Source of the DNA: Guillardia theta CCMP2712
Taxonomy: Eukaryota > Protista > Cryptophyta
Reading direction: 5' to 3'
DNA length: 64,000 nucleotides
Assembly: GCF_000315625.1 (NCBI RefSeq)
Contig: NW_005434672.1
Location: 899,374 to 963,373 of the forward strand
Shown piece by piece: positions 1 through 64,000 of this stretch. The notes under the pieces were generated by a model. It had not been told where the DNA came from. It saw only the letters and a list, made by a program, of their open reading frames with translations, and searched no databases. The position numbers were made by a program, and so were the translations under genes. Numbering within the stretch: position 1 is the stretch's first letter; the number at the start of each line of letters is the position of its first letter.

Positions 1-261
1 AGGACCTTCACCTGTTACTTGCTATCCTGGGCTCGCATCTTCCAATCCACTCGCTGACTTGTGCAGTCATAGATTCCTCCCACTCCTGAACATTCATATT
101 TGTGTTGTACTGTATCGCCGTCGTCTTGATATTGCTTCCAAACACCATCCTTCTTTCATTTGGTGTCCTGCATTTCAATTTCCTACCTTAGAGCCAGATT
201 TTCGCGCCCTCTCATCTTTTAAGCAACGGCCCATGCGACCTCAGAAACTACATTGACCAAA

Positions 262-2727
262 ATGTGGCGTCATGCCATACTGCAGCTTTACCTGGTGCTT
301 GCCATGACTGTGAGGCAAGTTTGCAATGCACCAGTCATCACCAGTATACGTCCGAGCAACATGCCAGCAGTTGGGGGAGGTGATACGACCTTCCTTGTCA
401 TCGGGGGATCAAACTTCGGTTTCACAACGAGCAACATCATGGTTGGCATCGGCACATCCTTCTCCTCGGAAGTTTCCAATGCTGTAGACTCGCTCGTGAT
501 CTGCAAGATTCCTGCAGGAACAGGAGCAGGCCTTGATGTGTTCGTGAACGTCTCTGGTGCAGTCACCACACTGCTCAAGTCCTTCAGTTATGATCCGCCG
601 ATCGTCACCTCACTCAACCCCAACAACGTCCCAACTGCTGGCTCAACGTCGCGGGTGCTCGGGAAGAACTTTGGAGTTGCGAATGTGTCTCCGGTCATTC
701 AGATGGCAGGAGTCTCTCTTCAGTCTTCATGGACGTCCGATTCTAGCGTGCAAATCGTAGTTCCTCCAGGCGCTGGAGGAATGAAGTCACTAAGTATTGG
801 AGTTTCAAATCAGGTCTATACTGCTGTCAATGCGCTGTCATACAGTGCTCCAGCAACCAATCAGGTACAACCCCCAGTTGTCGAGACGATAGGAGAGCTT
901 GTCTCTGTTTCAGGATCCTTCTTCGGGGTGGTCGATTACACCGTATCTTCAAAAAGCGGTTTTACATATTCAGAATTCACACAATGGATGTCCGATTCAT
1001 TTATATATTGCAAAGTTGCCAGAGGGGCAGGCTGCTGTATGGATCTGTCTGTCACAGTATCTAATCAGGAGGGTGTCAAAGCAGCTGCCACTTCCTTCTA
1101 TGCCCCTGCCTTGGGAGCATTTCAGAAAGATCCGCTCTCAACAACGATCACAACATTGCTGAATCTAGATGGATCAAGCTTTGGTATGTTTGATTTTACT
1201 ATGCAGGCTCGTATTGGGCGGTCAGCTGGTGTCTCAACACGATGGAGCTCAGAGACATCCTGCGTTGTCTTGTCCTCACGGGGAGTTGGAGGAGCACTGC
1301 TAGTTGTTGCGAGTGTGGCAAGACAGTCCGGAACATCGAGCTCCGCGTTGACCTACGTCTCGCCAAAGCTCAGCGCCGTCTCTCCTGTGGTTGGGTCACC
1401 TTTGGGTGGTTTTGTATTGTCTCTGACAGGTAGTTCCTTCGGAAGTGACGACTACTCCCCTCTTGTACTAGTTGGGATGTCCACATGTCAGACTTACTTT
1501 GTATCGGACTCTAGCACGAGAGTTGTCGTCAAGAGCGGAGTGGGGGCGAATCTTGCTGTCTCCATCTCATCTCAAGGTCAAGTAGGGATATGGAACAACT
1601 TCTTCTCCTACCAAGCACCCAATGTCACTTCGATCAGTCCTGCTAACTCGCCTACCGCCGGGTCTCTTCAGATCTCGATCTTAGGGAGCAATTTTGGGTC
1701 AAGTTCTCAACCGGATCAGAACATTGTTATTGGAAAAACTTCTTGCACTCTTACTCTCTGGAAATCAGATTCATCCATGACGTGTGTCACGCCAAGAGGT
1801 ACTCGATCCGGTCTGGACGTCAGCGTGAGGAGCGGGGGGCTAGTCGGGACATTCACAGCAGGGTTCTCCTTCGACCGTCCTGTGATAGAGTCAGTCTTTC
1901 CTGGTGTAACTGCCACCGCAGGAGGGCAGAGTATAACCGTCATTGGCAAAAACTTCGGAATCTTCGGGAGCTCGCAGGTCACAGTGAAGGTGGGATACAC
2001 AACCTGCTCCTCCTCTGCTTACGGTTTGAATGAGTACATGTTGATCTGTGTTCTTGCTCCCGGAGCTGGTATAATGCTACCAGTCTATGTGGCACTGGAC
2101 GGAGGCTCCTTTACAGGGCAAGTGAACGCGTTCTCATACTCGCCTCCAACACTGCAGGCTGTAAATCCATCCATCCTCTTGCCTGCTGGTCGTCTCAAGC
2201 TCACGCTCTCGGGCCAAGGATTCGGAACCGGATCGGACAGTCAGAGCGCTGCTGTTCAGTCAACTGTCTCCCGGACCACCTTCTGGATTTCTGATTCTTC
2301 TCTTCCGTTCTTGTATGCTGCAGGAGTAGGGAGCGGTCAATCGGTGAGCGTGTCAGTGGGAGATCAAAGGCACTCGCTCAAGAATATCGCTTCGTTCTCG
2401 ATCCCTCTGCTAAGCTCCACCCAGCCTTCCAATGTGCCTTCGCTGCTTCCGACTGTGGGGATAGCAGGACAATGCTTCGTGGCGTTCGACACGAGTGGAG
2501 CCGTAAGGGTGCAGGGGCAGATGAACGGGAGAGGAAGCGCTTCTATGACTTCTCAGTGGACTTCTGATTCAAGTTTACTCTGCAAGCTCAGCTCGGGAGC
2601 CGGAGTCCTGATTTCAGTGCAAGTCACGATCTCTTCGTTCTTCAATTCCATCTCCTCGTCTCTCAGCTTCGATCTTGCCAAAGTCAAATCAGGTCTCCCT
2701 TTCCAAATCTTCCCAAGAGCGGGATGA
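262..2727 (+). CDS. N-terminal part of giant IPT/TIG-repeat surface protein (signal peptide plus about 9 IPT/TIG-like repeats); continues in the -1 frame into 2724..36512
   Basis: First ATG is at 262, followed by the hydrophobic leader MWRHAILQLYLVLAMTVRQVCNA. Repeats of about 85-90 aa carry P-x-N-x-P-x-x-G, G-x-N-F-G, W-x-S-D-S-x-x-x-C, P-x-G-x-G and F-S-Y/F-D. The last repeat is completed by the next ORF in another frame. Confidence 0.8.
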   Translation: MWRHAILQLYLVLAMTVRQVCNAPVITSIRPSNMPAVGGGDTTFLVIGGSNFGFTTSNIMVGIGTSFSSEVSNAVDSLVICKIPAGTGAGLDVFVNVSGAVTTLLKSFSYDPPIVTSLNPNNVPTAGSTSRVLGKNFGVANVSPVIQMAGVSLQSSWTSDSSVQIVVPPGAGGMKSLSIGVSNQVYTAVNALSYSAPATNQVQPPVVETIGELVSVSGSFFGVVDYTVSSKSGFTYSEFTQWMSDSFIYCKVARGAGCCMDLSVTVSNQEGVKAAATSFYAPALGAFQKDPLSTTITTLLNLDGSSFGMFDFTMQARIGRSAGVSTRWSSETSCVVLSSRGVGGALLVVASVARQSGTSSSALTYVSPKLSAVSPVVGSPLGGFVLSLTGSSFGSDDYSPLVLVGMSTCQTYFVSDSSTRVVVKSGVGANLAVSISSQGQVGIWNNFFSYQAPNVTSISPANSPTAGSLQISILGSNFGSSSQPDQNIVIGKTSCTLTLWKSDSSMTCVTPRGTRSGLDVSVRSGGLVGTFTAGFSFDRPVIESVFPGVTATAGGQSITVIGKNFGIFGSSQVTVKVGYTTCSSSAYGLNEYMLICVLAPGAGIMLPVYVALDGGSFTGQVNAFSYSPPTLQAVNPSILLPAGRLKLTLSGQGFGTGSDSQSAAVQSTVSRTTFWISDSSLPFLYAAGVGSGQSVSVSVGDQRHSLKNIASFSIPLLSSTQPSNVPSLLPTVGIAGQCFVAFDTSGAVRVQGQMNGRGSASMTSQWTSDSSLLCKLSSGAGVLISVQVTISSFFNSISSSLSFDLAKVKSGLPFQIFPRAG

Positions 2728-5700
2728 CCCGTGTCAGCCTTGTCGGCCTCAACTTTGCAGGTGCTGACTACACGCCGTCTTTACGGATCGGGCAGACAGC
2801 CTGCTGGAGTAATGTATGGAACTCAGACACGAATCTCGTGTGCGGGGTACCTGCTGGCCTAGTCGCGGAGCGTGTGATCGTCACCATCCTGAATACCGTG
2901 GGATCTTCAGCTGACGCGCTCTCGTTTGACTTGCAGACCGTCACGTCGTCCTCAAGGTACAACCTCCGGTCAGACGTTGTCAACTCCTTGACCCTCTTGG
3001 GGGCATCTTTTGGGTATTGGCAGCCAAACACATTTCAGGTGTCGGTGGGTTTTTCCCCATGCGCCTCCACAGTATGGAAGAGCAGTTCCTCGCTTACATG
3101 CCTTGTGCGTCAAGGAGTTGGTTTGGCAGCTGATGTGCAGGTATTGGTTGAGTCTTCTGTTCAGATTCAGAGGAAGTTCTTCTCTTATGAGTCACCGACA
3201 ATTTCAAATGTGAAAGGGGCAAACCTGGCAACAAACTCGATCGCGGCATTATCAATCTATGGTTCGGGATTTTCCCAGGTAGATTACACTATTCAAGCTC
3301 GAACTGGCAGAACTCGAGCGCAGGCGACAACATGGTTCTCACAAACCAGTGCAGTCTGTCTTGCTCAAGCGCAAATCCGTACCAGTCTGCAATTGCTGAC
3401 CACATTACAAGTCTCGTTGGGAACCCTCTCAAACGTCATCTCCTTTGATGCAATCCAAGTCACGAGTGTAAATAGTGTAAATTTGAGTCAAGTACCGACT
3501 ATTCTTTTATTTCTTTCGTCAAATTATCTGTACAATACGTTCAAAGACATGACCCTCAAGACGGCTGTTGGTTCCACTTCGTCCCCCTATACAGTCTGGT
3601 CTACGAGCTCGCAAGTCACATGTAAAGGTTCATCTACAGCATCAGCATCTCAAAGAATTACATTATCTCTGTCTAATCCTCTGCTTAGCTCTCTTTCCTC
3701 AGCCTTCTCGTTCAATCCAATCAATCTGTTGCAGTCTCAAAATCGACTCGAGAGCATAACGACATATTTCTATGCAGTCGGCCTTGCTTATGAAGATCAC
3801 TCCCTCGCTCTTCGAGTCGGTGTGACTAGTGCACAACAGACAGCTTGGAGATCCTACACGGCGATGCAAGTGAAAGTCAGTTCCAGTGTAGGCAGAGAAG
3901 TTCGTCTCATCGCTTCTGCTTCTTCGGTCTTGGCGACATCTTCTAGTTCCAATGAGTTCACACTGCCGCTGGCCAGCTCGACCTCACCCTCCAACAGCCC
4001 TCCAGCTGGAGTCTCACTGATCGCATTCCTTGGCACTTCTTATGGATCAACCTCGTACTCGCAGTCAGTCCGTGTAGGCCCATCTGAGAGCGTTAGGACC
4101 ATCTGGACATCGGCATCGTCAATCGCGTCTATTCCTTCTTTCTCCATGTCAAATGCCATGAATGTCGTCATCACTTCAGGATTACAAGCCGGCACTGCCT
4201 TCCGCTTTTTCTCATTCGATGCTATTTCCATCTCTTCAGTTCATGTACAAAACATCCCAAATTCTGGTAATCGCCTTGTTTCTTTCTCTGGATCTTCATA
4301 TGGATCTTCATCGTATACTCTCCGCCCAAGTTTATCGTTTTCTGTCCTTCAAACTGCGTCATGGACGTCTGACACAGCCATTGTATGTAAGGTCATTGCC
4401 GGCGTCGGCAACAAGTTGCCGTTTGCTGTCGCTCAAGGGTCCGCCTACACTAACACAGGAACTATCTCAGATGTGATTTCCTTCGACTCTCCCCAGCTGA
4501 GCGGCAGCAGCAAGCAGAATATGCCGCAAATAGCTCCCTCCCTTGTCACGATCTTCAGCTCTGTCGGGTTCGGATCTGCTGACTACAGTTCTATCCTTGT
4601 TCTTTTGAATGGCAAGCAAGTCTTGTCCTCACTGTGGACCTCAGACAGTTCAATAACTTGTCAATTGGCACCAGGAGAAGGAGAAGGTCTCAACTTTGCA
4701 GTTCAATTCCAGAATGAAATTTCCTTTGTCACTCAAATGTTTACCTTTGATGCCCCTGCAGTGTCAGCTGCTCTTCGTTCCAACCTTGCGTCAAACAGAC
4801 ATTTCTCAATACTTGGATACAACTTTGGAGTCGTCGATCTTTCTATCAAGGTATGCGTTGGTACATTAAGCCAAAAGACGATTTGGCAGTCCGTCACCAG
4901 TCTGGTTGCCATCGCTGAACAGAGAGCCAGGACGAGTGTGTCTCTGATTGTGACTACTTGGCAGAGAGAGGGCACGCTCTCCTCTTCTGTTTCGTATGCT
5001 GTACCAGTCTTGTCAACACTGTATGCTGGGAACGGCCCTGTGGTCACTTTGAATCCTCTTGTCTTGTTTGAGTCTTCAACAAGCTCAACCCCGCTTTCTG
5101 AATCAATGCGGATTGGTTTCACTGCATGTGAAAGGACTCTTTGGATATCAGGGACTCAAATTGCTGGAAAGGTGTCTTCTGGCGTTTCAAAGTCAGCAGG
5201 CATTGTTGTAACTTATTGTTTGTCTTCAAATAGTCTGTCTCATGCGTATTCCTACGATTTGTCTGCACAGGTTGACAGAGTGAATATCCCCGTAGCAGGC
5301 GCAATGATCGTTTCTTTTCCTCTTCTGACATTCCAACCTCTGTGCTATACACCGACAGTTCGGATGGTCTCAGCGCTTCAGAGCACGAGATGGAGCTCCA
5401 CTTCAAGCATCTCATGCTCTGTGAGGATGCTGCCCGGGAGAACACTGTCAGTTCAAGTTACGATTGGGCGAAGTATCGTGACTGTCACGGAGGCAACAAG
5501 CTTTGATACAAGTGCGATGTCCTCTATTTCGACCACAAACTCTTTTTCACGAGGTCAAACACTGTACATTTACAGCAAACCCTTGTCCTTGAATCTTGAA
5601 AGCACCCTTGCATTAAGAATAGGTCCATCGAAGGTCTTGGAAACACTGTGGTTGTCTTCAACCAGTCTGTCTGGGAGGGCTGCATTCGCATACGCTCGGA

Positions 5701-8700
5701 GTCAATCTCTCTCTCTCTCTGTTGCATCGCTTCAGAGTTCAACCAGCCAAGTGTTTTCGTATGACTCCGTTCAGTTGTCCTCTGCAATTCGCGGTAATAT
5801 CTTCAGTACCGGTGTGATTGCGATAAATTTCAGAGCGCTGGCTATCGAAGTGTTTTCTCTTACAGCTTCTGTGAGGGTAGCCTCTACTGTTTCCTCCCGC
5901 TCCATGTGGACGAGTGACTCCGCCGTCCAAGCTCTCGTCTCCTCTGGTGTCGGCGGCTCCCTATCCCAGATGCTCACCGTCGTCCTGCAAGTCTCCTCTC
6001 TCTCTCAGCTTCTCAGCTACGATCGGCCTACGCTCGCGTCAAGACCGGCCAACTCTCCCACCACAGGGAACGTGGACCTGCAGCTGTCGGGGGCGGGGCT
6101 GGGGAACTTCGATGCTTGTCCTGTTGCTCAGGTGGAGCGTTTTGTGTGTCGGGCGTCAATGTGGAAGTCAGACTCGTCGATGGTGTGCAGGGTGAATGAG
6201 GGGGCAGGAGCAGGGCTGGATATCAGCGTGAAGGTAAAGGAGCAGGTCGGTACTCTCAGCTCTGCCGTTTCGTTTGACACCGGAATCATTCTTGCGGTTT
6301 CACAAGCAAATTTTCCTTCCTCAGGGAACTCGATCGTATCTTTGATTGGAGTCAACCTTGGAGCTTTTTCTATGACATCTTATGCTCGAGTCGGAGGGAC
6401 AGCATGTCAATACACCGTCTTTCAAAGTCAAAGTCAAATATGGTGCAAGGTAGCTGCTGGAGTCGACCAAAACATGCAAACTCTTGTGTCTGTGGCCTTT
6501 CAGCAGTCTCAAGCTCTGGCGCAGACTCTTTCCTATGATATAGGATCAGCCTCAAGTCAAGGGTTGGTGTCCTCAACCACTGGGAATAACGTGGTGGAAA
6601 CTGTTGGAGCATACCTGGGAACATATGATTCGTCGGTGCGATCGAGAGTAAGTCAGACTGAAATGCAAGCTACTCGATGGGTTTCCGACACATGCTTGCA
6701 AGGAATCTGTCCGGCAGGTGAGGGGCGAGGTCTGAGACTGGTGATTTCGATCGGGGCTAGACATTCGACCATGTCAGAATCGATTTCTTTCGCTAGTGTT
6801 GTATTCGTGGACAAAGGGCTAAACTTTGTAGTGTCTGTTACGTCGTATCTTGCTGCCGGTCATTCGTTCGCCCCGTTTGATACCACATCACAAGTTAGAT
6901 TGCAGCACACTGCTAGTGTACCCACCCATTGGTTTTCAGACTCTTCTCTCTCCTGTCTGTTGCCATATACCACTGGAGGGGGAAAGAAAATGATCATGAC
7001 CATTCATGGAAATACGGAGACGTCCAGAGATTTTATATCGTTTGACCTACCTGTGTTCTCTGTAACGCAGGTGGTGAATTTGCGGGCCACTCGGTCAAAC
7101 TTCTTCGTCACTGGGAAGGGATTTCCAATGTACGATCTCTCTGTTTCTGCCTCCATCAGCGGATCCAGTGGTGAGGTGACGATTTGGACAAGTGCTACAA
7201 CCGTTCATGGCATTTTCAGTGGTCAGACTCTAGCTTCAGGGTCGATCTCTCTTACAATGAGCGGCATAAAGGCAACAGTCAGTGAGGCGTTCTCCATGGA
7301 TGTCCTCAAAATCAGTTCGATCGCTCGATTGAACTATGGTCCTCAGATGTTCGGTGATATGTTGATAGGAACAAGCTTGTCACGTACAACATTTTCACCT
7401 GCAACAAGAATTGGAGGAACATCCATGCCAGTTTCGAAATGGATCTCATCTTCAGTCTTGACATGCAGAGCAACTCCAATGGAGAGGCGTTCTCTTTCTG
7501 TGTCCTTTACAACTAACGGAGCAGCAACCAGCATCACAGAAAGTCTGTCATTCGAGCAGTCGTTTTTAACTTCCACTTTGCAGCAAAATTTAGATGTTCG
7601 AGGCAATTCTTATTTGGTAATATTTGGAGCTTTTTCGGAGCATTCGATGAAAACCCGTGTTGCATCATCAGCTTGTCGTTCGACTGTATGGCAGTCAGAC
7701 TCAGTTGTTAACTGTAACTTCGTCATACAAACTCCTCGTTCCATGGCTTCGATCATCTCTGCCGCCTTGAGCAGTATTCATTCCATCACAAACTCATTGA
7801 GTTATGACAGCTTTGTTCTTGACTCATACCTTTCGAGTCAAAACAATGTAATCAACCTTAATTCCATATCTGTTCCCTTCGGCCTCATAGCACAGGCTAC
7901 TGTTAGACTGCGAATGGGATTTTCAAATGCAGAGAGCTCGGTCTGGAGATCGGCCACTTCACTTGAAATCAAAAGTGTGATTGAGAACGGCAGAAGTTTG
8001 GCATTATGCTTGACATCGAGTAGCTTGTACACAAGTACGAATACCCATACGTTTGATCTGTACGTCTCCTTCCAATCGGTGATATCCTCGTCGAATTTTC
8101 CAATTTTGGCAGCGACAAAAATCATAGGCAAGGGTTTTGCTCTTTCTGATAAGAGCATTGGATCCCGAATTTCTTCTACATCATCGGCATCCACAAATTG
8201 GATATCAGATTCTAGTGTCACTTCTACTTACACTTCGTACGCCTTCCGGACATTCTCTACCGTCATCACCATGTCTGCTGTGACCAACACCTTATCTCAA
8301 GCTTTGACTATGGACGCTCCAATCATTGATGGTATTGCACTTTCATCAACGAATATTGTGAAACAAAAATCGATCCAACTTCTATCTCTTGCTTACATGG
8401 ACGATGTTAGGAGCGCAAGTGTTCGGGTCGGCAGTACAAGTTCTCTATCCACTGCATGGAACAGTTCATCGTATGTCTTCTGCAAAATAGCAGCAGGCGC
8501 TGGCCACAGCAAAGGCATCTACCTCTCCATCCATTCCCTCGTCTCCTCCGCTTCTAGTGCCGTCTCCTATGACACTCTCGCGATCTCCTCCGGCCTCAAT
8601 CAGACGCGCTCGACGGCAAACACCCGAGGAGTCCTTCTCTCGCAGCTGCTACCGCCGGACTCGCTGCAGGTCGTGTCCTCGTACTCGGCGTCGACGAGGA

Positions 8701-11700
8701 TCGGACGCACGTCCTGTGAGTCCACGGGCTGGATATCAACCAGCGAGGTGCGCGTGCAAGCCCATGCTCACGGTCGGCAAAGCATGAGCCTGTCCATCAC
8801 GTGCGGGCGCGGGGCTTCGACTGTGTCAGAGCTGCTGACGTATAGCGCTGTCACCGTGAGTAGCGTGCAGTCAGTCAACGCAGGCTCAAGATCGACATTT
8901 CTGATTGCTTCTCTGTCGAGAGTCAGCAGCTCCGCAGCAGGACGCGTCGGCTCGACAGGATGCGAGATCTCTACATGGCTGTCCGTGACGTCAGTGAGCT
9001 GTATCTGTGCGAGAGGTCGGAGCCAGCTCGGCACGCAGGCGGTAGCGTTGACCATCAGTCAAGCGACGGGAAGCGTGAGCGGCAGCGTGAGCTTCGACAC
9101 ACAGCAGATCACGGGAGCAGAGCGCGGCAACCGGTACATGGGGATGGTCAGGTCGGTCATCGTCGGGGCTGTCGGGGCTGTCGGGGGGGCAGCGTCTGTA
9201 TCAGCGAGTCTGCGACAAGGGAGCACAGCATGCGAGCGATCCTTGTGGATATCAGGCTCCTCTCTCGCAGGGCGCACGGCGAGCGGGCAAGCAGGGAGCA
9301 TGCGGGTGGTGGCGAGTGTTGCGGGTCAACCTGCGTCTACGTCGCGTGCCGCGAGCTACGATGTACCGATGACGTCCGAGGCGTTGAGGACAAACGTGGG
9401 AGGCCAAGGAGGGGCGAAGTCGGTGCAAGTGTGGGGCCAGGGGTACGGGCCTTCGGCATCAGCATCAGTGGGGAGGAGCTCATGCGAGAGGTCGGGGTGG
9501 CTGTCGGACACGGCGATACAGGGGACGACGTCAGGAGAGGGCTACGGGGGGACGAGAGGGGTGATAGTGAGCAGTGGGAGACAGGTAGGAACGCGCTCAG
9601 CAAGTGTATCATATGATGCCGAGCGATTGTTATCCTTGATATTCAGTGGGAACTCATTCTTTCCTGGACAAGGCAATCTTATGTTGCCACTCAAAACGTT
9701 TATTCGTTTTTCTTCGTCGTCCAACTTCAACAAAGTTTCCCTTGGTATTCGGACTGGTTTCACTGTTTCCTCCCGCTCCATGTGGACGAGTGACTCCGCC
9801 GTCCAAGCTCTCGTCTCCTCTGGTGTCGGCGGCTCCCTATCCCAGATGCTCACCGTCGTCCTGCAAGTCTCCTCTCTCTCTCAGCTTCTCAGCTACGATC
9901 GGCCTACGCTCGCGTCAAGACCGGCCAACTCTCCCACCACAGGGAACGTGGACCTGCAGCTGTCGGGGGCGGGGCTGGGGAACTTCGATGCTTGTCCTGT
10001 TGCTCAGGTGGAGCGTTTTGTGTGTCGGGCGTCAATGTGGAAGTCAGACTCGTCGATGGTGTGCAGGGTGAATGAGGGGGCAGGAGCAGGGCTGGATATC
10101 AGCGTGAAGGTAAAGGAGCAGGTCGGTACTCTCAGTCAAGTGTTCTCGTACGACGGACCAGCAGTGTTCCGAGCAATTCCTTCCTTCTCAGATACTGTCG
10201 GTAACTCGATCATCTTCGTCGAGGGGCTGAATTTCGGTTGGTCTTTTGCAAAGATTGAGGTTTGGGTTGGCAGTTGGGCATGCACAAATGTTCAATTTAT
10301 TCGCCAGGACTTGCTGAGTTGTACCACACCCGCCGGGTTCGGGCGTGATCTACCCATCCGCGTTCGAACAGGAGGACAGGAGACGTTTACGGCTAGACTC
10401 TTTTCTTACCTTCCTCCCACTCTATCAGGGGTGTTGTCCAACTATGGACCAAGCTCCGGCGGAGGCATTGTAACTTATTTCGGGAAATATTTCGGATATG
10501 AAAATTGCTCTCCTCAAGCATATTTTGGTGGAACTATCTGTGCAACAAGCTTGTGGACATCTGATTCTGCTGTCACGTGCTTTTTAAACGGTGGATACGG
10601 GTCCCTTTCGGGTCTGAGTCTCAATGTTCAAAACCAGACGACAACGTCGCTGATTTTTGCGGCAGGATACATTCCACCAACCGTTTCCACAGGATCACGT
10701 CAGAATCAACCGGCAACGGGTGCGGTTCTAATATCAATTGCTGGTCGGGATATGTCAATTGCATCTTATACACCTGCATCAAGAATCATCGGAACATCGT
10801 GTCCTCAAACTCTTTGGAGGTCTGACACTAGTATTGTATCCATGTCAGCACGGTCTGGTATGATGTCATCAAATAGTGTTCTGGTAGCCTCCATCGGGGC
10901 GATACGATGTAGTTTGACAGAGTCGGTTTCATATTCAAAGCCTGATTCCTACATCTTGCCAGGTGCTCCCGGCAACACAATTGCCAAAGTTGCGTCATCC
11001 GTGCTTTTTACTTCATCATCTATGGACTGTTCATTGAAGGCCAGGATGGGAGCGACGTCTTCACAGATGACCCTTTGGAGTTCGTATAGTAGCTTGTCAA
11101 CAAAATTCCAAAGGTCTTCTGGGGCATCCAACTCTCTGATCGTGACGATGGGAATCCAAAGCGGTACTGCATCTGCTGTTCTATCTTACGACATGCTATC
11201 TTTGACAGCGTCGTCTCAGTACAATCTAGTTGAATATAGATGGGCGATTCTGTTTGTAAAGCCCCAAGTCTTCAAGTTCGAACCTTTGCTTGACATCTCC
11301 TCTGCAATAAGAGCTGGAGTCACAAATTCCCAAGCAACCAGTTGGGTTTCCTCCTGTTCAATCTCGTGTAAATTTGCCACATTGTCAAGTCACAGCAAGC
11401 AGGTAATTTTGTCAGTGTCGCAAACGTCGCAAAGTCTGACGGAAATCATTTCCTACGACAAGTGCAAAGCAAGCACCTTGTCCCGAACCAACTTTCTTGC
11501 TGATCCCTCTGATCTTATTTTTACAATCAGCGGCTTGAATTTCGGTGCGTTCGATTCATCGGTCTCTATGTCCATTGGCAATAGCAGAAATCAGTTTTCG
11601 GAATGGAGCTCCGAGACGAATGTTTTCAGCAAAGTTGCTCCATTCACGGTTCACACGATGAGTTTGATATGCTCCATTGATGGTCTGGTAGGTAGTGTAT

Positions 11701-14700
11701 CACAAATATTTTCCAGTGATGTTCCACTTGTGTCACGATTCTCAAATAACTTTCCATCCATTATCAGTCCCTCTGTCGCTTTAAAGCTTTCGTCTCCGAG
11801 ACTTCGAATCAGCGGCACAAGCTCTCAATGTACAGCCTGGATTAGTCAATGTGAACTAGTATGCAATATCATGCCATCGATCTCTCGCACAGCACATTTG
11901 AGCATGTCTTATGGTGTTATTCCACGATCATTGACTTCTGCGTTCTCCTTTTCGGCACCAAAGTTGAGCTCTGCACTCGCATCGAATTCAATCTCCAGCA
12001 AAGATGGAGCTACAAGTTTGACTGTCATTGGTATCTTCAATTTGCAATTCGACAATACAGTTTCTATCCGGGTTCTTAAAACTGTCTCGAGGTCAACATT
12101 GTGGATCTCTTCAACATCCACAAGCTGCAGAACCAGTTCCTCTACAGGGCACACGGCCAATACAATGTTGACTGCATCCCTTCAAGTTGGTTCCACTACC
12201 GAAATTTTCAGCTATGATGTCTCCATTTTAAGCTCCAGTGCAACACCAAATCTGCAGTCACGTGAATTCAGGTTGCAAGTATGGTTGGCCAGGCACGATT
12301 TCCCGTCCTATTCTGAGATTATAAGAGTAAGTACAACGTCGTGCGAGTCCACGGCTTGGTTATCAGCCACGACTCTTGCTGGGGTAGTTGCGGCCACAAC
12401 CACACAAACTTTGAAGCTTGTACTGACTACTCTCGTGACGCCAAGCACAATTACTCAATCCTTCTCTCATGACTCATTAGTTGTAAATGTTTTGATATCC
12501 AACAATTTTCCTTCAACTGGGAGCGGTCGCATCGTCATCCTCGGTACAGGTCTCGGTCCTGTGCAAACCTCGTTGGCTGCCAGACCTAGTGGAACAGCCT
12601 CGGAGGCCGTAGGCTGGATCTCTGACTCCACCATGAAAGCCAAGGTCTCCGCAGGTGTCAATGACCGCAGTAGCTGGCTCGCGTGTACTGTCATGGGACG
12701 GCCGGGCTCGGTTAGCAGCCTGCACTCTTACGACCTTCCCTCGCTGTCATCGTCGTCACGAACCAACTTTGCCGCGTCTGGCGGAGCACTGATCAGTGCG
12801 ACAGGGAGCGGGTTCGGAGTGCATGGCGTGAGTCCGATGATAGCCGTCGGGGACACGTACGCGAGCAGCAACGTCTGGGTCTCAGAGACCGCCATGAGGG
12901 GTCGGCTGGCACCAGGGGTAGGGGCGGAGCTTCCCATGAGAGCGCTGGTAGGGTGCTGCACGACGGGCACGAGCACCCAGGTGTTCTCGTTCGACAAGCC
13001 CACGGTCAGCAGCATTCAGCCTGCGTACGCAGCGACGACAGGTCTAGCATTGCTGTATCTAGCGGGCAGGAACTTTGGCACCTTCGACAGCACGGTGTCG
13101 ATAAGCGTAGGAGACACCAAGTGCACGGAGAGCACGTATGTAAGCAATCTTGTCTTGTCTTGTCTTGTGTCGCCAGGAGTGGGAGCCAGCCAAACTGTAC
13201 GGGCTACCGTGGGAGGTCAGGTAGCCGAGTCGCCGGTGCTGTTCTCGTACATGGGGCCGACGGTGCTTGGGATAGGTCGACAGAATGGGCCAGCGACAGG
13301 AGGGGTGCTCGTGACTCTACAGGGAAGGAACTTCGGGAGCTTTGAGAGCAGTGCGAAAGGGAGGGCGGGAACGGCAGCGGAGAGGACAATCTGGACAAGT
13401 GATACTCAACTGTCCTTTGGTGTTACAGGTGGATCGGGTCCTCAAATTACGATAGTCTTGACAGTGTTTGATCAAGCTGTGTCCAATCTTGTTGGTTTTT
13501 CATATTTGAACTCTCGTATATCTGCTGTTACTATGTCGAACATAGGAAGTTCCGTCAGTTTCAGTGTTGCTGTTTTTGGGGAGTTCAGCAGCTCAGATAT
13601 GTCTGGTAAGGTTATCTTGGGGTCTACAGTTTGCCGCAGCACCTCTTGGTCTTCTTCAACTTCGATGTCTTGTTACTCTGGTTCAAATCCTGGTAGCAGT
13701 TTATCCATATCAATCACAAATGGATTTTCTTTTGTAGCTGTGACGTCGTCTGTTGTGTCATACGACATTCCGCCGTTGGTAACATTCAAGTTTGGTGATG
13801 CTCAATCCTCAGTTTTCGATGTGCTTGGTAAGGGATTTGGCAACTGTATCATGACTCAGCGTTCGAGAGTGGGCTCGTCCATTAGCATTGAAACGCAATG
13901 GTTGTCTGATACTTCTTTGAAAGTTCTCCAGATTTTGCAAGTGTTCCGATCAAAATCTTTTGCATTGAGTATGAGTTCACAATGTTCTTCGAGAACATCT
14001 TGTCTTTCATATGAGAATGGCATGGTATCTGCTCTATCACAACAATCAAATATCCCATTGTCTGCCAAAATAGACCTGTCAGTAGCAGGTTTAAACCTTG
14101 GAATATCGTCAGGTAGCATATGGGTTCGAATAGGAGAATCAGGATCGGAGCGAACAATTTGGATTTCTTCAAGCCAGGTGCTTGCAAAAACTGTTGAAGG
14201 AACAAAACGGTCGCAGAGATTGACCTGTAGTATGTCTGCTATCCCTTTCTCATCGCTAAACACAGTTTCATATGACCTTGTACTGTCCAGGCCCAGTGAT
14301 GCTGAGAGAAACACTGGAGGTCGATCTGCTGCTGTACAAACTTTATCTGGAGTGAATGGATATAATTCACGCTCAGAAAAAGCGAGATTTGGATCAACCT
14401 CAGCAGAGCGGACGGTATGGAAATCGTGCACCAACATCAACATCAAGACATCTGCAAGTACAGGAAAATCAAACACAATTGCTATCACAACAGATGCTGC
14501 AGTGAATACATTCTCCAATGCCTTCTCGTTCGATACATCTCCTGTGATTTCAAGCTGCAATACACAAACCGCCACGATCCAAGTATTGTCTTTGTTTACT
14601 TCAGGAACTTTCATTACATCAAAATCGAGAATAGGAGAGACTGCAAGCAGCAACACACAGTGGAAAAGTTCAACAATCATTTACAGCAAAATAGCAGCAG

Positions 14701-17700
14701 GCGCTGGCCACAGCAAAGGCATCTACCTCTCCATCCATTCCCTCGTCTCCTCCGCTTCTAGTGCCGTCTCCTATGACACTCTCGCGATCTCCTCCGGCCT
14801 CAATCAGACGCGCTCGACGGCAAACACCCGAGGAGTCCTTCTCTCGCAGCTGCTACCGCCGGACTCGCTGCAGGTCGTGTCCTCGTACTCGGCGTCGACG
14901 AGGATCGGACGCACGTCCTGTGAGTCCACGGGCTGGATATCAACCAGCGAGGTGCGCGTGCAAGCCCATGCTCACGGTCGGCAAAGCATGAGCCTGTCCA
15001 TCACGTGCGGGCGCGGGGCTTCGACTGTGTCAGAGCTGCTGACGTATAGCGCTGTCACCGTGAGTAGCGTGCAGTCAGTCAACGCAGGCTCAAGATCGAC
15101 ATCTCTGATTGCTTCTCTGTCGAGAGTCAGCAGCTCCGCAGCAGGACGCGTCGGCTCGACAGGATGCGAGATCTCTACATGGCTGTCCGTGACGTCAGTG
15201 AGCTGTATCTGTGCGAGAGGTCGGAGCCAGCTCGGCACGCAGGCGGTAGCGTTGACCATCAGTCAAGCGACGGGAAGCGTGAGCGGCAGCGTGAGCTTCG
15301 ACACACAGCAGATCACGGGAGCAGAGCGCGGCAACCGGTACATGGGGATGGTCAGGTCGGTCATCGTCAGGGCTGTGGGGGCTGTCGGGGGGGCAGCGTC
15401 TGTATCAGCGAGTCTGCGACAAGGGAGCACAGCATGCGAGCGATCCTTGTGGATATCAGGCTCCTCTCTCGCAGGGCGCACGGCGAGCGGGCAAGCAGGG
15501 AGCATGCGGGTGGTGGCGAGTGTTGCGGGTCAACCTGCGTCTACGTCGCTTGCCGCGAGCTACGATGTACCGATGACGTCCGAGGCGTTGAGGACAAACG
15601 TGGGAGGCCAAGGAGGGGCGAAGTCGGTGCAAGTGTGGGGCCAGGGGTACGGGCCTTCGGCATCAGCATCAGTGGGGAGGAGCTCATGCGAGAGGTCGGG
15701 GTGGCTGTCGGACACGGCGATACAGGGGACGACGTCAGGAGAGGGCTACGGGGGGACGAGAGGGGTGATAGTGAGCAGTGGGAGACAGGTAGGAACGCGA
15801 TCGGAAGGTTTAAGTTATGACCATTTTGCCTTGCAAAACGCATCGGGTCAAAATCTTGCACTGGAAAGCAGATCAGCACTTCTTTTCGGCCTTTCAAAAT
15901 ATCAACTTGGCCGTTTTTCTGCAAGTGCAAGGCTTGGACAGTCGTCTATGCCAGGATCTTTGTGGATGTCGACAACGTCGCTCTTTGTCAGGATAGTAGC
16001 AAGTGATCAACTACGTACTTTGAGTCTCATAATCTCATCGTCTACATCAATATCAACTTCCACTGAAGCAATGTCGTATGATGGTCTGACAATGAGCTCC
16101 GTTCAGGTTCAGAATTGCATCGTGCACGACAAAATATCAATTCTCTCTTTTGCTGGGGCCAGCGGACAATCTTTGTCAACACGTGCTGGAAGAACTTCCT
16201 TCGAAGCAACAACTTGGACCTCCTTTACCTCAATTCAATTGAAATCTGTACAAGTAACCTCAACAACAAGAATGACGGTCTCTATCGCAATCAAAACAGG
16301 TTCATTGACTCAAGCTTTATCCTTCAATGCCATCGAAGCCTCTACACTATACATTTCAAACCAGCCAAGCACTGGGAGCGGTCGCATCGTCATCCTCGGT
16401 ACAGGTCTCGGTCCTGTGCAAACCTCGTTGGCTGCCAGACCTAGTGGAACAGCCTCGGAGGCCGTAGGCTGGATCTCTGACTCCACCATGAAAGCCAAGG
16501 TCTCCGCAGGTGTCAATGACCGCAGTAGCTGGCTCGCGTGTACTGTCATGGGACGGCCAGGCTCGGTTAGCAGCCTGCACTCTTACGACCTTCCCTCGCT
16601 GTCATCGTCGTCACGAACCAACTTTGCCGCGTCTGGCGGAGCACTGATCAGTGCGACAGGGAGCGGGTTCGGAGTGCATGGCGTGAGTCCGATGATAGCC
16701 GTCGGGGACACGTACGCGAGCAGCAACGTCTGGGTCTCAGAGACCGCCATGAGGGGTCGGCTGGCACCAGGGGTAGGGGCGGAGCTTCCCATGAGAGCGC
16801 TGGTAGGGTGCTGCACGACGGGCACGAGCACCCAGGTGTTCTCGTTCGACAAGCCCACGGTCAGCAGCATTCAGCCTGCGTACGCAGCGACGACAGGTCT
16901 AGCATTGCTGTATCTAGCGGGCAGGAACTTTGGCACCTTCGACAGCACGGTGTCGATAAGCGTAGGAGACACCAAGTGCACGGAGAGCACGTATGTAAGC
17001 AATCTTGTCTTGTCTTGTCTTGTGTCGCCAGGAGTGGGAGCCAGCCAAACTGTACGGGCTACCGTGGGAGGTCAGGTAGCCGAGTCGCCGGTGCTGTTCT
17101 CGTACATGGGGCCGACGGTGCTTGGGATAGGTCGACAGAATGGGCCAGCGACAGGAGGGGTGCTCGTGACTCTACAGGGAAGGAACTTCGGGAGCTTTGA
17201 GAGCAGTGCGAAAGGGAGGGCGGGAACGGCAGCGGAGAGGACAATCTGGACAAGTGATACTCAAGTTGTACTGCAACCTGCTTCAGCGCTCTTTCCTTTG
17301 TCAGTGATTTCAATGACTGTTGCACGATCTATCAAAACAGATGCTCGAATATTCTCTACAGATTCTGCCTTTGCTTCTCTCTTTTCTCCATCAAACAGTC
17401 CTGTTCTTCAGAGAACAATCTTGACGGTCATAGGTCAGAACCTAGGGACTTCGGATTATTCTCTCACTGTGCACTTCTCTAGTTCAGCTGCATCGTTTTC
17501 GTCATGGTTGTCTGACACATCATTGGTGTCGCTGCCCTCCGTAGGAAATGGCCAAAACCTTACCGTCAATATGGTCAAAGACAATCAAATCTTTGGATTG
17601 AAGTTGTCGTTCTCGTTTGACTCCCCATACTTATATCAGTTGCCTTCCAAAAGCAACTTTCCTGCTTCTGGACTTGGACGTACAGAATTGATAGGTATTA

Positions 17701-20700
17701 ATTTCTGTGCATTTGATACAAGTCTCAAGGTGAGAATACTTAGAACGCAAGTCCAATTGAGTGTGTGGACTTCAGATTCATCTATCACTTGTTCAAGCAT
17801 TCCTCCAGGGATTTCGTTTGGTTCCATGACAACTGAAACAGTGTTTGATAAGTATCCGTCAAGTGGAATCGTGCAATATGACCAGCCATCGGCAAGCCTT
17901 GCCTCAACCAGTAACCTTGCCCTTCGCAGTGCTATACCTCAACGACTTGCAATTTTCGGAAGTGCTCTATCCGTGTTTGATCCAAGCTTGCAGGTCAGAG
18001 TATCTCAGAGCGTATCTGCAAATTCTCGATGGATATCCGATACGGCTCTAACATGTCAAGTCACAACAAGCCATTCATACTCTCTCAAAACTGTCTTGAC
18101 TGTTGGCGTTCTTTATGGCACCACTACACAATTACTGTCATATGATTGCGTACAATTATCTTCGATTTCAAGTTTGAATGTTATCCCACGGACAACAATG
18201 AATATATCAACAATGAACCTGATAAGACAGACAATTTCTCCTAGCAGTCTATCCTTGAGAGTTGGGGATACCACTTGTGAAAAAAGTCAATGGGGAAGCG
18301 ATCTCAGTCTGACATGTAAGCTTGCTTTCTCCAGTGTATCATTTTCACAAAAACTTAGTTTAACTGTGGCAATTTCGCTGTCTTCGTGCACTAACATGCT
18401 CTCGTACAATGCGCTGGCAATCTCATCCTGTACCCAGACAAACATTGTCAAGCAGACACAAATTGTAGTTAGCACATCGAGCAATCATCTTGGCATACAT
18501 ACCTTTGCCTCACGCTTGAAATCGAGCTCAGCTTCGGAAACAATTTGGAACTCACTGTCCTCACTCACACTGCGTTTTTCACCTGGCGTGTCAGCTTCTT
18601 TGCCAGTTCGCATAACCCAGCTCAGTCTTGTAGGAACGATTTCAAACATTCTCAGCTTTGACGGTGTTAACCTTGAATACATCAAGAACCGTGATACACC
18701 AGATAGCACTGACTCGCTTTTGTATGGATTACTTTCCTCTACATCTGATTTCACCTTATCATTTCGAATCGGTGGAAGCTCATGCGAAACGACGCAGTGG
18801 ATTTCTCAAAGTGTGGTGCATTGTTCGGCTGCTGCTGGTTCTAAAGGAAATCACAGTGTGACTCTCACTTCTTTTGCAGCTTCAGGCACTGTTACTGCAG
18901 CATTCACTTTCGGACCTCCATCTATGTTCTGTCCAGTAAACCAGACGCTAACAAGCAACGTGGTTGTGATTGATGGAAGACGTTTTGGAGAAAGAGACTT
19001 TTCACCGAAGATGCGAGTTGGAGCCTCGGGCTGCAGCTATACACGGTGGATCTCTGATCGACAATTGATATGTAAAGACGCAGCAGGAATAGGAAATCAA
19101 TTAGCCATGGTTGTCACTGCAATCGCTCTGAAGAGCACAAACACGAACTGTTTGTCTTACAAGCATCCCGTTGTCCAACAGCTCTTGTTGCCGAATGGAC
19201 CCAGCGTGTTTTCGAGGCCCAAAATCCTTGGATCGTACCTCGGGCCGTTTTCCGTCAGCGCAGGTATGAGATTGGGTCACTCGTCGACGGAGATCAGTAT
19301 CTGGATGTCTGATTCAGCTCTGAGTTGTTATGCGACCGGTTCTAGTGCATCAAGACTCACAGCTGTCGTGACCGCACAGAGTCTGTTGACCAGCCTGACT
19401 CAAGGTTTCACTTATGACTTCGCAGTATTTCAATCCAGTTACATCAATGGCAGTCGCAATTCTCCGACCCGTGGAGGCGTGAAATCAGCGCTCTTGATTG
19501 ACTCAATCTCATCATCAGATTTATCGTCGTCTGTGAGACTAGGTTATTCGGTGATACAAAGCTCAGAGTGGCTTTCTCTGTCATCCATCACTGTGAGGCC
19601 AACACGAGGATTAGGTCAAAAATTGAAGCTTACTCTTACAATTTCAAATCGAATCGGGACCTGTTCGGATTTCTTTTCATATGACGCCTCCAACCTGACG
19701 AATTCTTCTTCATTTGAGCTCTCAATCGAAAACAAAACAAGCCTTCAGTTGACTGGAATAGGGTTCGGCTTCTTCGGTATTTCTCCAAGATTGAGGATTG
19801 GATATTCCCTGACTGAAAATTCCATGTGGACTTCCGATTCGACTGTATCTTCCCTGGCTCTGCCTGGTGTAGGAGGAGACTTTTCGGTTAACTACAATGA
19901 TTTGTTCGATAGCGGAAGGATTCGATTTTCATACTCTCATCCGATAGCATTGAATTGGACTTCACTATCGTTCCCGTCCATCCAATTGCAAGGATTGAAC
20001 TTGGGAAGGTGGAGTGATTACACATTGCAAACACGTTTGTCATTTACAAGCTCCGAACAAACGATGTGGTTTTCCACCTCATCAACATTTGTCAAATTGC
20101 CAAACGCACAAGGTGGGTCCCTCCGGATCGTGATAACTGTTGCGAAGCAATTAGGATCGTCCTCTTCCTCCGTCACATTTGATGCACCATTGAAGATTCT
20201 GACGCAGAATTCTCCACTGCTATCGAAACAATTTCTGATGTCAGGCCTCGGCATGTACAGCAACAGCATTGCAAGTAGAATTGGGTCGTCGGGGAGCATA
20301 AGCACAACTTGGATATCAGATTCAACTATCTATGTCAGAACTGTCTCTAGCTCGCAATCGTCTCTTTTCTTGATGTTGACAACTTCAGTCCTGGTCCGCA
20401 CCTCGACACGTTTGTTCTCGTTCGATTTGCCACTTCTAATGCTCTCGATGGCCAACATTCCAATCACAGCTACTTGGGTTCAGAGCACAACAAGCAACAA
20501 TTCTCATTTTTCCTCTAGTGCCAGAGCGAGATTTGGTCAGACAGCTGCCGAGAGTACAAGGTGGCTGTCATACACCTCCATTATCTCAAGAGTAGCAACG
20601 GGATACAAGGGCACATTGACACATTCTCTCACTGTTCAATCAAGGCTCTGCAGTCTTACAAATGCTGTGAGTTACGATTCCATGACTGTCGAACTTTTGT

Positions 20701-23700
20701 CTCTATCAAATATCACCACAAACTTGTGCTCAAAGTCTTCTACCTATATCGTCCCATTTGCACACCCAAGATATATCGGAACGGCCTCATTGCGATTCGG
20801 ATTTACTTCAGCGGAGTACACAGTGTGGTCCTTTGAGACAGCAATCTACACTAAATATCCCTCTGGTCATTCAAGAAGTTTGAATTTGATTCTCACAGCG
20901 TCCGATGTCTCTACCGTTACATCTCTGTTTTCTTTCGACAATCCAACGATCTTGGAAGTCACGGGGGTCGAGGGAAACCTCTTTGATGGAGCCCAAATCT
21001 TGGCCTTTGGAACCAACTTTGGAATTTACGATGCATCAATCAATGCCGTTGTTGAGATTTCTTCAGACAGTACAAACAAAGTTGATCACTCCATGTGGAC
21101 TTCAGATACAAGCATCCTGGTGTCTTTGTTGCCAGTTTACGGAGAACCTTTCATGTACTTTCAAAGCTATGGCTATCGAACACCAAGTTTCTCGATTGAC
21201 TTCCCATTCGTTCCAAACGTAATAAGCGCGAATCCTAGTGTGCATGATACTCAAGGAGACTTGAATTTCACTGAAGTGATCGGAACAAAGTTCGGAATCA
21301 GAGATTATACCCTTAGAGTGACCCTTGGAGATACAATCGCGAGGAATACTATTTGGATGTCATATTCTTCACTCCTCTGCACAGTTTCAGCAGGAGTTGG
21401 TGAATTCCACAACTATTTTGTCACCATTTTTGGCAACATTGGTGTAGGATCATCATTCTACAGCTCTTATAGGACACCCCTTCCGATTGACATCAGAAGC
21501 AGCCATGACACCGATGTTTCTCTTGTGAATGGAAGATTCTTCGGATATGGAGCTGATTATACTGTACGGGCTTCCATTTCATGGTCATCTTGTCCAAGCT
21601 CATTCTGGATTTCAGACAGCTCTTTGTCATTGAAAGTTTCCACAGCCCAGGGTTTTGGTTTAGACTTGATCGTGACAGTGGATCAACAATTGGGGACTGG
21701 GGTTAACAAATTTTCATTTCAACCTCCTGGAGTGTCATCAGTATCGCAGGAGGACTTGATATGCTATAACGTCTCGACTCAAACTATCTTTGGCACTTAT
21801 TTTGCTACTTTTGATGCTTCTCTTTCACTGAGAATTGGTGGATCACACCAAAGAAGCACTGTATGGGCGGCAGAGACTTCGATTACATTGAAGCCGACCG
21901 GTGTTACCGGTTCCTCTCTCAATGTGATGATAACTGTCAGTCAGAACATTGGTAGCATGTCAAACATGTACAGTTCATGCCTCTCTCAGATATCATCAGT
22001 CTTTCCTGTGAATCTGGGTTCTTCAAGATCTGTAGCTGTGTCGGTGTTTGGTCGCTTTTATGGCCGTTATTCGCCTACTGCAGTTGCCTCTGTTGGGATT
22101 ACGACAGCTGCAAGTACTACATGGACTTCGGAGACCTCGCTCACCTGCATCTCTTATAAAGCTGATAGAGGCATGCAGCATATGCTCAAAATGACCATGA
22201 ACATCCTTCCGACTACGATCACAAATGCCCTGAGCTGGGACGGGCCCTTTATCTCCTCTTTCAATCCCAACAATTCTCCCACTTCTGGGACGATCACTAC
22301 GACCATGTTTGGATCTAATTTTGGCTCTATGGACACTTCCCTTACCATTAAGATTGGTCAAAATGTTTGCAGCAGTTCAAGGTGGAAATCTGATTCACAA
22401 ATGATTTGTCAGATACCTCAGGGGGTACAATTAGGTCAAAGCGTTTATTTACAAACAGCAAATTCAACTAGTATTGCTACAGTATCCCAAATTTTTAGCT
22501 ACGATAAACCATTGATCTATCCAAACAGTCTTCAAATCGTGGGGAATCTGTACAAAAGCAATTCAGTCACCGGAAATCCAGAAGCAAATGGGAAGGATCT
22601 GATCGAATTCTCCGGTGCAAATCTGGGAAGGTCTGATTTGAACAAAATCTCGATATTTTACGGCCCTAGCCAGAACAAATCTAAATATCAGTGCTCCGTA
22701 ACAGACAAATTCTCCTACGTGAACGAATCCAGAGTTCGTTGTTTTACCGATCCCCAAGGGTATTCAAGAAACTTATCATTCATGGTCTATGTTGGATTGT
22801 ATTCTTTTGGTGGTACTGATTTGTACAGTTATCCCCCGATCATTTTTGATGGAACGTTGCGAATCGACAGGAAATCATCAGACCTGATTCTTGATTCTAC
22901 ACAAGGCGGACAAGCGTTCAGCTTTGAAGGGCGAAATTTCGGCAATGTATGGGAGAAGATGACTGTACGATTCTTCAGCTATTATGCTTCAAGTGCAAAG
23001 TTCCAAACTGTGATTCAATATGCAAACTCAACGAGTGAGAAGCTAAATGGGTTGCTAGGCCCAGGGGTAGGCTTTTCTGTCATATTTGAGATTGAAATTC
23101 AAAACGTCACGGTCAGAGGAAAGGACACTTTCAGTTTTCCGTTACCTGTAATAGAAAATGGGAGCTTGTGCACGGCCAATTGCGGAAGCAATTGCAGATT
23201 TGCCTCAACATTAGATTCTGAGAAAGTTTCTTTCCGAGGACAAAACTTTGGAAACTTTCCAACTTTGATCTCGATATTCTACGGTAGAGATGTCCCGTCA
23301 CAGGGTTGGTCGCGACGATATCCGTGCGTTGTCAACTTCTCGAATGATACCTTCATTTCATGTTTTGCAAGCCCGGGAACCGGCAAAGATCTCTACCTTG
23401 AAGTGAACATTGCTGGGCAAGTAGTCCGAAGTCATGACTTGGTAAGCTACCCTCCGCCGTACATAGACAAGATGTATCCAATGTTGGATGGAGGATCAAT
23501 CCCATTGAATTATGTTTTGAGAGATGCTCTCGGTAACGAAGTGCTTATGATCCAAGGTGGAAATTTTGGACCAGAAATTTCACTCGTCTCGATTGCTTTT
23601 GGTCGCGTAGGTCTAAACTTTTGGACTGAAGCCAGATTGATCTATGAAAAATCAAATGTGTCCTTCATCACGTTCTCCCCAGGAATAGGGTCCGGGGCAT

Positions 23701-26700
23701 GGTTAACGATCCGTCTCGAAGTAGGTGGACAATCAGTTTATTCTAAGACATACTTTTCGTATCCGTTCATTCAAAACATCTCAGGTTGGCAGGTCGAAGC
23801 AAGTCAAAGCAAAGTTGTAGGAATGCAATCTAATACGATTTATCAGGCAGGGATGAATCAAAGATTCTATATTCTGACCGCCTCGAACAACGGAAATTTG
23901 TTGACTCTGGGTGGAGCAGAATTTCAAGCGACCATATCTGGCCCTGCATACATCACATCCAACTCTGTAGATGGTCAGGACGGTACATATTTCATAGATT
24001 TCTTGGCAACTCGTTCAGGAGAGTATGTCGCCAGAGTATTTCAATTGCCGTGGAGGAAGGATGTTGGAAACAGTCCATACACGATATTGATTTCTTCCGA
24101 GATGATACCAAATGCAAGCATGACAGTAGCATCTTTCAAGAATTCAGTCTTGCGCTGTGGTAGAAATGAAAGCCTGCTGCTAATCTTGAGAGATCGATAT
24201 GGCAATACACTGGAGAACCAATGGTCGCAATATCATACTGAGGTCAGCTTTTTGAGCAACATAATTGTCCACCAAGACAGTGACGTTGATGTGCTGAGTT
24301 TGCATCTCTTCGGTACAAGGAGTGGCCCCTTTTACATCGAAATTTTCTTGAACTCTACTAGCATTTTACAAAACCCCGTGCGAAATGTGCTACAGCCATC
24401 AAGTGCCAGCGCCAGTGCAACTCAAACATCGCTGGTACAGGCTACGATGATTGCTGGAAGCATCGTAAGGATTGCATCTATCATAGCAAAGGATGCATTT
24501 GGCAACATAGCATCACAGGGGGGGGATTCAATCAAAATTAGATTGCCCATTGCTGAACATTTATATGACTATCAAGTCTATGACCAGTTGAATGGAACAT
24601 ATCATGTGTATGCCATGGTGAAATTGCAAGGAAATTTCAGCTTACAACTTTACGTAAATGATGAATCTGCAGGTTCACCTTCATTCATACTGAAAGTACT
24701 TTCGTCTTCACCTGATGCACAATTTTCAAAATGCAGCGGTGTTGGACTGACTGCTGCCACAGCTGGCATTGTCAGCTATTTTCATATTGTGCCAAAGGAC
24801 AGGTATTCAAATGCTATCTCATTTGGATCCAATGATCTGTTTCGAATCTATATACAAAATTTGTTAACGAGAACATTTTTTTCTCCTTCAGATTTGTATC
24901 TCGCAAATGCAAGCTTTCAGATTGGAGTTTTCTTAACGCAAGCAGGCCACTATTACTTGAATGTCGTCAGTTCCGGTCAGATCTTCTGTAATCCTCCAGT
25001 TCTTCTACGTGTAACTCCGCAGAGTTATGATCTGAACGCATTCGCTGTCTCAAAATCGATAAGCGGAGGCATCCTGACAAGCTCTTCACTGCAGTTCGAA
25101 ATCTTTCCTCGAGATAAATACGGAAATACAGCAAATCTCCGTGGATTTCTGAATATCTCTGTGCAACCTGTGGTGAATACTACTCAAGCGATATCTTCGA
25201 ATTCCATCAAAGTGACATGGAATCCAAAGGTTGCAGGAGTTTATACTTTCAACATTAGGACAGTATCTGGTGAATTGCTTTTCAAAGGTCCAATTTCATC
25301 AAACGTTGTTCTGCAAGCAGGCCCAGCTTCAGCGCAGCAGAGTGAGATTGCAAGAATTGCTTCCAACAGACAGGTTGGCAATACAATAGATGCCACAATC
25401 ATAGCAGCAGCAGATACCGGCATTCTATTGAATACAGGTGGACTGTCGTTCACTGTTTTTGTCCAGAACAACAACAACAAGCAGTCTGTTGCTTCCCTTC
25501 CAGTCCTTGACTTTGCAAATGGCACATATGCTGTCGTCTTCTCTGTCACCGTAAGCGGCTCTTACTCCCTCTCCGTCCGTCTTGGCAGTCAAGATATCGG
25601 AGGAAGCCCTGCCTCCTTCGCCGTCCTTCCCGGTCCCTCGTTCCCAGCTAACACGCTGGTCTCCTTGCAAGACGGGCAGGTGGTGACGGCAGGGCTGGCT
25701 TTCTCTTTCACAGCGCAAGCTCGAGACGAGTACGGCAACGCGCGAGGAGAAGGAGGGGATGGTGTAGAGATCGCTTTCAGACATGCCAGCGGGGGAAGTG
25801 TACAGGTATCGGGTCTAGACTTGCAGACCGGCGAGTACAGCTTCAGCGCGCTCCTCACAGCGAGTGGCACCTACACCCTGCAGGGCACCTTGCTCTCAAG
25901 CGACATCTTCACTGCACAGCCTCGCTCGATCTCTGTCAGCCCTGCCTCACCTACCGGGTCCACTGCCGTTGCTGAGGGCTTAGGGCTCTACCATGCGGTA
26001 GCCGGCGAGGAGGCTGTTATCAGGCTCTACGTGCGTGATGAGTACGGCAATCAAGTAGGAGCGCTGCCATCCGGATACATCGACACTGTCAGCCTAGTGA
26101 TAAAGAGAGGGAGCGGGGAGGGCTTGAACATAGGAGTGAGGAAGTCGGCTTTCACGTCAGGGGTAGAGGTGAGATACACAGCTACTCAGAGCGGATTATA
26201 TACAGTCTTTGTGTTGACTCAGAGCATCATGGTTCAATCTTCTCAGGTTGAAATTCAGGCAAATGTATTTGATCCGAACTCTGTAGACCTGTCTTTTGCA
26301 GCAACTTATTCGTCTGGAGATGTTTTCAATGTTACTTTTATTATACTTGATTTTTTCACGAACGGTGCTACTATTGGAATTCTCAGAATAGTCATGGCAT
26401 GTCAAAACGGGAGATCGATTTATGGCTTCGAGAACGTTTCAAATGGTACGAAAGTAAGGTTAACTGCCACCAAGAAAGCTCAAGATTGTCAGATCGCCCT
26501 ATTTTCAGAAGCTGAGATCCTCCTTCGGACCAAGTATATCACATTTGTAGCGGGAAAAGTTGACTCCCAAGCCTCATCAGTGAACTTTGTCTCTGAATCT
26601 GTTCTCCAAGCTGGAAATATTGGACAAATATCGATTTATCCAAGAGATCAATTCTATAATCCATTATCAAACTTTCAGATCACTGCTCAGGAATGTCATG

Positions 26701-29700
26701 GTAAACCGTTAGTCATAACCGCTATACAGAAAACATCCTCATTCAGCGCAATAGTGCAATACACGGCCACGAAATCTGGCAATTACTCCTTGTGTGTCAC
26801 AATCAATGATGTAAGTTTGGCAGATAAACCTAGTACTCAATATATTTCATCGATTCCGATTGCGACTACAATTCGTTTGGAATTTTTGCAAGGCAATCAA
26901 AATGTTTCACAAGACGTAGCAGGGAAAGCAACAATTTTATCTGTTCAAGCTTTTGATATGTACATGAATATTTTCGATCACTACAGTTCATCTCAAAATT
27001 CGATTCTTTCAAGTGAAGTGTACTTGAAAGACTCTCTCGTCCAGATTATGGACTTTATTGGATTCAGCAACTCATCATACTTATTTCAGTACATGATGAC
27101 TAGAAGTGGTGCATACTCGATCCAAATCAAGTTAGAATCGTTGATTCTTGTGGTTCAACGTCAAGTTACTCCATCCGAATTTTTCTTTTCAAACATTTTG
27201 ATCGATTCTAGTTACATTGCAGCCAATGAAACAACAAGCATTCGGCTTATCCCCAAAGATTCATATGGAAACAATGTTACTCTTTCGCAGTCCTTGTCCG
27301 CCGTTATTCTTTCCTCTGACGGTCAAGAATTGTCAACAACACTGTTTTCTCAGGCTGACAGGATGGTTTCGGCAAGAATATCGATAACTCGATCTGCAGA
27401 CTACTTTGTGATGCTATCCTATCCATCTTTCGAATCCAAAAAGCTCAAATTCACCATTCTACCAGGCGTAGTATCTGCACAGAATACCTTCGGTCAAGGA
27501 GTAGGGTTGGTCGGAGCCATTGTACAATACCAAACATCTTTTCTTGTTTATTTCCGTGATCGTTTTGGAAACAAGTTGCTGAACTCTGCTGACATTCAGC
27601 TTTTTGTCAAGATACAAGATGCTGCAAATGTCAAACAAATTAGCATAGAGCAAGTCGACGCTGATAAAAAGTGTGTGCGTTATCTACCTACCTCAGTAGC
27701 AACGCTTGCCGTATTCGTATTCATCAGAACAACATCAGATACTCCAATCATGTCAAGTCCATTCAATGTTCAGGTATTCGACAAACCAGATACGATTTCT
27801 GCGACAAAAACATACGTTATTCCACAGACAGAGAGGAGAAATGTGAAAGACAAAAATACTTTTATCATCATATCGGTTACAAATCAAGGAGCGGGAATGA
27901 TAACAGGCGGTTTTAGCTTCAATTGCTTGCTTGCAAGTCCAACCAACAAGCAGTCTGTTGCTTCCCTTCCAGTCCTTGACTTTGCAAATGGCACATATGC
28001 TGTCGTCTTCTCTGTCACCGTAAGCGGCTCTTACTCCCTCTCCGTCCGTCTTGGCAGTCAAGATATCGGAGGAAGCCCTGCCTCCTTCGCCGTCCTTCCC
28101 GGTCCCTCGTTCCCAGCTAACACGCTGGTCTCCTTGCAAGACGGGCAGGTGGTGACGGCAGGGCTGGCTTTCTCTTTCACAGCGCAAGCTCGAGACGAGT
28201 ACGGCAACGCGCGAGGAGAAGGAGGGGATGGGGTGGAGATCGCTTTCAGACATGCCAGCGGGGGAAGTGTACAGGTATCGGGTCTAGACTTGCAGACCGG
28301 CGAGTACAGCTTCAGCGCGCTCCTCACAGCGAGTGGCACCTACACCCTGCAGGGCACCTTGCTCTCAAGCGACATCTTCACTGCACAGCCTCGCTCGATC
28401 TCTGTCAGCCCTGCCTCACCTACCGGGTCCACTGCCGTTGCTGAGGGCTTAGGGCTCTACCATGCGGTAGCCGGCGAGGAGGCTGTTATCAGGCTCTACG
28501 TGCGTGATGAGTACGGCAATCAAGTAGGAGCGCTGCCATCCGGATACATCGACACCGTCAGCCTAGTGATAAAGAGAGGGAGCGGGGAGGGCTTGAACAT
28601 AGGAGTGAGGAAGTCGGCTTTCACGTCAGGGGTAGAGGTGAGATACACAGCTACTCAGAGCGGACTGTTCCTGCTAGAAGTGGTGATGAATGGGATGCAG
28701 ATTTTTACCACACCAAAGATTCTTCAGGTTGACTCTGGAGCTGTCTCTGTAGGACTTTCATCAGCATCAGGATTCGGATTGATTAGGGCCATTGCAGGAG
28801 TCTTGGCAACCTTTGATATCCTGTCCAGGGATGTGTATGGCAACAATTTTACTCGTGGAGGCCTTCTTTGGAGCATGATTCTGCAAAACAAGCAAACTGC
28901 GATGCAATCACGAACGATTGCTCAAGATCTTAATAATGGAAGGTATCAAATCAAATATAACGTGACTGTCTCAGGCAGTTACATCATGAGTGTCATCAGA
29001 GATGATGTTCACATCTCAGGAAGCCCGTCTCAAGTACAAATCGTGGCATCAAATGCAGAGCCGACCAAAACTTACTTGACATCCTACCAAAGTATTTCAA
29101 CAGCAGGTGTCATTCTGAAGTTCTGTCTAGTCTCCACGGACAAGTATGGAAATCTCGTGAACTTCCAGGATTCTGTTGGATTCACTATTGGCGATTCAAA
29201 ACAGGAATATTCCACCATAGCGATGCCATTCTCGGATTCGAATTGCAATGAAATAATATTCACCCTGACTCAGAGTGGAAAATACCCCTTGCACTTTTCA
29301 CTAGATCAGGCTCGATTTCAATCTGTCGTCATGTATGTTTACCCTGGCAGTACGAACAAAGCATATTTGCTGTCTTCATTAACTTCACTACTTAGAATAC
29401 AAGCTGGAGATACCACGACAATGTTGCTTCTTCTGCAAGACAGGTATGGAAACAACGTCACATATCCGAATCAGATTGCTGTGATGCTGAATTCCTCTCT
29501 GATTTCACCGTACCCTGTGCCTATTGCAGATGACTTGGTACTTGTCAATTTTTCGATCACAAGCTCTGGGAGCTTTGCTTTCTCTGTGAAAATTGACAAC
29601 ATAGTAGTGATGCCTCTTGCTCAATACATTACAGTTCTTCCAAATTACCCGGTCGCTGAATATTCATCCTGTTTGAACTCGGTTTCTTTGCAAACTGCAG

Positions 29701-32700
29701 GCACGTTGTCAACAATCCAATTGTCCTTACGCGATAGATTTTCTAATGCAATCAATGAGAATATTTCCGTGACATTAGTTTCTGTCATTCAGAACGATCT
29801 CAACTCAAGATCGATTTTTCCTGTCACTTTCAAAGAAAATGTTTTAAGTTTCCAATTTGCCCTGACAAGATCAGGAATCTACTCATTGTCATTGGAGCTG
29901 AATGGGGATCAATTAAGTGATTGCTTCTTTTCTGTTCGAATATTACCGCAAATTCTATATCTTGGGAATTCAGTCCTTTCTGGTGTTGGGTCACTCAAAA
30001 CCTGTCTGCAAACAAGTAATTGGTTCTACATATTCCCAATCGACCGTTATGGAAACCAGGCATCCTTTCTGAACCAGCAAATCGAGTTGAATGCTACGGT
30101 AAGAGAAAAGAGCCTGTCACTTTGGTGGTCGTTTTCGAACTTGGGTCCGTACTTATCTTTCGTTTACAACCTCACAGTCCCTACAGATAGCACATCGAGC
30201 GCGACTTTGCAGATTTTTCTCATTCAAGCTCAAGTACAAGAAGTTATTGAGGTGCCTCTGCAGATATTCACGGACTGCGGGGCTTTGAGCTTGACTCAGT
30301 CCAGTCTCTCACTGCTTCCTCTTCTCATCCCAAGGGCTGGCTCATTAATCACATGGAGAGTTATACTGCTTAGCAGCAAGGGTCTTGAAATGATGGTTCC
30401 AAACTTGAATCTCAAAGCGACAATATCTGGAAATGACCAAACGTTTACACTCATGAATGTCGCTGTCACTGCATTCGCAAATGGCACATATGCTGTCGTC
30501 TTCTCTGTCACCGTAAGCGGCTCTTACTCCCTCTCCGTCCGTCTTGGCAGTCAAGATATCGGAGGAAGCCCTGCCTCCTTCGCCGTCCTTCCCGGTCCCT
30601 CGTTCCCAGCTAACACGCTGGTCTCCTTGCAAGACGGGCAGGTGGTGACGGCAGGGCTGGCTTTCTCTTTCACAGCGCAAGCTCGAGACGAGTACGGCAA
30701 CGCGCGAGGAGAAGGAGGGGATGGGGTGGAGATCGCTTTCAGACATGCCGAAGGGATGTTCCTCAACGGAAAGTCACAAGACTTGGGCTCGGGAACATAC
30801 ATAATATCAGTTCTTGTACAAAGAAGCGGCAAATATTCTGTTTATTGTAATTCTTCAAAACAATTGATTGATTTACGGATCTCAATCCAAGCAACTCCAA
30901 ACAATCCATCTCCATTGAAATCATACGTAGTTTGGACACTTGTCGAAGGAAATATGGCTTCTTGTGCTGCACCTTGCAGTGTAAATGTCTCCTACATCTT
31001 GCAAGACTCTTTCGGTAATGTTATTGATGGAAACGATGCCCCCACTATGTTTTGGCCTGGGCTATCAATACAAGCAATAATGGACCGATTTCAAATCATT
31101 CCCTATCTCGAATCCGACCTGATTTTAGCGTCAATCATACTGACGACATCAGGACAATACAGGATTGAGGCCACCATGTTGGACGGAGTCATACAAGGGG
31201 GCATACTCCAGTTGTTCGTGATTCCTTCTACAAACCCTGCAGATCTAAAATTCATTGCTGCTTTGAATGAGATTTTCACAAGGTACAATGAAGAAATATT
31301 GATCTCAGTGTCAGTTGAGGATATTTTTGGAAACTCAGTCGATAGCTATAGTCTACCTGATATCAATCGAGCTCAAGGAATCGTCTTGAAAGATTCAAGG
31401 ATGCTTTTTAACAATAGCCTAGAGATGGTCCAATGCCCGAGCACATGTATATCTGTAAGATTCAGGTTTCAATGTGACAACTGCACTTTGAACGTTCTGT
31501 TCACTCATGGGTCACAATCTACTTACCTAGCTAATCCATTGACATTGTTCGTGTCTGAGGAACCTGAGCCACAGATAGTTATTGCACAGTTCGACAATTC
31601 TTTGACTTCTATCCGTGTTGACATGTCTGGTGATACATATTTCGCTTTCCAAGAATCCTGTACAAGTTTGTTAGGGAGCACCTTCATGGACAAGCTTGGA
31701 GTGATGCCATCTTGTTTTTTGACCAGCAAACAAGAAATAAAGATTCTGCTGGGCAACAATGCCTCCCTAGTCTTTTATGACCAACTCTACTTCTTGCCAG
31801 GATCCTTGAAGACAAGAGCCGGTACGCCGATGGGAGAGAAATCGGCTCTCGTCATTCCTCCAGCCCAACTTGAAGCTTTCATTGTTGAGATTGACTGCGC
31901 TGACACGCTGGGGCCAGGCTCTGATCTCTTCCTCAATGTGAGGTTCAGACAAGGGCAGACATCGAGGGGATTGAGCTTAGACTGGAGCTTGAAAGCAGGT
32001 CCAGGTACAGACTCACTCCGAAAGTTGCTGATGGAATCCAAGAATCTGCAGAGTCTCAACATCTCAGGAAGTCTGCTGTTGTATGGGTACACATATGAGT
32101 TCTCCTTGCTTGCTCGCATTTGGACAGGGCAGACTTGCATAACGTCGAAGCAAGTCAACCTGATCAGGTCCTTCATTCCAAGTTTGTCTATCACAGGTGG
32201 TCCTGTGATTTCCATACCCTTGTACTCAGACATTGTAATCAAGGCAGTGATCCACTTGCCTCCTGCAGTGCCTGATCGCGTTGGAATAATGTGGAGTCAG
32301 GTAGACGGGGATTTACTGAATTCTCTTCAAAATGGCTATTTTGGAGCAGAGCTTTTATTGAAACAGTCAGAGTTGAGTCCTGGAGCAACGCTCTTGTTGA
32401 GAGTGATGGTTTACAGCAAAGAGGGGAGCAAATCGTCTATTCAAAATGTTTCGCAGCTTGTCACGTTATCTTTGAGTCCATCTCCTTTGTCCAATCGTCT
32501 CATGAGATCCGTTATGTTCGTTAGAGCTACAGAAGACTTTTATCTTTACACAGACCGATTCTTGCGAATATTAGCGACAGATAAACCAATATACATCTGG
32601 AGCTGCACGTCTCCAACACATGATACATGCTTTCAGGAATCCAGCGGCATAGCAGAAAAGTTGCAGTCTGACTCTGCTCCGTTCCTATTCGTCCCACAAA

Positions 32701-35700
32701 ATTCTCTCTTGCCCGGCAACTACACGTTCAATGTTCAAATCATCATTGAATCAGGACTGAGAAAAGCAAACTTAGTGTATGACGTAGTTGTGAAGGGGAG
32801 TCCCTTGTTCGGCCTTAACTTGTCCTCTTCAATCGTAATATTCCCTGATTCATCGGGCTGGCTATCCGTACTGGGTAAGTTGAACGCTACATCCACATCA
32901 AACTCAGGAAATACAATTCTTGAACTGCAAATTGAATCAGAGCAAATCTCGCAAAGCAAAGTGGACAATGGATTATTGCTTTCTTGGAGACTAGAGCCCT
33001 TTCCTGGTGCATTTCTCAGTCGAGGTATCTTGTCAGTCAGATTTTCAGCTGTCGCAGGGAACCTTGAAGGTTTTGCTAGGGTTGATTTCATTCTCAGACC
33101 CCCTATGGGAGGTAATCTTCTAGTACAAGAAATCGTCTACGTGTATAGTGTCGTTTCAATCTACCAAGTTAACTTCGTAGGCTTCCAGGCTCAGTCAGAG
33201 GACTACCCACTTGTGTACTCCCTTTATCAAAGCATCAACAGCTCAGCAAATGGGCTGCTGTATGTGGACTCAGGGATCGATTCAAACTTTCAGATTTATC
33301 ATTCCGAGACCATCTTGGGAGCTGTGAGCATAAGTGGCTTTGTGTCGTCAGTACAGGGAGAGAGCGTCGGGTATCAGCATGTGATCGGATCTTCCCACGA
33401 CAAGACGATCGATGTATCGCAATCTCTCGCGCAGCTTCAGGCTGCTTATGGAGTGCTGTCATCGTTGATGCAGGAAGTTTCTAGAACGGCAAATTCGAAG
33501 GCGCTCAAGCAAATCGCTTTCATATCTCTTCAAGCAGGAGAAAAGTACTCGCAACTGAAGAATGCTCGAGGAGGGCCTGAATCTTCGTTGCAGCTTGATG
33601 CCTTAGACTCACCCAAGATGTCATCGGCTTTAAAACGCTCAATCAGTGAGAGTGGAAGCAGCCTTAGTCCAGACTTGTTGGCAGAGCTGCAGGGAGTTTC
33701 AGAAGATGTCACCGATGTCTTTGCTGAAGCCATTCTTTCAATGTTTTCTTGGCAGAGCTTCGGCATTGGTTTGACCGATGCTATCTCAAGGCTGGTCAAC
33801 TTGTTGAAACGGGTAGAAGACTCTTCATCCAGCCATGACCATCCCATCTCTCAAGTCTTGTCAAGAAGAGACCAAGACTTTCATCTCACACAACTAAGCG
33901 CATCTTCCGCTTCTCAGCCCTCGTCTGAGCTCACGATCCTTGCAGCAGACGCTCTGTTACAATCTTGGAACTATTCGACCCTGTCGAATGATGATGTTGG
34001 AAGCTTCAGCCTCTTATATGGCAAGATCTTGACTAGTTTAATGGGGAGCACAGATGAGACCTTGAAACTCTCCATTGCAAATAGTTTCCTCACTGCTTGC
34101 AAACACTTTGTGCTCATGGTTGACTCAGAAGTACCATGGTGGGTTTACACAAGCTTTGTCGATGATGTTGGAAAGCTATGCGTTATTGTACAACAGAGCA
34201 GTAGCCTATCTAGTGTGATGTTACAGATATTGGATTATTCAAATCAGATCATAAGAGGCTCTTTGAAGATGATCGTCGATGGCGAAGAATCTAGACTCAT
34301 AGAAACCAGCTTTGCAAGCGTGTGGACCAAAAAGGTTCTAGCAAACGAATTGTTCTCTCAACATTCACGTCTTTGCATGCTCAGTAATGGATGCATTCAA
34401 ACGGCCCTGAACGAAGCATTTCTTCCTGAGCCAGCAATGGACGTAACCAGTGCTGGCACGTTGAGCATACAAATCATTCTGTGGAAAACGTTGCCAAATG
34501 CTTTCACCGCAGTGTCAACCAAAGCAATCGCACTCGGCCCCATCCTACAACTGAACGCCACAACATCCCGCTTGGAATTGAACTACATGTCACATTACCG
34601 CAAGTTGAGAGACGCCTGGTCTGTCACTTTCGACATCCAGAGCCTCACGTCAGTCCCTCGTTGTGCCTGGATCAGTGACATGGCTACACTCGACACTGTC
34701 GGTCTGGTTGCTGACTGCGCGACAGCTGGGAAGCTGACGTGTTGGAGCTATGCTAGAGGGAGCAGACTAGCTGTCATCTACGTGGGGCTCAGCACAAACA
34801 GCGGAAACCAGCAGTACAGGAACATCAGAACAGCAAGCTTTCAAGGGGCATACTCCCAGCAGAGCGAGGTTGCTTCAACGATCTCATTGCTGATTGTGAT
34901 CACCACCTCGGTTATCTCTTTCGTTCACTTCCTGCGGGTGGCAATGTTTGTACGCAAAGTTTTGAATCGATACCTGGGTTTCAAAACGACTGAGTTTCGC
35001 AAACCAGGTGACACATTGACATCTTCGGTAAATGAATCTGTGGAAAATTCGTTCTCTCTCAGACGGCTGTTCTTGCATCATCCCGTTACAACGTTGCTTT
35101 TCTTTGCGTTTCAGCCATTCCCAGTCTACCTGCATAGAATTTCAGTGTTGTCTGCCTCGATCAATTTTCTCTTAGCAATGAACTTTACTATGCAAGCAAT
35201 GAGAGTCTTCGTGGAAAGTGATTGGGCAGCGCAAGCCACCGTTATGAGCATCTTAGTCGTTCCTGTCTATCTCCTTCTCCTCTTTCCAATCTTTGCTCAA
35301 CAAGAGTTCGAACATGTAATGTTTCGAAAGAAAGGTCGAGTTGTTCCTGAGGATGTGCCAGACTCTCGAGAAGCAGAAGCATCTGCCACCGAAGCGCAAA
35401 CAGCAAGGAAATCAGGTCGTCATCATCGAAGGAGCCGAAAAGCCAAAGGGAGAAGGTCACGAAGAATTGACGAAGAGCTAGAGTCGGCGATGGACGTGAC
35501 CTCCCAGACCTCCGACATCATGTCTACTATGTCATCACAGAGTCCTCAGGGTCCTACCAGAGGGTCACACGACGACAGCCAACGGCATCCGTTCAGCCCA
35601 TCAACTCTCCGCGTCTCGATGGTCAACTGGTCTGTCAGTTCTCCCAAGACTTCTAGTCTTGTCAGTACAGGAAGTAAGCGAATGAGCTCGAGCATCTCGA

Positions 35701-36512
35701 GAACTGGAAGAGAAGGCCTCGGAAAGAAATCGCAAGCTTTTGAGACAGAGATCGAAGAGGAGGAGGAGGACTTGGAAGGGATCGCCTTCAGAGTGCACGA
35801 GTCGGGAACTACTTTCCCTGTAGTCGGACAACACTTTGGGCTGCCGTACGAAGAGATAGTTCTTCCTCCGGCTCCTCCCAGCACCCCTAGGTTGCATGAC
35901 GCGCAGCATCAGGATCATGATGGCAATGACCAAGAGCTCTTCACGCAAAACCTGCTATCTCGTCTAGAATATTTGACTTCTTCCCCGCAGAGTGCAGCAC
36001 GAGGCTCCCGTATCCCCGAGGACATGTGGCATGCTGGCTCTCCTGTGCAGAGTGACGTCACGTTACCGCACCAGCTGAGCTTTGCGGAGAGAGAGGAGAG
36101 GCCGACCGCGCAAGACACTTCACAGGCCATCCCCCTAGACATCTCCGAGCTGCAGACCGGGATCCCAGTGACCCATCAGGAATCCAAGGGGGAGACGGCA
36201 TCGAGAGCCCTTACCTGGACGAGCGTCATGTTCGTTGCTGCTCGGTGGGTGCTGTTGAACCCTTTGCTCTTCTTTCTGGCTGCTGTGGATGCTTCAGGCG
36301 CTTTCGTACTCCGAACGAGCCCGAGCGTCAACGTCATCTTGTTTAACGTCCTCCTGTGGTACCTTGTTGACCAGCTGAGCTTCAGCTTCGATCCGTCGTA
36401 CAACCATGCGTGGGAGAAGGCCATCGCCCTCAGCATCGTTTTGTGGGTCATCCTGCATGCCGTGCTGCTTATTGGAGTCTGGGCGATGCGTGCTCGGATT
36501 ATGAGATCGTAG
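2724..36512 (+). CDS. Giant polycystin-1/REJ-like membrane receptor: IPT/TIG repeats (to ~23760), filamin-type Ig repeats (~23790-31550), REJ/GAIN-GPS-like region (~31560-34780), about 5 TM helices (~34880-36490)
   Basis: Uninterrupted 11,262-codon ORF. IPT-like WxSDS..C and SYD/SFD repeats; filamin-like RDxYGN and T-x-S-G-x-Y motifs; GPS-like CAW...C...TC...LAV before TM1. The segment LFLHHPVTTLLFF...HRISVLSASINFLLAMN resembles polycystin-1 TM2, and further hydrophobic helices run to the C-terminus. Confidence 0.85.
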   Translation: MTRVSLVGLNFAGADYTPSLRIGQTACWSNVWNSDTNLVCGVPAGLVAERVIVTILNTVGSSADALSFDLQTVTSSSRYNLRSDVVNSLTLLGASFGYWQPNTFQVSVGFSPCASTVWKSSSSLTCLVRQGVGLAADVQVLVESSVQIQRKFFSYESPTISNVKGANLATNSIAALSIYGSGFSQVDYTIQARTGRTRAQATTWFSQTSAVCLAQAQIRTSLQLLTTLQVSLGTLSNVISFDAIQVTSVNSVNLSQVPTILLFLSSNYLYNTFKDMTLKTAVGSTSSPYTVWSTSSQVTCKGSSTASASQRITLSLSNPLLSSLSSAFSFNPINLLQSQNRLESITTYFYAVGLAYEDHSLALRVGVTSAQQTAWRSYTAMQVKVSSSVGREVRLIASASSVLATSSSSNEFTLPLASSTSPSNSPPAGVSLIAFLGTSYGSTSYSQSVRVGPSESVRTIWTSASSIASIPSFSMSNAMNVVITSGLQAGTAFRFFSFDAISISSVHVQNIPNSGNRLVSFSGSSYGSSSYTLRPSLSFSVLQTASWTSDTAIVCKVIAGVGNKLPFAVAQGSAYTNTGTISDVISFDSPQLSGSSKQNMPQIAPSLVTIFSSVGFGSADYSSILVLLNGKQVLSSLWTSDSSITCQLAPGEGEGLNFAVQFQNEISFVTQMFTFDAPAVSAALRSNLASNRHFSILGYNFGVVDLSIKVCVGTLSQKTIWQSVTSLVAIAEQRARTSVSLIVTTWQREGTLSSSVSYAVPVLSTLYAGNGPVVTLNPLVLFESSTSSTPLSESMRIGFTACERTLWISGTQIAGKVSSGVSKSAGIVVTYCLSSNSLSHAYSYDLSAQVDRVNIPVAGAMIVSFPLLTFQPLCYTPTVRMVSALQSTRWSSTSSISCSVRMLPGRTLSVQVTIGRSIVTVTEATSFDTSAMSSISTTNSFSRGQTLYIYSKPLSLNLESTLALRIGPSKVLETLWLSSTSLSGRAAFAYARSQSLSLSVASLQSSTSQVFSYDSVQLSSAIRGNIFSTGVIAINFRALAIEVFSLTASVRVASTVSSRSMWTSDSAVQALVSSGVGGSLSQMLTVVLQVSSLSQLLSYDRPTLASRPANSPTTGNVDLQLSGAGLGNFDACPVAQVERFVCRASMWKSDSSMVCRVNEGAGAGLDISVKVKEQVGTLSSAVSFDTGIILAVSQANFPSSGNSIVSLIGVNLGAFSMTSYARVGGTACQYTVFQSQSQIWCKVAAGVDQNMQTLVSVAFQQSQALAQTLSYDIGSASSQGLVSSTTGNNVVETVGAYLGTYDSSVRSRVSQTEMQATRWVSDTCLQGICPAGEGRGLRLVISIGARHSTMSESISFASVVFVDKGLNFVVSVTSYLAAGHSFAPFDTTSQVRLQHTASVPTHWFSDSSLSCLLPYTTGGGKKMIMTIHGNTETSRDFISFDLPVFSVTQVVNLRATRSNFFVTGKGFPMYDLSVSASISGSSGEVTIWTSATTVHGIFSGQTLASGSISLTMSGIKATVSEAFSMDVLKISSIARLNYGPQMFGDMLIGTSLSRTTFSPATRIGGTSMPVSKWISSSVLTCRATPMERRSLSVSFTTNGAATSITESLSFEQSFLTSTLQQNLDVRGNSYLVIFGAFSEHSMKTRVASSACRSTVWQSDSVVNCNFVIQTPRSMASIISAALSSIHSITNSLSYDSFVLDSYLSSQNNVINLNSISVPFGLIAQATVRLRMGFSNAESSVWRSATSLEIKSVIENGRSLALCLTSSSLYTSTNTHTFDLYVSFQSVISSSNFPILAATKIIGKGFALSDKSIGSRISSTSSASTNWISDSSVTSTYTSYAFRTFSTVITMSAVTNTLSQALTMDAPIIDGIALSSTNIVKQKSIQLLSLAYMDDVRSASVRVGSTSSLSTAWNSSSYVFCKIAAGAGHSKGIYLSIHSLVSSASSAVSYDTLAISSGLNQTRSTANTRGVLLSQLLPPDSLQVVSSYSASTRIGRTSCESTGWISTSEVRVQAHAHGRQSMSLSITCGRGASTVSELLTYSAVTVSSVQSVNAGSRSTFLIASLSRVSSSAAGRVGSTGCEISTWLSVTSVSCICARGRSQLGTQAVALTISQATGSVSGSVSFDTQQITGAERGNRYMGMVRSVIVGAVGAVGGAASVSASLRQGSTACERSLWISGSSLAGRTASGQAGSMRVVASVAGQPASTSRAASYDVPMTSEALRTNVGGQGGAKSVQVWGQGYGPSASASVGRSSCERSGWLSDTAIQGTTSGEGYGGTRGVIVSSGRQVGTRSASVSYDAERLLSLIFSGNSFFPGQGNLMLPLKTFIRFSSSSNFNKVSLGIRTGFTVSSRSMWTSDSAVQALVSSGVGGSLSQMLTVVLQVSSLSQLLSYDRPTLASRPANSPTTGNVDLQLSGAGLGNFDACPVAQVERFVCRASMWKSDSSMVCRVNEGAGAGLDISVKVKEQVGTLSQVFSYDGPAVFRAIPSFSDTVGNSIIFVEGLNFGWSFAKIEVWVGSWACTNVQFIRQDLLSCTTPAGFGRDLPIRVRTGGQETFTARLFSYLPPTLSGVLSNYGPSSGGGIVTYFGKYFGYENCSPQAYFGGTICATSLWTSDSAVTCFLNGGYGSLSGLSLNVQNQTTTSLIFAAGYIPPTVSTGSRQNQPATGAVLISIAGRDMSIASYTPASRIIGTSCPQTLWRSDTSIVSMSARSGMMSSNSVLVASIGAIRCSLTESVSYSKPDSYILPGAPGNTIAKVASSVLFTSSSMDCSLKARMGATSSQMTLWSSYSSLSTKFQRSSGASNSLIVTMGIQSGTASAVLSYDMLSLTASSQYNLVEYRWAILFVKPQVFKFEPLLDISSAIRAGVTNSQATSWVSSCSISCKFATLSSHSKQVILSVSQTSQSLTEIISYDKCKASTLSRTNFLADPSDLIFTISGLNFGAFDSSVSMSIGNSRNQFSEWSSETNVFSKVAPFTVHTMSLICSIDGLVGSVSQIFSSDVPLVSRFSNNFPSIISPSVALKLSSPRLRISGTSSQCTAWISQCELVCNIMPSISRTAHLSMSYGVIPRSLTSAFSFSAPKLSSALASNSISSKDGATSLTVIGIFNLQFDNTVSIRVLKTVSRSTLWISSTSTSCRTSSSTGHTANTMLTASLQVGSTTEIFSYDVSILSSSATPNLQSREFRLQVWLARHDFPSYSEIIRVSTTSCESTAWLSATTLAGVVAATTTQTLKLVLTTLVTPSTITQSFSHDSLVVNVLISNNFPSTGSGRIVILGTGLGPVQTSLAARPSGTASEAVGWISDSTMKAKVSAGVNDRSSWLACTVMGRPGSVSSLHSYDLPSLSSSSRTNFAASGGALISATGSGFGVHGVSPMIAVGDTYASSNVWVSETAMRGRLAPGVGAELPMRALVGCCTTGTSTQVFSFDKPTVSSIQPAYAATTGLALLYLAGRNFGTFDSTVSISVGDTKCTESTYVSNLVLSCLVSPGVGASQTVRATVGGQVAESPVLFSYMGPTVLGIGRQNGPATGGVLVTLQGRNFGSFESSAKGRAGTAAERTIWTSDTQLSFGVTGGSGPQITIVLTVFDQAVSNLVGFSYLNSRISAVTMSNIGSSVSFSVAVFGEFSSSDMSGKVILGSTVCRSTSWSSSTSMSCYSGSNPGSSLSISITNGFSFVAVTSSVVSYDIPPLVTFKFGDAQSSVFDVLGKGFGNCIMTQRSRVGSSISIETQWLSDTSLKVLQILQVFRSKSFALSMSSQCSSRTSCLSYENGMVSALSQQSNIPLSAKIDLSVAGLNLGISSGSIWVRIGESGSERTIWISSSQVLAKTVEGTKRSQRLTCSMSAIPFSSLNTVSYDLVLSRPSDAERNTGGRSAAVQTLSGVNGYNSRSEKARFGSTSAERTVWKSCTNINIKTSASTGKSNTIAITTDAAVNTFSNAFSFDTSPVISSCNTQTATIQVLSLFTSGTFITSKSRIGETASSNTQWKSSTIIYSKIAAGAGHSKGIYLSIHSLVSSASSAVSYDTLAISSGLNQTRSTANTRGVLLSQLLPPDSLQVVSSYSASTRIGRTSCESTGWISTSEVRVQAHAHGRQSMSLSITCGRGASTVSELLTYSAVTVSSVQSVNAGSRSTSLIASLSRVSSSAAGRVGSTGCEISTWLSVTSVSCICARGRSQLGTQAVALTISQATGSVSGSVSFDTQQITGAERGNRYMGMVRSVIVRAVGAVGGAASVSASLRQGSTACERSLWISGSSLAGRTASGQAGSMRVVASVAGQPASTSLAASYDVPMTSEALRTNVGGQGGAKSVQVWGQGYGPSASASVGRSSCERSGWLSDTAIQGTTSGEGYGGTRGVIVSSGRQVGTRSEGLSYDHFALQNASGQNLALESRSALLFGLSKYQLGRFSASARLGQSSMPGSLWMSTTSLFVRIVASDQLRTLSLIISSSTSISTSTEAMSYDGLTMSSVQVQNCIVHDKISILSFAGASGQSLSTRAGRTSFEATTWTSFTSIQLKSVQVTSTTRMTVSIAIKTGSLTQALSFNAIEASTLYISNQPSTGSGRIVILGTGLGPVQTSLAARPSGTASEAVGWISDSTMKAKVSAGVNDRSSWLACTVMGRPGSVSSLHSYDLPSLSSSSRTNFAASGGALISATGSGFGVHGVSPMIAVGDTYASSNVWVSETAMRGRLAPGVGAELPMRALVGCCTTGTSTQVFSFDKPTVSSIQPAYAATTGLALLYLAGRNFGTFDSTVSISVGDTKCTESTYVSNLVLSCLVSPGVGASQTVRATVGGQVAESPVLFSYMGPTVLGIGRQNGPATGGVLVTLQGRNFGSFESSAKGRAGTAAERTIWTSDTQVVLQPASALFPLSVISMTVARSIKTDARIFSTDSAFASLFSPSNSPVLQRTILTVIGQNLGTSDYSLTVHFSSSAASFSSWLSDTSLVSLPSVGNGQNLTVNMVKDNQIFGLKLSFSFDSPYLYQLPSKSNFPASGLGRTELIGINFCAFDTSLKVRILRTQVQLSVWTSDSSITCSSIPPGISFGSMTTETVFDKYPSSGIVQYDQPSASLASTSNLALRSAIPQRLAIFGSALSVFDPSLQVRVSQSVSANSRWISDTALTCQVTTSHSYSLKTVLTVGVLYGTTTQLLSYDCVQLSSISSLNVIPRTTMNISTMNLIRQTISPSSLSLRVGDTTCEKSQWGSDLSLTCKLAFSSVSFSQKLSLTVAISLSSCTNMLSYNALAISSCTQTNIVKQTQIVVSTSSNHLGIHTFASRLKSSSASETIWNSLSSLTLRFSPGVSASLPVRITQLSLVGTISNILSFDGVNLEYIKNRDTPDSTDSLLYGLLSSTSDFTLSFRIGGSSCETTQWISQSVVHCSAAAGSKGNHSVTLTSFAASGTVTAAFTFGPPSMFCPVNQTLTSNVVVIDGRRFGERDFSPKMRVGASGCSYTRWISDRQLICKDAAGIGNQLAMVVTAIALKSTNTNCLSYKHPVVQQLLLPNGPSVFSRPKILGSYLGPFSVSAGMRLGHSSTEISIWMSDSALSCYATGSSASRLTAVVTAQSLLTSLTQGFTYDFAVFQSSYINGSRNSPTRGGVKSALLIDSISSSDLSSSVRLGYSVIQSSEWLSLSSITVRPTRGLGQKLKLTLTISNRIGTCSDFFSYDASNLTNSSSFELSIENKTSLQLTGIGFGFFGISPRLRIGYSLTENSMWTSDSTVSSLALPGVGGDFSVNYNDLFDSGRIRFSYSHPIALNWTSLSFPSIQLQGLNLGRWSDYTLQTRLSFTSSEQTMWFSTSSTFVKLPNAQGGSLRIVITVAKQLGSSSSSVTFDAPLKILTQNSPLLSKQFLMSGLGMYSNSIASRIGSSGSISTTWISDSTIYVRTVSSSQSSLFLMLTTSVLVRTSTRLFSFDLPLLMLSMANIPITATWVQSTTSNNSHFSSSARARFGQTAAESTRWLSYTSIISRVATGYKGTLTHSLTVQSRLCSLTNAVSYDSMTVELLSLSNITTNLCSKSSTYIVPFAHPRYIGTASLRFGFTSAEYTVWSFETAIYTKYPSGHSRSLNLILTASDVSTVTSLFSFDNPTILEVTGVEGNLFDGAQILAFGTNFGIYDASINAVVEISSDSTNKVDHSMWTSDTSILVSLLPVYGEPFMYFQSYGYRTPSFSIDFPFVPNVISANPSVHDTQGDLNFTEVIGTKFGIRDYTLRVTLGDTIARNTIWMSYSSLLCTVSAGVGEFHNYFVTIFGNIGVGSSFYSSYRTPLPIDIRSSHDTDVSLVNGRFFGYGADYTVRASISWSSCPSSFWISDSSLSLKVSTAQGFGLDLIVTVDQQLGTGVNKFSFQPPGVSSVSQEDLICYNVSTQTIFGTYFATFDASLSLRIGGSHQRSTVWAAETSITLKPTGVTGSSLNVMITVSQNIGSMSNMYSSCLSQISSVFPVNLGSSRSVAVSVFGRFYGRYSPTAVASVGITTAASTTWTSETSLTCISYKADRGMQHMLKMTMNILPTTITNALSWDGPFISSFNPNNSPTSGTITTTMFGSNFGSMDTSLTIKIGQNVCSSSRWKSDSQMICQIPQGVQLGQSVYLQTANSTSIATVSQIFSYDKPLIYPNSLQIVGNLYKSNSVTGNPEANGKDLIEFSGANLGRSDLNKISIFYGPSQNKSKYQCSVTDKFSYVNESRVRCFTDPQGYSRNLSFMVYVGLYSFGGTDLYSYPPIIFDGTLRIDRKSSDLILDSTQGGQAFSFEGRNFGNVWEKMTVRFFSYYASSAKFQTVIQYANSTSEKLNGLLGPGVGFSVIFEIEIQNVTVRGKDTFSFPLPVIENGSLCTANCGSNCRFASTLDSEKVSFRGQNFGNFPTLISIFYGRDVPSQGWSRRYPCVVNFSNDTFISCFASPGTGKDLYLEVNIAGQVVRSHDLVSYPPPYIDKMYPMLDGGSIPLNYVLRDALGNEVLMIQGGNFGPEISLVSIAFGRVGLNFWTEARLIYEKSNVSFITFSPGIGSGAWLTIRLEVGGQSVYSKTYFSYPFIQNISGWQVEASQSKVVGMQSNTIYQAGMNQRFYILTASNNGNLLTLGGAEFQATISGPAYITSNSVDGQDGTYFIDFLATRSGEYVARVFQLPWRKDVGNSPYTILISSEMIPNASMTVASFKNSVLRCGRNESLLLILRDRYGNTLENQWSQYHTEVSFLSNIIVHQDSDVDVLSLHLFGTRSGPFYIEIFLNSTSILQNPVRNVLQPSSASASATQTSLVQATMIAGSIVRIASIIAKDAFGNIASQGGDSIKIRLPIAEHLYDYQVYDQLNGTYHVYAMVKLQGNFSLQLYVNDESAGSPSFILKVLSSSPDAQFSKCSGVGLTAATAGIVSYFHIVPKDRYSNAISFGSNDLFRIYIQNLLTRTFFSPSDLYLANASFQIGVFLTQAGHYYLNVVSSGQIFCNPPVLLRVTPQSYDLNAFAVSKSISGGILTSSSLQFEIFPRDKYGNTANLRGFLNISVQPVVNTTQAISSNSIKVTWNPKVAGVYTFNIRTVSGELLFKGPISSNVVLQAGPASAQQSEIARIASNRQVGNTIDATIIAAADTGILLNTGGLSFTVFVQNNNNKQSVASLPVLDFANGTYAVVFSVTVSGSYSLSVRLGSQDIGGSPASFAVLPGPSFPANTLVSLQDGQVVTAGLAFSFTAQARDEYGNARGEGGDGVEIAFRHASGGSVQVSGLDLQTGEYSFSALLTASGTYTLQGTLLSSDIFTAQPRSISVSPASPTGSTAVAEGLGLYHAVAGEEAVIRLYVRDEYGNQVGALPSGYIDTVSLVIKRGSGEGLNIGVRKSAFTSGVEVRYTATQSGLYTVFVLTQSIMVQSSQVEIQANVFDPNSVDLSFAATYSSGDVFNVTFIILDFFTNGATIGILRIVMACQNGRSIYGFENVSNGTKVRLTATKKAQDCQIALFSEAEILLRTKYITFVAGKVDSQASSVNFVSESVLQAGNIGQISIYPRDQFYNPLSNFQITAQECHGKPLVITAIQKTSSFSAIVQYTATKSGNYSLCVTINDVSLADKPSTQYISSIPIATTIRLEFLQGNQNVSQDVAGKATILSVQAFDMYMNIFDHYSSSQNSILSSEVYLKDSLVQIMDFIGFSNSSYLFQYMMTRSGAYSIQIKLESLILVVQRQVTPSEFFFSNILIDSSYIAANETTSIRLIPKDSYGNNVTLSQSLSAVILSSDGQELSTTLFSQADRMVSARISITRSADYFVMLSYPSFESKKLKFTILPGVVSAQNTFGQGVGLVGAIVQYQTSFLVYFRDRFGNKLLNSADIQLFVKIQDAANVKQISIEQVDADKKCVRYLPTSVATLAVFVFIRTTSDTPIMSSPFNVQVFDKPDTISATKTYVIPQTERRNVKDKNTFIIISVTNQGAGMITGGFSFNCLLASPTNKQSVASLPVLDFANGTYAVVFSVTVSGSYSLSVRLGSQDIGGSPASFAVLPGPSFPANTLVSLQDGQVVTAGLAFSFTAQARDEYGNARGEGGDGVEIAFRHASGGSVQVSGLDLQTGEYSFSALLTASGTYTLQGTLLSSDIFTAQPRSISVSPASPTGSTAVAEGLGLYHAVAGEEAVIRLYVRDEYGNQVGALPSGYIDTVSLVIKRGSGEGLNIGVRKSAFTSGVEVRYTATQSGLFLLEVVMNGMQIFTTPKILQVDSGAVSVGLSSASGFGLIRAIAGVLATFDILSRDVYGNNFTRGGLLWSMILQNKQTAMQSRTIAQDLNNGRYQIKYNVTVSGSYIMSVIRDDVHISGSPSQVQIVASNAEPTKTYLTSYQSISTAGVILKFCLVSTDKYGNLVNFQDSVGFTIGDSKQEYSTIAMPFSDSNCNEIIFTLTQSGKYPLHFSLDQARFQSVVMYVYPGSTNKAYLLSSLTSLLRIQAGDTTTMLLLLQDRYGNNVTYPNQIAVMLNSSLISPYPVPIADDLVLVNFSITSSGSFAFSVKIDNIVVMPLAQYITVLPNYPVAEYSSCLNSVSLQTAGTLSTIQLSLRDRFSNAINENISVTLVSVIQNDLNSRSIFPVTFKENVLSFQFALTRSGIYSLSLELNGDQLSDCFFSVRILPQILYLGNSVLSGVGSLKTCLQTSNWFYIFPIDRYGNQASFLNQQIELNATVREKSLSLWWSFSNLGPYLSFVYNLTVPTDSTSSATLQIFLIQAQVQEVIEVPLQIFTDCGALSLTQSSLSLLPLLIPRAGSLITWRVILLSSKGLEMMVPNLNLKATISGNDQTFTLMNVAVTAFANGTYAVVFSVTVSGSYSLSVRLGSQDIGGSPASFAVLPGPSFPANTLVSLQDGQVVTAGLAFSFTAQARDEYGNARGEGGDGVEIAFRHAEGMFLNGKSQDLGSGTYIISVLVQRSGKYSVYCNSSKQLIDLRISIQATPNNPSPLKSYVVWTLVEGNMASCAAPCSVNVSYILQDSFGNVIDGNDAPTMFWPGLSIQAIMDRFQIIPYLESDLILASIILTTSGQYRIEATMLDGVIQGGILQLFVIPSTNPADLKFIAALNEIFTRYNEEILISVSVEDIFGNSVDSYSLPDINRAQGIVLKDSRMLFNNSLEMVQCPSTCISVRFRFQCDNCTLNVLFTHGSQSTYLANPLTLFVSEEPEPQIVIAQFDNSLTSIRVDMSGDTYFAFQESCTSLLGSTFMDKLGVMPSCFLTSKQEIKILLGNNASLVFYDQLYFLPGSLKTRAGTPMGEKSALVIPPAQLEAFIVEIDCADTLGPGSDLFLNVRFRQGQTSRGLSLDWSLKAGPGTDSLRKLLMESKNLQSLNISGSLLLYGYTYEFSLLARIWTGQTCITSKQVNLIRSFIPSLSITGGPVISIPLYSDIVIKAVIHLPPAVPDRVGIMWSQVDGDLLNSLQNGYFGAELLLKQSELSPGATLLLRVMVYSKEGSKSSIQNVSQLVTLSLSPSPLSNRLMRSVMFVRATEDFYLYTDRFLRILATDKPIYIWSCTSPTHDTCFQESSGIAEKLQSDSAPFLFVPQNSLLPGNYTFNVQIIIESGLRKANLVYDVVVKGSPLFGLNLSSSIVIFPDSSGWLSVLGKLNATSTSNSGNTILELQIESEQISQSKVDNGLLLSWRLEPFPGAFLSRGILSVRFSAVAGNLEGFARVDFILRPPMGGNLLVQEIVYVYSVVSIYQVNFVGFQAQSEDYPLVYSLYQSINSSANGLLYVDSGIDSNFQIYHSETILGAVSISGFVSSVQGESVGYQHVIGSSHDKTIDVSQSLAQLQAAYGVLSSLMQEVSRTANSKALKQIAFISLQAGEKYSQLKNARGGPESSLQLDALDSPKMSSALKRSISESGSSLSPDLLAELQGVSEDVTDVFAEAILSMFSWQSFGIGLTDAISRLVNLLKRVEDSSSSHDHPISQVLSRRDQDFHLTQLSASSASQPSSELTILAADALLQSWNYSTLSNDDVGSFSLLYGKILTSLMGSTDETLKLSIANSFLTACKHFVLMVDSEVPWWVYTSFVDDVGKLCVIVQQSSSLSSVMLQILDYSNQIIRGSLKMIVDGEESRLIETSFASVWTKKVLANELFSQHSRLCMLSNGCIQTALNEAFLPEPAMDVTSAGTLSIQIILWKTLPNAFTAVSTKAIALGPILQLNATTSRLELNYMSHYRKLRDAWSVTFDIQSLTSVPRCAWISDMATLDTVGLVADCATAGKLTCWSYARGSRLAVIYVGLSTNSGNQQYRNIRTASFQGAYSQQSEVASTISLLIVITTSVISFVHFLRVAMFVRKVLNRYLGFKTTEFRKPGDTLTSSVNESVENSFSLRRLFLHHPVTTLLFFAFQPFPVYLHRISVLSASINFLLAMNFTMQAMRVFVESDWAAQATVMSILVVPVYLLLLFPIFAQQEFEHVMFRKKGRVVPEDVPDSREAEASATEAQTARKSGRHHRRSRKAKGRRSRRIDEELESAMDVTSQTSDIMSTMSSQSPQGPTRGSHDDSQRHPFSPSTLRVSMVNWSVSSPKTSSLVSTGSKRMSSSISRTGREGLGKKSQAFETEIEEEEEDLEGIAFRVHESGTTFPVVGQHFGLPYEEIVLPPAPPSTPRLHDAQHQDHDGNDQELFTQNLLSRLEYLTSSPQSAARGSRIPEDMWHAGSPVQSDVTLPHQLSFAEREERPTAQDTSQAIPLDISELQTGIPVTHQESKGETASRALTWTSVMFVAARWVLLNPLLFFLAAVDASGAFVLRTSPSVNVILFNVLLWYLVDQLSFSFDPSYNHAWEKAIALSIVLWVILHAVLLIGVWAMRARIMRS
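5886..6259 (+). repeat. Internal cassette A, copy 1 (374 bp)
   Basis: Matches 9762..10135 with no difference noticed; offset 3876 nt (1292 codons). Confidence 0.9.
8482..9595 (+). repeat. Internal cassette B, copy 1 (1114 bp)
   Basis: Near-identical to 14686..15799 (at least 4 substitutions seen); offset 6204 nt. Confidence 0.9.
9762..10135 (+). repeat. Internal cassette A, copy 2
   Basis: Matches 5886..6259. Confidence 0.9.
12516..13409 (+). repeat. Internal cassette C, copy 1 (894 bp)
   Basis: Near-identical to 16371..17264 (at least 1 silent substitution); offset 3855 nt. Confidence 0.9.
14686..15799 (+). repeat. Internal cassette B, copy 2
   Basis: Near-identical to 8482..9595. Confidence 0.9.
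16371..17264 (+). repeat. Internal cassette C, copy 2
   Basis: Near-identical to 12516..13409. Confidence 0.9.
25475..26195 (+). repeat. Internal cassette D (filamin region), copy 1 (721 bp)
   Basis: Near-identical to 27944..28664 (at least 3 silent substitutions); offset 2469 nt. Confidence 0.9.
27944..28664 (+). repeat. Internal cassette D, copy 2
   Basis: Near-identical to 25475..26195. Confidence 0.9.
30477..30749 (+). repeat. Internal cassette D, partial copy 3 (273 bp)
   Basis: Matches 25515..25787 and 27984..28256; shares the gatggggtggag variant with copy 2. Confidence 0.85.
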
Positions 36513-36573
36513 TGAGAGTGTGGTGTAGGTATTGTTCTGTGAATAAACACTTCAATCAAGGATTCCAACGAGT

Positions 36574-37027
36574 CTACTTGTTTTTGAACATGTCCTTCGG
36601 GATGAACATGGTGTTGGTGATAATCCATGCGAGGATAGAGAAGATGATTAGCGCACCAACGACAGGGACGAGGAGAAGGACGGTGCCTCCGAAGTTCTGC
36701 CCAAGGACCTCAATAGCAGGAAACTGAGGCTCAACGGCAGATGAATCGACGGTGTTTGCAGCTTCCGAGACATCAGCTGCCATCAGAGACGCTGCGTCAA
36801 AGAGGTTTTGCATGCTATGAGCTCTAAGAGCCACTTGAGGACGTCTTGGCACATCCTTGCAGCCCCTAACTGCAAGTTTGTTGACGGTCAGACCCCCAGG
36901 TATGCCGGTATGAGTGAAGCCCTGAAGGTCGAGGTGAACAAGAATGGTTTCAATAGAACAAGATGAAAAGGTGTGTCACCTGCACTGCTACCAAGCCCAG
37001 CACACATAGCAGAAACCAACGAGTCAT
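36574..37027 (-). CDS. Small (131 aa) plastid-targeted single-pass membrane protein of unknown function; 2 exons (37027-36980, 36921-36574)
   Basis: A GT-AG intron (36979-36922) joins MTRWFLLCVLGLVAVQ to GFTHTG. This gives a signal peptide with Phe at +1, a basic transit-like stretch and a C-terminal helix VLLLVPVVGALIIFSILAWII. Confidence 0.7.
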
Positions 37028-37276
37028 CTGTGAAACCTACACTCAGTCAGCACAACTAGCAACAGCGCGATAATACGACGCAAACTCTTTCGAGAAAATC
37101 CTTCTATGACGGGACTCTATAGGTATGATAGAAGCAAACTGTCTTGTCTTCATCTCTTAAACATGTCAGAGGCATGTATATATTTCAAATCCTCGTCCTG
37201 TCATCATCTTTTACAGCATTCTCATCATTCCTTTGCCGTTCCCTTCATTGAATCGAGGGGGCGGCCATCTCCATTT

Positions 37277-37470
37277 CTTATATAAGCAGGTGACGGCCCA
37301 CATCCCCACTAACACCTGGGCCGCCGGTGAGACCCAGGGTGAGACCCACCGGCGGTGAGACCTCCGATGCCCAGACCGTACCGTGAGACTGAGACCTGCC
37401 GGGGCCTCATGCGGCCCAGACCTGGGCCCAGACGGCCAGTCGCCCGGCCGGGCCTTCACGGTCAACGGTT
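37277..37470. promoter_or_regulatory. Divergent intergenic region: palindromic TATA-like CTTATATAAG and a GC-rich element with repeated GTGAGACC/CCAGACC and a 9-bp inverted repeat
   Basis: CTTATATAAG at 37277-37286; CCGCCGGTG (37321-37329) pairs with CACCGGCGG (37347-37355); the region lies between divergent starts at 37027 and 37642. Confidence 0.35.
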
Positions 37471-37641
37471 CCCAGGTTCCCAGCCATCATCATGATCCGC
37501 GGCGGCTCGGCGTCTCAAACGCAGTTAAGTCACTGAAGGCCCTGTATCAGTTCAACGGTTTTAAAGCCTTTGAGGGACAGCAGTGGGCCGGATAAAAAGG
37601 GTGTCGGGACCCGGTTGACCTTTTTTTTGAGTGATCCTACA

Positions 37642-39449
37642 ATGCGGCTACTCCTGACCAGTTTGAGTTTGTTGGCGTTCGTGATTGAAGCCGATATGGT
37701 GGAGCAGAAATTCTCTGAGTTGCCTCCTGGCTGGAGATCAGAACAAGACAGGTGAACTGTAGACCATCACTCTCAGATTCTGTCTGACGCGTCTTGCGCA
37801 GGTTGACGGGACAAGTGTACTACTGGGACATCGTAACCAAACAAACCTCATGGTCGAAACCAACAAAGCTGACAGACGAATCTTCTCTGACGACGAGGCC
37901 ATGTCATGGTCAAGCAATACTGCAGGACTTGCCAGAAGGAATCCTTGGAACCATGCACTGCATGGGCCTAGGTTCAAGGTTCGGGGTCCGATCAGATGGG
38001 TCTGGAGTGGAGGTCACGGTTGACGGCTGCCCTGACCATGCATACTTCGAGGATGTCAGGACTGCAGGTGGGAACAGTTGCAGGTCTGGAAAGGGCACAA
38101 TTCATGGATCAATATGGTCACATCGAAGTGCGATGGGGAACAGGCAAGAATGTACCAGCAGGTAATTTCTAGAACGACAGCAAACTGGTCTGAATCTGGA
38201 GTGTTGCCGCAGCAGCACTAGTCTCTTCAATGAGGATCAAGTTAATGAGCCATTTCTTGCACTCGATGATTCGATATATTGTGCTGAAAGCAAATCTGCT
38301 TGTGAACTGGAATGCGAAGAAGTCCTGAGTTATGAATGTATGCCATACGATGAATCGGAATTGAGTACGAGCGATGTTCGTTGATCCGGGCTGTCTCTGT
38401 TGTTGATGAGCTTCTCAGGATTATTTCCCTAAATCTCGACATCTTTCTTTCACTATTCCCAAGAATCCGACGGTCAAGAATGACTCAAAGATTTTCACTC
38501 CAGAACAGGAGATTCTACAGAAATTCGGAGGTGCTGATAAATTACATGTTTGACAGGTTTTGACATCTTGACAGGAGTAGTCGGGTTTGCAGTGAACGGG
38601 GTGAGAACAAGCCTCCTGTTTCAGTGTGCGCCATGAAAGAAAAGTTCTCAGGTCCCTTTTGTCCATCGGCACTATGATTCGTCCGAAAAAGACGACGATA
38701 GAGGGAGCATCAAAATGTTGTTCGACAGCTGCGGAGGACATTCCGATCCGTTGAATCGATATCATGTAGAGCAGGACTTGATCTGCCTTCCATGATGCTT
38801 GTTTCACAGTATCACATTCCTCCTCTATGTTTGATGCAGGAGAGTGACTGTACCACCCCTCAACGATCAGACTGGTGGTTGGCCTTGCATCCTGAGACCC
38901 AGGCAAGTCTCGGTTTCTTGTATTTCGTTGGAAATGCTTAAAAGTTGAACAATGTAAAGTGGCCCAGGCACGCATCGATGCAAGGTACAGGGACAGCAAC
39001 AAGGCATGAATACGCATCTAACATTCAAGCTATCACATAAGATGGCACACCAGCTTCTGCTCTGATGGGATGGGCGCTGGATGGGTTCCCGATCTTTGCC
39101 CCCTATGACCCTGAGACTGGAGAGCTGCAGGTGAGGTTCAATCCTTGACAAACTTGAATGATCGTCAAGATTGAGCAGCCTTGCAGGTTTCAAGGAGGTT
39201 TTGTAATGATATCAGCCAACTTGATGAATGTAACGGAAAGTTCCTAGCAAATTCGGGTGAGTTTCTGTAGCTCATACCAGAACAATTTACCACCATATCT
39301 TGTCAAGCTTGTTCTGATCTTTCACAATCACCTCGATCATTATCAGGATCTTACGCCTACTTTCTGAGCCCTGTGTACCCGTATCTTCCATCCTGCCTGC
39401 GCGGCACAAAAATCGGAAATTTTGTTGAAAAGTACTCGGAGAATTTGAG
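37642..39449 (+). CDS. Signal peptide + WW domain + YHYH-domain protein (multi-exon; 3' end uncertain, may extend to ~39700)
   Basis: Leader MRLLLTSLSLLAFVIEA; spliced WW motif LPPGWRSEQDR|LTGQVYYWDIVTKQTSWSKP. YHYH-family motifs appear across exons: CPDH, GFAVNG|VPF, DSCGGH, RYH|YHIPPLC (intron 38766-38809), GWALDGFPIFAPY, LDECNG, YAYFLSPVYPYLPSCLRG. Confidence 0.8.
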
Positions 39450-40328
39450 GTGAACAATGGCTCTTGTTCCCCAGTTAAACTTACATGCTAACTAACAGTG
39501 TATGCTCTTATGAAAAGTACAAGGAAAAGATGAATTCGTCCGAATCATTTCAATCTCGAGGGCGATGTCAAAGTAATGACAATCTCGCTATCACTTGGCA
39601 CTACTGACGCCGATGATTCCTTTCTTTCAGTCTCAGTATCGAGTGCCGGCCCAACGATTAAACAGAAATCTTCTGTGCTCAGTGTAGCTCTGCATTTACT
39701 TGTTATCTGCAATCTTCCACACTTGTTTCAATAAATTCACACCTAAAGTACGGTTAGAGTCATATCCTTCGTCACGGTGCGCAGCCCTTGACTCTTTACT
39801 CAAAGTTAAGTTAAAGATCTGTACGAGAGTACCACTGCAGCCAGATATAATATTGACTACAACATACAGTCATATCTTGACAACAATCGTGCAAGGTTAA
39901 CTATCACATTGGAACATATTGACTATATGGCATACGTTCTAAAAATGTTTTGTGCTGGCACAGGTGGTTCACTACCCCTGTACCCCTCTGGAAAGCATCG
40001 AGTACCCACCCATTCAAGCAACCTCTTTTTCTCCCAGTCAAATGTCAAAGATCGCCCCTCGACCATGCGACCCTCGTGTCTCATCCGCTCCGCTAGCCTA
40101 GTAGGGTTCGTACTAGCTGACTCCGTAGCTTGCTCTCTTCTGATGACATTTCTCCTTCCTCCTTGAAACCTTCGCGCCTCTTTCCACAATGGCGTGACTT
40201 CATAGTCAATCTTTACTAGTACTAACATGGGATATGCTTACAACCTGAATCTTCATTGATCCGAAATTGATTCTTTGCAGGATCCATAGCAACAGCTATG
40301 GCATATTAACAAGTGCCCATCTACAACC

Positions 40329-43300
40329 ATGCACCGTGTGGTACGGGGAAAATTTGGTCACTCAAGTTTCATCACAAGAACGGAGGATGTTGTACTTGGG
40401 AGCAGGCCGTCAGTATCCGTGAAGGGGGAGCGAGTGACACGTCAGCCTGGCCTGGCCTGGTTTTATCCAAATCTTCCTTGGGGTAGGATATGCATATGTG
40501 CATGAGGGAGCGCTTACTCTTGCCGTAGGTGCCCCGCCAGGACTGAACAACAACAAATACCGCGGAGCTGTATTCCTGAATCTATGGGAGATCCTTACTT
40601 TCCTCTGTTGTTTATACGTTGCAGGCGTACTTCCATACATTGTAGCCTTCGTTGAATTCATAGACCCCAACAATGGAAGCTGCATCTTCACTGATTCCAG
40701 TAATTCCATGGACCTTCGCCGTGCCTTCTCGATCGTCGACCTTGCTGTTGATGTACGTTGTCGTTCGGAAAGTCTCATGGAATTGATTTTGATTTTGTTG
40801 TTTATCGTAGATTATTTTCACCTTGGATATCTTCATCAACTTCCACACTGCAGTCTGGTATATATCCAAGGTCGGGGCTCCTCATTGGGTGCTCATTGAA
40901 GATTTACCAACGATTCGAAGAGCGTATTTGAGAGGGAGTTTCATCATAGATTTTGTTGGCTGGATACCTTGGCAATATGTTGATTGTACTCCTTACATGG
41001 CATCTGGCCTAAAAATTCTCAGGCTGTTGAGGCTTTTGAAGTTGTTTCGATTGTACAGGATTAAGCGAATGATCAAAGTTCTTCATCAAAAGTTCCCCAA
41101 GTCCACCTTTGTCGTCACGTCCTTGGAACTTCTCCTGACTATGGTTCTATTCGCGCACTGGACAAGTTGCCTATGGTTTGTCGTTGGATATCCCAACGGT
41201 TGGGTCACCCTGCAAAACATCGTGACCGATGGGGAAAGAGTTCCAAATCAGCGATTTTACGAGTGGATATCGAGCTTCTACTGGTAAGACCTGCAGATAG
41301 TATGTACTGCAGACTCACGTTCAAGCAGGGCTGTAACAACCATGACTACAATCGGTTGGTCTCCGTTTCTGCGTTGGCATGTTTGACCTGAACTGCTCTG
41401 CAGGGTATGGTGATATTTCTGCTCATACTGCAAACGAGCGAGCGGTTCTTTGTTTCTCGTGCACCTCTAATGAATTGATGCAAGATTCGAACAGATTTCT
41501 GTTGTCGTCATGGTGATGGGATGTGCCTTCCTGGCATGGGTGACAAAGTCTTGCTCTTTTACCAATGGCTGCTGAATCAGCGAACAGGTGACAGGACGAA
41601 TCACTCGAATCCTTACTCAAAAATCCGGTTGCATATCCAAGTTTGAAGGGAAACTGGAGGAGTTGAACGAGTACGACAGTCGTATTCTTGCATGGATCTC
41701 GCTCACCAGAACTCCAGGTTTATGGATGCTAGAGGCATTTCCAAAGGACTCCGCAACAAGATACGGTCTCTCAAATATTCTTTCTGCAGCAAACGTGAGA
41801 CTGACGGGACAAAGTCAGATCATACTATGGATTGAAATTTCCTATGCAGGCAATATCTGAGTTGATCCTTGTGTACTGTTTGCTCACTCAGATGCAGAGA
41901 ATCTTTGATGAGAATGAGATCCTGAATGACTTGGAAGGAGACATTCGAAAAGAGACAACCTTGGAGTTGTACAGGTAATTTCAGGAGAAGGTATTTGAAA
42001 TTCCTCCGATTAACTACTTGACCGTAGAGATATCGTTTCTAAAGTCCCCTTGTTCAATTTGTGCTCGACGGCGACCCAGAGAGAAGTTTGTTATCGTCTG
42101 GGACACCTTTATAAAACTAAGGGGACAAAGATCTTTGACGAGAATGAAGTGAGATGCTTGCACTTGCATTTGACACTGACATCTAGTCATCAAATGAGAT
42201 TTTTCTTTTCCAGCTATCACGTGCGATCTACATCGTACGTTTCGGGGTCGTGAGCATCAGGAGCAAGAAGAAGGTTCGAATCATCCTGTTGCTTGCAAGC
42301 ATGACCTTGGTAATCCTTGAAAAATCAGGAGATCATGAGGGCTCAGCGAGGAGATCTAGTCGGAGAAGCAGGGATCCTAGGCCTCACCCCCAACGAGAGC
42401 TACGGCTTCACCGCCATCGCAGAGACCATGTGCGAGCTCTGCGTGTTGGACGTGAAGGACTTCCAAGAGATGCTGGTGCATAACCCAGACTTCTTCCGAG
42501 TCATCGAGCGGGTCCTGTACTACCATGTCATCCAGTTGGAAAACCGCGTGCAGTGCCACGACATGATCGACAGATCAGATAAGTGGATGATAAAATGGGA
42601 CGCGATAGCCCGCGCTTTCAACACAGAATCTCCAGAGTTCAAGTGTTGCGCAGGAGAGAAAGACGCAGTTGAAGATGATTCCTTGCTGCTAGCAACGCAG
42701 TTTCACTTTCAGCTGCGATTGGTTCAAGGAGAAGGCCTAATTCCAGGAAAGCTCTTCTTCTTTCGACTTGAGTTCAAGTCTGATTCGGACATGGCCACTA
42801 GCACAGTCGCTGATGGACCCATCTTCGACTTGCACGATGAGGTTGTCAATAGCGAAACTTATGAAATCTCACAGACTATTCGAATGCTGCTCAAGCACGC
42901 TCACAATGATTGGGATCGGTTCCCCGACTTGAAGATCTCCATTCACCAGATCCGCGTGCAGAACAGTCATTTTGGAAGATCCTTCTCAAAAGGCATTCAC
43001 CTAGACTCGTTCGAGTATGCCATGAAGGCGAACTCTATGGAAATTTGGCAAGGTGAAATCTGTTGGAAAGTTATGATCGACAATCGTTGCGCGTCTCTTG
43101 ATCAGTGCGAGGATCAGCAGATGATGGGGGTGACTTTGAAGCCAACAGGCTTGCAGGAATTGGCCCCTTGCAAGCTCTGGTTCACTACCAACGCTTCACG
43201 CCTCCTCCGGCACAACTCGCGATGGCGACAAATCCTTGACATACTTCGCAAGACCTCGGCGTCCCCCTACTTTGCCCAGAAGCAGATCGACAGCCTCATT

Positions 43301-43878
43301 GCCCTGCGTGAAAGGATAGAGGAGAAGCTTCGCCAGCTCAGGATTCAACGGATGGAGTACGGCAACACTGATGTCTTCAAAGCCCTCAAAGGCTGGGCGC
43401 TGCCTTGCATCAACAAGTCAAGTCAAGGTTACCCAGCAGACTCTCCCAGGGGAGACGAAAAGCGGGCAATGACGAACAATGTGAGCACGAATTGCGATGA
43501 TCGCATTGAAGAGGTAGCATCTTTCCTCGCTTGGTTTGATTGCGCTGCTTACGATCACCTGAGCAGATGCGAAAAGATATGCAGGCAATGAGCAGGAGCA
43601 TCTATATACTTTGCGAGGAGATCTCAAGTCTCAAGAAAGCCGTTGTTGGCAAAGGAGGAAGAACCAACGGGCAGCGATCTAACTCGTTCGCGTACAGCAG
43701 TGCCCAGGACACCGCTCGAACAACGGCGATGGGGAGGATTCCTTTGGACAGAGAGGAGGGAGAAGAGAGAAGGCGAGAGGTCAGTAGTGTGATGATAGCA
43801 GCGACTGAGCCAATTACTGGGTTTCCCCTGCTACACCAGACAGAAATATCTTCTACATCTTCAGAGCGACAAGCTTGA
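40329..43878 (+). CDS. Voltage-gated K+ channel of the CNBD superfamily (HCN/KCNH/plant Shaker-like), multi-exon
   Basis: S1 LWEILTFLCCLYVAGVLPYIVAF; S4 LKILRLLRLLKLFRLYRIKR; spliced pore YW|AVTTMTTIG|YGDISAHT; C-linker FDENEILNDLEGDIRKE; CNBD GDLVGEAGIL...AETMCELCVL; C-terminal coiled coil. The start codon is tentative. Confidence 0.88.
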
Positions 43879-44350
43879 AAGATTTGTTGAAAGATTGCTG
43901 TTTGATTCCGTTGAGGAATGAAAAGGAGTAGCAAACTACACCAGCGTACATCTAACATGCCTGAGTCAGAGGTGTGAAGTTCTCGTATAGGAACTCTCAG
44001 GCATCTGGGCGAGAAACTCCTTAGAAATATCAAGCCCACCTCAGACCAACACAAGGACAGCAGAAGCGGCAGCTACCCTAGGGTGATGCCCAACTAAGTC
44101 TTTTAAAATCACTTATTCATATGTGAGTAAAATTGTGTACTGTTTGAGGCACCCCGACTGCCTGCGGTTTTAATGGATCCATGATGCGCGACCGATGAGA
44201 GGGGGGAAGGAGGAAGAGGAGCGAGGAGCGAGGAGGGCGGAGGAAGAAAAGGAAAGAGGGGGCATGCTCATGAGAGCAGGATGCAAGGCTGTAAGATATG
44301 GTGATTCACGCCCTGACGGATAGCTTTCACTCTCTCCGACCTGGCCAGTC

Positions 44351-47300
44351 ATGGGTTGTGGAGCAAGCGCACAATCGAGCGCTCATGATCCCAGAGGGAA
44401 GGAGGGGAAAACTTCAGAGGACGACTTTGAGGATCCAAACAACTCTGTGGATAGCAGAGGAGATCAAAATCGCAGCAGAGAGGATGGTGGAAAGGAGAGT
44501 ACTTTGTCAAACTTTCTCTACACCATGTCTCGTCTGAAAGATTCGGGCCTGAATTACGTCTTGAATCGTGATAGTCAGAAGCTCTTGAAAGATGAGAATC
44601 CGAAGTCGAACCATGATAGGAAAACCAATGGCATCCTTACTAAAGACACGAAGAGGACGATGAGAAAGGAGAAGCTAGTGAGGTCGTTTCGAATGATGGT
44701 TTGCAATCCCTTCAGGAGAACAAGCCCTCTATCAGACCTGCTGGTCAAGTGCTGCTTCCCTGCGCTTCGTGACTTTGCGAGGAGCTTTGGATTCAGTCTC
44801 CTCATCATCAACGCAACCCCTGAGGCAGACCTTCTTGACAACCATGTGAACCTACGAAGACGTGTGATTGTTGAGAATGAGTTTCATCTTTGTCTTCAGT
44901 CTTCACCTGACTTTGCTCTGCTTTCTCTGTTGGATCACTCAATCAAGTTGTATCAACCGCTTCCTCCTTGGCAAATCTCTGAATCTGATTTCTTTGCATT
45001 CCTCGACAAAGCCAAACAGGTCGACGGGGATTCCGACGCAAGTTTCTCGGATGAGAGCCAACTGCTCTACAGCAGTGACGACAACAATGCTCGGATCAAA
45101 GTTGCCGATGTGCTCAAGCAATGGTACCGGCAATCTGAGAAGCTGAGTGGACTGCCATTCTTCTTCACCTTGCCCTCCCATGACGAGATGTTCCGATTGG
45201 AAAAGTCCAGGTCTGGGTTGATGCCGACCTTTCAAACAGATGATCACTTGCAAATGGCAAAAGAGTTGTCGATCTTGAGTCAGTTTTTCAGTGAGCACGA
45301 CGTCGTTTTGCTGCCGAGTGAGGAGACTTTGAGTGCAAGCAACCTACAGGATGTGAGCGATGTGAAGGTGGAGGATGAAATGAGTTTGCTCAAGTTTGAT
45401 CGCGACCTCTCATTGAGCCAACTGGAGGCGTCCAATGACATTCTCGATCTTCAGCCCCAGGAAAGCGTGAATGAATGGAGCAAACCCACGAGCATCGAAA
45501 AGGAGCTCAGCAGAAGCAAAGAGAGCGTTTCCGAGGTTCGAGGGGCCTCAGCGCTTGCCACGAGCTCGAGGCCTTCTCCTTACATGTATGCCAGCAATGG
45601 ACAGAAAGAGATCCTGTACAAGTATGAGTCAAGTCTGTTCGAGCAGCTCTTCAGCTCTGCTCCTCCTCGTCTCGTCTTTCAGCACCCGCAAGGGTTGGTG
45701 ACCCTTCCGGCAGGGATGCAGTTCCAGTACCAGGACCTTTTCGAGGAGAGGGAGAGGCTAGACTGGAAGGTTGTCTCGCTTGTAGGAGGGAAGGGACAAA
45801 AGAGCGGAGGAGAAACTTCTTCTCGAGCACGAGGCGATCAACTTGCAGGAGACGACGACCAGTCTCGGCTACCTCGGGATGTGCGGAGGATGTTGAATTC
45901 TCTCACCCCTCAGAGGGGGGAGACGGTCGATATGCTCGATGCTTCTGCTGCGTCTGAGGAGGAAAGGCCGGCCAGGCTGAAAGCTGAGACTTTGAAACTT
46001 GTCTTCGCCTCCCTGGAGGTTGACGGGCTTCACCCTGCAGCGTTCTCGCTAGTGATAACCATCCTGAAGAATGGGAGCGAGGAATCGAGAGAAAGTCGCA
46101 CGAGCAAGAAGCAAGCTCAGAATGGCGGAATGCTCAGATGGCATGCGATGTCGCCGCTGGAGATCGAGGTGGAGATGAAGGAGTCCAGCATCATTTACCT
46201 GAAGCTGTTCGAGCATCGGAGACTGGGAGAGAAGCTCTGCGCTACTGGAAGCGCGTTGTTGAAGGATGTTGCCATTGAGCTGGATGAGTTCTCGAGGGAG
46301 ACTTGGAGGGTCATTGACCTTGTTCTTAATGACCACAACTCATCGGCTAAGAGAATGAGCGTCAGACTGCAGCTCCTGTTCCAACCAGAATCCTCAGGGA
46401 TGAGTCGTGCGAGGAGAGGTTATGAATTGCTGAATGCGCACGACTATGATGGGGCATGGAAGATGTTTGACGATGCGAAGACGAGGTTCATCAAACATCG
46501 CAATGTTGTGATGACAGTCGTCTGCAATGAGATGCTGGTGGAGGTAGACAAGAGGCGATCAGCCTATTCCCCTTCAATCATGCGGCGCGTGGGATGCATG
46601 GGCTCGTTGATCAGCAAACATACCGGAGGAGAGGAAGAGGAGTTTGCAACCTCGTGGCAGCTGGAGAGTGAAGAATTCGATGCGCTCCTAGAGAAGGTCG
46701 GATCGATGAAATCATCTCAGGTTCAAGGCCTGAGGGAACTTCTCGAAGAGTCGGTGATGACTTCAGCAACGTCCCGCAAGCTCAAGACGAATGACTTCTT
46801 CACCAAGAGCGAGGTCTCTGCCCTCCAGCACTTTATGACGCACATGAAGAAGCAGCTGTTTGCAAGCATGTCGGCTCAACTGGCCAATGAGATGCAAGGG
46901 AATGGCGAGAACGTGGGGACAGACGTACAAGACGAGGTCACATCGCACGTTCGACTGCAACAGTCGCTAGTCAATCAGTTTGACTTGCTCCCTCATCTTG
47001 AGGCCCTGAAGGGCGATGTACTGCAGTACATCTTTGAAGATACAGCAACGGCTGCTCCCCTGTTCCTCCTGCAAGCCGCTCAGCCTGGGGTGGGCCTGAC
47101 AACCTTCACTGCGTTCGTTGCTTCCTATGTGGTTGAGAAGTACGAGAAATCGGAGATGAAACCAATCATCATCTCCCGATATGTGGGAGAGACCTTCTTG
47201 AGCAGAAGCATGGAGACGCTGATTCACTCCATCTTCCTGCAGCTGCAGGCGGAGGATTTGATCTATAGGCAAGAGGCCAACATGAAGGGACTGGCTGCTC

Positions 47301-50300
47301 CTCTCTTCCTCGAGAAGCCCAAGTCATGGGTTCGGAAGCTGCAGAAGGACTATGGAGTCCTGTCGGACTTTACCGAGCTGTGCTTTCAGTTTCGGACCCT
47401 GCTGGACTCGGTTTCATCCCGTCGTCCAGTCATCATCTTCTTGGATGGCATGCAGGACTTGCAGGATTTAATCTTCCTCCTCCGATATCAGGTCGCTGCC
47501 CCCAAGTTAGATATCCGAATTGCAAGTGGTCTCAGCAGTGAACCTTCTAGCTCATCCTCCGTACAAGTCGCCTCCTATCAGCAGATGCAGCTGGAAAGTC
47601 TCTTCTCCTGGCTGCCTTCTTCAGGTTTGAACCCTGTCGGCGCATTCCTTCCTGCCAACATCAGGATCGTTATCTCGTCGTCCTCTCTTGGCCCCCTGGA
47701 TCTCTTCCTCCAGTCTCAAGCCAGTCGCAACACGATCCGTGTGGTCAAGGGAGTTTCCAGTGCAGACAAAGTCATGTTGACAAGCATCCTGCGCTCCATG
47801 ATCGCGAAGCACTCTGAGATGGTGGATGACGAAGTGGCGGAAGCGCATGTCAAGCACGTTGCCACCTTCTTGAACGACATCCACCATGAACTTCTTGCTT
47901 CTCACGACGGGTTTGTTGACCTCTCTTTCCTCGCCGTGAAGCTTCGACTTCAACTACTTCTCGGCATCTCCATGGGCCGCCTGATGCGCAGGCCCGGTAA
48001 CTCTCTTGCGAGGGAGAGCATCCTTGCTGTCGTTTCCAATCTGGAGGAAGTCGAGCGGCTGCAGCAGTGCAGGTCTATCGATGACGTCAGCCTTGTGCTG
48101 TTTGAGATGGCCGGCCATTGCTATGGAGAAGGTTTGCTCCGTCGGCTCCTCAGTCTCCTCTGTGCGACCACCTACGGCATGACAGAGGACGAGCTCGTCG
48201 ATGTCCTGGCGACTCCTGAGAGGCACATTAAAGGCGCACAGAACGACAGCATGGCACAAGACGCGATCCTTTCGCAGGTGAAGATGATGCGAGAGAGAGC
48301 GAAAGTCGACAAGCTAGGATGGGAGAACGTCTCTGGGACTGCTGCTAAGGTCAGCCACCTGGACGTTCTAGCGCTGATTCAGATGCTCGGCCCCGTCCTC
48401 AAGGAGAGGACTCATTACTCCGCCAGGCTGCTAGTGTTCTCATCCCAGAAGGTGCTGGAGGTGGCCAAGAAATATTGCTTCTCGAGGGGGGCGGCGAGGG
48501 AGCACACGCACATGCTGCTCGCTGCTTATTTCTCGGGCTCTCAGTCCGGCCATGACTGGCACAGGATACAAGATGAGGACCTGAGGGTGCAGATGGCGGA
48601 GGCGTGTAGGAGGCACCTCAGCCGGTCGACCTCGTTCCCTGCTCAACCTTGGTTCTGGGAAGTTGCGATGCAGGAAGTGACGAGTGAAGAGAAACCAGGA
48701 GAGCAGGTAGGAAGGCAAACAAGAGTTTTCAACCTGAGAAAGATGCACGAGTTCGTTCCCCAGTTGATCTCTGCAGGTCTTTTTGAAGCTGCTTCAGTCT
48801 GTTTGACGGACCTTCAGTACATCACCGACAAGTTCGAAGCTGGGTTGAGTTTTCAGCTTCTTCAAGAGTTCGTGCTCCTGAGAAGTGCAAAGTCCTCTGC
48901 GCAGACCAAATCATATTTCCACGATGATTGCAGCCAGATGGAAGAATTTCTCATGAGGAATTACAACTTGTTGATACGGCAGCCGATGATGATATATCAA
49001 AGCGCCGCAAACTCTTTGAGCAACGGTCCTTTCCGGTCATACTTGCGTCACCTTCAGACTAAGAATGCGAAGCCTCCATGGTTGAAGGGCATTCGATTGG
49101 GACACGAGAACTCTCTCCAGAATCTTTGGACTTTACAGGTCCGTTGTCCAACCATACCGTTCCCTTCTTGTTCATTGTTCCTCCTGCTTCCTATCAATTT
49201 GTTGTTGATTCTTGCCTGGACCATTCTCTCCACCACCGCTCACTTGAATCTCTTCCCCCTTCCTTGTCTTGCTCGACCTCCCCTCTCCTCCTCACTTCAG
49301 CACACTGACAGCGCTCTACAGTGGCACAAGGAGCCGATCGTCAGCATGTGCCTTTCAGCCGATGGCTCTAGGTTAGCCACCTCCTGCATGCAGAAGCAGA
49401 TCTGCCTGTGGAGTGTGGGGGACGGAGTTCTTGTTCACGCCTTCCAGCACAACAGATCAAGGATCAGCGTCATGTGCTTCTCAGATCCTCCGCACCAGCT
49501 CGCAGTTGGCGACGCTGACGGCGGCGTCAGGATCTTGAGTATTCGAGGACAGACCAAGGTCAATGTTACCGAGGACTTCGGCCTCCTTGCGCACAAGGCA
49601 ATCGTGAAGAGCTTGTCGTTCCTCGGACATCTCAAGATCTTGTTGTCTGCTGCCTCTGACGGAGAGATGAAACTTTGGTCAACTGCCAGCCTGACCAACT
49701 TGCGGACTATCCAGCTGCACAAACTTCCCCTGCACCAGCTGCAGCTCCTGACGTATCACAGTGTCAACTCTCCCAAGGATTCTTCCAAGGAGCCGCAGAG
49801 CGTCGCCCCTGCCAAGAGCGACCTCGGCATTTCAGGGAACTTCCATGTTTGGTCTTGTTCGGATGATTGCTCCGTCAAGGAATGGAACCTTCAAACTTGC
49901 AACTGTCTCAAGGTGAGGAGGTCGAGGAGTGGGGCGGGGGGGCTGAAGGAGGAGGAGGAGGAAGTGGTGGTGGTGGAGGATTTCTTGATGTTAGATCTTC
50001 TTGTTATGTTGGAATCTCCTAAACATCTTGGAATCTTTCAAGCTGAAATCATTGCAGACCTTTGAAGGGCACAACAGTGCTGTAATCACCATCCGCGTGA
50101 ACCTCCAGCTGGACATGTTGGCATCGGGCTCTCGAGACGAGACTTGCAGGCTCTGGAGCATCTCTAAGAACACTCTCATTGGCGTCATCCGCCATTTTGT
50201 TCCGATCTCGCACGTCGATCTTGATGATTCTGCGGAGGTTGTCTTGACAGTCTGCAAGAACGGTTTCCTCAGAGTGTGGGACTTGAACACGTTGAACCAG

Positions 50301-53286
50301 CTGTCGGAGACTGACATCGCATCTGCTCCTGCTGGCAACAGATCGGGCACGAATCGGCAGGGAGTGATCTGCCTCCTGGACCCTCACACTGGAAACTTCC
50401 TCTCAGCAGCTGCCGAGCAGGTCAGGGCCGTGTCAACGCGCTTCTCGAGCTTCTCAGTGAACCGGATGATCGAACCCCCCCAAGAGGAGGAGACCTTCTT
50501 CAGCTCTCACGCTGTCAAACTCCTGGAGGAGCAAGGCCTGCTGAGCTTCAGCTCGAGCTATCGCGATTCCCTGCTGAAAGTCGTTGCGATGGACGACCTG
50601 CTAATCACCTACGGAGGGCTGAAGCAAGTGAGCATCTGGAACGCCAAGACAGGAGATCTGTTGCGACGGTTGGACAACGAGGAACACAGGTTTCCCTTCC
50701 TCGTCCTCTCTGATTCCAGACTCACCGGTGGGATGTTTTGCCGAACAGAATCGCAGGGCTCGACTTCTCTCCTGAGTACAGATGGCTGTTAGCAGCTGCG
50801 TGCAGTGATGGGCAGGTGTTGTTCTGGGACACCAGATCGAAGGTGTTCCTTCCATCGCTCACTCGAAGCTTTCTGATCAGTGACCGCAGGCAAGCAACCA
50901 TGTCAAATTATTCTTCATCCATCCAGCCCATTTCCGCCAGATCACCACGATTTCATTCTCACCGAGAGAGAGGACTTTTCTGACAGCCTCTGTTGACAAA
51001 TGCGTCCGGCTTTGGTCGTTTTCACTTGAAAGTAGGTCGACACTCAAGTGTACAAAGAGCTCTGACGCTGATGTACATAGAGAACGACAACTCCAACAGC
51101 CTGCTGCAAGAATCGAGAGGGCCAACGGTCGGCTCAGGGCTAACTTCTGGTGACTGGACACTTGCACTGCTTTTCCTGGTACCTGACACTCTTTGAAAGC
51201 CTCAGAGAGTCTCAGGGTCGTCATGAAGTTTGTTCTTGCGGGCCATACAGAAGCCGTGTCGCACGCCAGTTTCTCTCCAGACGGCAAGCTGATCGCCTCC
51301 TGCTCGTGGGATGGCTCCGCAATCTTGTGGGATGCTATCAACGGCAGTCAACGATTCCTGCTCCGACCGGTCGGCCTCCCCCGCGCCTTCTTGTGCACGT
51401 GCTGGGCTGAAGATGGATCTCTAATGGCTGCTGGCACCGAAGACGCGTCGATCTACGTGTGGAGGTCCAAAGACTCGCGGGAGGTGAGGAGATTTCGATC
51501 TTCAGCGGCTGCAGACGTGCCGAGCCATATCACTCTCGAGTCGCTCCTGTCAAACCCGTTGAAAAGCCTGCATGCCCCGCTGGGTCACTCCGACTCGATC
51601 ACGTCGGTGAGATTCTGCAAGAAGGGAAAAGTGATCCTCTCCTCGTCCATGGATGGAACAGTCAAATTATGGTCGCTGGAGCAAGGGCAGTTCATCAGAA
51701 ATATTCTCCGCTGTCCATCAAAGACAAACGTAAAGATTGTTCTCTAGAAACATGTGCATTGAACTGAGCAATGTGCGTGCAGGTGATGTCGATGGGCTTG
51801 ACCAAGGATGGAGCTGAAGTGTTTGCTGGATGTAGCGATGGACATGTGAGGTTCACCAAGATGCCGAGGGTGACGGAAGCAGCAGCAAGGAATTCTGCGC
51901 AGGAGAATGGAAAACTTGACAGGAAGCGGAGCTCTCGCAGGTCATCACCTCAAGCATCATCTAAGAGTGAGAAAGCGAAGCTTCAAGATGATTGGATCTT
52001 CTTCGAAGAGGAGAGAAAACCCAAGTTCGACCCGAGCCTGGATTGCTTGCAGGCTTGCATCGAGTACAACCCTGCCTTTGAGAAAGGAGGCGCCAAGGCC
52101 TGCATATCCTTTGTGGGGCTGGACCACCTGACTTACATCGCTTGCGAGGGCAGCAAGGAGATCGAAGTCCGCGACCCGAAGAACAACTACCAGCTCATGT
52201 CAAAGATGGAAGGGCACAGCGACGAGGTCACTTCCCTCAGCCTCGACCTCGAGAGCCACAAGCTCCTCTCCTCCTCCAAGGACGGCTCCATCACTCTATG
52301 GGACACTCACTCGGGCGACGCAGTCTTCTCGCTTCCCTGCTGCCGTCAGGGGCTCTCAGAGGCGTCTATGGATTTCAGTCTGGAGCTCGCGGTGACGGGG
52401 TCGTTCATTGGAGACGTTCAGTCGATCAACTTGCGCAGCCAGCAGTTCATCAAGCAGTTCTCCGACTCCGATGCCCCGGTCGTGCGAGCGGAGTACATCA
52501 ACGATGGGCGACTGCTCGCTTACGGATACCAGAACGGCTTGATGTGCCTGCGCGACTACAGGCAGAGCGACAAGGTGGTCAAGATCCAAGCGACAGGCGA
52601 TGCGAGGGAGCACAGGCGACTGCCCAAGTACAAACCTCAAGATCTCAAGAAGCTCTTCACGTCCATTGAAGGGCTGATCAAGTCCAGCCCAGAGAAATCG
52701 CAGGCCGAAACTCCGAAGATGCATGGCATGAGATGTACAGCAGATGGCAGACTGCTTGTCTGCGCGTACGATCAGACGGTACAAGTATGGGATACACGTC
52801 AGACCAAGGAGAGCCTAATTACGGACAGCTCGCATACCTCTACGGTTCCTACCAGCCTATTCCTGACCAGCTCGCTGACAGTGTCACAGGTCACCGCGCT
52901 CTCGCTGCTCGATAACGATGACTTGGTCGTGTCTGGCGGAGATGACTGCCTGCTGAAGATCTGGAGCATCCGAGGAAAGCCGATGACGGAAACGCCCGAC
53001 GCTCACTTGGTCGCCTCCATCGATCACCTAAAGAGCGTGAGGATGGTGAATGAGTTCACTTGGAGCTACGGAGAAAGGCTCTTCCGAGTCCCCTCGCCCT
53101 TCGTTTCGGTCTCCTATCACTGCAACCAGGTCGTCTCCTCCTGACCCTGCCTTCCACCCTTGATGATTCTGATTGCAGAGCGTCCGCTGCATCGGGGGCA
53201 AGACTTCCAACCTCTTCTTGATCGCGACGTCTGACGGAGTCCTGCATCCTTTCTCGCTTGTCAGAGGCAACAAGTCGCAGCATTGA
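44351..53286 (+). CDS. NWD1/NWD2-like STAND protein: N-acylation motif, NWD-type N-domain, inserted C2 domain, NACHT-like domain, many WD40 repeats (multi-exon)
   Basis: Starts MGCGAS; FPALRDF...PLPPWQI...KQWY resembles the NWD N-terminus. A C2-like segment lies at ~45990-46390, a P-loop-like PGVGLTT at 47084-47104 and Walker B VIIFLDG. WD40 repeats include GHNSAV..SGSRDETCRLW, GHTEAV..SCSWDGSAILWD and GHSDEV..SSSKDGSITLWD. Introns include 49139-49321 and 49913-50057; stop at 53284-53286. Confidence 0.85.
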
Positions 53287-53719
53287 AAGATAGAGAGAAG
53301 ATCTAACATGTAGAATATTGTTCACTCAAGATTGTAATGTAGCCCAGGTCTATAACAAACAACCTTCAATAGCAGAAAGGACAAACATCACAATACAAAA
53401 ATAACAGGAAATAGCTAGTATGATTCCCGTGTCTTTAGAGTCTGCTTTTAAGTCTTTAGATTGTAGAGCAGATTGTACTGCTAAGACAGAGTGAACTTCT
53501 TCTTTAATGACTGAAATGGTGAAATCCAGCACCAGCCCAGATAGTTAGAGTTATTTAGAGGTGTAGGATGTAGTCCGGACAAATATATACACTCATAGAT
53601 TATCGGACAGAGAAAGGAGGAGGAAAGAGGGAGAGAAGGCCCTGAGGGAAGAGAGAGGAAGAGATTGAACGAGAGCGGGAAGGGGAGATTAGAAAGGGAA
53701 GCCTATGGGGAGCCGCCCC

Positions 53720-53900
53720 GGTGCCGTCGGCTTCGGGGCCTTCCGACGGCGCCTCGGAGGGTGGGGTGCGTCTTTTTGGCGTTGAGTTTCGCCGAAATCA
53801 TCTTCTTGCGACAGGTTTTATTGGTTCAACGTGTACCGGCAAGCGGCTCGTGCAGGACTGAACTTCGTGACTCTTTGAGTGCGGCGAACTGAATCTCAGC
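53720..53900. other. GC-rich inverted-repeat element (candidate structured RNA or small repeat element)
   Basis: 11-bp stem 53720-53730/53743-53753; second helix TTCGCCG 53788-53794 with CGGCGAA 53882-53888. Confidence 0.3.
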
Positions 53901-53920
53901 TGGAGGCCGCATTACGACAA

Positions 53921-53986
53921 CTACTTTAACTGGTTATTGTTCAGATACAATCTCTGCAAGTTCGAAAGCTTAAAGAACTTCCCTTG
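53921..53986 (-). pseudogene. Isolated leucine-rich-repeat relic
   Basis: Translates QGKFFKLSNLQRLYLNNNQLK between two stop codons and fits the consensus LxxLxxLxLxxNxL. Confidence 0.45.
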
Positions 53987-54432
53987 TTAGCAAACCATCG
54001 GCAGAGATGTAGTCAACCTTGTTAATGTTTTTTCTTTGATCGTAAGTACGATAGTAGGCGATCAAGAACTCAGAAGCCTTACTGTTACCCATCTTCCGTG
54101 CTGCTCAATGTCACGATCCCTGGCTTCCTGTGAGCGCAATCAGGAGGCTGAGTCACTGAACTGAACAAGGGTGTAGTAGGAGAGGAGAAAAGAGATGTCC
54201 GGCGAGACAAGAGACAGATTCAGAAGCAGTGCTTCAATCATTGCAAGCAAGGCTTACGAAGCATACACTCACTGTTCTGCTGGCTCCGAGGGCTCAGTGA
54301 AACGATTTCCCACCTACTACCGTACCAGTGCTACGGTACCGGGCCCCGCGGCACCCGTGGAAATTTTGGTTATCCATCTTTCGCGGTCGGTCACACTTCA
54401 AGGGGCGCATCCCAGTCCCAGGACGCATTGAA

Positions 54433-55694
54433 ATGCACGGGAGGAGGAGGATAGCAAGGGGGGCGCTAGTCTTGTGCTTGCTCGGGCTGTCGTCCTGTTA
54501 CGTTCACCATCTTCCTCTGCGGGCTCAAGGAAGCTCCTCACGATGCCTCATCAACCGGTCGCCTGTGAGAACTTCGAGGAGCAGCATCACAAGTCTCAAG
54601 TCAAACTTTCAGGACGACCTGGAAAGGTGTGCAATCTCGCTCTTGTGCGACCTCCTCTGACATGTCTTGCTCGCTCTAGACAGCTTGAAGAGCTATATAA
54701 AGAACAGGCCGAGCATGCGAAACGACACTATTACAACGATGGGCTTCAATGGCCGACGATGCATTACCCGCTTTCAGTGCCAGCTTTCACTCCCAACGTT
54801 TCCATTGGAATAATCGGACAGCATTTGGTTGGGTCCAAAGTCCTTCAAGAGATTTTAGGGCAGGAGCGAGAACGAGCGAGAGAAGAGTTTAATCTGAACT
54901 TGCAAGTCTTGGCTGTTGCAGAGCATGGCAAGGGCTCTGGCAAAATGTTGTTATCGGTACACTCTTGAATAACCCTTGGCAACAGATCTAAGGAGTTTTT
55001 GTCTGATAGGACGAGGACATGTCTCTTGAGTTTATCAATGAATCATGGGACAAGAGCTCTCAACGATACGACGCTGATCGCTTCATGAAGCATGTCTCCA
55101 CGTCTGGAAGGCCGCACAAAGTCATGCTGGAGTGTTCTGGAACTCCACAGGAGGTAATACCTTCTCTTTCTTGCTTCTATTTCCCAAGTAACGTTGTCAC
55201 TGTCTCCATAGCTGTATGAACAGAAGGGACTGTGGGATCAGATCTGCATGAATTTTGAGACATGGCTCTTCAATGACATGCATGTGGTAACAGCTGACCA
55301 GTACGATACCAACGTGTCACAGCACATTCTTGCAACCGTTATGACGGATATGGAGAATTTCGAAGGCATTGATGATTTGTGGGAAGAAGAGGAACGTCGG
55401 TTGGGCCCTCCAACTGAACCCTTTCAGGAAGGACGGATGGAAGGAGAGTATTACAACTATCTCAAAGGAAACATGAATATCTCTAGGGAAGAAATCCTCA
55501 AGGAGCATATCAGAGTCTTTGGAGTCGATCCCTATGAAGCGGCAAAGGTGAAGCAGAGCAGAGAGAGGAGCGTTGAGAATCAGAAGCGATTGCAAACCGA
55601 AGAACGACGTAAGGGTGGTCGCATCAAGTCAGATTCTAGGGGCAGAGGAGGAAGACGAGGGAAATCCAATGATCAGCGCAGAAAGAGTACGTAA
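54433..55694 (+). CDS. 365-aa protein with a presequence and a degenerate homoserine-dehydrogenase NAD-binding-like domain; 4 exons (54433-54626, 54680-54956, 55010-55153, 55212-55694)
   Basis: GT-AG introns keep the frame. SIGIIGQHLVGSKVLQEI...EEFNLNLQVLAVA...KMLLS...KVMLECS...WLFNDMHVVTAD parallels the HSDH N-domain of AK-HSDH. A charged low-complexity tail follows. Confidence 0.65.
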
Positions 55695-55938
55695 TCCTAA
55701 TCAGCCTTGTTATACAATTTAGTTTCAATGCTGTGATGGAAGGTTATTGCTTCTTTTTCTTGTCTGATCCAGTATCCTTAGCAGCGTTTTCCTTGTTTGC
55801 CTAGTAAAGAAAGTCAAAGATCGTTGTTGAAACAGCCTCTGCAGTCTAGACTCATCACATACCCTTGCATGTTGAATTATCTCCCTTCTCTTCACCTACG
55901 AATTGACGAAAATTCACAATCTCACGTCCTCTGGATTA

Positions 55939-56825
55939 TCAAAGTCTTTGCAATCGTACCTGTACAAGCAGGGAAGCTGCTGCAATGAGGGTATGAATCA
56001 CCATGTAGGCGCCTATTAGGAGCAATGGTGTGCTCCAGACCACTGAGAGAAAGACCCCATGCTGCAAGCTAGAGTCACGTGCCACCTCTCGAGCTCCGGA
56101 AGGTGTTACCTTGTCAAAATAATTCTGCGTAGAGAAGGACTCCCAGTGTGTTGACTGTCGGCGAAAGTTGAACAACAAGGAGGGGAAGGTCAAGGAAAAT
56201 CACTCACCAGAAATCTGTTGAGAGGTTCAGCCAGGTAGATACAACCCATCATGAAGCAGAAGAGCACTATCTGAATGTTGCTGTTCCTCCGCGAGAGAAT
56301 CTGATGAGGAAAAGTCAGCTGAAGTTGGCCAACGCCTCTGAATGTTACCGCTAGCAGTAGCATCGTGAAGTGGAATATACCCAACGCAATAATCCATGTC
56401 TCAGTCCACTCCACAGCCGAAACAAACCCCTTCACGCTATTCTTGAATTGCATCCACTTGTTTGAAGGGAGTTAGAACCAGATCATTTCAGCAAGGCGAC
56501 AAATGAGTTGAGAAGACATGGATAAGGTGAACGAGCATGAAGACGATCGATCAGGCGCATATTTGCTGTCATCAACCATGAATACCTGGCTTGGATTCGC
56601 CGATAGGTCAGCCATATCGAACTCCGATGGGTCGCCAAAGTAAAACATCTTTCCAGGCTTTGGCTTTGTAGGAATGGCACCTAATGAAAGGATGAGGGAG
56701 AAGAGGCGGAGGTGAGGGCATGTACCTGTGACATTGAACGCTGACTTAAAGATCTCAATCGCTTCGTTGCTCGCGTTCGTCAGCGACTCCCACATGTCTT
56801 CCAGCATTCCCTTCTCCGCCCCCAT
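55939..56825 (-). CDS. TMEM18: Transmembrane protein 18 homologue (multi-exon)
   Basis: Family motifs AVEWTETWIIALGIFH, YLAEPLN, HWESFSTQNYFDK|HGVFLSVVWSTPLL. Confidence 0.85.
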
Positions 56826-56965
56826 GACGGGAGCACGCTCATCCCCTCGTCCCCTCTCAGGCCTGTATCATCCCCCTCTTTTCCCTGCCGTCCCAATTCG
56901 ATGAAATGTGTGGGAGGGAGAGGCGAGAAGCAAGCCATGCAGACAAGCAGCGCTGACACGATCGC

Positions 56966-57076
56966 GAGCTAGCAGTCTTCAGAAGCATCTCATGCCAGAC
57001 GGGAGCTAGCAGTCTTCAGAAGCATCTCATGCCAGACGGGAGCTAGCAGTCTTCAGAAGCATCTCATGCCAGACGG
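56966..57076 (+). repeat. Three perfect tandem copies of a 37-bp unit
   Basis: GAGCTAGCAGTCTTCAGAAGCATCTCATGCCAGACGG at 56966, 57003 and 57040, with no spacers. Confidence 0.95.
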
Positions 57077-57129
57077 CACATCATTGAGAAGAAAACGACG
57101 AGGGGGGAGGTGTAGAGGTCGGAAGATCG

Positions 57130-59338
57130 ATGAGGTCGATCCAATTTTTATTGGGCCTTCTGATTCTACAGCCATGGCTCGTGACGACGGCGTTTGTCAC
57201 GTATGAGGCATCGGCTTCCTTCCCCTTGTGCTCCAACTTCTCCCTTGAGAGCAATCATCAGATCGGCTTCTTGTTCGGGTATGTCGAGAACGACGGCGCC
57301 AAGAACCGTACGTCACCTTACCTTCCTCTCAATGCGACGTGTCAATGTACATCGCCGCACAGTCTCTTCATGAATTTCTCCGCTCAGACGCTGGATACAT
57401 ACAATGCTGTGGTTGCGCTGTTTGAAGCAGGGAAAGGATCTCAGAATTCAACTTTCAAAGGGAACGCCACTGTGAGCAACCATTCCAGCCCGACCAATCT
57501 CACTCACTCCAACGCCTCCGCCTCGACCACCAACTTGACTAACGTGAATGTCACTAACGTGAATGTCAGTGAAGCAAACAGCAGCGTTACAATGGACATG
57601 AATGCTTCTTCGAGCTCCTCCTCCAACCTCACGAGCAACACGAGCTCTAGTACGAATGTTTCGACGAGATCCTTTGAGGGCTGGGGCAGAAAGCCGGGGC
57701 GGGTGTTGACCTCCACGTCGATTCCATTGATCAATGTCTCATGCTTGAGCCCGTCGGATGCGGAAGCACTTTGTAAGAAGCTGAGCATTGCGAACGAGTA
57801 ATGATGTCCTGCCGTCTTCCAGTCCACTGATTGCTTGTCTGCAGATACTGTCCCTCAGCGACAGACATAGTGATTGTAGTGCAGAAGAACATTGTGGTGA
57901 TCAACAACATCACTAAAGTCGTTGTGCAAGCAGCCACAAACAATGATTTCGTAACGGCGCTACAAAAGGAGATCGCAGCATTCCTGACTTCATTCTCCTC
58001 GTCAACATTCTTCATCGGCAGCAACATCGGCATAGGAAAAGCAGCCAACATAGTACTCTGGCTCGGATTTTTCATTTTCCTTGCTGGTGCAATTTTATTG
58101 TGAGAGCATGCAGGTGTCAAGGGTGGTCATAGGCTAACATGGAGCCTCAGGGAATGGATTGGAACGAGGACGAAGAAATTCAAGCTTCAACTGCTGATTC
58201 TCGTCTTGAACTGCAAGTAGTGATGGACCTTTTCCGAATCTCATCTCTCAACAGGCACGATGAGCATGCTGGGCTACTTGACCATGGCTTTCGGTCACGG
58301 AAGATCGACACACTTCAAGGTGACGTGGCGGGTGAACGAGGCGGCTAAAGCTGATGAGGGCTCAGGTCATGTTCAACGCAACTCGCAATGAGTCCAGCGG
58401 GCAACTCTACTTCATAGGCTCCCCCATCCGCCAGTCAGACGTCTGCTGATCATGACTCGCAGCCTCTCCCAGGGCTCACTGTTGGTGCAGGTGCCTCCTG
58501 TCTTCTACTCGCGGTACATCATGTGGCTCTTCACCACTCCCTCCCCCATCTTCCTCCTCTGCCACTTCGCCAACGCGCTGGAGACTTTCATGGGATCTGC
58601 GGTGATAGCAAGGAGGAGAGCTTGTTGGGAGCTGACGAGAATGCAGGCGCTCGACTGGATGATGATCTTGTGCGGGATGGCTGCGATCTATGTGAAGGTG
58701 AACAATAAATCGACGATGACCGTATACTGAAGTTTGAGATGCAGCAAAGATCCGCAGATTTCGCTCATGCAGATGTTGCACTTGTCGAGTGTGTGGGATG
58801 CAGCAACACGAATGTGATCGTGTGGGTTCTGTTTGCTATCGCAAGTCTCTTCTTCGTCGTTCTCCTCTATCGGGTGCGAGATTTCCACTTCCATGAAGGT
58901 TTGCGATGCTGATAGGCAGCGATAAAGTTGATTGTTATTGGAGAGCGATCAACGCTTGAAATCGACAAGAAGCTGGTACGTCTCTTCATGAGATTTCCTG
59001 CGCTGCTTCTGACGAGCATCAAGGCTTATCGCCGACTGCTTCTGTTTGTGATGATCACCTGGAGCGCGTAACTTAGTTGTCTCGTGCTCCCTGGGCTCTC
59101 ACACATTCCTCCATGTCAGGTTCCCGATCCTCTGGTTCTTCAGCGACAAAGGGTTCGGTCTGATGCCTTCAGTGAGCCCTCGGATGTGGGTGAGGAGGCG
59201 AGAGGTTTGACTGGCCGGCAGGACTGGGAGGTTCTGCTGTACGTCATCCTGGACGTAGTGGCAAAGATCGGGTTTGCGGTCCTCTACCTGTACGAGCTGA
59301 GGTCCTTGCGGTGGAGGAAGAGACTCTCATGTGAGTGA
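57130..59338 (+). CDS. Microbial (type-1) rhodopsin with signal peptide and ~290-aa N-glycosylated N-terminal ectodomain; about 10 exons; C-terminal tail may continue to ~59900
   Basis: Spliced helices: A ANIVLWLGFFIFLAGAILL; B TMSMLGYLTMAFGHG; C FYSRYIMWLFTTPSPIFLL; D ALDWMMILCGMAA; E WVLFAIASLFFVVLLY; F LLLFVMITWSAFPILWFFSDKGFG; G WEVLLYVILDVVAKIGFAVLY, with the retinal Lys in DxxAK. Confidence 0.92.
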
Positions 59339-60092
59339 AGAGAGAGGTCATGATCAAGTCCGAGGAGAGGAGGACGAGGACTGTGAAGAATGTGGTGAAC
59401 GAGGGCACGAGCACGGTTCGAAGAGAGTGCTAGAAGGAGGGGTAGCACAACGACAGTGGAGCTGGAGCAACAGCAGCAGAAAAGAGGAGCAGGAGCAAGG
59501 AGGGGGATAGGGGATGACGGTAAGGATGACGATACGGCAGATCAAGAGAACATATCCAAGGTGAACGTGAAGACTGAAGTCCCAGCAGAAGATGGAGGAG
59601 CCTCGTCCATGTCGAGGTCTTGCATGCTGACCTGTTTAAGTCTTTTCTCCCCTCCTCCCCTTCCTCACTCTTCTCATCTCTTCTCCCTCCATTTCTACTC
59701 GTGCAGTCCGCTTCCTTACATCCTCTCCTCTGTCCTCCATTCTCCCCTCCCCTCTCTCTGTCCTCCGCTCTCCTGACGTCAATCTGCAGTGGCCGACATT
59801 CGGCGTTGACGTCAACGTCGTCCAAGCAGAGGAAGCAGGCAAGACGAGAGCGACAAGCTCGGCAAGTGAATCAGCTGGAGAATATCGGAAACGACTAGCA
59901 ACTTGTAAATTATTACGTGCAAGATGTTTATATGACATGAGTAAAGATGTGCAGTTGTATGATTACAGAGCACGTGAAGTGGGAGTGACTTCGATGTTGC
60001 AACCAGAGGAGTGATTTCATGTTACAATCTTTGCAGTATTTCTATGTTACAACCAGAGAGTGAACTTGTCTTATACGTGATGACAAGAATTC

Positions 60093-63000
60093 TCACGTTT
60101 TATCTTCTCTCGAACTTGATCGTCGTGAGAAGTCGATAGGGGAGGCTGGTGAGCCGAAGTGGCTGCCAAAGGCAAGGGAGGAAGGCCTCTTGGAGAGGAA
60201 GGTGAGGGAGCGAGGAAAGAGGGAGAAGAAGATCACAATAGCGGGAATTGCAGCTAAGCAAGTTGCCACAGCGATCTGGAAATCGAGATGAGAGGGAGGA
60301 GAGGAGGAGAGGAGGAGGGGAGGAGGGGAGGAGAGGACGAGAGGAGGAGAGGAGGAGAGGAGGAGATTAGAAAAGATCATGTTGACGTGGAGAAGAAGAG
60401 AAAAATGAGAGAATCGTCAAGAGGGAGATAAGAGTGAGGAAGAGAGAGGTATAGAATTATGGTTAACTCACTGGGATAGCAGTGTTCACTTGGCTTGAGC
60501 TGCTCAGGGATGAAGACTTGTTGGCCATCTCAACAACTACATCGTCAGCTTGCAACTGGAGTGAAAATTATTCCCCACATCAAACCGAGTTTGTCAAGTC
60601 CTACCTGACGTACAATCAGATATCGAGCTGTGGGTAGAATTTCTGTCACATCAAAAGACATGTTCAGAGTTGTTACAACTGTTTGTATGAGCGACCTCTC
60701 AAACTTCCATCTGACGCCGACTTGACGAGCTTGTAGACCATCTTGACATGGGAAGTGGGATCCAGAGGAGAAGCAAGCAGCCGGAAGGTGATGGCAGTGA
60801 ACTTCAGCTTCTGTGTGTTTTCTGATGTCTGCGGTGTATACAGGTCGTTCTGAGCGAGTCAAGGGTGAGAAGGAGAGACATGTTTGATACTTCACTGTCA
60901 CCTGAGAAGATAACAAGAACTGATTCTTATCATAAAGTCCCAGCAGAGTTGTCTGAAGAAAAACAACATCAGACCTCACTTGCCTGACTTCATCTACTTG
61001 ACGTGTTTGTTTTCTCACTCACCATCGCTATCTGGACGTCCCCCAGGCTGGTGATGTTGCTCGCATTGCTCGCATTCGTCTAACAACCAAGGTCAGTTAC
61101 GTTTTCTTCTTTTCCTCTCTTCTGATCTTCTTCTGTTCACTTCTCCTCTCTTCCAACCTGCTTGACAAAAGCCAGTCCAACCTCCTTCCAGCTGTCAAGA
61201 TACCTAACAGCCCCGCCGACTCCCTTGCAGCAAAGTTATGAAGGGTAGGGAAAGAAGAGGAGAATATGGATGACAAGATGAGGAGGAGGCAGTGAAGGAG
61301 AAGCAAACCAGGTTGGTACCTGCGCAACGCACTGGCAGGCAGAGTTGATGGTTCGGGGAACGTATCCTGAAATGAGCACATGGCATTCACTTAAACAGGC
61401 AAGAGAGAGAAGGAGGGATTGCGAAAAAAAAAAGAAGAGGGAGAAAGGAGGAGAAAGGAGGAGAAAGGAGGAGAAAGGAGGAGATAGGAGGAGTCGAAGT
61501 CAAGAGGATGACGTAAGGAACAAACCCGCAGGACAAGCAGAGCAGTCGTCTTGAGCAATCCCAGATTGCATCAGCTGCATTCTCGAATGAGCGAATAAAG
61601 CAAGAACGGAGAATGCCTACAGTGACAGTGACAGCAACAGGAACGATAATAGTGTTACTTGGCACGGTGCAGATTATCATCTTAGATGAAATCTGCCCAC
61701 AAGCTTCACAATCCGGAGACTAGATGCATGTAAGTAAAGGTGGCGATGGAAGATATCAATAACCATTCGCAAGGAGCAGATCTGTCCGGCTATTTTCACT
61801 TCAACTTGAAGAAATTCATTGTTAGGATCTCCAAAGTTTTCTCTGCCAGCAGAAAAGCTCAACAGTTATTTCTTTCGAGCACTTGTTTTCACCCCACAAC
61901 AGTGAGAGGAAGCCCTCCGCCATAAGGAACAAGTGAAGGCTGCAGGTAGAGTGAGGAACATGGCACTGACCACGAAGGGAGCAAACATTTATGGTAGAGA
62001 TGGACGGACTTGCATAGTTGAACCAACACAATCTCTACGAGATGGATCAGAAGTGTGATCGAAGAAGAAGAGAAAAACAAAATGAACTCAGACAAATGAA
62101 GAAAGAATGTACCGATTCAGTAGGCACACAAGTCACGGATGGAAGGCCAACAACCTGTTCTTTCAAGTCATGATGTTGCGGTCAGAAAAGAAAAGAGAAC
62201 ACACGGGAGTGAGACTGACTGGATGTTGAGATCCAAATCCGCCAGGAACGACACATGTTATCGTAGAGCTTGAAAGGACCTCTCGACAGAATCAGCATGA
62301 CGAATGAAGTCATCTGCGTTCACTTTGATGTTTGTACAAGAACTTGAGCCAATAGACACCAACATCTGGTTTTGCTGATTCTGGATCCCTTGCAAACATC
62401 TGCCCACCATGGTAATGGTCTGACCACCTTTGCTCTTTCAACTCAGATGAAACCACGGGAGAAAGAAACATTCCTACCATCTGTGGGACCAACGACAGGA
62501 TAAATGTAGAGAAGATTTTGAGGACTCGATGCGCAACTCGTTGCAGTCAACGTGAGAGAATCCTTTGAGTCCAGTCAATGAACATCGAAACGCAACAATC
62601 TGACGCATCTAACTGACTTGAGACTCCTGACAAGGTCCAGAGATACACTTGAGAGTACCAAAGCAAGAAGTACCACTGCAATGATATCACAAGTCTCGAA
62701 CATGGTAATGAGCCGAAAGGTCGGCGTGATAAAAAATACAATCAAGTGTACATACCTGATGGACCAGAACGCACTGTCATTGACTCGCAGATCAAAATTC
62801 ACAACACCAAATTTCGAGACTGCGGAGATGAGATTGAAGCTGTTGGAACACGAGGACAACTTTGCATTGTCGTCTGCAAGGCTCCAACTTGGCAATGCGA
62901 TAGTAGCAGTACAATCCCACGGCCTCACTTCTGTTATAGTCAGAGTTCCAGTGGGACAAACATCTGAACAAGAGCAATAGTCGAAAATGTACTGTCGCAT

Positions 63001-63870
63001 GGCTATGTACGAGCGCGAAAATGTGTAACAAGTAGTCAAATTCGCAACGCCAGTCAGCGATGCTGGATTAGAGAGTTCTGGCAAACACATCTGAAGAATA
63101 GTATCCGTCAGAGACGAAACCCCATTGATGATCGCATGACCTGCATTCCGACATTTGTACCTGACGTTAGGATTGACAATGTTGCATTCAAGCAACAAGC
63201 CGTGCAGTTCAAGATGAAGGACTGGAATGAAGAGTGAGTAACAAAGGTTAGGTCGACCAGGACGAGTATACCTGCCATTCTTGAGCTCTATCCTTCGAGC
63301 TATAGATTGGTTGCAGCATTCTTGAAAAATTCAACATGCAAATTTCAACTGGAAAAGCCACTCCATCCAACGAAATGAGTGACTTGGAAGATATGGATGT
63401 GACAAAACTCTGATCCCACGATCTGTGAAGAGTTGCAACATCAATGAAGAAAACAATACAAAGATAGTGAACTTTGACATCACCCAATATTGTTTTGATC
63501 CACAATATGCCAGTTCATAACTAGTTTGCTCGTTTGTGTGTCAACAGAAACAATCAGGTCCTAAGGACAGCAAAAGTCAAAATGTCCCGGGCACACTCTT
63601 TGTACATACTACAATTCTTGCAGGCAACGCCTCCGAGCCTCTTCTGCACCATTCGCACCGTCAGCTAAGACTGTAGACAAGAAACGAAGGAAACTGACCC
63701 ATTGGTTGCGACCCTTCCCGACAACCAGGTCCCCTGGATGGCCTTCATGGACATCAAGGCATCGCTTCCGGCTCCTCCGACCCCATAACTCAGAGAGAGA
63801 AGAAAAAAGCGAAAAAGCATCTGCGATGAAATCCATGAGACTATGAATCTGATGTATGTGAGTGAACACA
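60093..63870 (-). CDS. Intron-rich type-I membrane protein with a Cys-rich region and two IPT/TIG domains (boundaries approximate)
   Basis: Spliced segments include YPVVGPTDG|GQTITMVG...VSIGSSSCTNIK|VLSSSTITCVVPGGFG and FNYASPSI...GGGLPLTVVG|ENFG...VKIAGQIC...IICTVP. TM IAVATCLAAIPAIVIFFSLF lies near 60270-60215; a signal-like MLFRFFLLSLSYG lies near 63820. Confidence 0.6.
60290..60367 (+). repeat. GA-rich microsatellite (GGAGAGGA-like), probably intronic
   Basis: Run of gaggaggagag-type units. Confidence 0.7.
61441..61490 (+). repeat. 10-bp tandem repeat GAGAAAGGAG x5 (last copy has 1 mismatch)
   Basis: Read directly from the sequence. Confidence 0.85.
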
Positions 63871-64000
63871 CAGAGCAGCAGGCGGTTTACATGTGATAGA
63901 ATATCAGTCAGTGAACAACAAGTGTTGTTGTCATTCCAATAGTCATTTCACGGCTTTGCTCCTCTCTATCTTCATCTCGGATCTCGTCACACTGCCCACT

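What the first reader, a model, noticed from the sequence alone, without database searches (positions are those of the whole stretch)
262..36512. About 12,000-aa polycystin-1-like surface receptor with an IPT + filamin stalk
Seen: a signal peptide, roughly 7,800 aa of IPT/TIG-like repeats, roughly 2,600 aa of filamin-like Ig repeats, a REJ/GAIN-like region, about 5 TM helices and a long disordered cytoplasmic loop. Known: polycystin-1 family proteins couple REJ-GAIN to a TM region, but human PKD1 is only about a third of this size. Inference: on the order of 100 Ig-fold modules could form a filament a few hundred nm long, suggesting a mechanosensory or adhesive antenna on the cell or flagellum.
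Basis: partly seen in the sequence, partly recalled or inferred. Interest (0 to 1): 0.75.

Follow-up and report, generated by a model that had tools for sequence, protein, structure and literature searches.

The report
Giant Ig-repeat REJ membrane protein
The alga Guillardia theta encodes a roughly 12,000-residue membrane protein with about 112 antibody-like modules, a sperm-receptor-type REJ module and 6-7 membrane helices; it resembles but is not a true polycystin-1, and public annotation holds only its last tenth.

Summary
Window 262-36512 codes for one giant protein of about 12,083 aa. It has:
- a signal-peptide-like start;
- 90 IPT/TIG repeats (7,832 aa);
- at least 22 filamin-type Ig repeats (about 2,400 aa);
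- a true but divergent REJ module (31854-33368);
- a helix-then-strand region next to the membrane;
- 6-7 hydrophobic helices split by a roughly 310-aa disordered, basic loop.

Two corrections apply. The reading frame breaks once at 2722-2727, and a TIG unit runs straight across the break, so a 1-base indel is likely. GAIN/GPS is not shown: Pfam, custom profiles and hhalign all fail, and both AlphaFold models have pLDDT 37.

PLAT, the polycystin channel domain and the 11-TM layout are absent, so this is a REJ-family receptor-like protein, not a polycystin-1 member.

The C-terminal 1,650 aa are 63% identical to a Hanusia phi transcript protein that ends at the same residue. The only G. theta database protein found for this locus covers the last 1,135 aa.

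The gene is not unique. The genome holds many TIG-array genes, including two more open frames above 10,000 codons and paralogues with REJ plus canonical GPS.

Function (long surface tether for adhesion or sensing) is inferred.

The parts
262..330 (+). Start codon and signal-peptide-like N-terminus (23 aa, MWRH...VCNA|PV)
   Evidence: Sequence read directly. An in-frame stop lies at 250-252. No signal-peptide predictor was available.
319..2715 (+). IPT/TIG repeats 1-9 (frame 1)
   Evidence: Pfam TIG E 9.7e-60, 6 stretches; own HMM finds 9 units at p1 20-818.
2716..2727 (+). Frame break: frame 1 ends at TGA 2725-2727 and frame 0 continues from ATG 2724. It lies at a GGG run (GCGGGATGACC).
   Evidence: With X at the break, one TIG unit aligns without a gap across it (HMM 10-95, 77.0 bits, against 67.2 bits for the downstream piece alone). 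The two pieces were searched apart in all database tools.
2724..23813 (+). IPT/TIG repeats 10-90 (81 units). The TIG array as a whole is 27% Ser+Thr; median pairwise identity between units is 23%.
   Evidence: Pfam TIG E 1.2e-82 and 5.4e-63; own HMM; composition.
23778..30899 (+). 22 filamin-type Ig repeats (Filamin / Ig_GEX2_N / Invasin_D3 cross-hits)
   Evidence: Pfam Filamin E 2.5e-29 and 2.7e-56, Ig_GEX2_N 2e-27. Own HMM finds 22 units. Scanned repeat by repeat, Filamin and GEX2_N score about equally.
30900..31853 (+). Linker with weak Ig-like/pre-REJ sequence. The start of the C-terminal module aligns to the region before REJ in homologues, which is partly K319L-like PKD.
   Evidence: No Pfam hit in a scan of window:30897-31859. 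One weak Filamin stretch, E 0.007, in a separate scan, mostly upstream of this part at about nt 30648-30851. Homologues P0004/P0005 align here over their K319L-like PKD region.
31854..33368 (+). REJ module (divergent)
   Evidence: Pfam REJ does not hit at E<=10. phmmer against 1.8 billion proteins finds REJ-bearing proteins, P0003 at E 2.6e-31. A custom HMM of 10 Pfam-verified REJ stretches scores 64.8 bits, E 3.4e-22, over residues 99-603; 200 shuffles reach at most 3.4 bits. Atlas features point to REJ clusters at 0.91.
33369..34868 (+). Juxtamembrane domain in the position of a GAIN domain: about 12 helices then about 10 strands, with C-x-W...G...C spacing but no HL|T/S. Homology to GAIN/GPS is not shown.
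   Evidence: Secondary structure comes from a low-confidence AF2 model (pLDDT 37). Motif comparison. Negative results: Pfam, hhalign probability 0.2-1.5%, custom GPS/GAIN HMMs. Weak lead: Atlas GPS cluster at 0.90 with 154 shared features.
34869..34937 (+). TM1
   Evidence: Kyte-Doolittle 2.19; conserved in Hanusia and P0003. A basic stretch follows, which suggests the N-terminus is outside.
35067..35297 (+). Cluster of 2-3 hydrophobic helices
   Evidence: Kyte-Doolittle 1.37-2.57; helices in the AF2 model; conserved in both relatives.
35298..36218 (+). Disordered loop of about 310 aa, S/E/R/T/P-rich, with a basic cluster (RHHRRSRKAKGRRSRR) and short motifs conserved in Hanusia
   Evidence: Composition; mostly coil with two short helices, pLDDT mostly 26-38, in the model; alignment.
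36219..36491 (+). Cluster of 3 hydrophobic helices at the C-terminus
   Evidence: Kyte-Doolittle 1.59-2.74; the last segments also align to P0003.
36510..36512 (+). Stop codon; true C-terminus
   Evidence: The Hanusia phi protein ends at the homologous residue (...RVRIMRI against ...RARIMRS*).

Best explanation
This is one gene for a giant (about 12,083 aa), probably heavily glycosylated membrane protein of the cryptophyte Guillardia theta.

Shown:
- A signal-peptide-like start.
- 90 IPT/TIG units followed by at least 22 filamin-type Ig units. Together these make a linear array of about 112 Ig-fold modules.
- A divergent REJ module.
- A juxtamembrane helix-plus-strand domain without a GPS cleavage motif.
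- 6-7 membrane helices, interrupted by a roughly 310-aa disordered basic loop carrying short conserved motifs.

Inferred:
- The Ig array projects from the cell or flagellar surface as a tether up to a few hundred nm long.
- The membrane-proximal REJ and juxtamembrane domains couple the tether to the membrane module. The loop of that module is the likely docking site for cytoplasmic partners.
- The protein therefore works like an adhesion/sensing receptor of the REJ family (sea-urchin REJ, PKDREJ, Ectocarpus Esi0130_0068).
- It probably stays uncleaved, because HL|T/S is absent.
- It has no channel half of its own.

The single frame break at 2722-2727 is most simply a 1-base indel at a GGG run, either a sequencing error or a very recent mutation.
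For: - Open frames and the break.
- A TIG unit is continuous across the break.
- TIG and Filamin by Pfam.
- Repeat counts.
- REJ homology by exhaustive HMMER, by Pfam on the hits, and by an independent custom profile with shuffle control.
- Hanusia phi transcript-derived orthologue, 63% identical over the whole 1,650-aa C-terminal module and ending at the same residue.
- A third collinear relative, P0003.
- Hydrophobic segments and loop composition.
- G. theta paralogues carrying REJ plus canonical GPS, with TIG arrays 11-14 kb away on the same contigs and strand. This suggests, but does not prove, that TIG-REJ-(GPS)-TM is a family layout in this genome.
- A published algal REJ+GPS+6/7-TM gamete gene: PMC4700764.
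Against:
- The frame break could be real.
- Near-identical internal patches (at least 99% over 276-1,114 bp) mean the exact repeat number could be affected by assembly.
- Both AlphaFold models are unusable (pLDDT 37), so the fold of the juxtamembrane domain and the TM topology are unknown.
- Nothing here locates the protein or shows binding or signalling.
Confidence: 0.6

Rival explanations
1. A true polycystin-1 family member: REJ-GAIN-multi-TM mechanosensor that pairs with a PKD2/TRPP channel, perhaps on the flagellum.
For: - REJ homology.
- A domain in the GAIN position with helix-then-strand order and a weak GPS lead from the protein language model.
- Precedent for giant extracellular filaments tethered through polycystin-like TM domains in Chlamydomonas MST3 (PMC11015965).
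Against: - No GPS, PLAT or PKD_channel hit even at E<=10.
- Custom GPS/GAIN profiles and hhalign are negative.
- The first loop is too short for PLAT, and there are 6-7 rather than 11 TM segments.
- The gene ends at 36512 as in Hanusia.
- The next gene is an unrelated Ion_trans/cNMP channel starting about 4 kb downstream.
Confidence: 0.1
2. A structural surface-coat component: an anchored fibril of the periplast surface or of flagellar hairs, with no signalling role.
For: - Extreme length, and 27% Ser+Thr in the TIG array, which suggests dense O-glycosylation.
- A large family of TIG-array genes in the genome, including two more open frames above 10,000 codons that lack REJ and TM.
Against: - A simple anchor needs one TM helix. 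Here a multi-pass module and a long loop with conserved motifs are kept at 63% identity between genera.
- REJ modules are otherwise found in receptors.
Confidence: 0.2
3. A broken gene or an assembly artefact: the frameshift is real and the locus is a decaying pseudogene, or the array length is inflated by misassembled repeats.
For: - A frame break at 2722-2727.
- Internal patches at least 99% identical.
- The only G. theta database protein found for the locus is 1,135 aa.
Against: - 11,262 codons remain open after the break, which is incompatible with any age of decay.
- The break sits at a homopolymer and leaves the domain register intact.
- Repeats are mostly about 23% identical to one another, so most of the array is unique sequence that assembles unambiguously.
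- There are no N bases in the window.
- The orthologue is transcribed in Hanusia.
Confidence: 0.1

Closest known systems
Polycystin-1 / PKDREJ / sea-urchin REJ proteins (REJ family)
   Same: A large Ig-fold ectodomain followed by a REJ module just outside a multi-pass membrane region. REJ homology is shown transitively.
   Different: No detectable GPS, no PLAT, no C-terminal channel-like 6-TM/TOP domain, and 6-7 rather than 11 TM segments. The ectodomain is built from TIG and filamin units instead of PKD repeats, LRR or C-type lectin domains. By my own knowledge it is about three times the size of human PC1.
Ectocarpus Esi0130_0068 (male-gamete REJ + GPS + 6/7-TM protein; PMC4700764)
   Same: An algal protein with an extracellular REJ module followed by 6-7 predicted TM helices. 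It matches the layout of the C-terminal 1,650 aa here.
   Different: It is 1,427 aa with a GPS motif and no Ig array. I made no direct sequence comparison because the protein was not retrieved.
Guillardia theta paralogues on contigs C37 and C1, and large filamin-REJ proteins of other protists and algae (P0015 from a pedinophyte, 6,545 aa; P0016; P0021/P0031; P0032)
   Same: Filamin-type arrays followed by REJ. The G. theta paralogues have REJ followed by GPS and a TM helix, with TIG arrays 11-14 kb away on the same contig and strand.
   Different: The G. theta paralogues and P0033 keep a canonical GPS (C..W..W..GC..C.C.HLT.F); P0024 shows REJ but no GPS. The window protein and its two cryptophyte relatives do not have one. 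None of the others reaches this size or carries 90 TIG units.
Fibrocystin (PKHD1) / PKHD1L1
   Same: A very long ectodomain dominated by IPT/TIG units on a membrane anchor (own knowledge for PKHD1; TIG is shown here).
   Different: Neither the G8 nor the PbH1 region of fibrocystin (own knowledge) gave a Pfam hit in the chunks scanned at E<=0.01. This protein is multi-pass rather than single-pass and has a REJ module.
Chlamydomonas MST3 (mastigoneme axis protein with a PKD2-like TM domain; PMC11015965)
   Same: A giant extracellular filament-forming protein anchored in the ciliary membrane through its own multi-pass C-terminal domain. It is a functional analogy for a surface or flagellar tether.
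   Different: MST3 has a polyproline-helix axis and a recognisable PKD2-like pore domain. Here there is an Ig array and no channel-domain similarity. No homology was tested or claimed.
Adhesion GPCRs
   Same: A long adhesive ectodomain, a juxtamembrane domain at the GAIN position, and possibly seven hydrophobic segments.
   Different: No GPS and no 7tm_2 hit. The long loop falls after the third or fourth helix, unlike GPCR ICL3. Topology is unresolved.

Membership tests
Polycystin-1 family (PC1, PKD1L1-3, PKDREJ, suREJ3) | REJ domain in the ectodomain | tested here: met
   Pfam REJ itself is silent at E<=10. Exhaustive phmmer hits are REJ proteins. An independent REJ profile gives 64.8 bits, E 3.4e-22, against at most 3.4 bits for shuffles.
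Polycystin-1 family (PC1, PKD1L1-3, PKDREJ, suREJ3) | GPS motif (C..W..W..GC..C.C.HL|T/S) at the end of a GAIN domain, just before TM1 | tested here: not met
   No Pfam GPS at E<=10. Custom GPS/GAIN HMMs find nothing at the expected place. hhalign probability is 0.2-1.5%. The sequence at that position reads RCAWISD...GLVADC...LTCWSYARGSRLAV, with no HL|T/S.
Polycystin-1 family (PC1, PKD1L1-3, PKDREJ, suREJ3) | GAIN fold (helical subdomain A plus beta-sandwich subdomain B) | tested here: inconclusive
   The AF2 model with a 3-sequence alignment has pLDDT 37. The order of elements (about 12 helices, about 10 strands, then TM1) is compatible, but the model is unfit for fold search. No further homologues were found to deepen the alignment.
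Polycystin-1 family (PC1, PKD1L1-3, PKDREJ, suREJ3) | PLAT/LH2 domain in the first cytoplasmic loop | tested here: not met
   No Pfam hit. Only about 45-60 residues separate TM1 from the next hydrophobic segment.
Polycystin-1 family (PC1, PKD1L1-3, PKDREJ, suREJ3) | 11 TM helices with a C-terminal 6-TM polycystin channel-like domain (PKD_channel/TOP) | tested here: not met
   6-7 hydrophobic segments and no PKD_channel hit. The protein ends at 36512 as in Hanusia.
IPT/TIG domain (PF01833) | Match to the family profile above the curated threshold | tested here: met
   199-272 bits per chunk against a cut-off of 20.9; 90 units by iterated HMM.
Filamin/ABP280 repeat (PF00630) | Match to the family profile above the curated threshold | tested here: met
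   102 and 189 bits against a cut-off of 26.9. There are 22 units by own HMM. Of the 10 units scanned singly, 6 hit Filamin, only 4 of them at or above the curated cut-off.
GEX2 (plant gamete-attachment protein) | Specific match to the GEX2 N-terminal Ig-like domain (PF23616) rather than to generic filamin-type Ig | tested here: inconclusive
   The whole-chunk score of 95.8 bits exceeds the cut-off of 27. Repeat by repeat, GEX2_N (21-27 bits) scores about the same as or below Filamin on the same residues, so this is a generic filamin-type Ig signal.
Adhesion GPCR (class B2) | 7tm_2 seven-helix domain directly after GAIN/GPS | tested here: not met
   No 7tm hit at E<=10; GPS is absent.

The most novel reading that the evidence does not exclude
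Cryptophytes have a lineage-specific class of giant tether receptors. An Ig-module filament of about 0.4-0.5 um (90 TIG plus at least 22 filamin units) is joined through a REJ module to a new, non-cleaving juxtamembrane domain and a new 6-7-helix membrane module. Both the juxtamembrane domain and the membrane module have no detectable relatives outside cryptophytes. The protein would act as a surface or flagellar mechanosensory or gamete-adhesion antenna, independent of any polycystin channel half.
Probability: 0.2. Interest if true: 0.7.

Novelty: new variant of a known kind. Interest (0 to 1): 0.45.

Why it matters
At about 12,083 aa this would, to my knowledge, rank among the larger predicted eukaryotic proteins. 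It would also be one of the longest predicted single-chain Ig-module arrays on a membrane anchor.

It shows that REJ modules in protists are mounted on very different stalks and membrane modules than in animals. This bears on how the polycystin/REJ receptor family was assembled.

It also exposes an annotation gap. The only database protein found for this locus is its last 1,135 residues. The genome holds at least two more TIG-array open frames above 10,000 codons.

For cryptophyte biology it gives a concrete candidate for surface adhesion, gamete recognition or flagellar sensing. This can be tested by localisation and knock-down.

Tried and rejected
1. Pfam on the C-terminal 1,650 aa at E<=10 gave nothing relevant. 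phmmer against PDB sequences gave only noise.
2. I ran two AlphaFold2 jobs, one on the juxtamembrane domain (33357-34949) and one on the TM region (34800-36509), each with 3-sequence alignments. Both had mean pLDDT 37. I therefore ran no fold search, since matches would be meaningless.
3. I tried to deepen the alignment with a profile word search and an exhaustive HMMER search. Only two relatives share the post-REJ part.
4. hhalign and custom HMMs built from six Pfam-verified GPS/GAIN regions were not significant. With a permissive setting the alignment was collinear (C-x-W on C-x-W-W, TM on TM), but at 1.5% probability.
5. An intron at the frame break was rejected. The only GT..AG candidates of the right phase are about 35 nt, and removing one would delete strand A of the TIG unit. 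A direct join keeps the HMM alignment gap-free.
6. A specific GEX2 relationship was rejected as a generic filamin-type Ig signal.
7. Continuation of the gene into downstream exons was rejected. Hanusia ends at the same residue, and the next coding region is an Ion_trans/cNMP channel.
8. I looked for a second genomic copy of the junction and found none.
9. A search for database proteins covering the N-terminal 821 aa found none from G. theta or Hanusia.
11. Literature searches found no paper on this protein.
Full report
**Source and setting.** Earlier notes of this scan name the genome as Guillardia theta. This fits an assembly of 87.1 Mb in 669 contigs. It also fits the closest relative of the protein being from Hanusia phi, a cryptophyte alga. 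The window is contig C2:899374-963373.

**Observation.**
- The window holds an open frame of 11,262 codons (2724-36512). It is preceded in another frame by an open stretch from 253 to 2727, with an ATG at 262.
- The N-terminus MWRHAILQLYLVLAMTVRQVCNA|PV has the shape of a signal peptide. I read this from the sequence; no predictor was available.
- Pfam finds IPT/TIG in every chunk up to about nt 23,800 (E 1e-60 to 1e-82). It finds Filamin, with Ig_GEX2_N and Invasin_D3 cross-hits, from there to about 30,900.
- I built HMMs from the clearest units and iterated them on the protein itself. This gave 90 contiguous TIG units (7,832 aa) and 22 filamin-type units (2,374 aa).
- TIG units are old and diverged (median pairwise identity 23%). 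The TIG array is 27% Ser+Thr.

**The frame break.**
- Frame 1 stops at TGA 2725-2727, and frame 0 is open from 2568 onwards.
- I searched the two pieces apart in all tools. Only in my own script did I read across the break, with X at the break.
- Read that way, one TIG unit aligns gap-free across it (HMM positions 10-95, 77.0 bits, against 67.2 bits for the downstream piece alone). The spacing to the previous unit is regular.
- No residues are missing, so an intron is excluded. The break lies in GCGGGATGACC, so a one-base indel at the GGG run is the simplest reading.
- Whether it is a sequencing error or a real, very recent mutation cannot be told here. The 11,262 open codons after it exclude an old pseudogene.
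- No second copy of the junction exists in the assembly.

**The C-terminal 1,650 aa (31560-36509).**
- Pfam is silent here even at E<=10, and PDB sequences give nothing.
- The word search found one relative, a Hanusia phi transcriptome protein of 1,793 aa. It is 63% identical over the full length and ends at the homologous residue. So the stop at 36510-36512 is the true end, and the module is transcribed and conserved in a sister genus.
- The exhaustive HMMER search added two proteins. P0002 is 100% identical to the window over the stretch compared and, from its length and alignment, corresponds to the last 1,135 residues of the ORF; it is held in NCBI and UniRef. P0003 is a collinear relative of 1,828 aa (E 2.6e-31).
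- It also gave 18 weaker hits. Of the 13 I scanned with Pfam, 11 carry REJ, and four of these have GPS 270-410 residues further on.
- A profile I built from ten Pfam-verified REJ stretches, leaving out the cryptophyte orthologues, hits residues 99-603 of the module (nt 31854-33368). It scores 64.8 bits, E 3.4e-22, against at most 3.4 bits for 200 shuffles.
- REJ homology is therefore established.

**GAIN/GPS.**
- The stretch between REJ and TM1 (33369-34868) sits where GAIN sits in REJ-GPS proteins, including G. theta's own paralogues.
- In a low-confidence model it shows about 12 helices followed by about 10 strands.
- Its end reads RCAWISD...GLVADC...LTCWSYARGSRLAV. This recalls the cysteine and tryptophan spacing of GPS but lacks HL|T/S.
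- All statistical tests fail: Pfam, hhalign at 0.2-1.5% probability, and custom GPS and GAIN HMMs.
- The protein-language-model search put a GPS cluster first, but with scores in the range that chance also reaches.
- I rate the GPS motif as absent and the GAIN fold as undecided. If the fold is GAIN-like, the protein is predicted not to self-cleave.

**Membrane region.**
- Hydropathy gives TM1 (34869-34937), a cluster of two or three helices (35067-35297), a loop of about 310 aa, and three more helices (36219-36491). All are conserved in Hanusia and in part in P0003.
- The loop is rich in S, E, R, T and P and carries a basic cluster and conserved short motifs. In the model it is mostly coil, with two short helices.
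- Basic residues after TM1 and at the start of the loop suggest both are cytoplasmic. An even/odd count consistent with this could not be fixed, so the topology is open.
- There is no PLAT, PKD_channel or 7tm hit.

**What it is.**
- It is a REJ-family receptor-like membrane protein on an exceptionally long Ig-module stalk. It is not a polycystin-1 family member, because four of five defining features fail or are undecided.
- It works most likely as a surface tether for adhesion or sensing. The arithmetic of roughly 112 Ig modules at about 4 nm each (own knowledge) gives up to 0.4-0.5 um if extended.
- Published parallels are the Ectocarpus male-gamete REJ+GPS+6/7-TM protein (PMC4700764) and, by analogy only, Chlamydomonas MST3. 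MST3 anchors the mastigoneme through its own polycystin-like membrane domain (PMC11015965).
- Function, location and partners are inferences.

**Family context.**
- The gene is not alone. A 500-aa piece of the TIG array matches 121 places in the genome.
- These include two further open frames of 10,988 and 10,646 codons on contig C25. Each has at least 56 TIG units and no REJ or TM inside the frame.
- Weak REJ-part paralogues on C37 and C1 carry Pfam REJ plus canonical GPS followed by a TM helix. TIG arrays lie 11-14 kb away on the same contig and strand.
- Elsewhere, filamin-array-then-REJ proteins of 2,400-7,000 aa occur in a pedinophyte alga and in metagenomes.
- So the parts and their order are known. 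The scale, the TIG-plus-filamin stalk, the loss of GPS and the cryptophyte-only membrane module are the new aspects.

**Limits.**
- Both structure predictions failed for lack of homologues, so I ran no fold search.
- I found no protein evidence for the N-terminal 10,000 residues.
- Near-identical internal patches leave some doubt about the exact repeat count.

Noticed in passing
window 5886-6259/9762-10135; 8482-9595/14686-15799; 12516-13409/16371-17264; 25472-26195/27940-28664; 25512-25787/27981-28256/30474-30749: In-frame patches of 276-1,114 bp, 98.9-100% identical, are embedded in repeats that are otherwise about 23% identical at the protein level. Several lie in the locally GC-richer stretches (0.54-0.56). 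This looks like recent intragenic gene conversion or duplication, or else an assembly effect.
   Followed up: partly
G000:C25:450313-483276 (-) and G000:C25:125462-157399 (+): Two more open frames of 10,988 and 10,646 codons, each with at least 56 TIG units by this window's HMM. Neither has a REJ, filamin or strong TM segment inside the frame. G. theta thus has a family of giant TIG-array genes; many other arrays of 1,000-5,000 codons appear on C199, C4, C36, C91, C95 and C54.
   Followed up: partly
G000:C37:611659-614997 (-) and G000:C1:101207-106999 (-) (loci L006, L007): Paralogues with Pfam REJ followed by a canonical GPS (CECFHLTDF / CECFHLTEF) and a TM helix. F5/8 type C domains follow downstream, and TIG arrays lie 11-14 kb away at higher coordinates on the same contig and strand. 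They are probably the conventional members of the family to which the window gene belongs.
   Followed up: partly
window 40498-43591 (+): The next gene downstream is built of several exons. It has an Ion_trans segment with an S4-like LRLLRLLKLFRLYRIKR helix (40823-41287) and a cyclic-nucleotide-binding domain (42317-43591), so it is a CNG/HCN-type channel. It is separate from the giant gene.
   Followed up: partly
window 44351-50065 (+) and 51771-53144 (+): A 1,904-aa open frame with a weak AAA_16 (STAND-like NTPase) match and C-terminal WD40 repeats, followed by a 457-aa WD40 protein.
   Followed up: no
window 262-36512: This 36-kb coding region has no intron at all, in a genome that earlier notes of this scan describe as having extreme intron/micro-exon arrays elsewhere.
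   Followed up: no
window 33105-36509: The only G. theta database protein found for this locus (P0002, 1,135 aa; held in NCBI and UniRef) starts at an internal Met of the giant frame. More than 90% of the protein is missing from that model.
   Followed up: partly

What the first reader, a model, noticed from the sequence alone, without database searches (positions are those of the whole stretch)
57130..59338. Receptor-like microbial rhodopsin with a large glycosylated, Cys-containing ectodomain
Seen: two short GT-AG introns (57798-57844, 58100-58150) and a GC-AG intron join a 223-aa first exon in frame to a complete 7-TM rhodopsin. The ~290-aa N-terminal part has a signal peptide, 6 Cys and about 19 N-x-S/T sequons in an Asn/Ser/Thr-rich stalk. 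The extended B-C loop has two more sequons. Known: type-1 rhodopsins normally have short extracellular N-termini, and characterised fusions such as enzymerhodopsins and channelrhodopsin tails are mostly cytoplasmic. Inference: a potentially undescribed class combining light sensing with an extracellular adhesion, ligand-binding or positioning module.
Basis: partly seen in the sequence, partly recalled or inferred. Interest (0 to 1): 0.85.

Follow-up and report, generated by a model that had tools for sequence, protein, structure and literature searches.

The report
Rhodopsin with a large glycosylated ectodomain
The cryptophyte alga Guillardia theta expresses a retinal light receptor whose outward-facing end carries an unusually large, sugar-coated, cysteine-containing domain that is kept in a few relatives. 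The gene was already catalogued, but this layout and its purpose have not been described.

Summary
RNA-run contigs from three studies, an MMETSP transcript and a published RT-PCR design show one mRNA (57047-59962, + strand). It has 14 exons and 13 introns (12 GT-AG, 1 GC-AG) and a CDS at 57130-59898 encoding 617 aa.

The protein has these parts:
- a signal peptide;
- a 266-aa ectodomain with 6 Cys and 19 N-x-S/T sequons (shuffles give 7.7±2.2);
- a Pfam-positive 7-TM rhodopsin (residues 289-546);
- a 70-aa cytoplasmic tail.

The stop at 59338 belongs only to a minor isoform that retains intron 12.

The locus is GUITHDRAFT_99631 (Gt_099631) of Guillardia theta. It is annotated and was listed in a 2020 expression survey. 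The NCBI model mis-splices helix A and half of helix B, and no paper I could search discusses the ectodomain.

The same layout occurs in Hanusia phi and in at least four environmental homologues. In some of these the ectodomain and helices lie in one uninterrupted ORF. The juxtamembrane module has three invariant Cys and an invariant NN(I/V)T sequon, and is as conserved as the helices.

The core keeps Lys216 and Asp212 but has Met/Thr/Ser at Asp85 and Leu/Val at Asp96, so it is not a proton pump. The ectodomain has no detectable relatives, and AlphaFold2 failed on it. Its function (anchoring, oligomerisation or ligand binding) remains inference.

Verdict: a new variant of a known kind.

The parts
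57047..59962 (+). Transcript as seen in RNA data. The 5' end is not fixed, because contigs start at 57047 or 57102, inside or just after a 37-nt tandem repeat. The poly(A) site is near 59962.
   Evidence: contigs of 1945-1995 nt from runs X6, X7 and X9 (three studies) cover all exons. Raw 3'-tag RNA reads of X24 lie with first mates on + and show a poly(A) loose end at 59962.
57130..59898 (+). CDS of 617 codons plus TAG, in 14 exons: 57130-57797, 57845-58099, 58151-58212, 58255-58319, 58366-58440, 58491-58601, 58647-58697, 58745-58873, 58928-58975, 59024-59067, 59120-59171, 59222-59330, 59541-59616, 59790-59898.
   Evidence: The translation is identical to the MMETSP transcript ORF P0004. There is an in-frame stop upstream of the ATG. 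The ATG and the C-terminus equal the primer sites for XM_005841908.1.
57130..57195 (+). Predicted signal peptide, residues 1-22 (MRSIQFLLGLLILQPWLVTTA|F).
   Evidence: Hydropathy and sequence. The cleavage site is inferred, not predicted by a dedicated tool.
57196..57426 (+). N-terminal ectodomain module, residues 23-99, with Cys34, Cys71 and Cys73. The motif PLNA(T/S)CxC is conserved in all homologues that reach this far.
   Evidence: Identity to Hanusia phi is 61%.
57427..57675 (+). Asn/Ser/Thr-rich stalk, residues 100-182, with 13 sequons and no Cys. Its length and sequence vary between homologues. It contains a 15-nt tandem duplication at 57538-57568 (TNVNV TNVNV).
57676..58040 (+). Juxtamembrane ectodomain module, residues 183-288, spanning intron 1. 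Cys205, Cys215 and Cys225 are invariant, as is the sequon N243-N244-x-T246. An amphipathic segment LQ(K/R)EI(A/N)AFL follows, then SNxGIG leads into helix A.
   Evidence: Identity is 84% to Hanusia and 40-46% to environmental homologues, equal to or above most helices.
58041..59302 (+). 7-TM microbial rhodopsin core, residues 289-547, in exons 2-12.
   Evidence: Pfam PF01036 at 94.1 bits, E 1.1e-26, residues 289-546. The best solved relatives are haloarchaeal bacteriorhodopsins, E about 1e-15. Seven hydrophobic segments are found.
58213..58254 (+). GC-AG intron (intron 3, 42 nt).
   Evidence: Joint 58212/58255 in contigs of three RNA runs. Ends are GCAAGT..CAACAG.
58296..58499 (+). Extended extracellular B-C loop, residues 343-378, with sequons N354 and N358. 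The N358-type sequon is kept in homologues.
58512..58556 (+). Helix C motif R383-Y-I-M386-W-L-F-T390-T-P...L397. By BR numbering: Arg82 kept, Asp85 to Met, Thr89 kept, Asp96 to Leu.
   Evidence: HMMER alignment to solved bacteriorhodopsins and the residue table.
59252..59266 (+). Helix G D531-V-V-A-K535, giving the Asp212 and Lys216 (retinal Schiff base) equivalents.
59303..59895 (+). Cytoplasmic tail, residues 548-617, in exons 12-14. It is basic next to the membrane, has no domain and is not conserved.
59331..59540 (+). Intron 12 (210 nt).
   Evidence: joint 59330/59541 in three contigs and 3 raw reads, with minor unspliced contigs 59316-59563 and 59328-59525..

Best explanation
This is one expressed Guillardia theta gene (GUITHDRAFT_99631 / Gt_099631). 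It encodes a 617-aa membrane glycoprotein built from a cleavable signal peptide, a 266-aa extracellular domain, a bacteriorhodopsin-like 7-TM retinal-binding core, and a short non-conserved cytoplasmic tail.

The extracellular domain has three parts. The first is a small Cys-containing N-module. The second is a variable, heavily N-glycosylated Asn/Ser/Thr stalk. The third is a strongly conserved juxtamembrane module with three invariant Cys and an invariant sequon that runs straight into helix A.

Shown here: the transcript structure, the ORF, the Pfam membership, the retained Lys216/Asp212/Arg82 and retinal-pocket residues, the loss of both pump carboxylates (Asp85 to Met, Asp96 to Leu), sequon enrichment beyond composition, and conservation of the whole layout in Hanusia phi and several uncultured relatives.

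Inferred mechanism:
- Retinal at Lys535 isomerises in light.
- With no carboxylate on helix C to take the Schiff-base proton and no cytoplasmic donor, the protein cannot run a BR-type outward proton pump (about 0.8).
- It therefore acts as a photosensor or as a passive or anion-dependent transporter. My split is sensor about 0.45, channel about 0.25, anion pump about 0.15.
- The juxtamembrane module probably sits as a disulfide-stabilised, glycosylated cap on the extracellular face. The odd number of invariant Cys may link protomers.
- The glycan-coated stalk holds the N-module away from the membrane, towards the periplast or medium, for anchoring, positioning or partner binding (about 0.3 for any one of these).
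For: One transcript: 13 joints, each in contigs of three RNA runs from different studies, and a poly(A) end in raw RNA reads. The spliced ORF of 617 aa is identical to MMETSP ORF P0004. The published full-length RT-PCR primers sit on this ATG and this C-terminus, and the qPCR primers lie in exons 12 and 14.

Identity: the genome has 87,145,349 b in 669 contigs, and NCBI names P0009 GUITHDRAFT_99631 [Guillardia theta CCMP2712].

Rhodopsin core: PF01036 at 94 bits, alignments to solved BRs and the key-residue table.

Ectodomain real and selected: 19 sequons against 7.7±2.2 in shuffles. The Hanusia phi transcript carries both the ectodomain ORF and the opsin ORF. Environmental homologues P0006, P0007 and P0010 carry ectodomain plus helices in single uninterrupted ORFs. 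Three Cys and NN(I/V)T are invariant.

Outward face conserved: three-way identity is 32% for the juxtamembrane module and 38% for the F-G loop, against 0-17% for the cytoplasmic loops.

No enzyme or other domain in the tail.
Against: No functional data exist for this protein or any relative.

The ectodomain fold is unknown: two AlphaFold2 runs gave mean pLDDT 46.

The residue at the Asp85 position varies (Met, Thr, Ser) and Arg82 is Leu in one homologue, so no single ion-binding geometry is conserved. This fits a sensor but proves nothing.

Phe follows both possible signal-peptide cleavage sites (TTA|F and SAS|F). In cryptophytes a Phe at that position is a hallmark of plastid-directed presequences (my own knowledge), so plasma-membrane localisation is assumed, not shown.

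Glycosylation and disulfides are predicted only. The conservation comparison rests on three full-length-like sequences.
Confidence: 0.6

Rival explanations
1. Halorhodopsin-like, anion-dependent rhodopsin. A neutral residue replaces Asp85, an anion (Cl- or NO3-) serves as the Schiff-base counterion, and the protein pumps anions inward. The ectodomain is only a trafficking or stability appendage.
For: The helix-C triplet is T-T-L in P0005 and P0006 and S-S-V in P0010. These resemble the TSA, TSD and TSL triplets of archaeal and cyanobacterial chloride pumps (my own knowledge). Cyanobacterial chloride importers and Synechocystis halorhodopsin are among the solved relatives of P0005 at E about 1e-12 to 1e-13. 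Arg82 and Asp212 are kept in G. theta.
Against: The G. theta protein has Met, without a hydroxyl, at the anion-binding position, and P0010 lacks Arg82. BR, SRII and xenorhodopsin score as well or better than the chloride pumps. A mere appendage would not be conserved as strongly as the helices.
Confidence: 0.15
2. Light-gated passive ion channel: a further cryptophyte channelrhodopsin type. The ectodomain would form an extracellular vestibule or covalent dimer interface, as the shorter Cys-containing N-domain does in chlorophyte channelrhodopsins.
For: G. theta is rich in channelrhodopsins of two unrelated families. Helix B carries polar residues (N328, C329, T330, S332). A neutral Asp85 position is also found in anion channelrhodopsins (my own knowledge). 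The invariant extracellular Cys recall the inter-protomer disulfides of ChR N-domains (my own knowledge).
Against: No channelrhodopsin is among the best 60 solved relatives of either P0004 or P0005. The DTD triplet of pump-like cation channels is absent, and no helix-B glutamates are present. The nearest G. theta paralogues are only 26-31% identical over partial segments, E >= 1.5e-5.
Confidence: 0.25
3. The protein resides in an internal membrane (ER, the plastid-surrounding ER or periplastid membrane, or a vacuole). The 'ectodomain' would then be luminal rather than exposed at the cell surface.
For: Phe follows both candidate cleavage sites of the signal peptide, and this is conserved in Hanusia. 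N-glycans only show passage through the ER lumen.
Against: The sequence after the Phe is acidic, Cys-containing and conserved as a folded module, unlike a transit peptide. The environmental homologues show no such Phe.
Confidence: 0.2
4. Annotation or assembly artefact: exon 1 belongs to a separate secreted-protein gene and is joined to the opsin only in chimeric contigs.
For: None found. The idea arises only because the 223-aa ORF ends in a stop within intron 1.
Against: The same 13 joints occur in three RNA assemblies, and the MMETSP ORF is identical. Homologues encode ectodomain plus helices A-C, or A-G, in one uninterrupted genomic ORF. RT-PCR primers spanning both ends are published.
Confidence: 0.02

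Closest known systems
GUITHDRAFT_99631 / Gt_099631 (XM_005841908.1), as annotated by NCBI and listed by Konno et al. 2020 (PMC7714340)
   Same: It is the same locus with the same ATG and the same stop. The ectodomain is already part of the 602-aa NCBI model. It is counted among the 42 rhodopsin-like genes of G. theta and was taken to RT-PCR and qPCR.
   Different: The NCBI model replaces residues 293-329 (helix A and half of helix B) with an out-of-frame peptide and adds AAIK after residue 472. It therefore does not read as an N-out 7-TM protein. The paper's alignment starts in helix B and its text does not mention the N-terminal domain. No function is assigned.
Haloarchaeal bacteriorhodopsin and sensory rhodopsin II type cores
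   Same: These are the best solved relatives (E 1e-12 to 1e-16). Kept residues are Arg82, Tyr57, Tyr83, Trp86, Thr89, Thr90, Asp115, Trp182, Pro186, Trp189, Glu204, Asp212 and Lys216.
   Different: Asp85 is Met, Asp96 is Leu, Glu194 is Lys and Tyr185 is Phe. There is a 288-residue N-terminal extension instead of a few residues. The protein is eukaryotic, with a signal peptide and predicted glycosylation.
Channelrhodopsins with N-terminal extracellular extensions (chlorophyte ChR1/ChR2/C1C2; HulaCCR1 and the mgCCR1-3 clade)
   Same: They have a signal peptide and an extracellular N-terminal segment before helix A. Cys in that segment link protomers in ChRs (my own knowledge). HulaCCR1's extension affects trafficking.
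   Different: Those extensions are at most about 90 residues. The preprint the longest among pump-like cation channels. They are not known as conserved glycosylated multi-module domains. The present core lacks both the DTD/ETD triplet and the ChR helix-B glutamates.
Halorhodopsins and cyanobacterial chloride pumps (TSA, TSD, TSL triplets)
   Same: A neutral residue sits at Asp85 and a non-carboxylate at Asp96. Relatives of this gene have T-T-L. These pumps are among the solved relatives of P0005.
   Different: G. theta has Met at that site and one relative lacks Arg82. The known pumps have no ectodomain.
Enzymerhodopsins and histidine-kinase rhodopsins (including the G. theta HKRs on contigs C84 and C99)
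   Same: They are modular eukaryotic rhodopsins in which the opsin is fused to another domain and lacks the Asp85 carboxylate. G. theta HKRs have Gln there.
   Different: Their added domains are cytoplasmic, C-terminal and enzymatic. Here the added domain is N-terminal and extracellular and has no recognisable fold, and the tail carries no domain.
Animal adhesion and class C GPCRs (analogy only)
   Same: A large glycosylated, Cys-containing ectodomain sits ahead of a 7-TM bundle.
   Different: There is no sequence or fold relationship. Type-2 and GPCR folds are unrelated to PF01036, and no GAIN, Venus-flytrap or other known ectodomain is detected.

Membership tests
Microbial (type-1) rhodopsin, Pfam PF01036 | Profile match above the curated cut-off | tested here: met
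   94.1 bits against a cut-off of 24.6, residues 289-546 covering profile positions 2-221 of 224.
Microbial (type-1) rhodopsin, Pfam PF01036 | Retinal-binding Lys in helix G (BR Lys216), with Asp212 four residues before it | tested here: met
   D531-V-V-A-K535 aligns to DxxxK of solved BRs. It is also present in P0005, L014 and L028.
Microbial (type-1) rhodopsin, Pfam PF01036 | Seven transmembrane helices with the N-terminus outside | tested here: met
   Seven hydrophobic segments are found. Arg/Lys cluster in the A-B loop, the E-F loop and the tail. Sequons lie in the N-terminal part and the B-C loop. Topology is inferred from the positive-inside rule.
Outward proton pump (BR-type DTD/DTE) | Carboxylate proton acceptor at Asp85 | tested here: not met
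   Met386 in G. theta, and Thr or Ser in homologues.
Outward proton pump (BR-type DTD/DTE) | Carboxylate proton donor at Asp96 | tested here: not met
   Leu397 in G. theta, and Leu or Val in homologues.
Halorhodopsin-type anion pump | Hydroxyl or amide residue at Asp85, Ser/Thr at Thr89, and Arg82 kept | tested here: inconclusive
   Relatives have T/T and S/S, but G. theta has Met at position 85 and P0010 has Leu at position 82. Anion binding cannot be tested with these tools.
Pump-like (bacteriorhodopsin-like) cation channelrhodopsins of cryptophytes | DTD or ETD triplet on helix C | tested here: not met
   The triplet is M-T-L. The definition of the triplet is taken from the HulaCCR1 preprint.
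Chlorophyte-type channelrhodopsins and cryptophyte ACRs | Sequence kinship to solved members, and helix-B glutamates (ChR) or the ACR helix-C signature | tested here: not met
   No channelrhodopsin is among the best 60 solved relatives. Helix B has no Glu. The G. theta ACR-like paralogue L001 reads RMASWLCTCP, against SRYIMWLFTTP here. Channel activity itself is not testable here.
Enzymerhodopsin / histidine-kinase rhodopsin | Cytoplasmic C-terminal enzyme domain | tested here: not met
   Pfam finds nothing in residues 548-617.

The most novel reading that the evidence does not exclude
The family may be a distinct class of 'ecto-rhodopsins' in which the conserved juxtamembrane module and the conserved extracellular face of the helix bundle form one working unit. 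Either light-driven movements of the bundle change what the ectodomain binds (light-controlled surface adhesion or positioning), or an extracellular ligand or matrix contact tunes the photocycle. One protein would then integrate light with a chemical or mechanical cue from outside the cell.
Probability: 0.15. Interest if true: 0.85.

Novelty: new variant of a known kind. Interest (0 to 1): 0.6.

Why it matters
Known domain fusions of microbial rhodopsins (cyclases, phosphodiesterases, kinases, bestrophins) and the long tails of channelrhodopsins are cytoplasmic. I know of no microbial rhodopsin with a large, conserved, glycosylated extracellular domain, and searches of the available literature found none.

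If the domain positions, oligomerises or gates the opsin, it would add a new design principle for photoreceptors. It would also give a handle on how cryptophytes, which lack an eyespot, place their light sensors.

The core is also unusual. It has Met, Thr or Ser in place of the primary counterion while Asp212 and Lys216 are kept. That could mean unusual spectral or anion-dependent properties of interest for optogenetics.

On the practical side, the public NCBI model is mis-spliced through helix A and half of helix B. Anyone cloning from it would obtain a broken protein.

Tried and rejected
- **Fold of the ectodomain.** AlphaFold2 was run on the full protein with a 6-sequence alignment, and on homologue P0005:1-400. 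Both gave mean pLDDT about 46, and the ectodomain was below 50 almost throughout. I therefore ran no fold search, since it would have been meaningless.
- **Remote relatives of the ectodomain.**
  - Pfam on exons and on the whole protein found nothing. NCBIfam found nothing.
  - phmmer of exon 1 against 1.84 billion representatives found only the protein itself, Hanusia and one spurious repeat protein.
  - The ESM Atlas feature search of residues 23-105 and 183-290 gave no usable hit.
  - A six-frame search of the G. theta genome found no paralogue of exon 1.
- **More family members.** The metagenome pattern scan returned only a contig already in hand. Profile searches added one long homologue and a few short unnamed fragments. 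The look-up of encoding contigs had no record for the Hanusia protein.
- **Close paralogue of the opsin core in G. theta.** None exists; the best are 26-31% identical, E >= 1.5e-5. The roughly 510-aa open frames among the rhodopsin hits are histidine-kinase rhodopsins with C-terminal extensions, not ectodomains.
- **Phylogeny with named reference rhodopsins.** Not built. Solved-structure sequences and the paper's FASTA cannot be passed to scripts without typing long sequences, so the clade of Gt_099631 in Konno et al.'s Fig. 1 remains unknown to me.
- **Prokaryote-style promoter and terminator scan of the 5' region.** Uninformative.
- **Exon 1 as a separate gene.** Considered and rejected; see the rival explanations.
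Full report
**What is in the sequence.** The 223-aa ORF at 57130-57801 ends in a stop just inside a 47-nt GT-AG intron. The frames downstream hold rhodopsin-like pieces separated by short gaps.

I laid contigs of three RNA runs from different studies, plus raw reads of one RNA-Seq run, on 56700-60300. Contigs of 1945-1995 nt cover the locus from 57047 or 57102 to about 59960 and skip 13 segments. Twelve of these have GT..AG ends and one (58213-58254) has GC..AG. The raw 3'-end reads lie on the + strand and carry a poly(A) loose end at 59962.

With canonical boundaries the exons are:
- 57130-57797
- 57845-58099
- 58151-58212
- 58255-58319
- 58366-58440
- 58491-58601
- 58647-58697
- 58745-58873
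- 58928-58975
- 59024-59067
- 59120-59171
- 59222-59330
- 59541-59616
- 59790-59898

Together they give a 617-codon ORF ending in TAG at 59896-59898. An in-frame stop precedes the ATG.

Minor unspliced contigs exist, at depth 4.1 against 31 and 2.7 against 16.1, and would give a 558-aa protein.

**Identity of the locus.** The assembly has 87,145,349 bases in 669 contigs and at least 50 exon-level matches to the rhodopsin profile.
- A profile search returned NCBI's 'hypothetical protein GUITHDRAFT_99631 [Guillardia theta CCMP2712]', 602 aa and 94% identical.
- An MMETSP transcript ORF of 617 aa is identical to my spliced ORF.
- Konno et al. 2020 (PMC7714340) list the gene as Gt_099631 / XM_005841908.1. 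Their supplementary alignment holds helices B-G of this protein.
- Their full-length RT-PCR primers are this ATG (ATGAGGTCGATCCAATTTTTATTG) and this C-terminus (...ENIGND). Their qPCR primers lie in exons 12 and 14.
- The paper says 29 of 42 genes were amplified full length and 25 were quantified. Gt_099631 is in the qPCR primer table, so I infer it was among them.
- No other paper in the library names the gene.

The NCBI model differs from the RNA-supported ORF in two places. Residues 293-329 (helix A and half of helix B) are replaced by an out-of-frame peptide, and AAIK is inserted after residue 472.

**Anatomy of the protein.**
- Residues 1-22 look like a signal peptide.
- Residues 23-288 hold 6 Cys and 19 N-x-S/T sequons. 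Shuffling gives 7.7±2.2 and none of 5000 shuffles reaches 19. The reversed motif occurs 7 times.
- The stalk (residues 100-182) alone has 13 sequons, no Cys and a 15-nt tandem duplication.
- Seven hydrophobic segments follow. Pfam PF01036 matches residues 289-546 at 94 bits.
- The A-B loop, the E-F loop and the tail are rich in Arg and Lys. The B-C loop carries two sequons and the D-E loop a CxxC pair. This fits an N-terminus-out topology.
- Nothing but PF01036 is found by Pfam or NCBIfam.

**The opsin core.** The best solved relatives are haloarchaeal bacteriorhodopsins at E about 1e-15. For homologue P0005 the solved relatives also include cyanorhodopsin, xenorhodopsin, sensory rhodopsin II and cyanobacterial chloride pumps. 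No channelrhodopsin is among the best 60 in either list.

Alignment to BR gives the following:
- Kept: Arg82, Tyr83, Trp86, Thr89, Thr90, Asp115, Trp182, Pro186, Trp189, Glu204, Asp212 and Lys216.
- Changed: Asp85 to Met386, Asp96 to Leu397, Glu194 to Lys and Tyr185 to Phe.

This agrees with another first-stage note on the M-T-L triplet. Lacking both the proton acceptor and the donor, the protein should not be a BR-type pump, by established knowledge of the BR photocycle. Within G. theta it has no close paralogue. The long-ORF paralogues I inspected are histidine-kinase rhodopsins with Gln at position 85 and C-terminal kinases.

**A family with the same layout.** phmmer of exon 1 against 1.84 billion representatives found only the protein itself and a 292-aa Hanusia phi protein, EukProt transcript 760900, ORF 1. 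That protein is 60% identical, keeps all six Cys, and ends where G. theta intron 2 begins. ORF 2 of the same Hanusia transcript is the next opsin piece, so the ectodomain and the opsin share one transcript there too.

Searches with the opsin part and with family profiles found environmental homologues P0005, P0006, P0007 and P0010, plus short fragments. Their contigs were fetched as L014-L017 and L028. In P0006, P0007 and P0010 the ectodomain and helices A-C, or A-G, are one uninterrupted ORF. All contigs also encode the N-module motif PLNA(S/T)CxC upstream.

Across the family:
- Cys205, Cys215, Cys225 and the sequon N243-N244-x-T246 are invariant.
- Asp212 and Lys216 are kept wherever helix G is available.
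- Position 85 is Met, Thr, Thr or Ser; position 96 is Leu or Val; position 82 is Arg, Arg or Leu.
- The stalk varies from about 25 to about 90 residues but stays sequon-rich.

The outward face is the better-conserved face:

| Region | Identity |
|---|---|
| Juxtamembrane module, G. theta vs Hanusia | 84% |
| Juxtamembrane module, three-way with two environmental homologues | 32% |
| Helix C, three-way | 32% |
| Helices D-F, three-way | 19-23% |
| Extracellular F-G loop, three-way | 38% |
| Cytoplasmic loops, three-way | 0-17% |

This rests on few sequences.

**What it most likely is and does.** These points are shown: one expressed gene, a type-1 rhodopsin core able to bind retinal, a large secretory-pathway N-terminal domain selected for glycosylation, and conservation of the whole arrangement.

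The rest is inferred. The protein is a non-pumping photoreceptor (about 0.8). The juxtamembrane module is a disulfide-stabilised, glycosylated cap continuous with helix A, possibly linking protomers. The stalk is a glycan-coated spacer, and the N-module is a distal contact site.

I cannot decide between a sensor, a channel and an anion pump. The varying residues at positions 82 and 85 and the absence of any conserved cytoplasmic element leave all three open. A luminal rather than cell-surface location is also possible, because a Phe follows both candidate signal-peptide cleavage sites. The downstream sequence does not look like a transit peptide, however.

**Comparison with what is known.** The closest described thing is the gene's own database entry, which hides the topology through mis-splicing and has never been discussed. 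Among characterised rhodopsins, N-terminal extracellular extensions reach about 80-90 residues. The HulaCCR1 preprint calls its 79-91 residues longer than in any other pump-like cation channelrhodopsin, and shows a role in trafficking. Known large fusions are cytoplasmic. Literature searches for extracellular-domain rhodopsins, for this gene and for Hanusia rhodopsins found no description of this layout. The library lacks most subscription journals, so this is not proof of absence.

**What failed.** Two AlphaFold2 runs gave unusable models. Atlas feature searches were blank. The metagenome scan added nothing new. I could not build a tree with named references.

**Verdict.** I rate it a new variant of a known kind, with interest 0.6.

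[quoted passage not shown] If that holds, receptor-like outer faces may recur in this genome.

Noticed in passing
window 56966-57076: A perfect 37-nt tandem repeat in three copies (GAGCTAGCAGTCTTCAGAAGCATCTCATGCCAGACGG) lies just upstream of, and partly inside, the 5' leader. Each copy holds an ATG. The last one (57066) opens a 46-codon upstream ORF that overlaps the main ATG in another frame. RNA contigs start inside the third copy at 57047, and the depth there is raised, so the true transcription start is unresolved.
   Followed up: partly
window 57101: A one-base G insertion in the G-run of the 5' leader appears in RNA contigs of runs X7 and X9 but not X6. It could be a strain or allele difference, or a homopolymer error.
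   Followed up: no
window 58041-58215 and 58916-58927: NCBI's model of GUITHDRAFT_99631 (P0009, 602 aa) uses other splice sites. These destroy helix A and half of helix B and add four residues (AAIK) after residue 472. The RNA contigs and the MMETSP ORF support the 617-aa form.
   Followed up: yes
window 56472-56838, minus strand: A neighbouring gene is transcribed divergently. Separate RNA contigs of 1716-1783 nt end at 56823-56838, about 210 bp from the opsin transcript's first seen base. The minus-strand ORF starts at 56825. The two genes probably share a short promoter region.
   Followed up: no
runs X16, X18-X20: Freshwater and lake metagenomes hold 5-38% of the sampled words of this locus, although G. 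theta is known as a marine alga. This could be a close relative, laboratory carry-over or a mislabelled sample.
   Followed up: no
L014 8775-8910 and 10230-10740: The environmental homologue's contig has (TG)n/(TA)n/(GA)n microsatellites inside the intron that splits helix C from helix D, and again downstream. An RVT_2 (retrotransposon reverse transcriptase) ORF lies about 3 kb upstream.
   Followed up: no
L009 712-2238 (-) and L010 1507-2955 (+): Two intron-poor G. theta histidine-kinase rhodopsins have FFMQW / FFAQW on helix C, with Gln at the Asp85 position and Phe at Arg82. An H-box (SHELRTPLNS) follows directly after the opsin.
   Followed up: no
P0009 record: UniRef's automatic name for this protein begins 'G-protein coupled rece...'. 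That label would be misleading for a PF01036 microbial rhodopsin.
   Followed up: no
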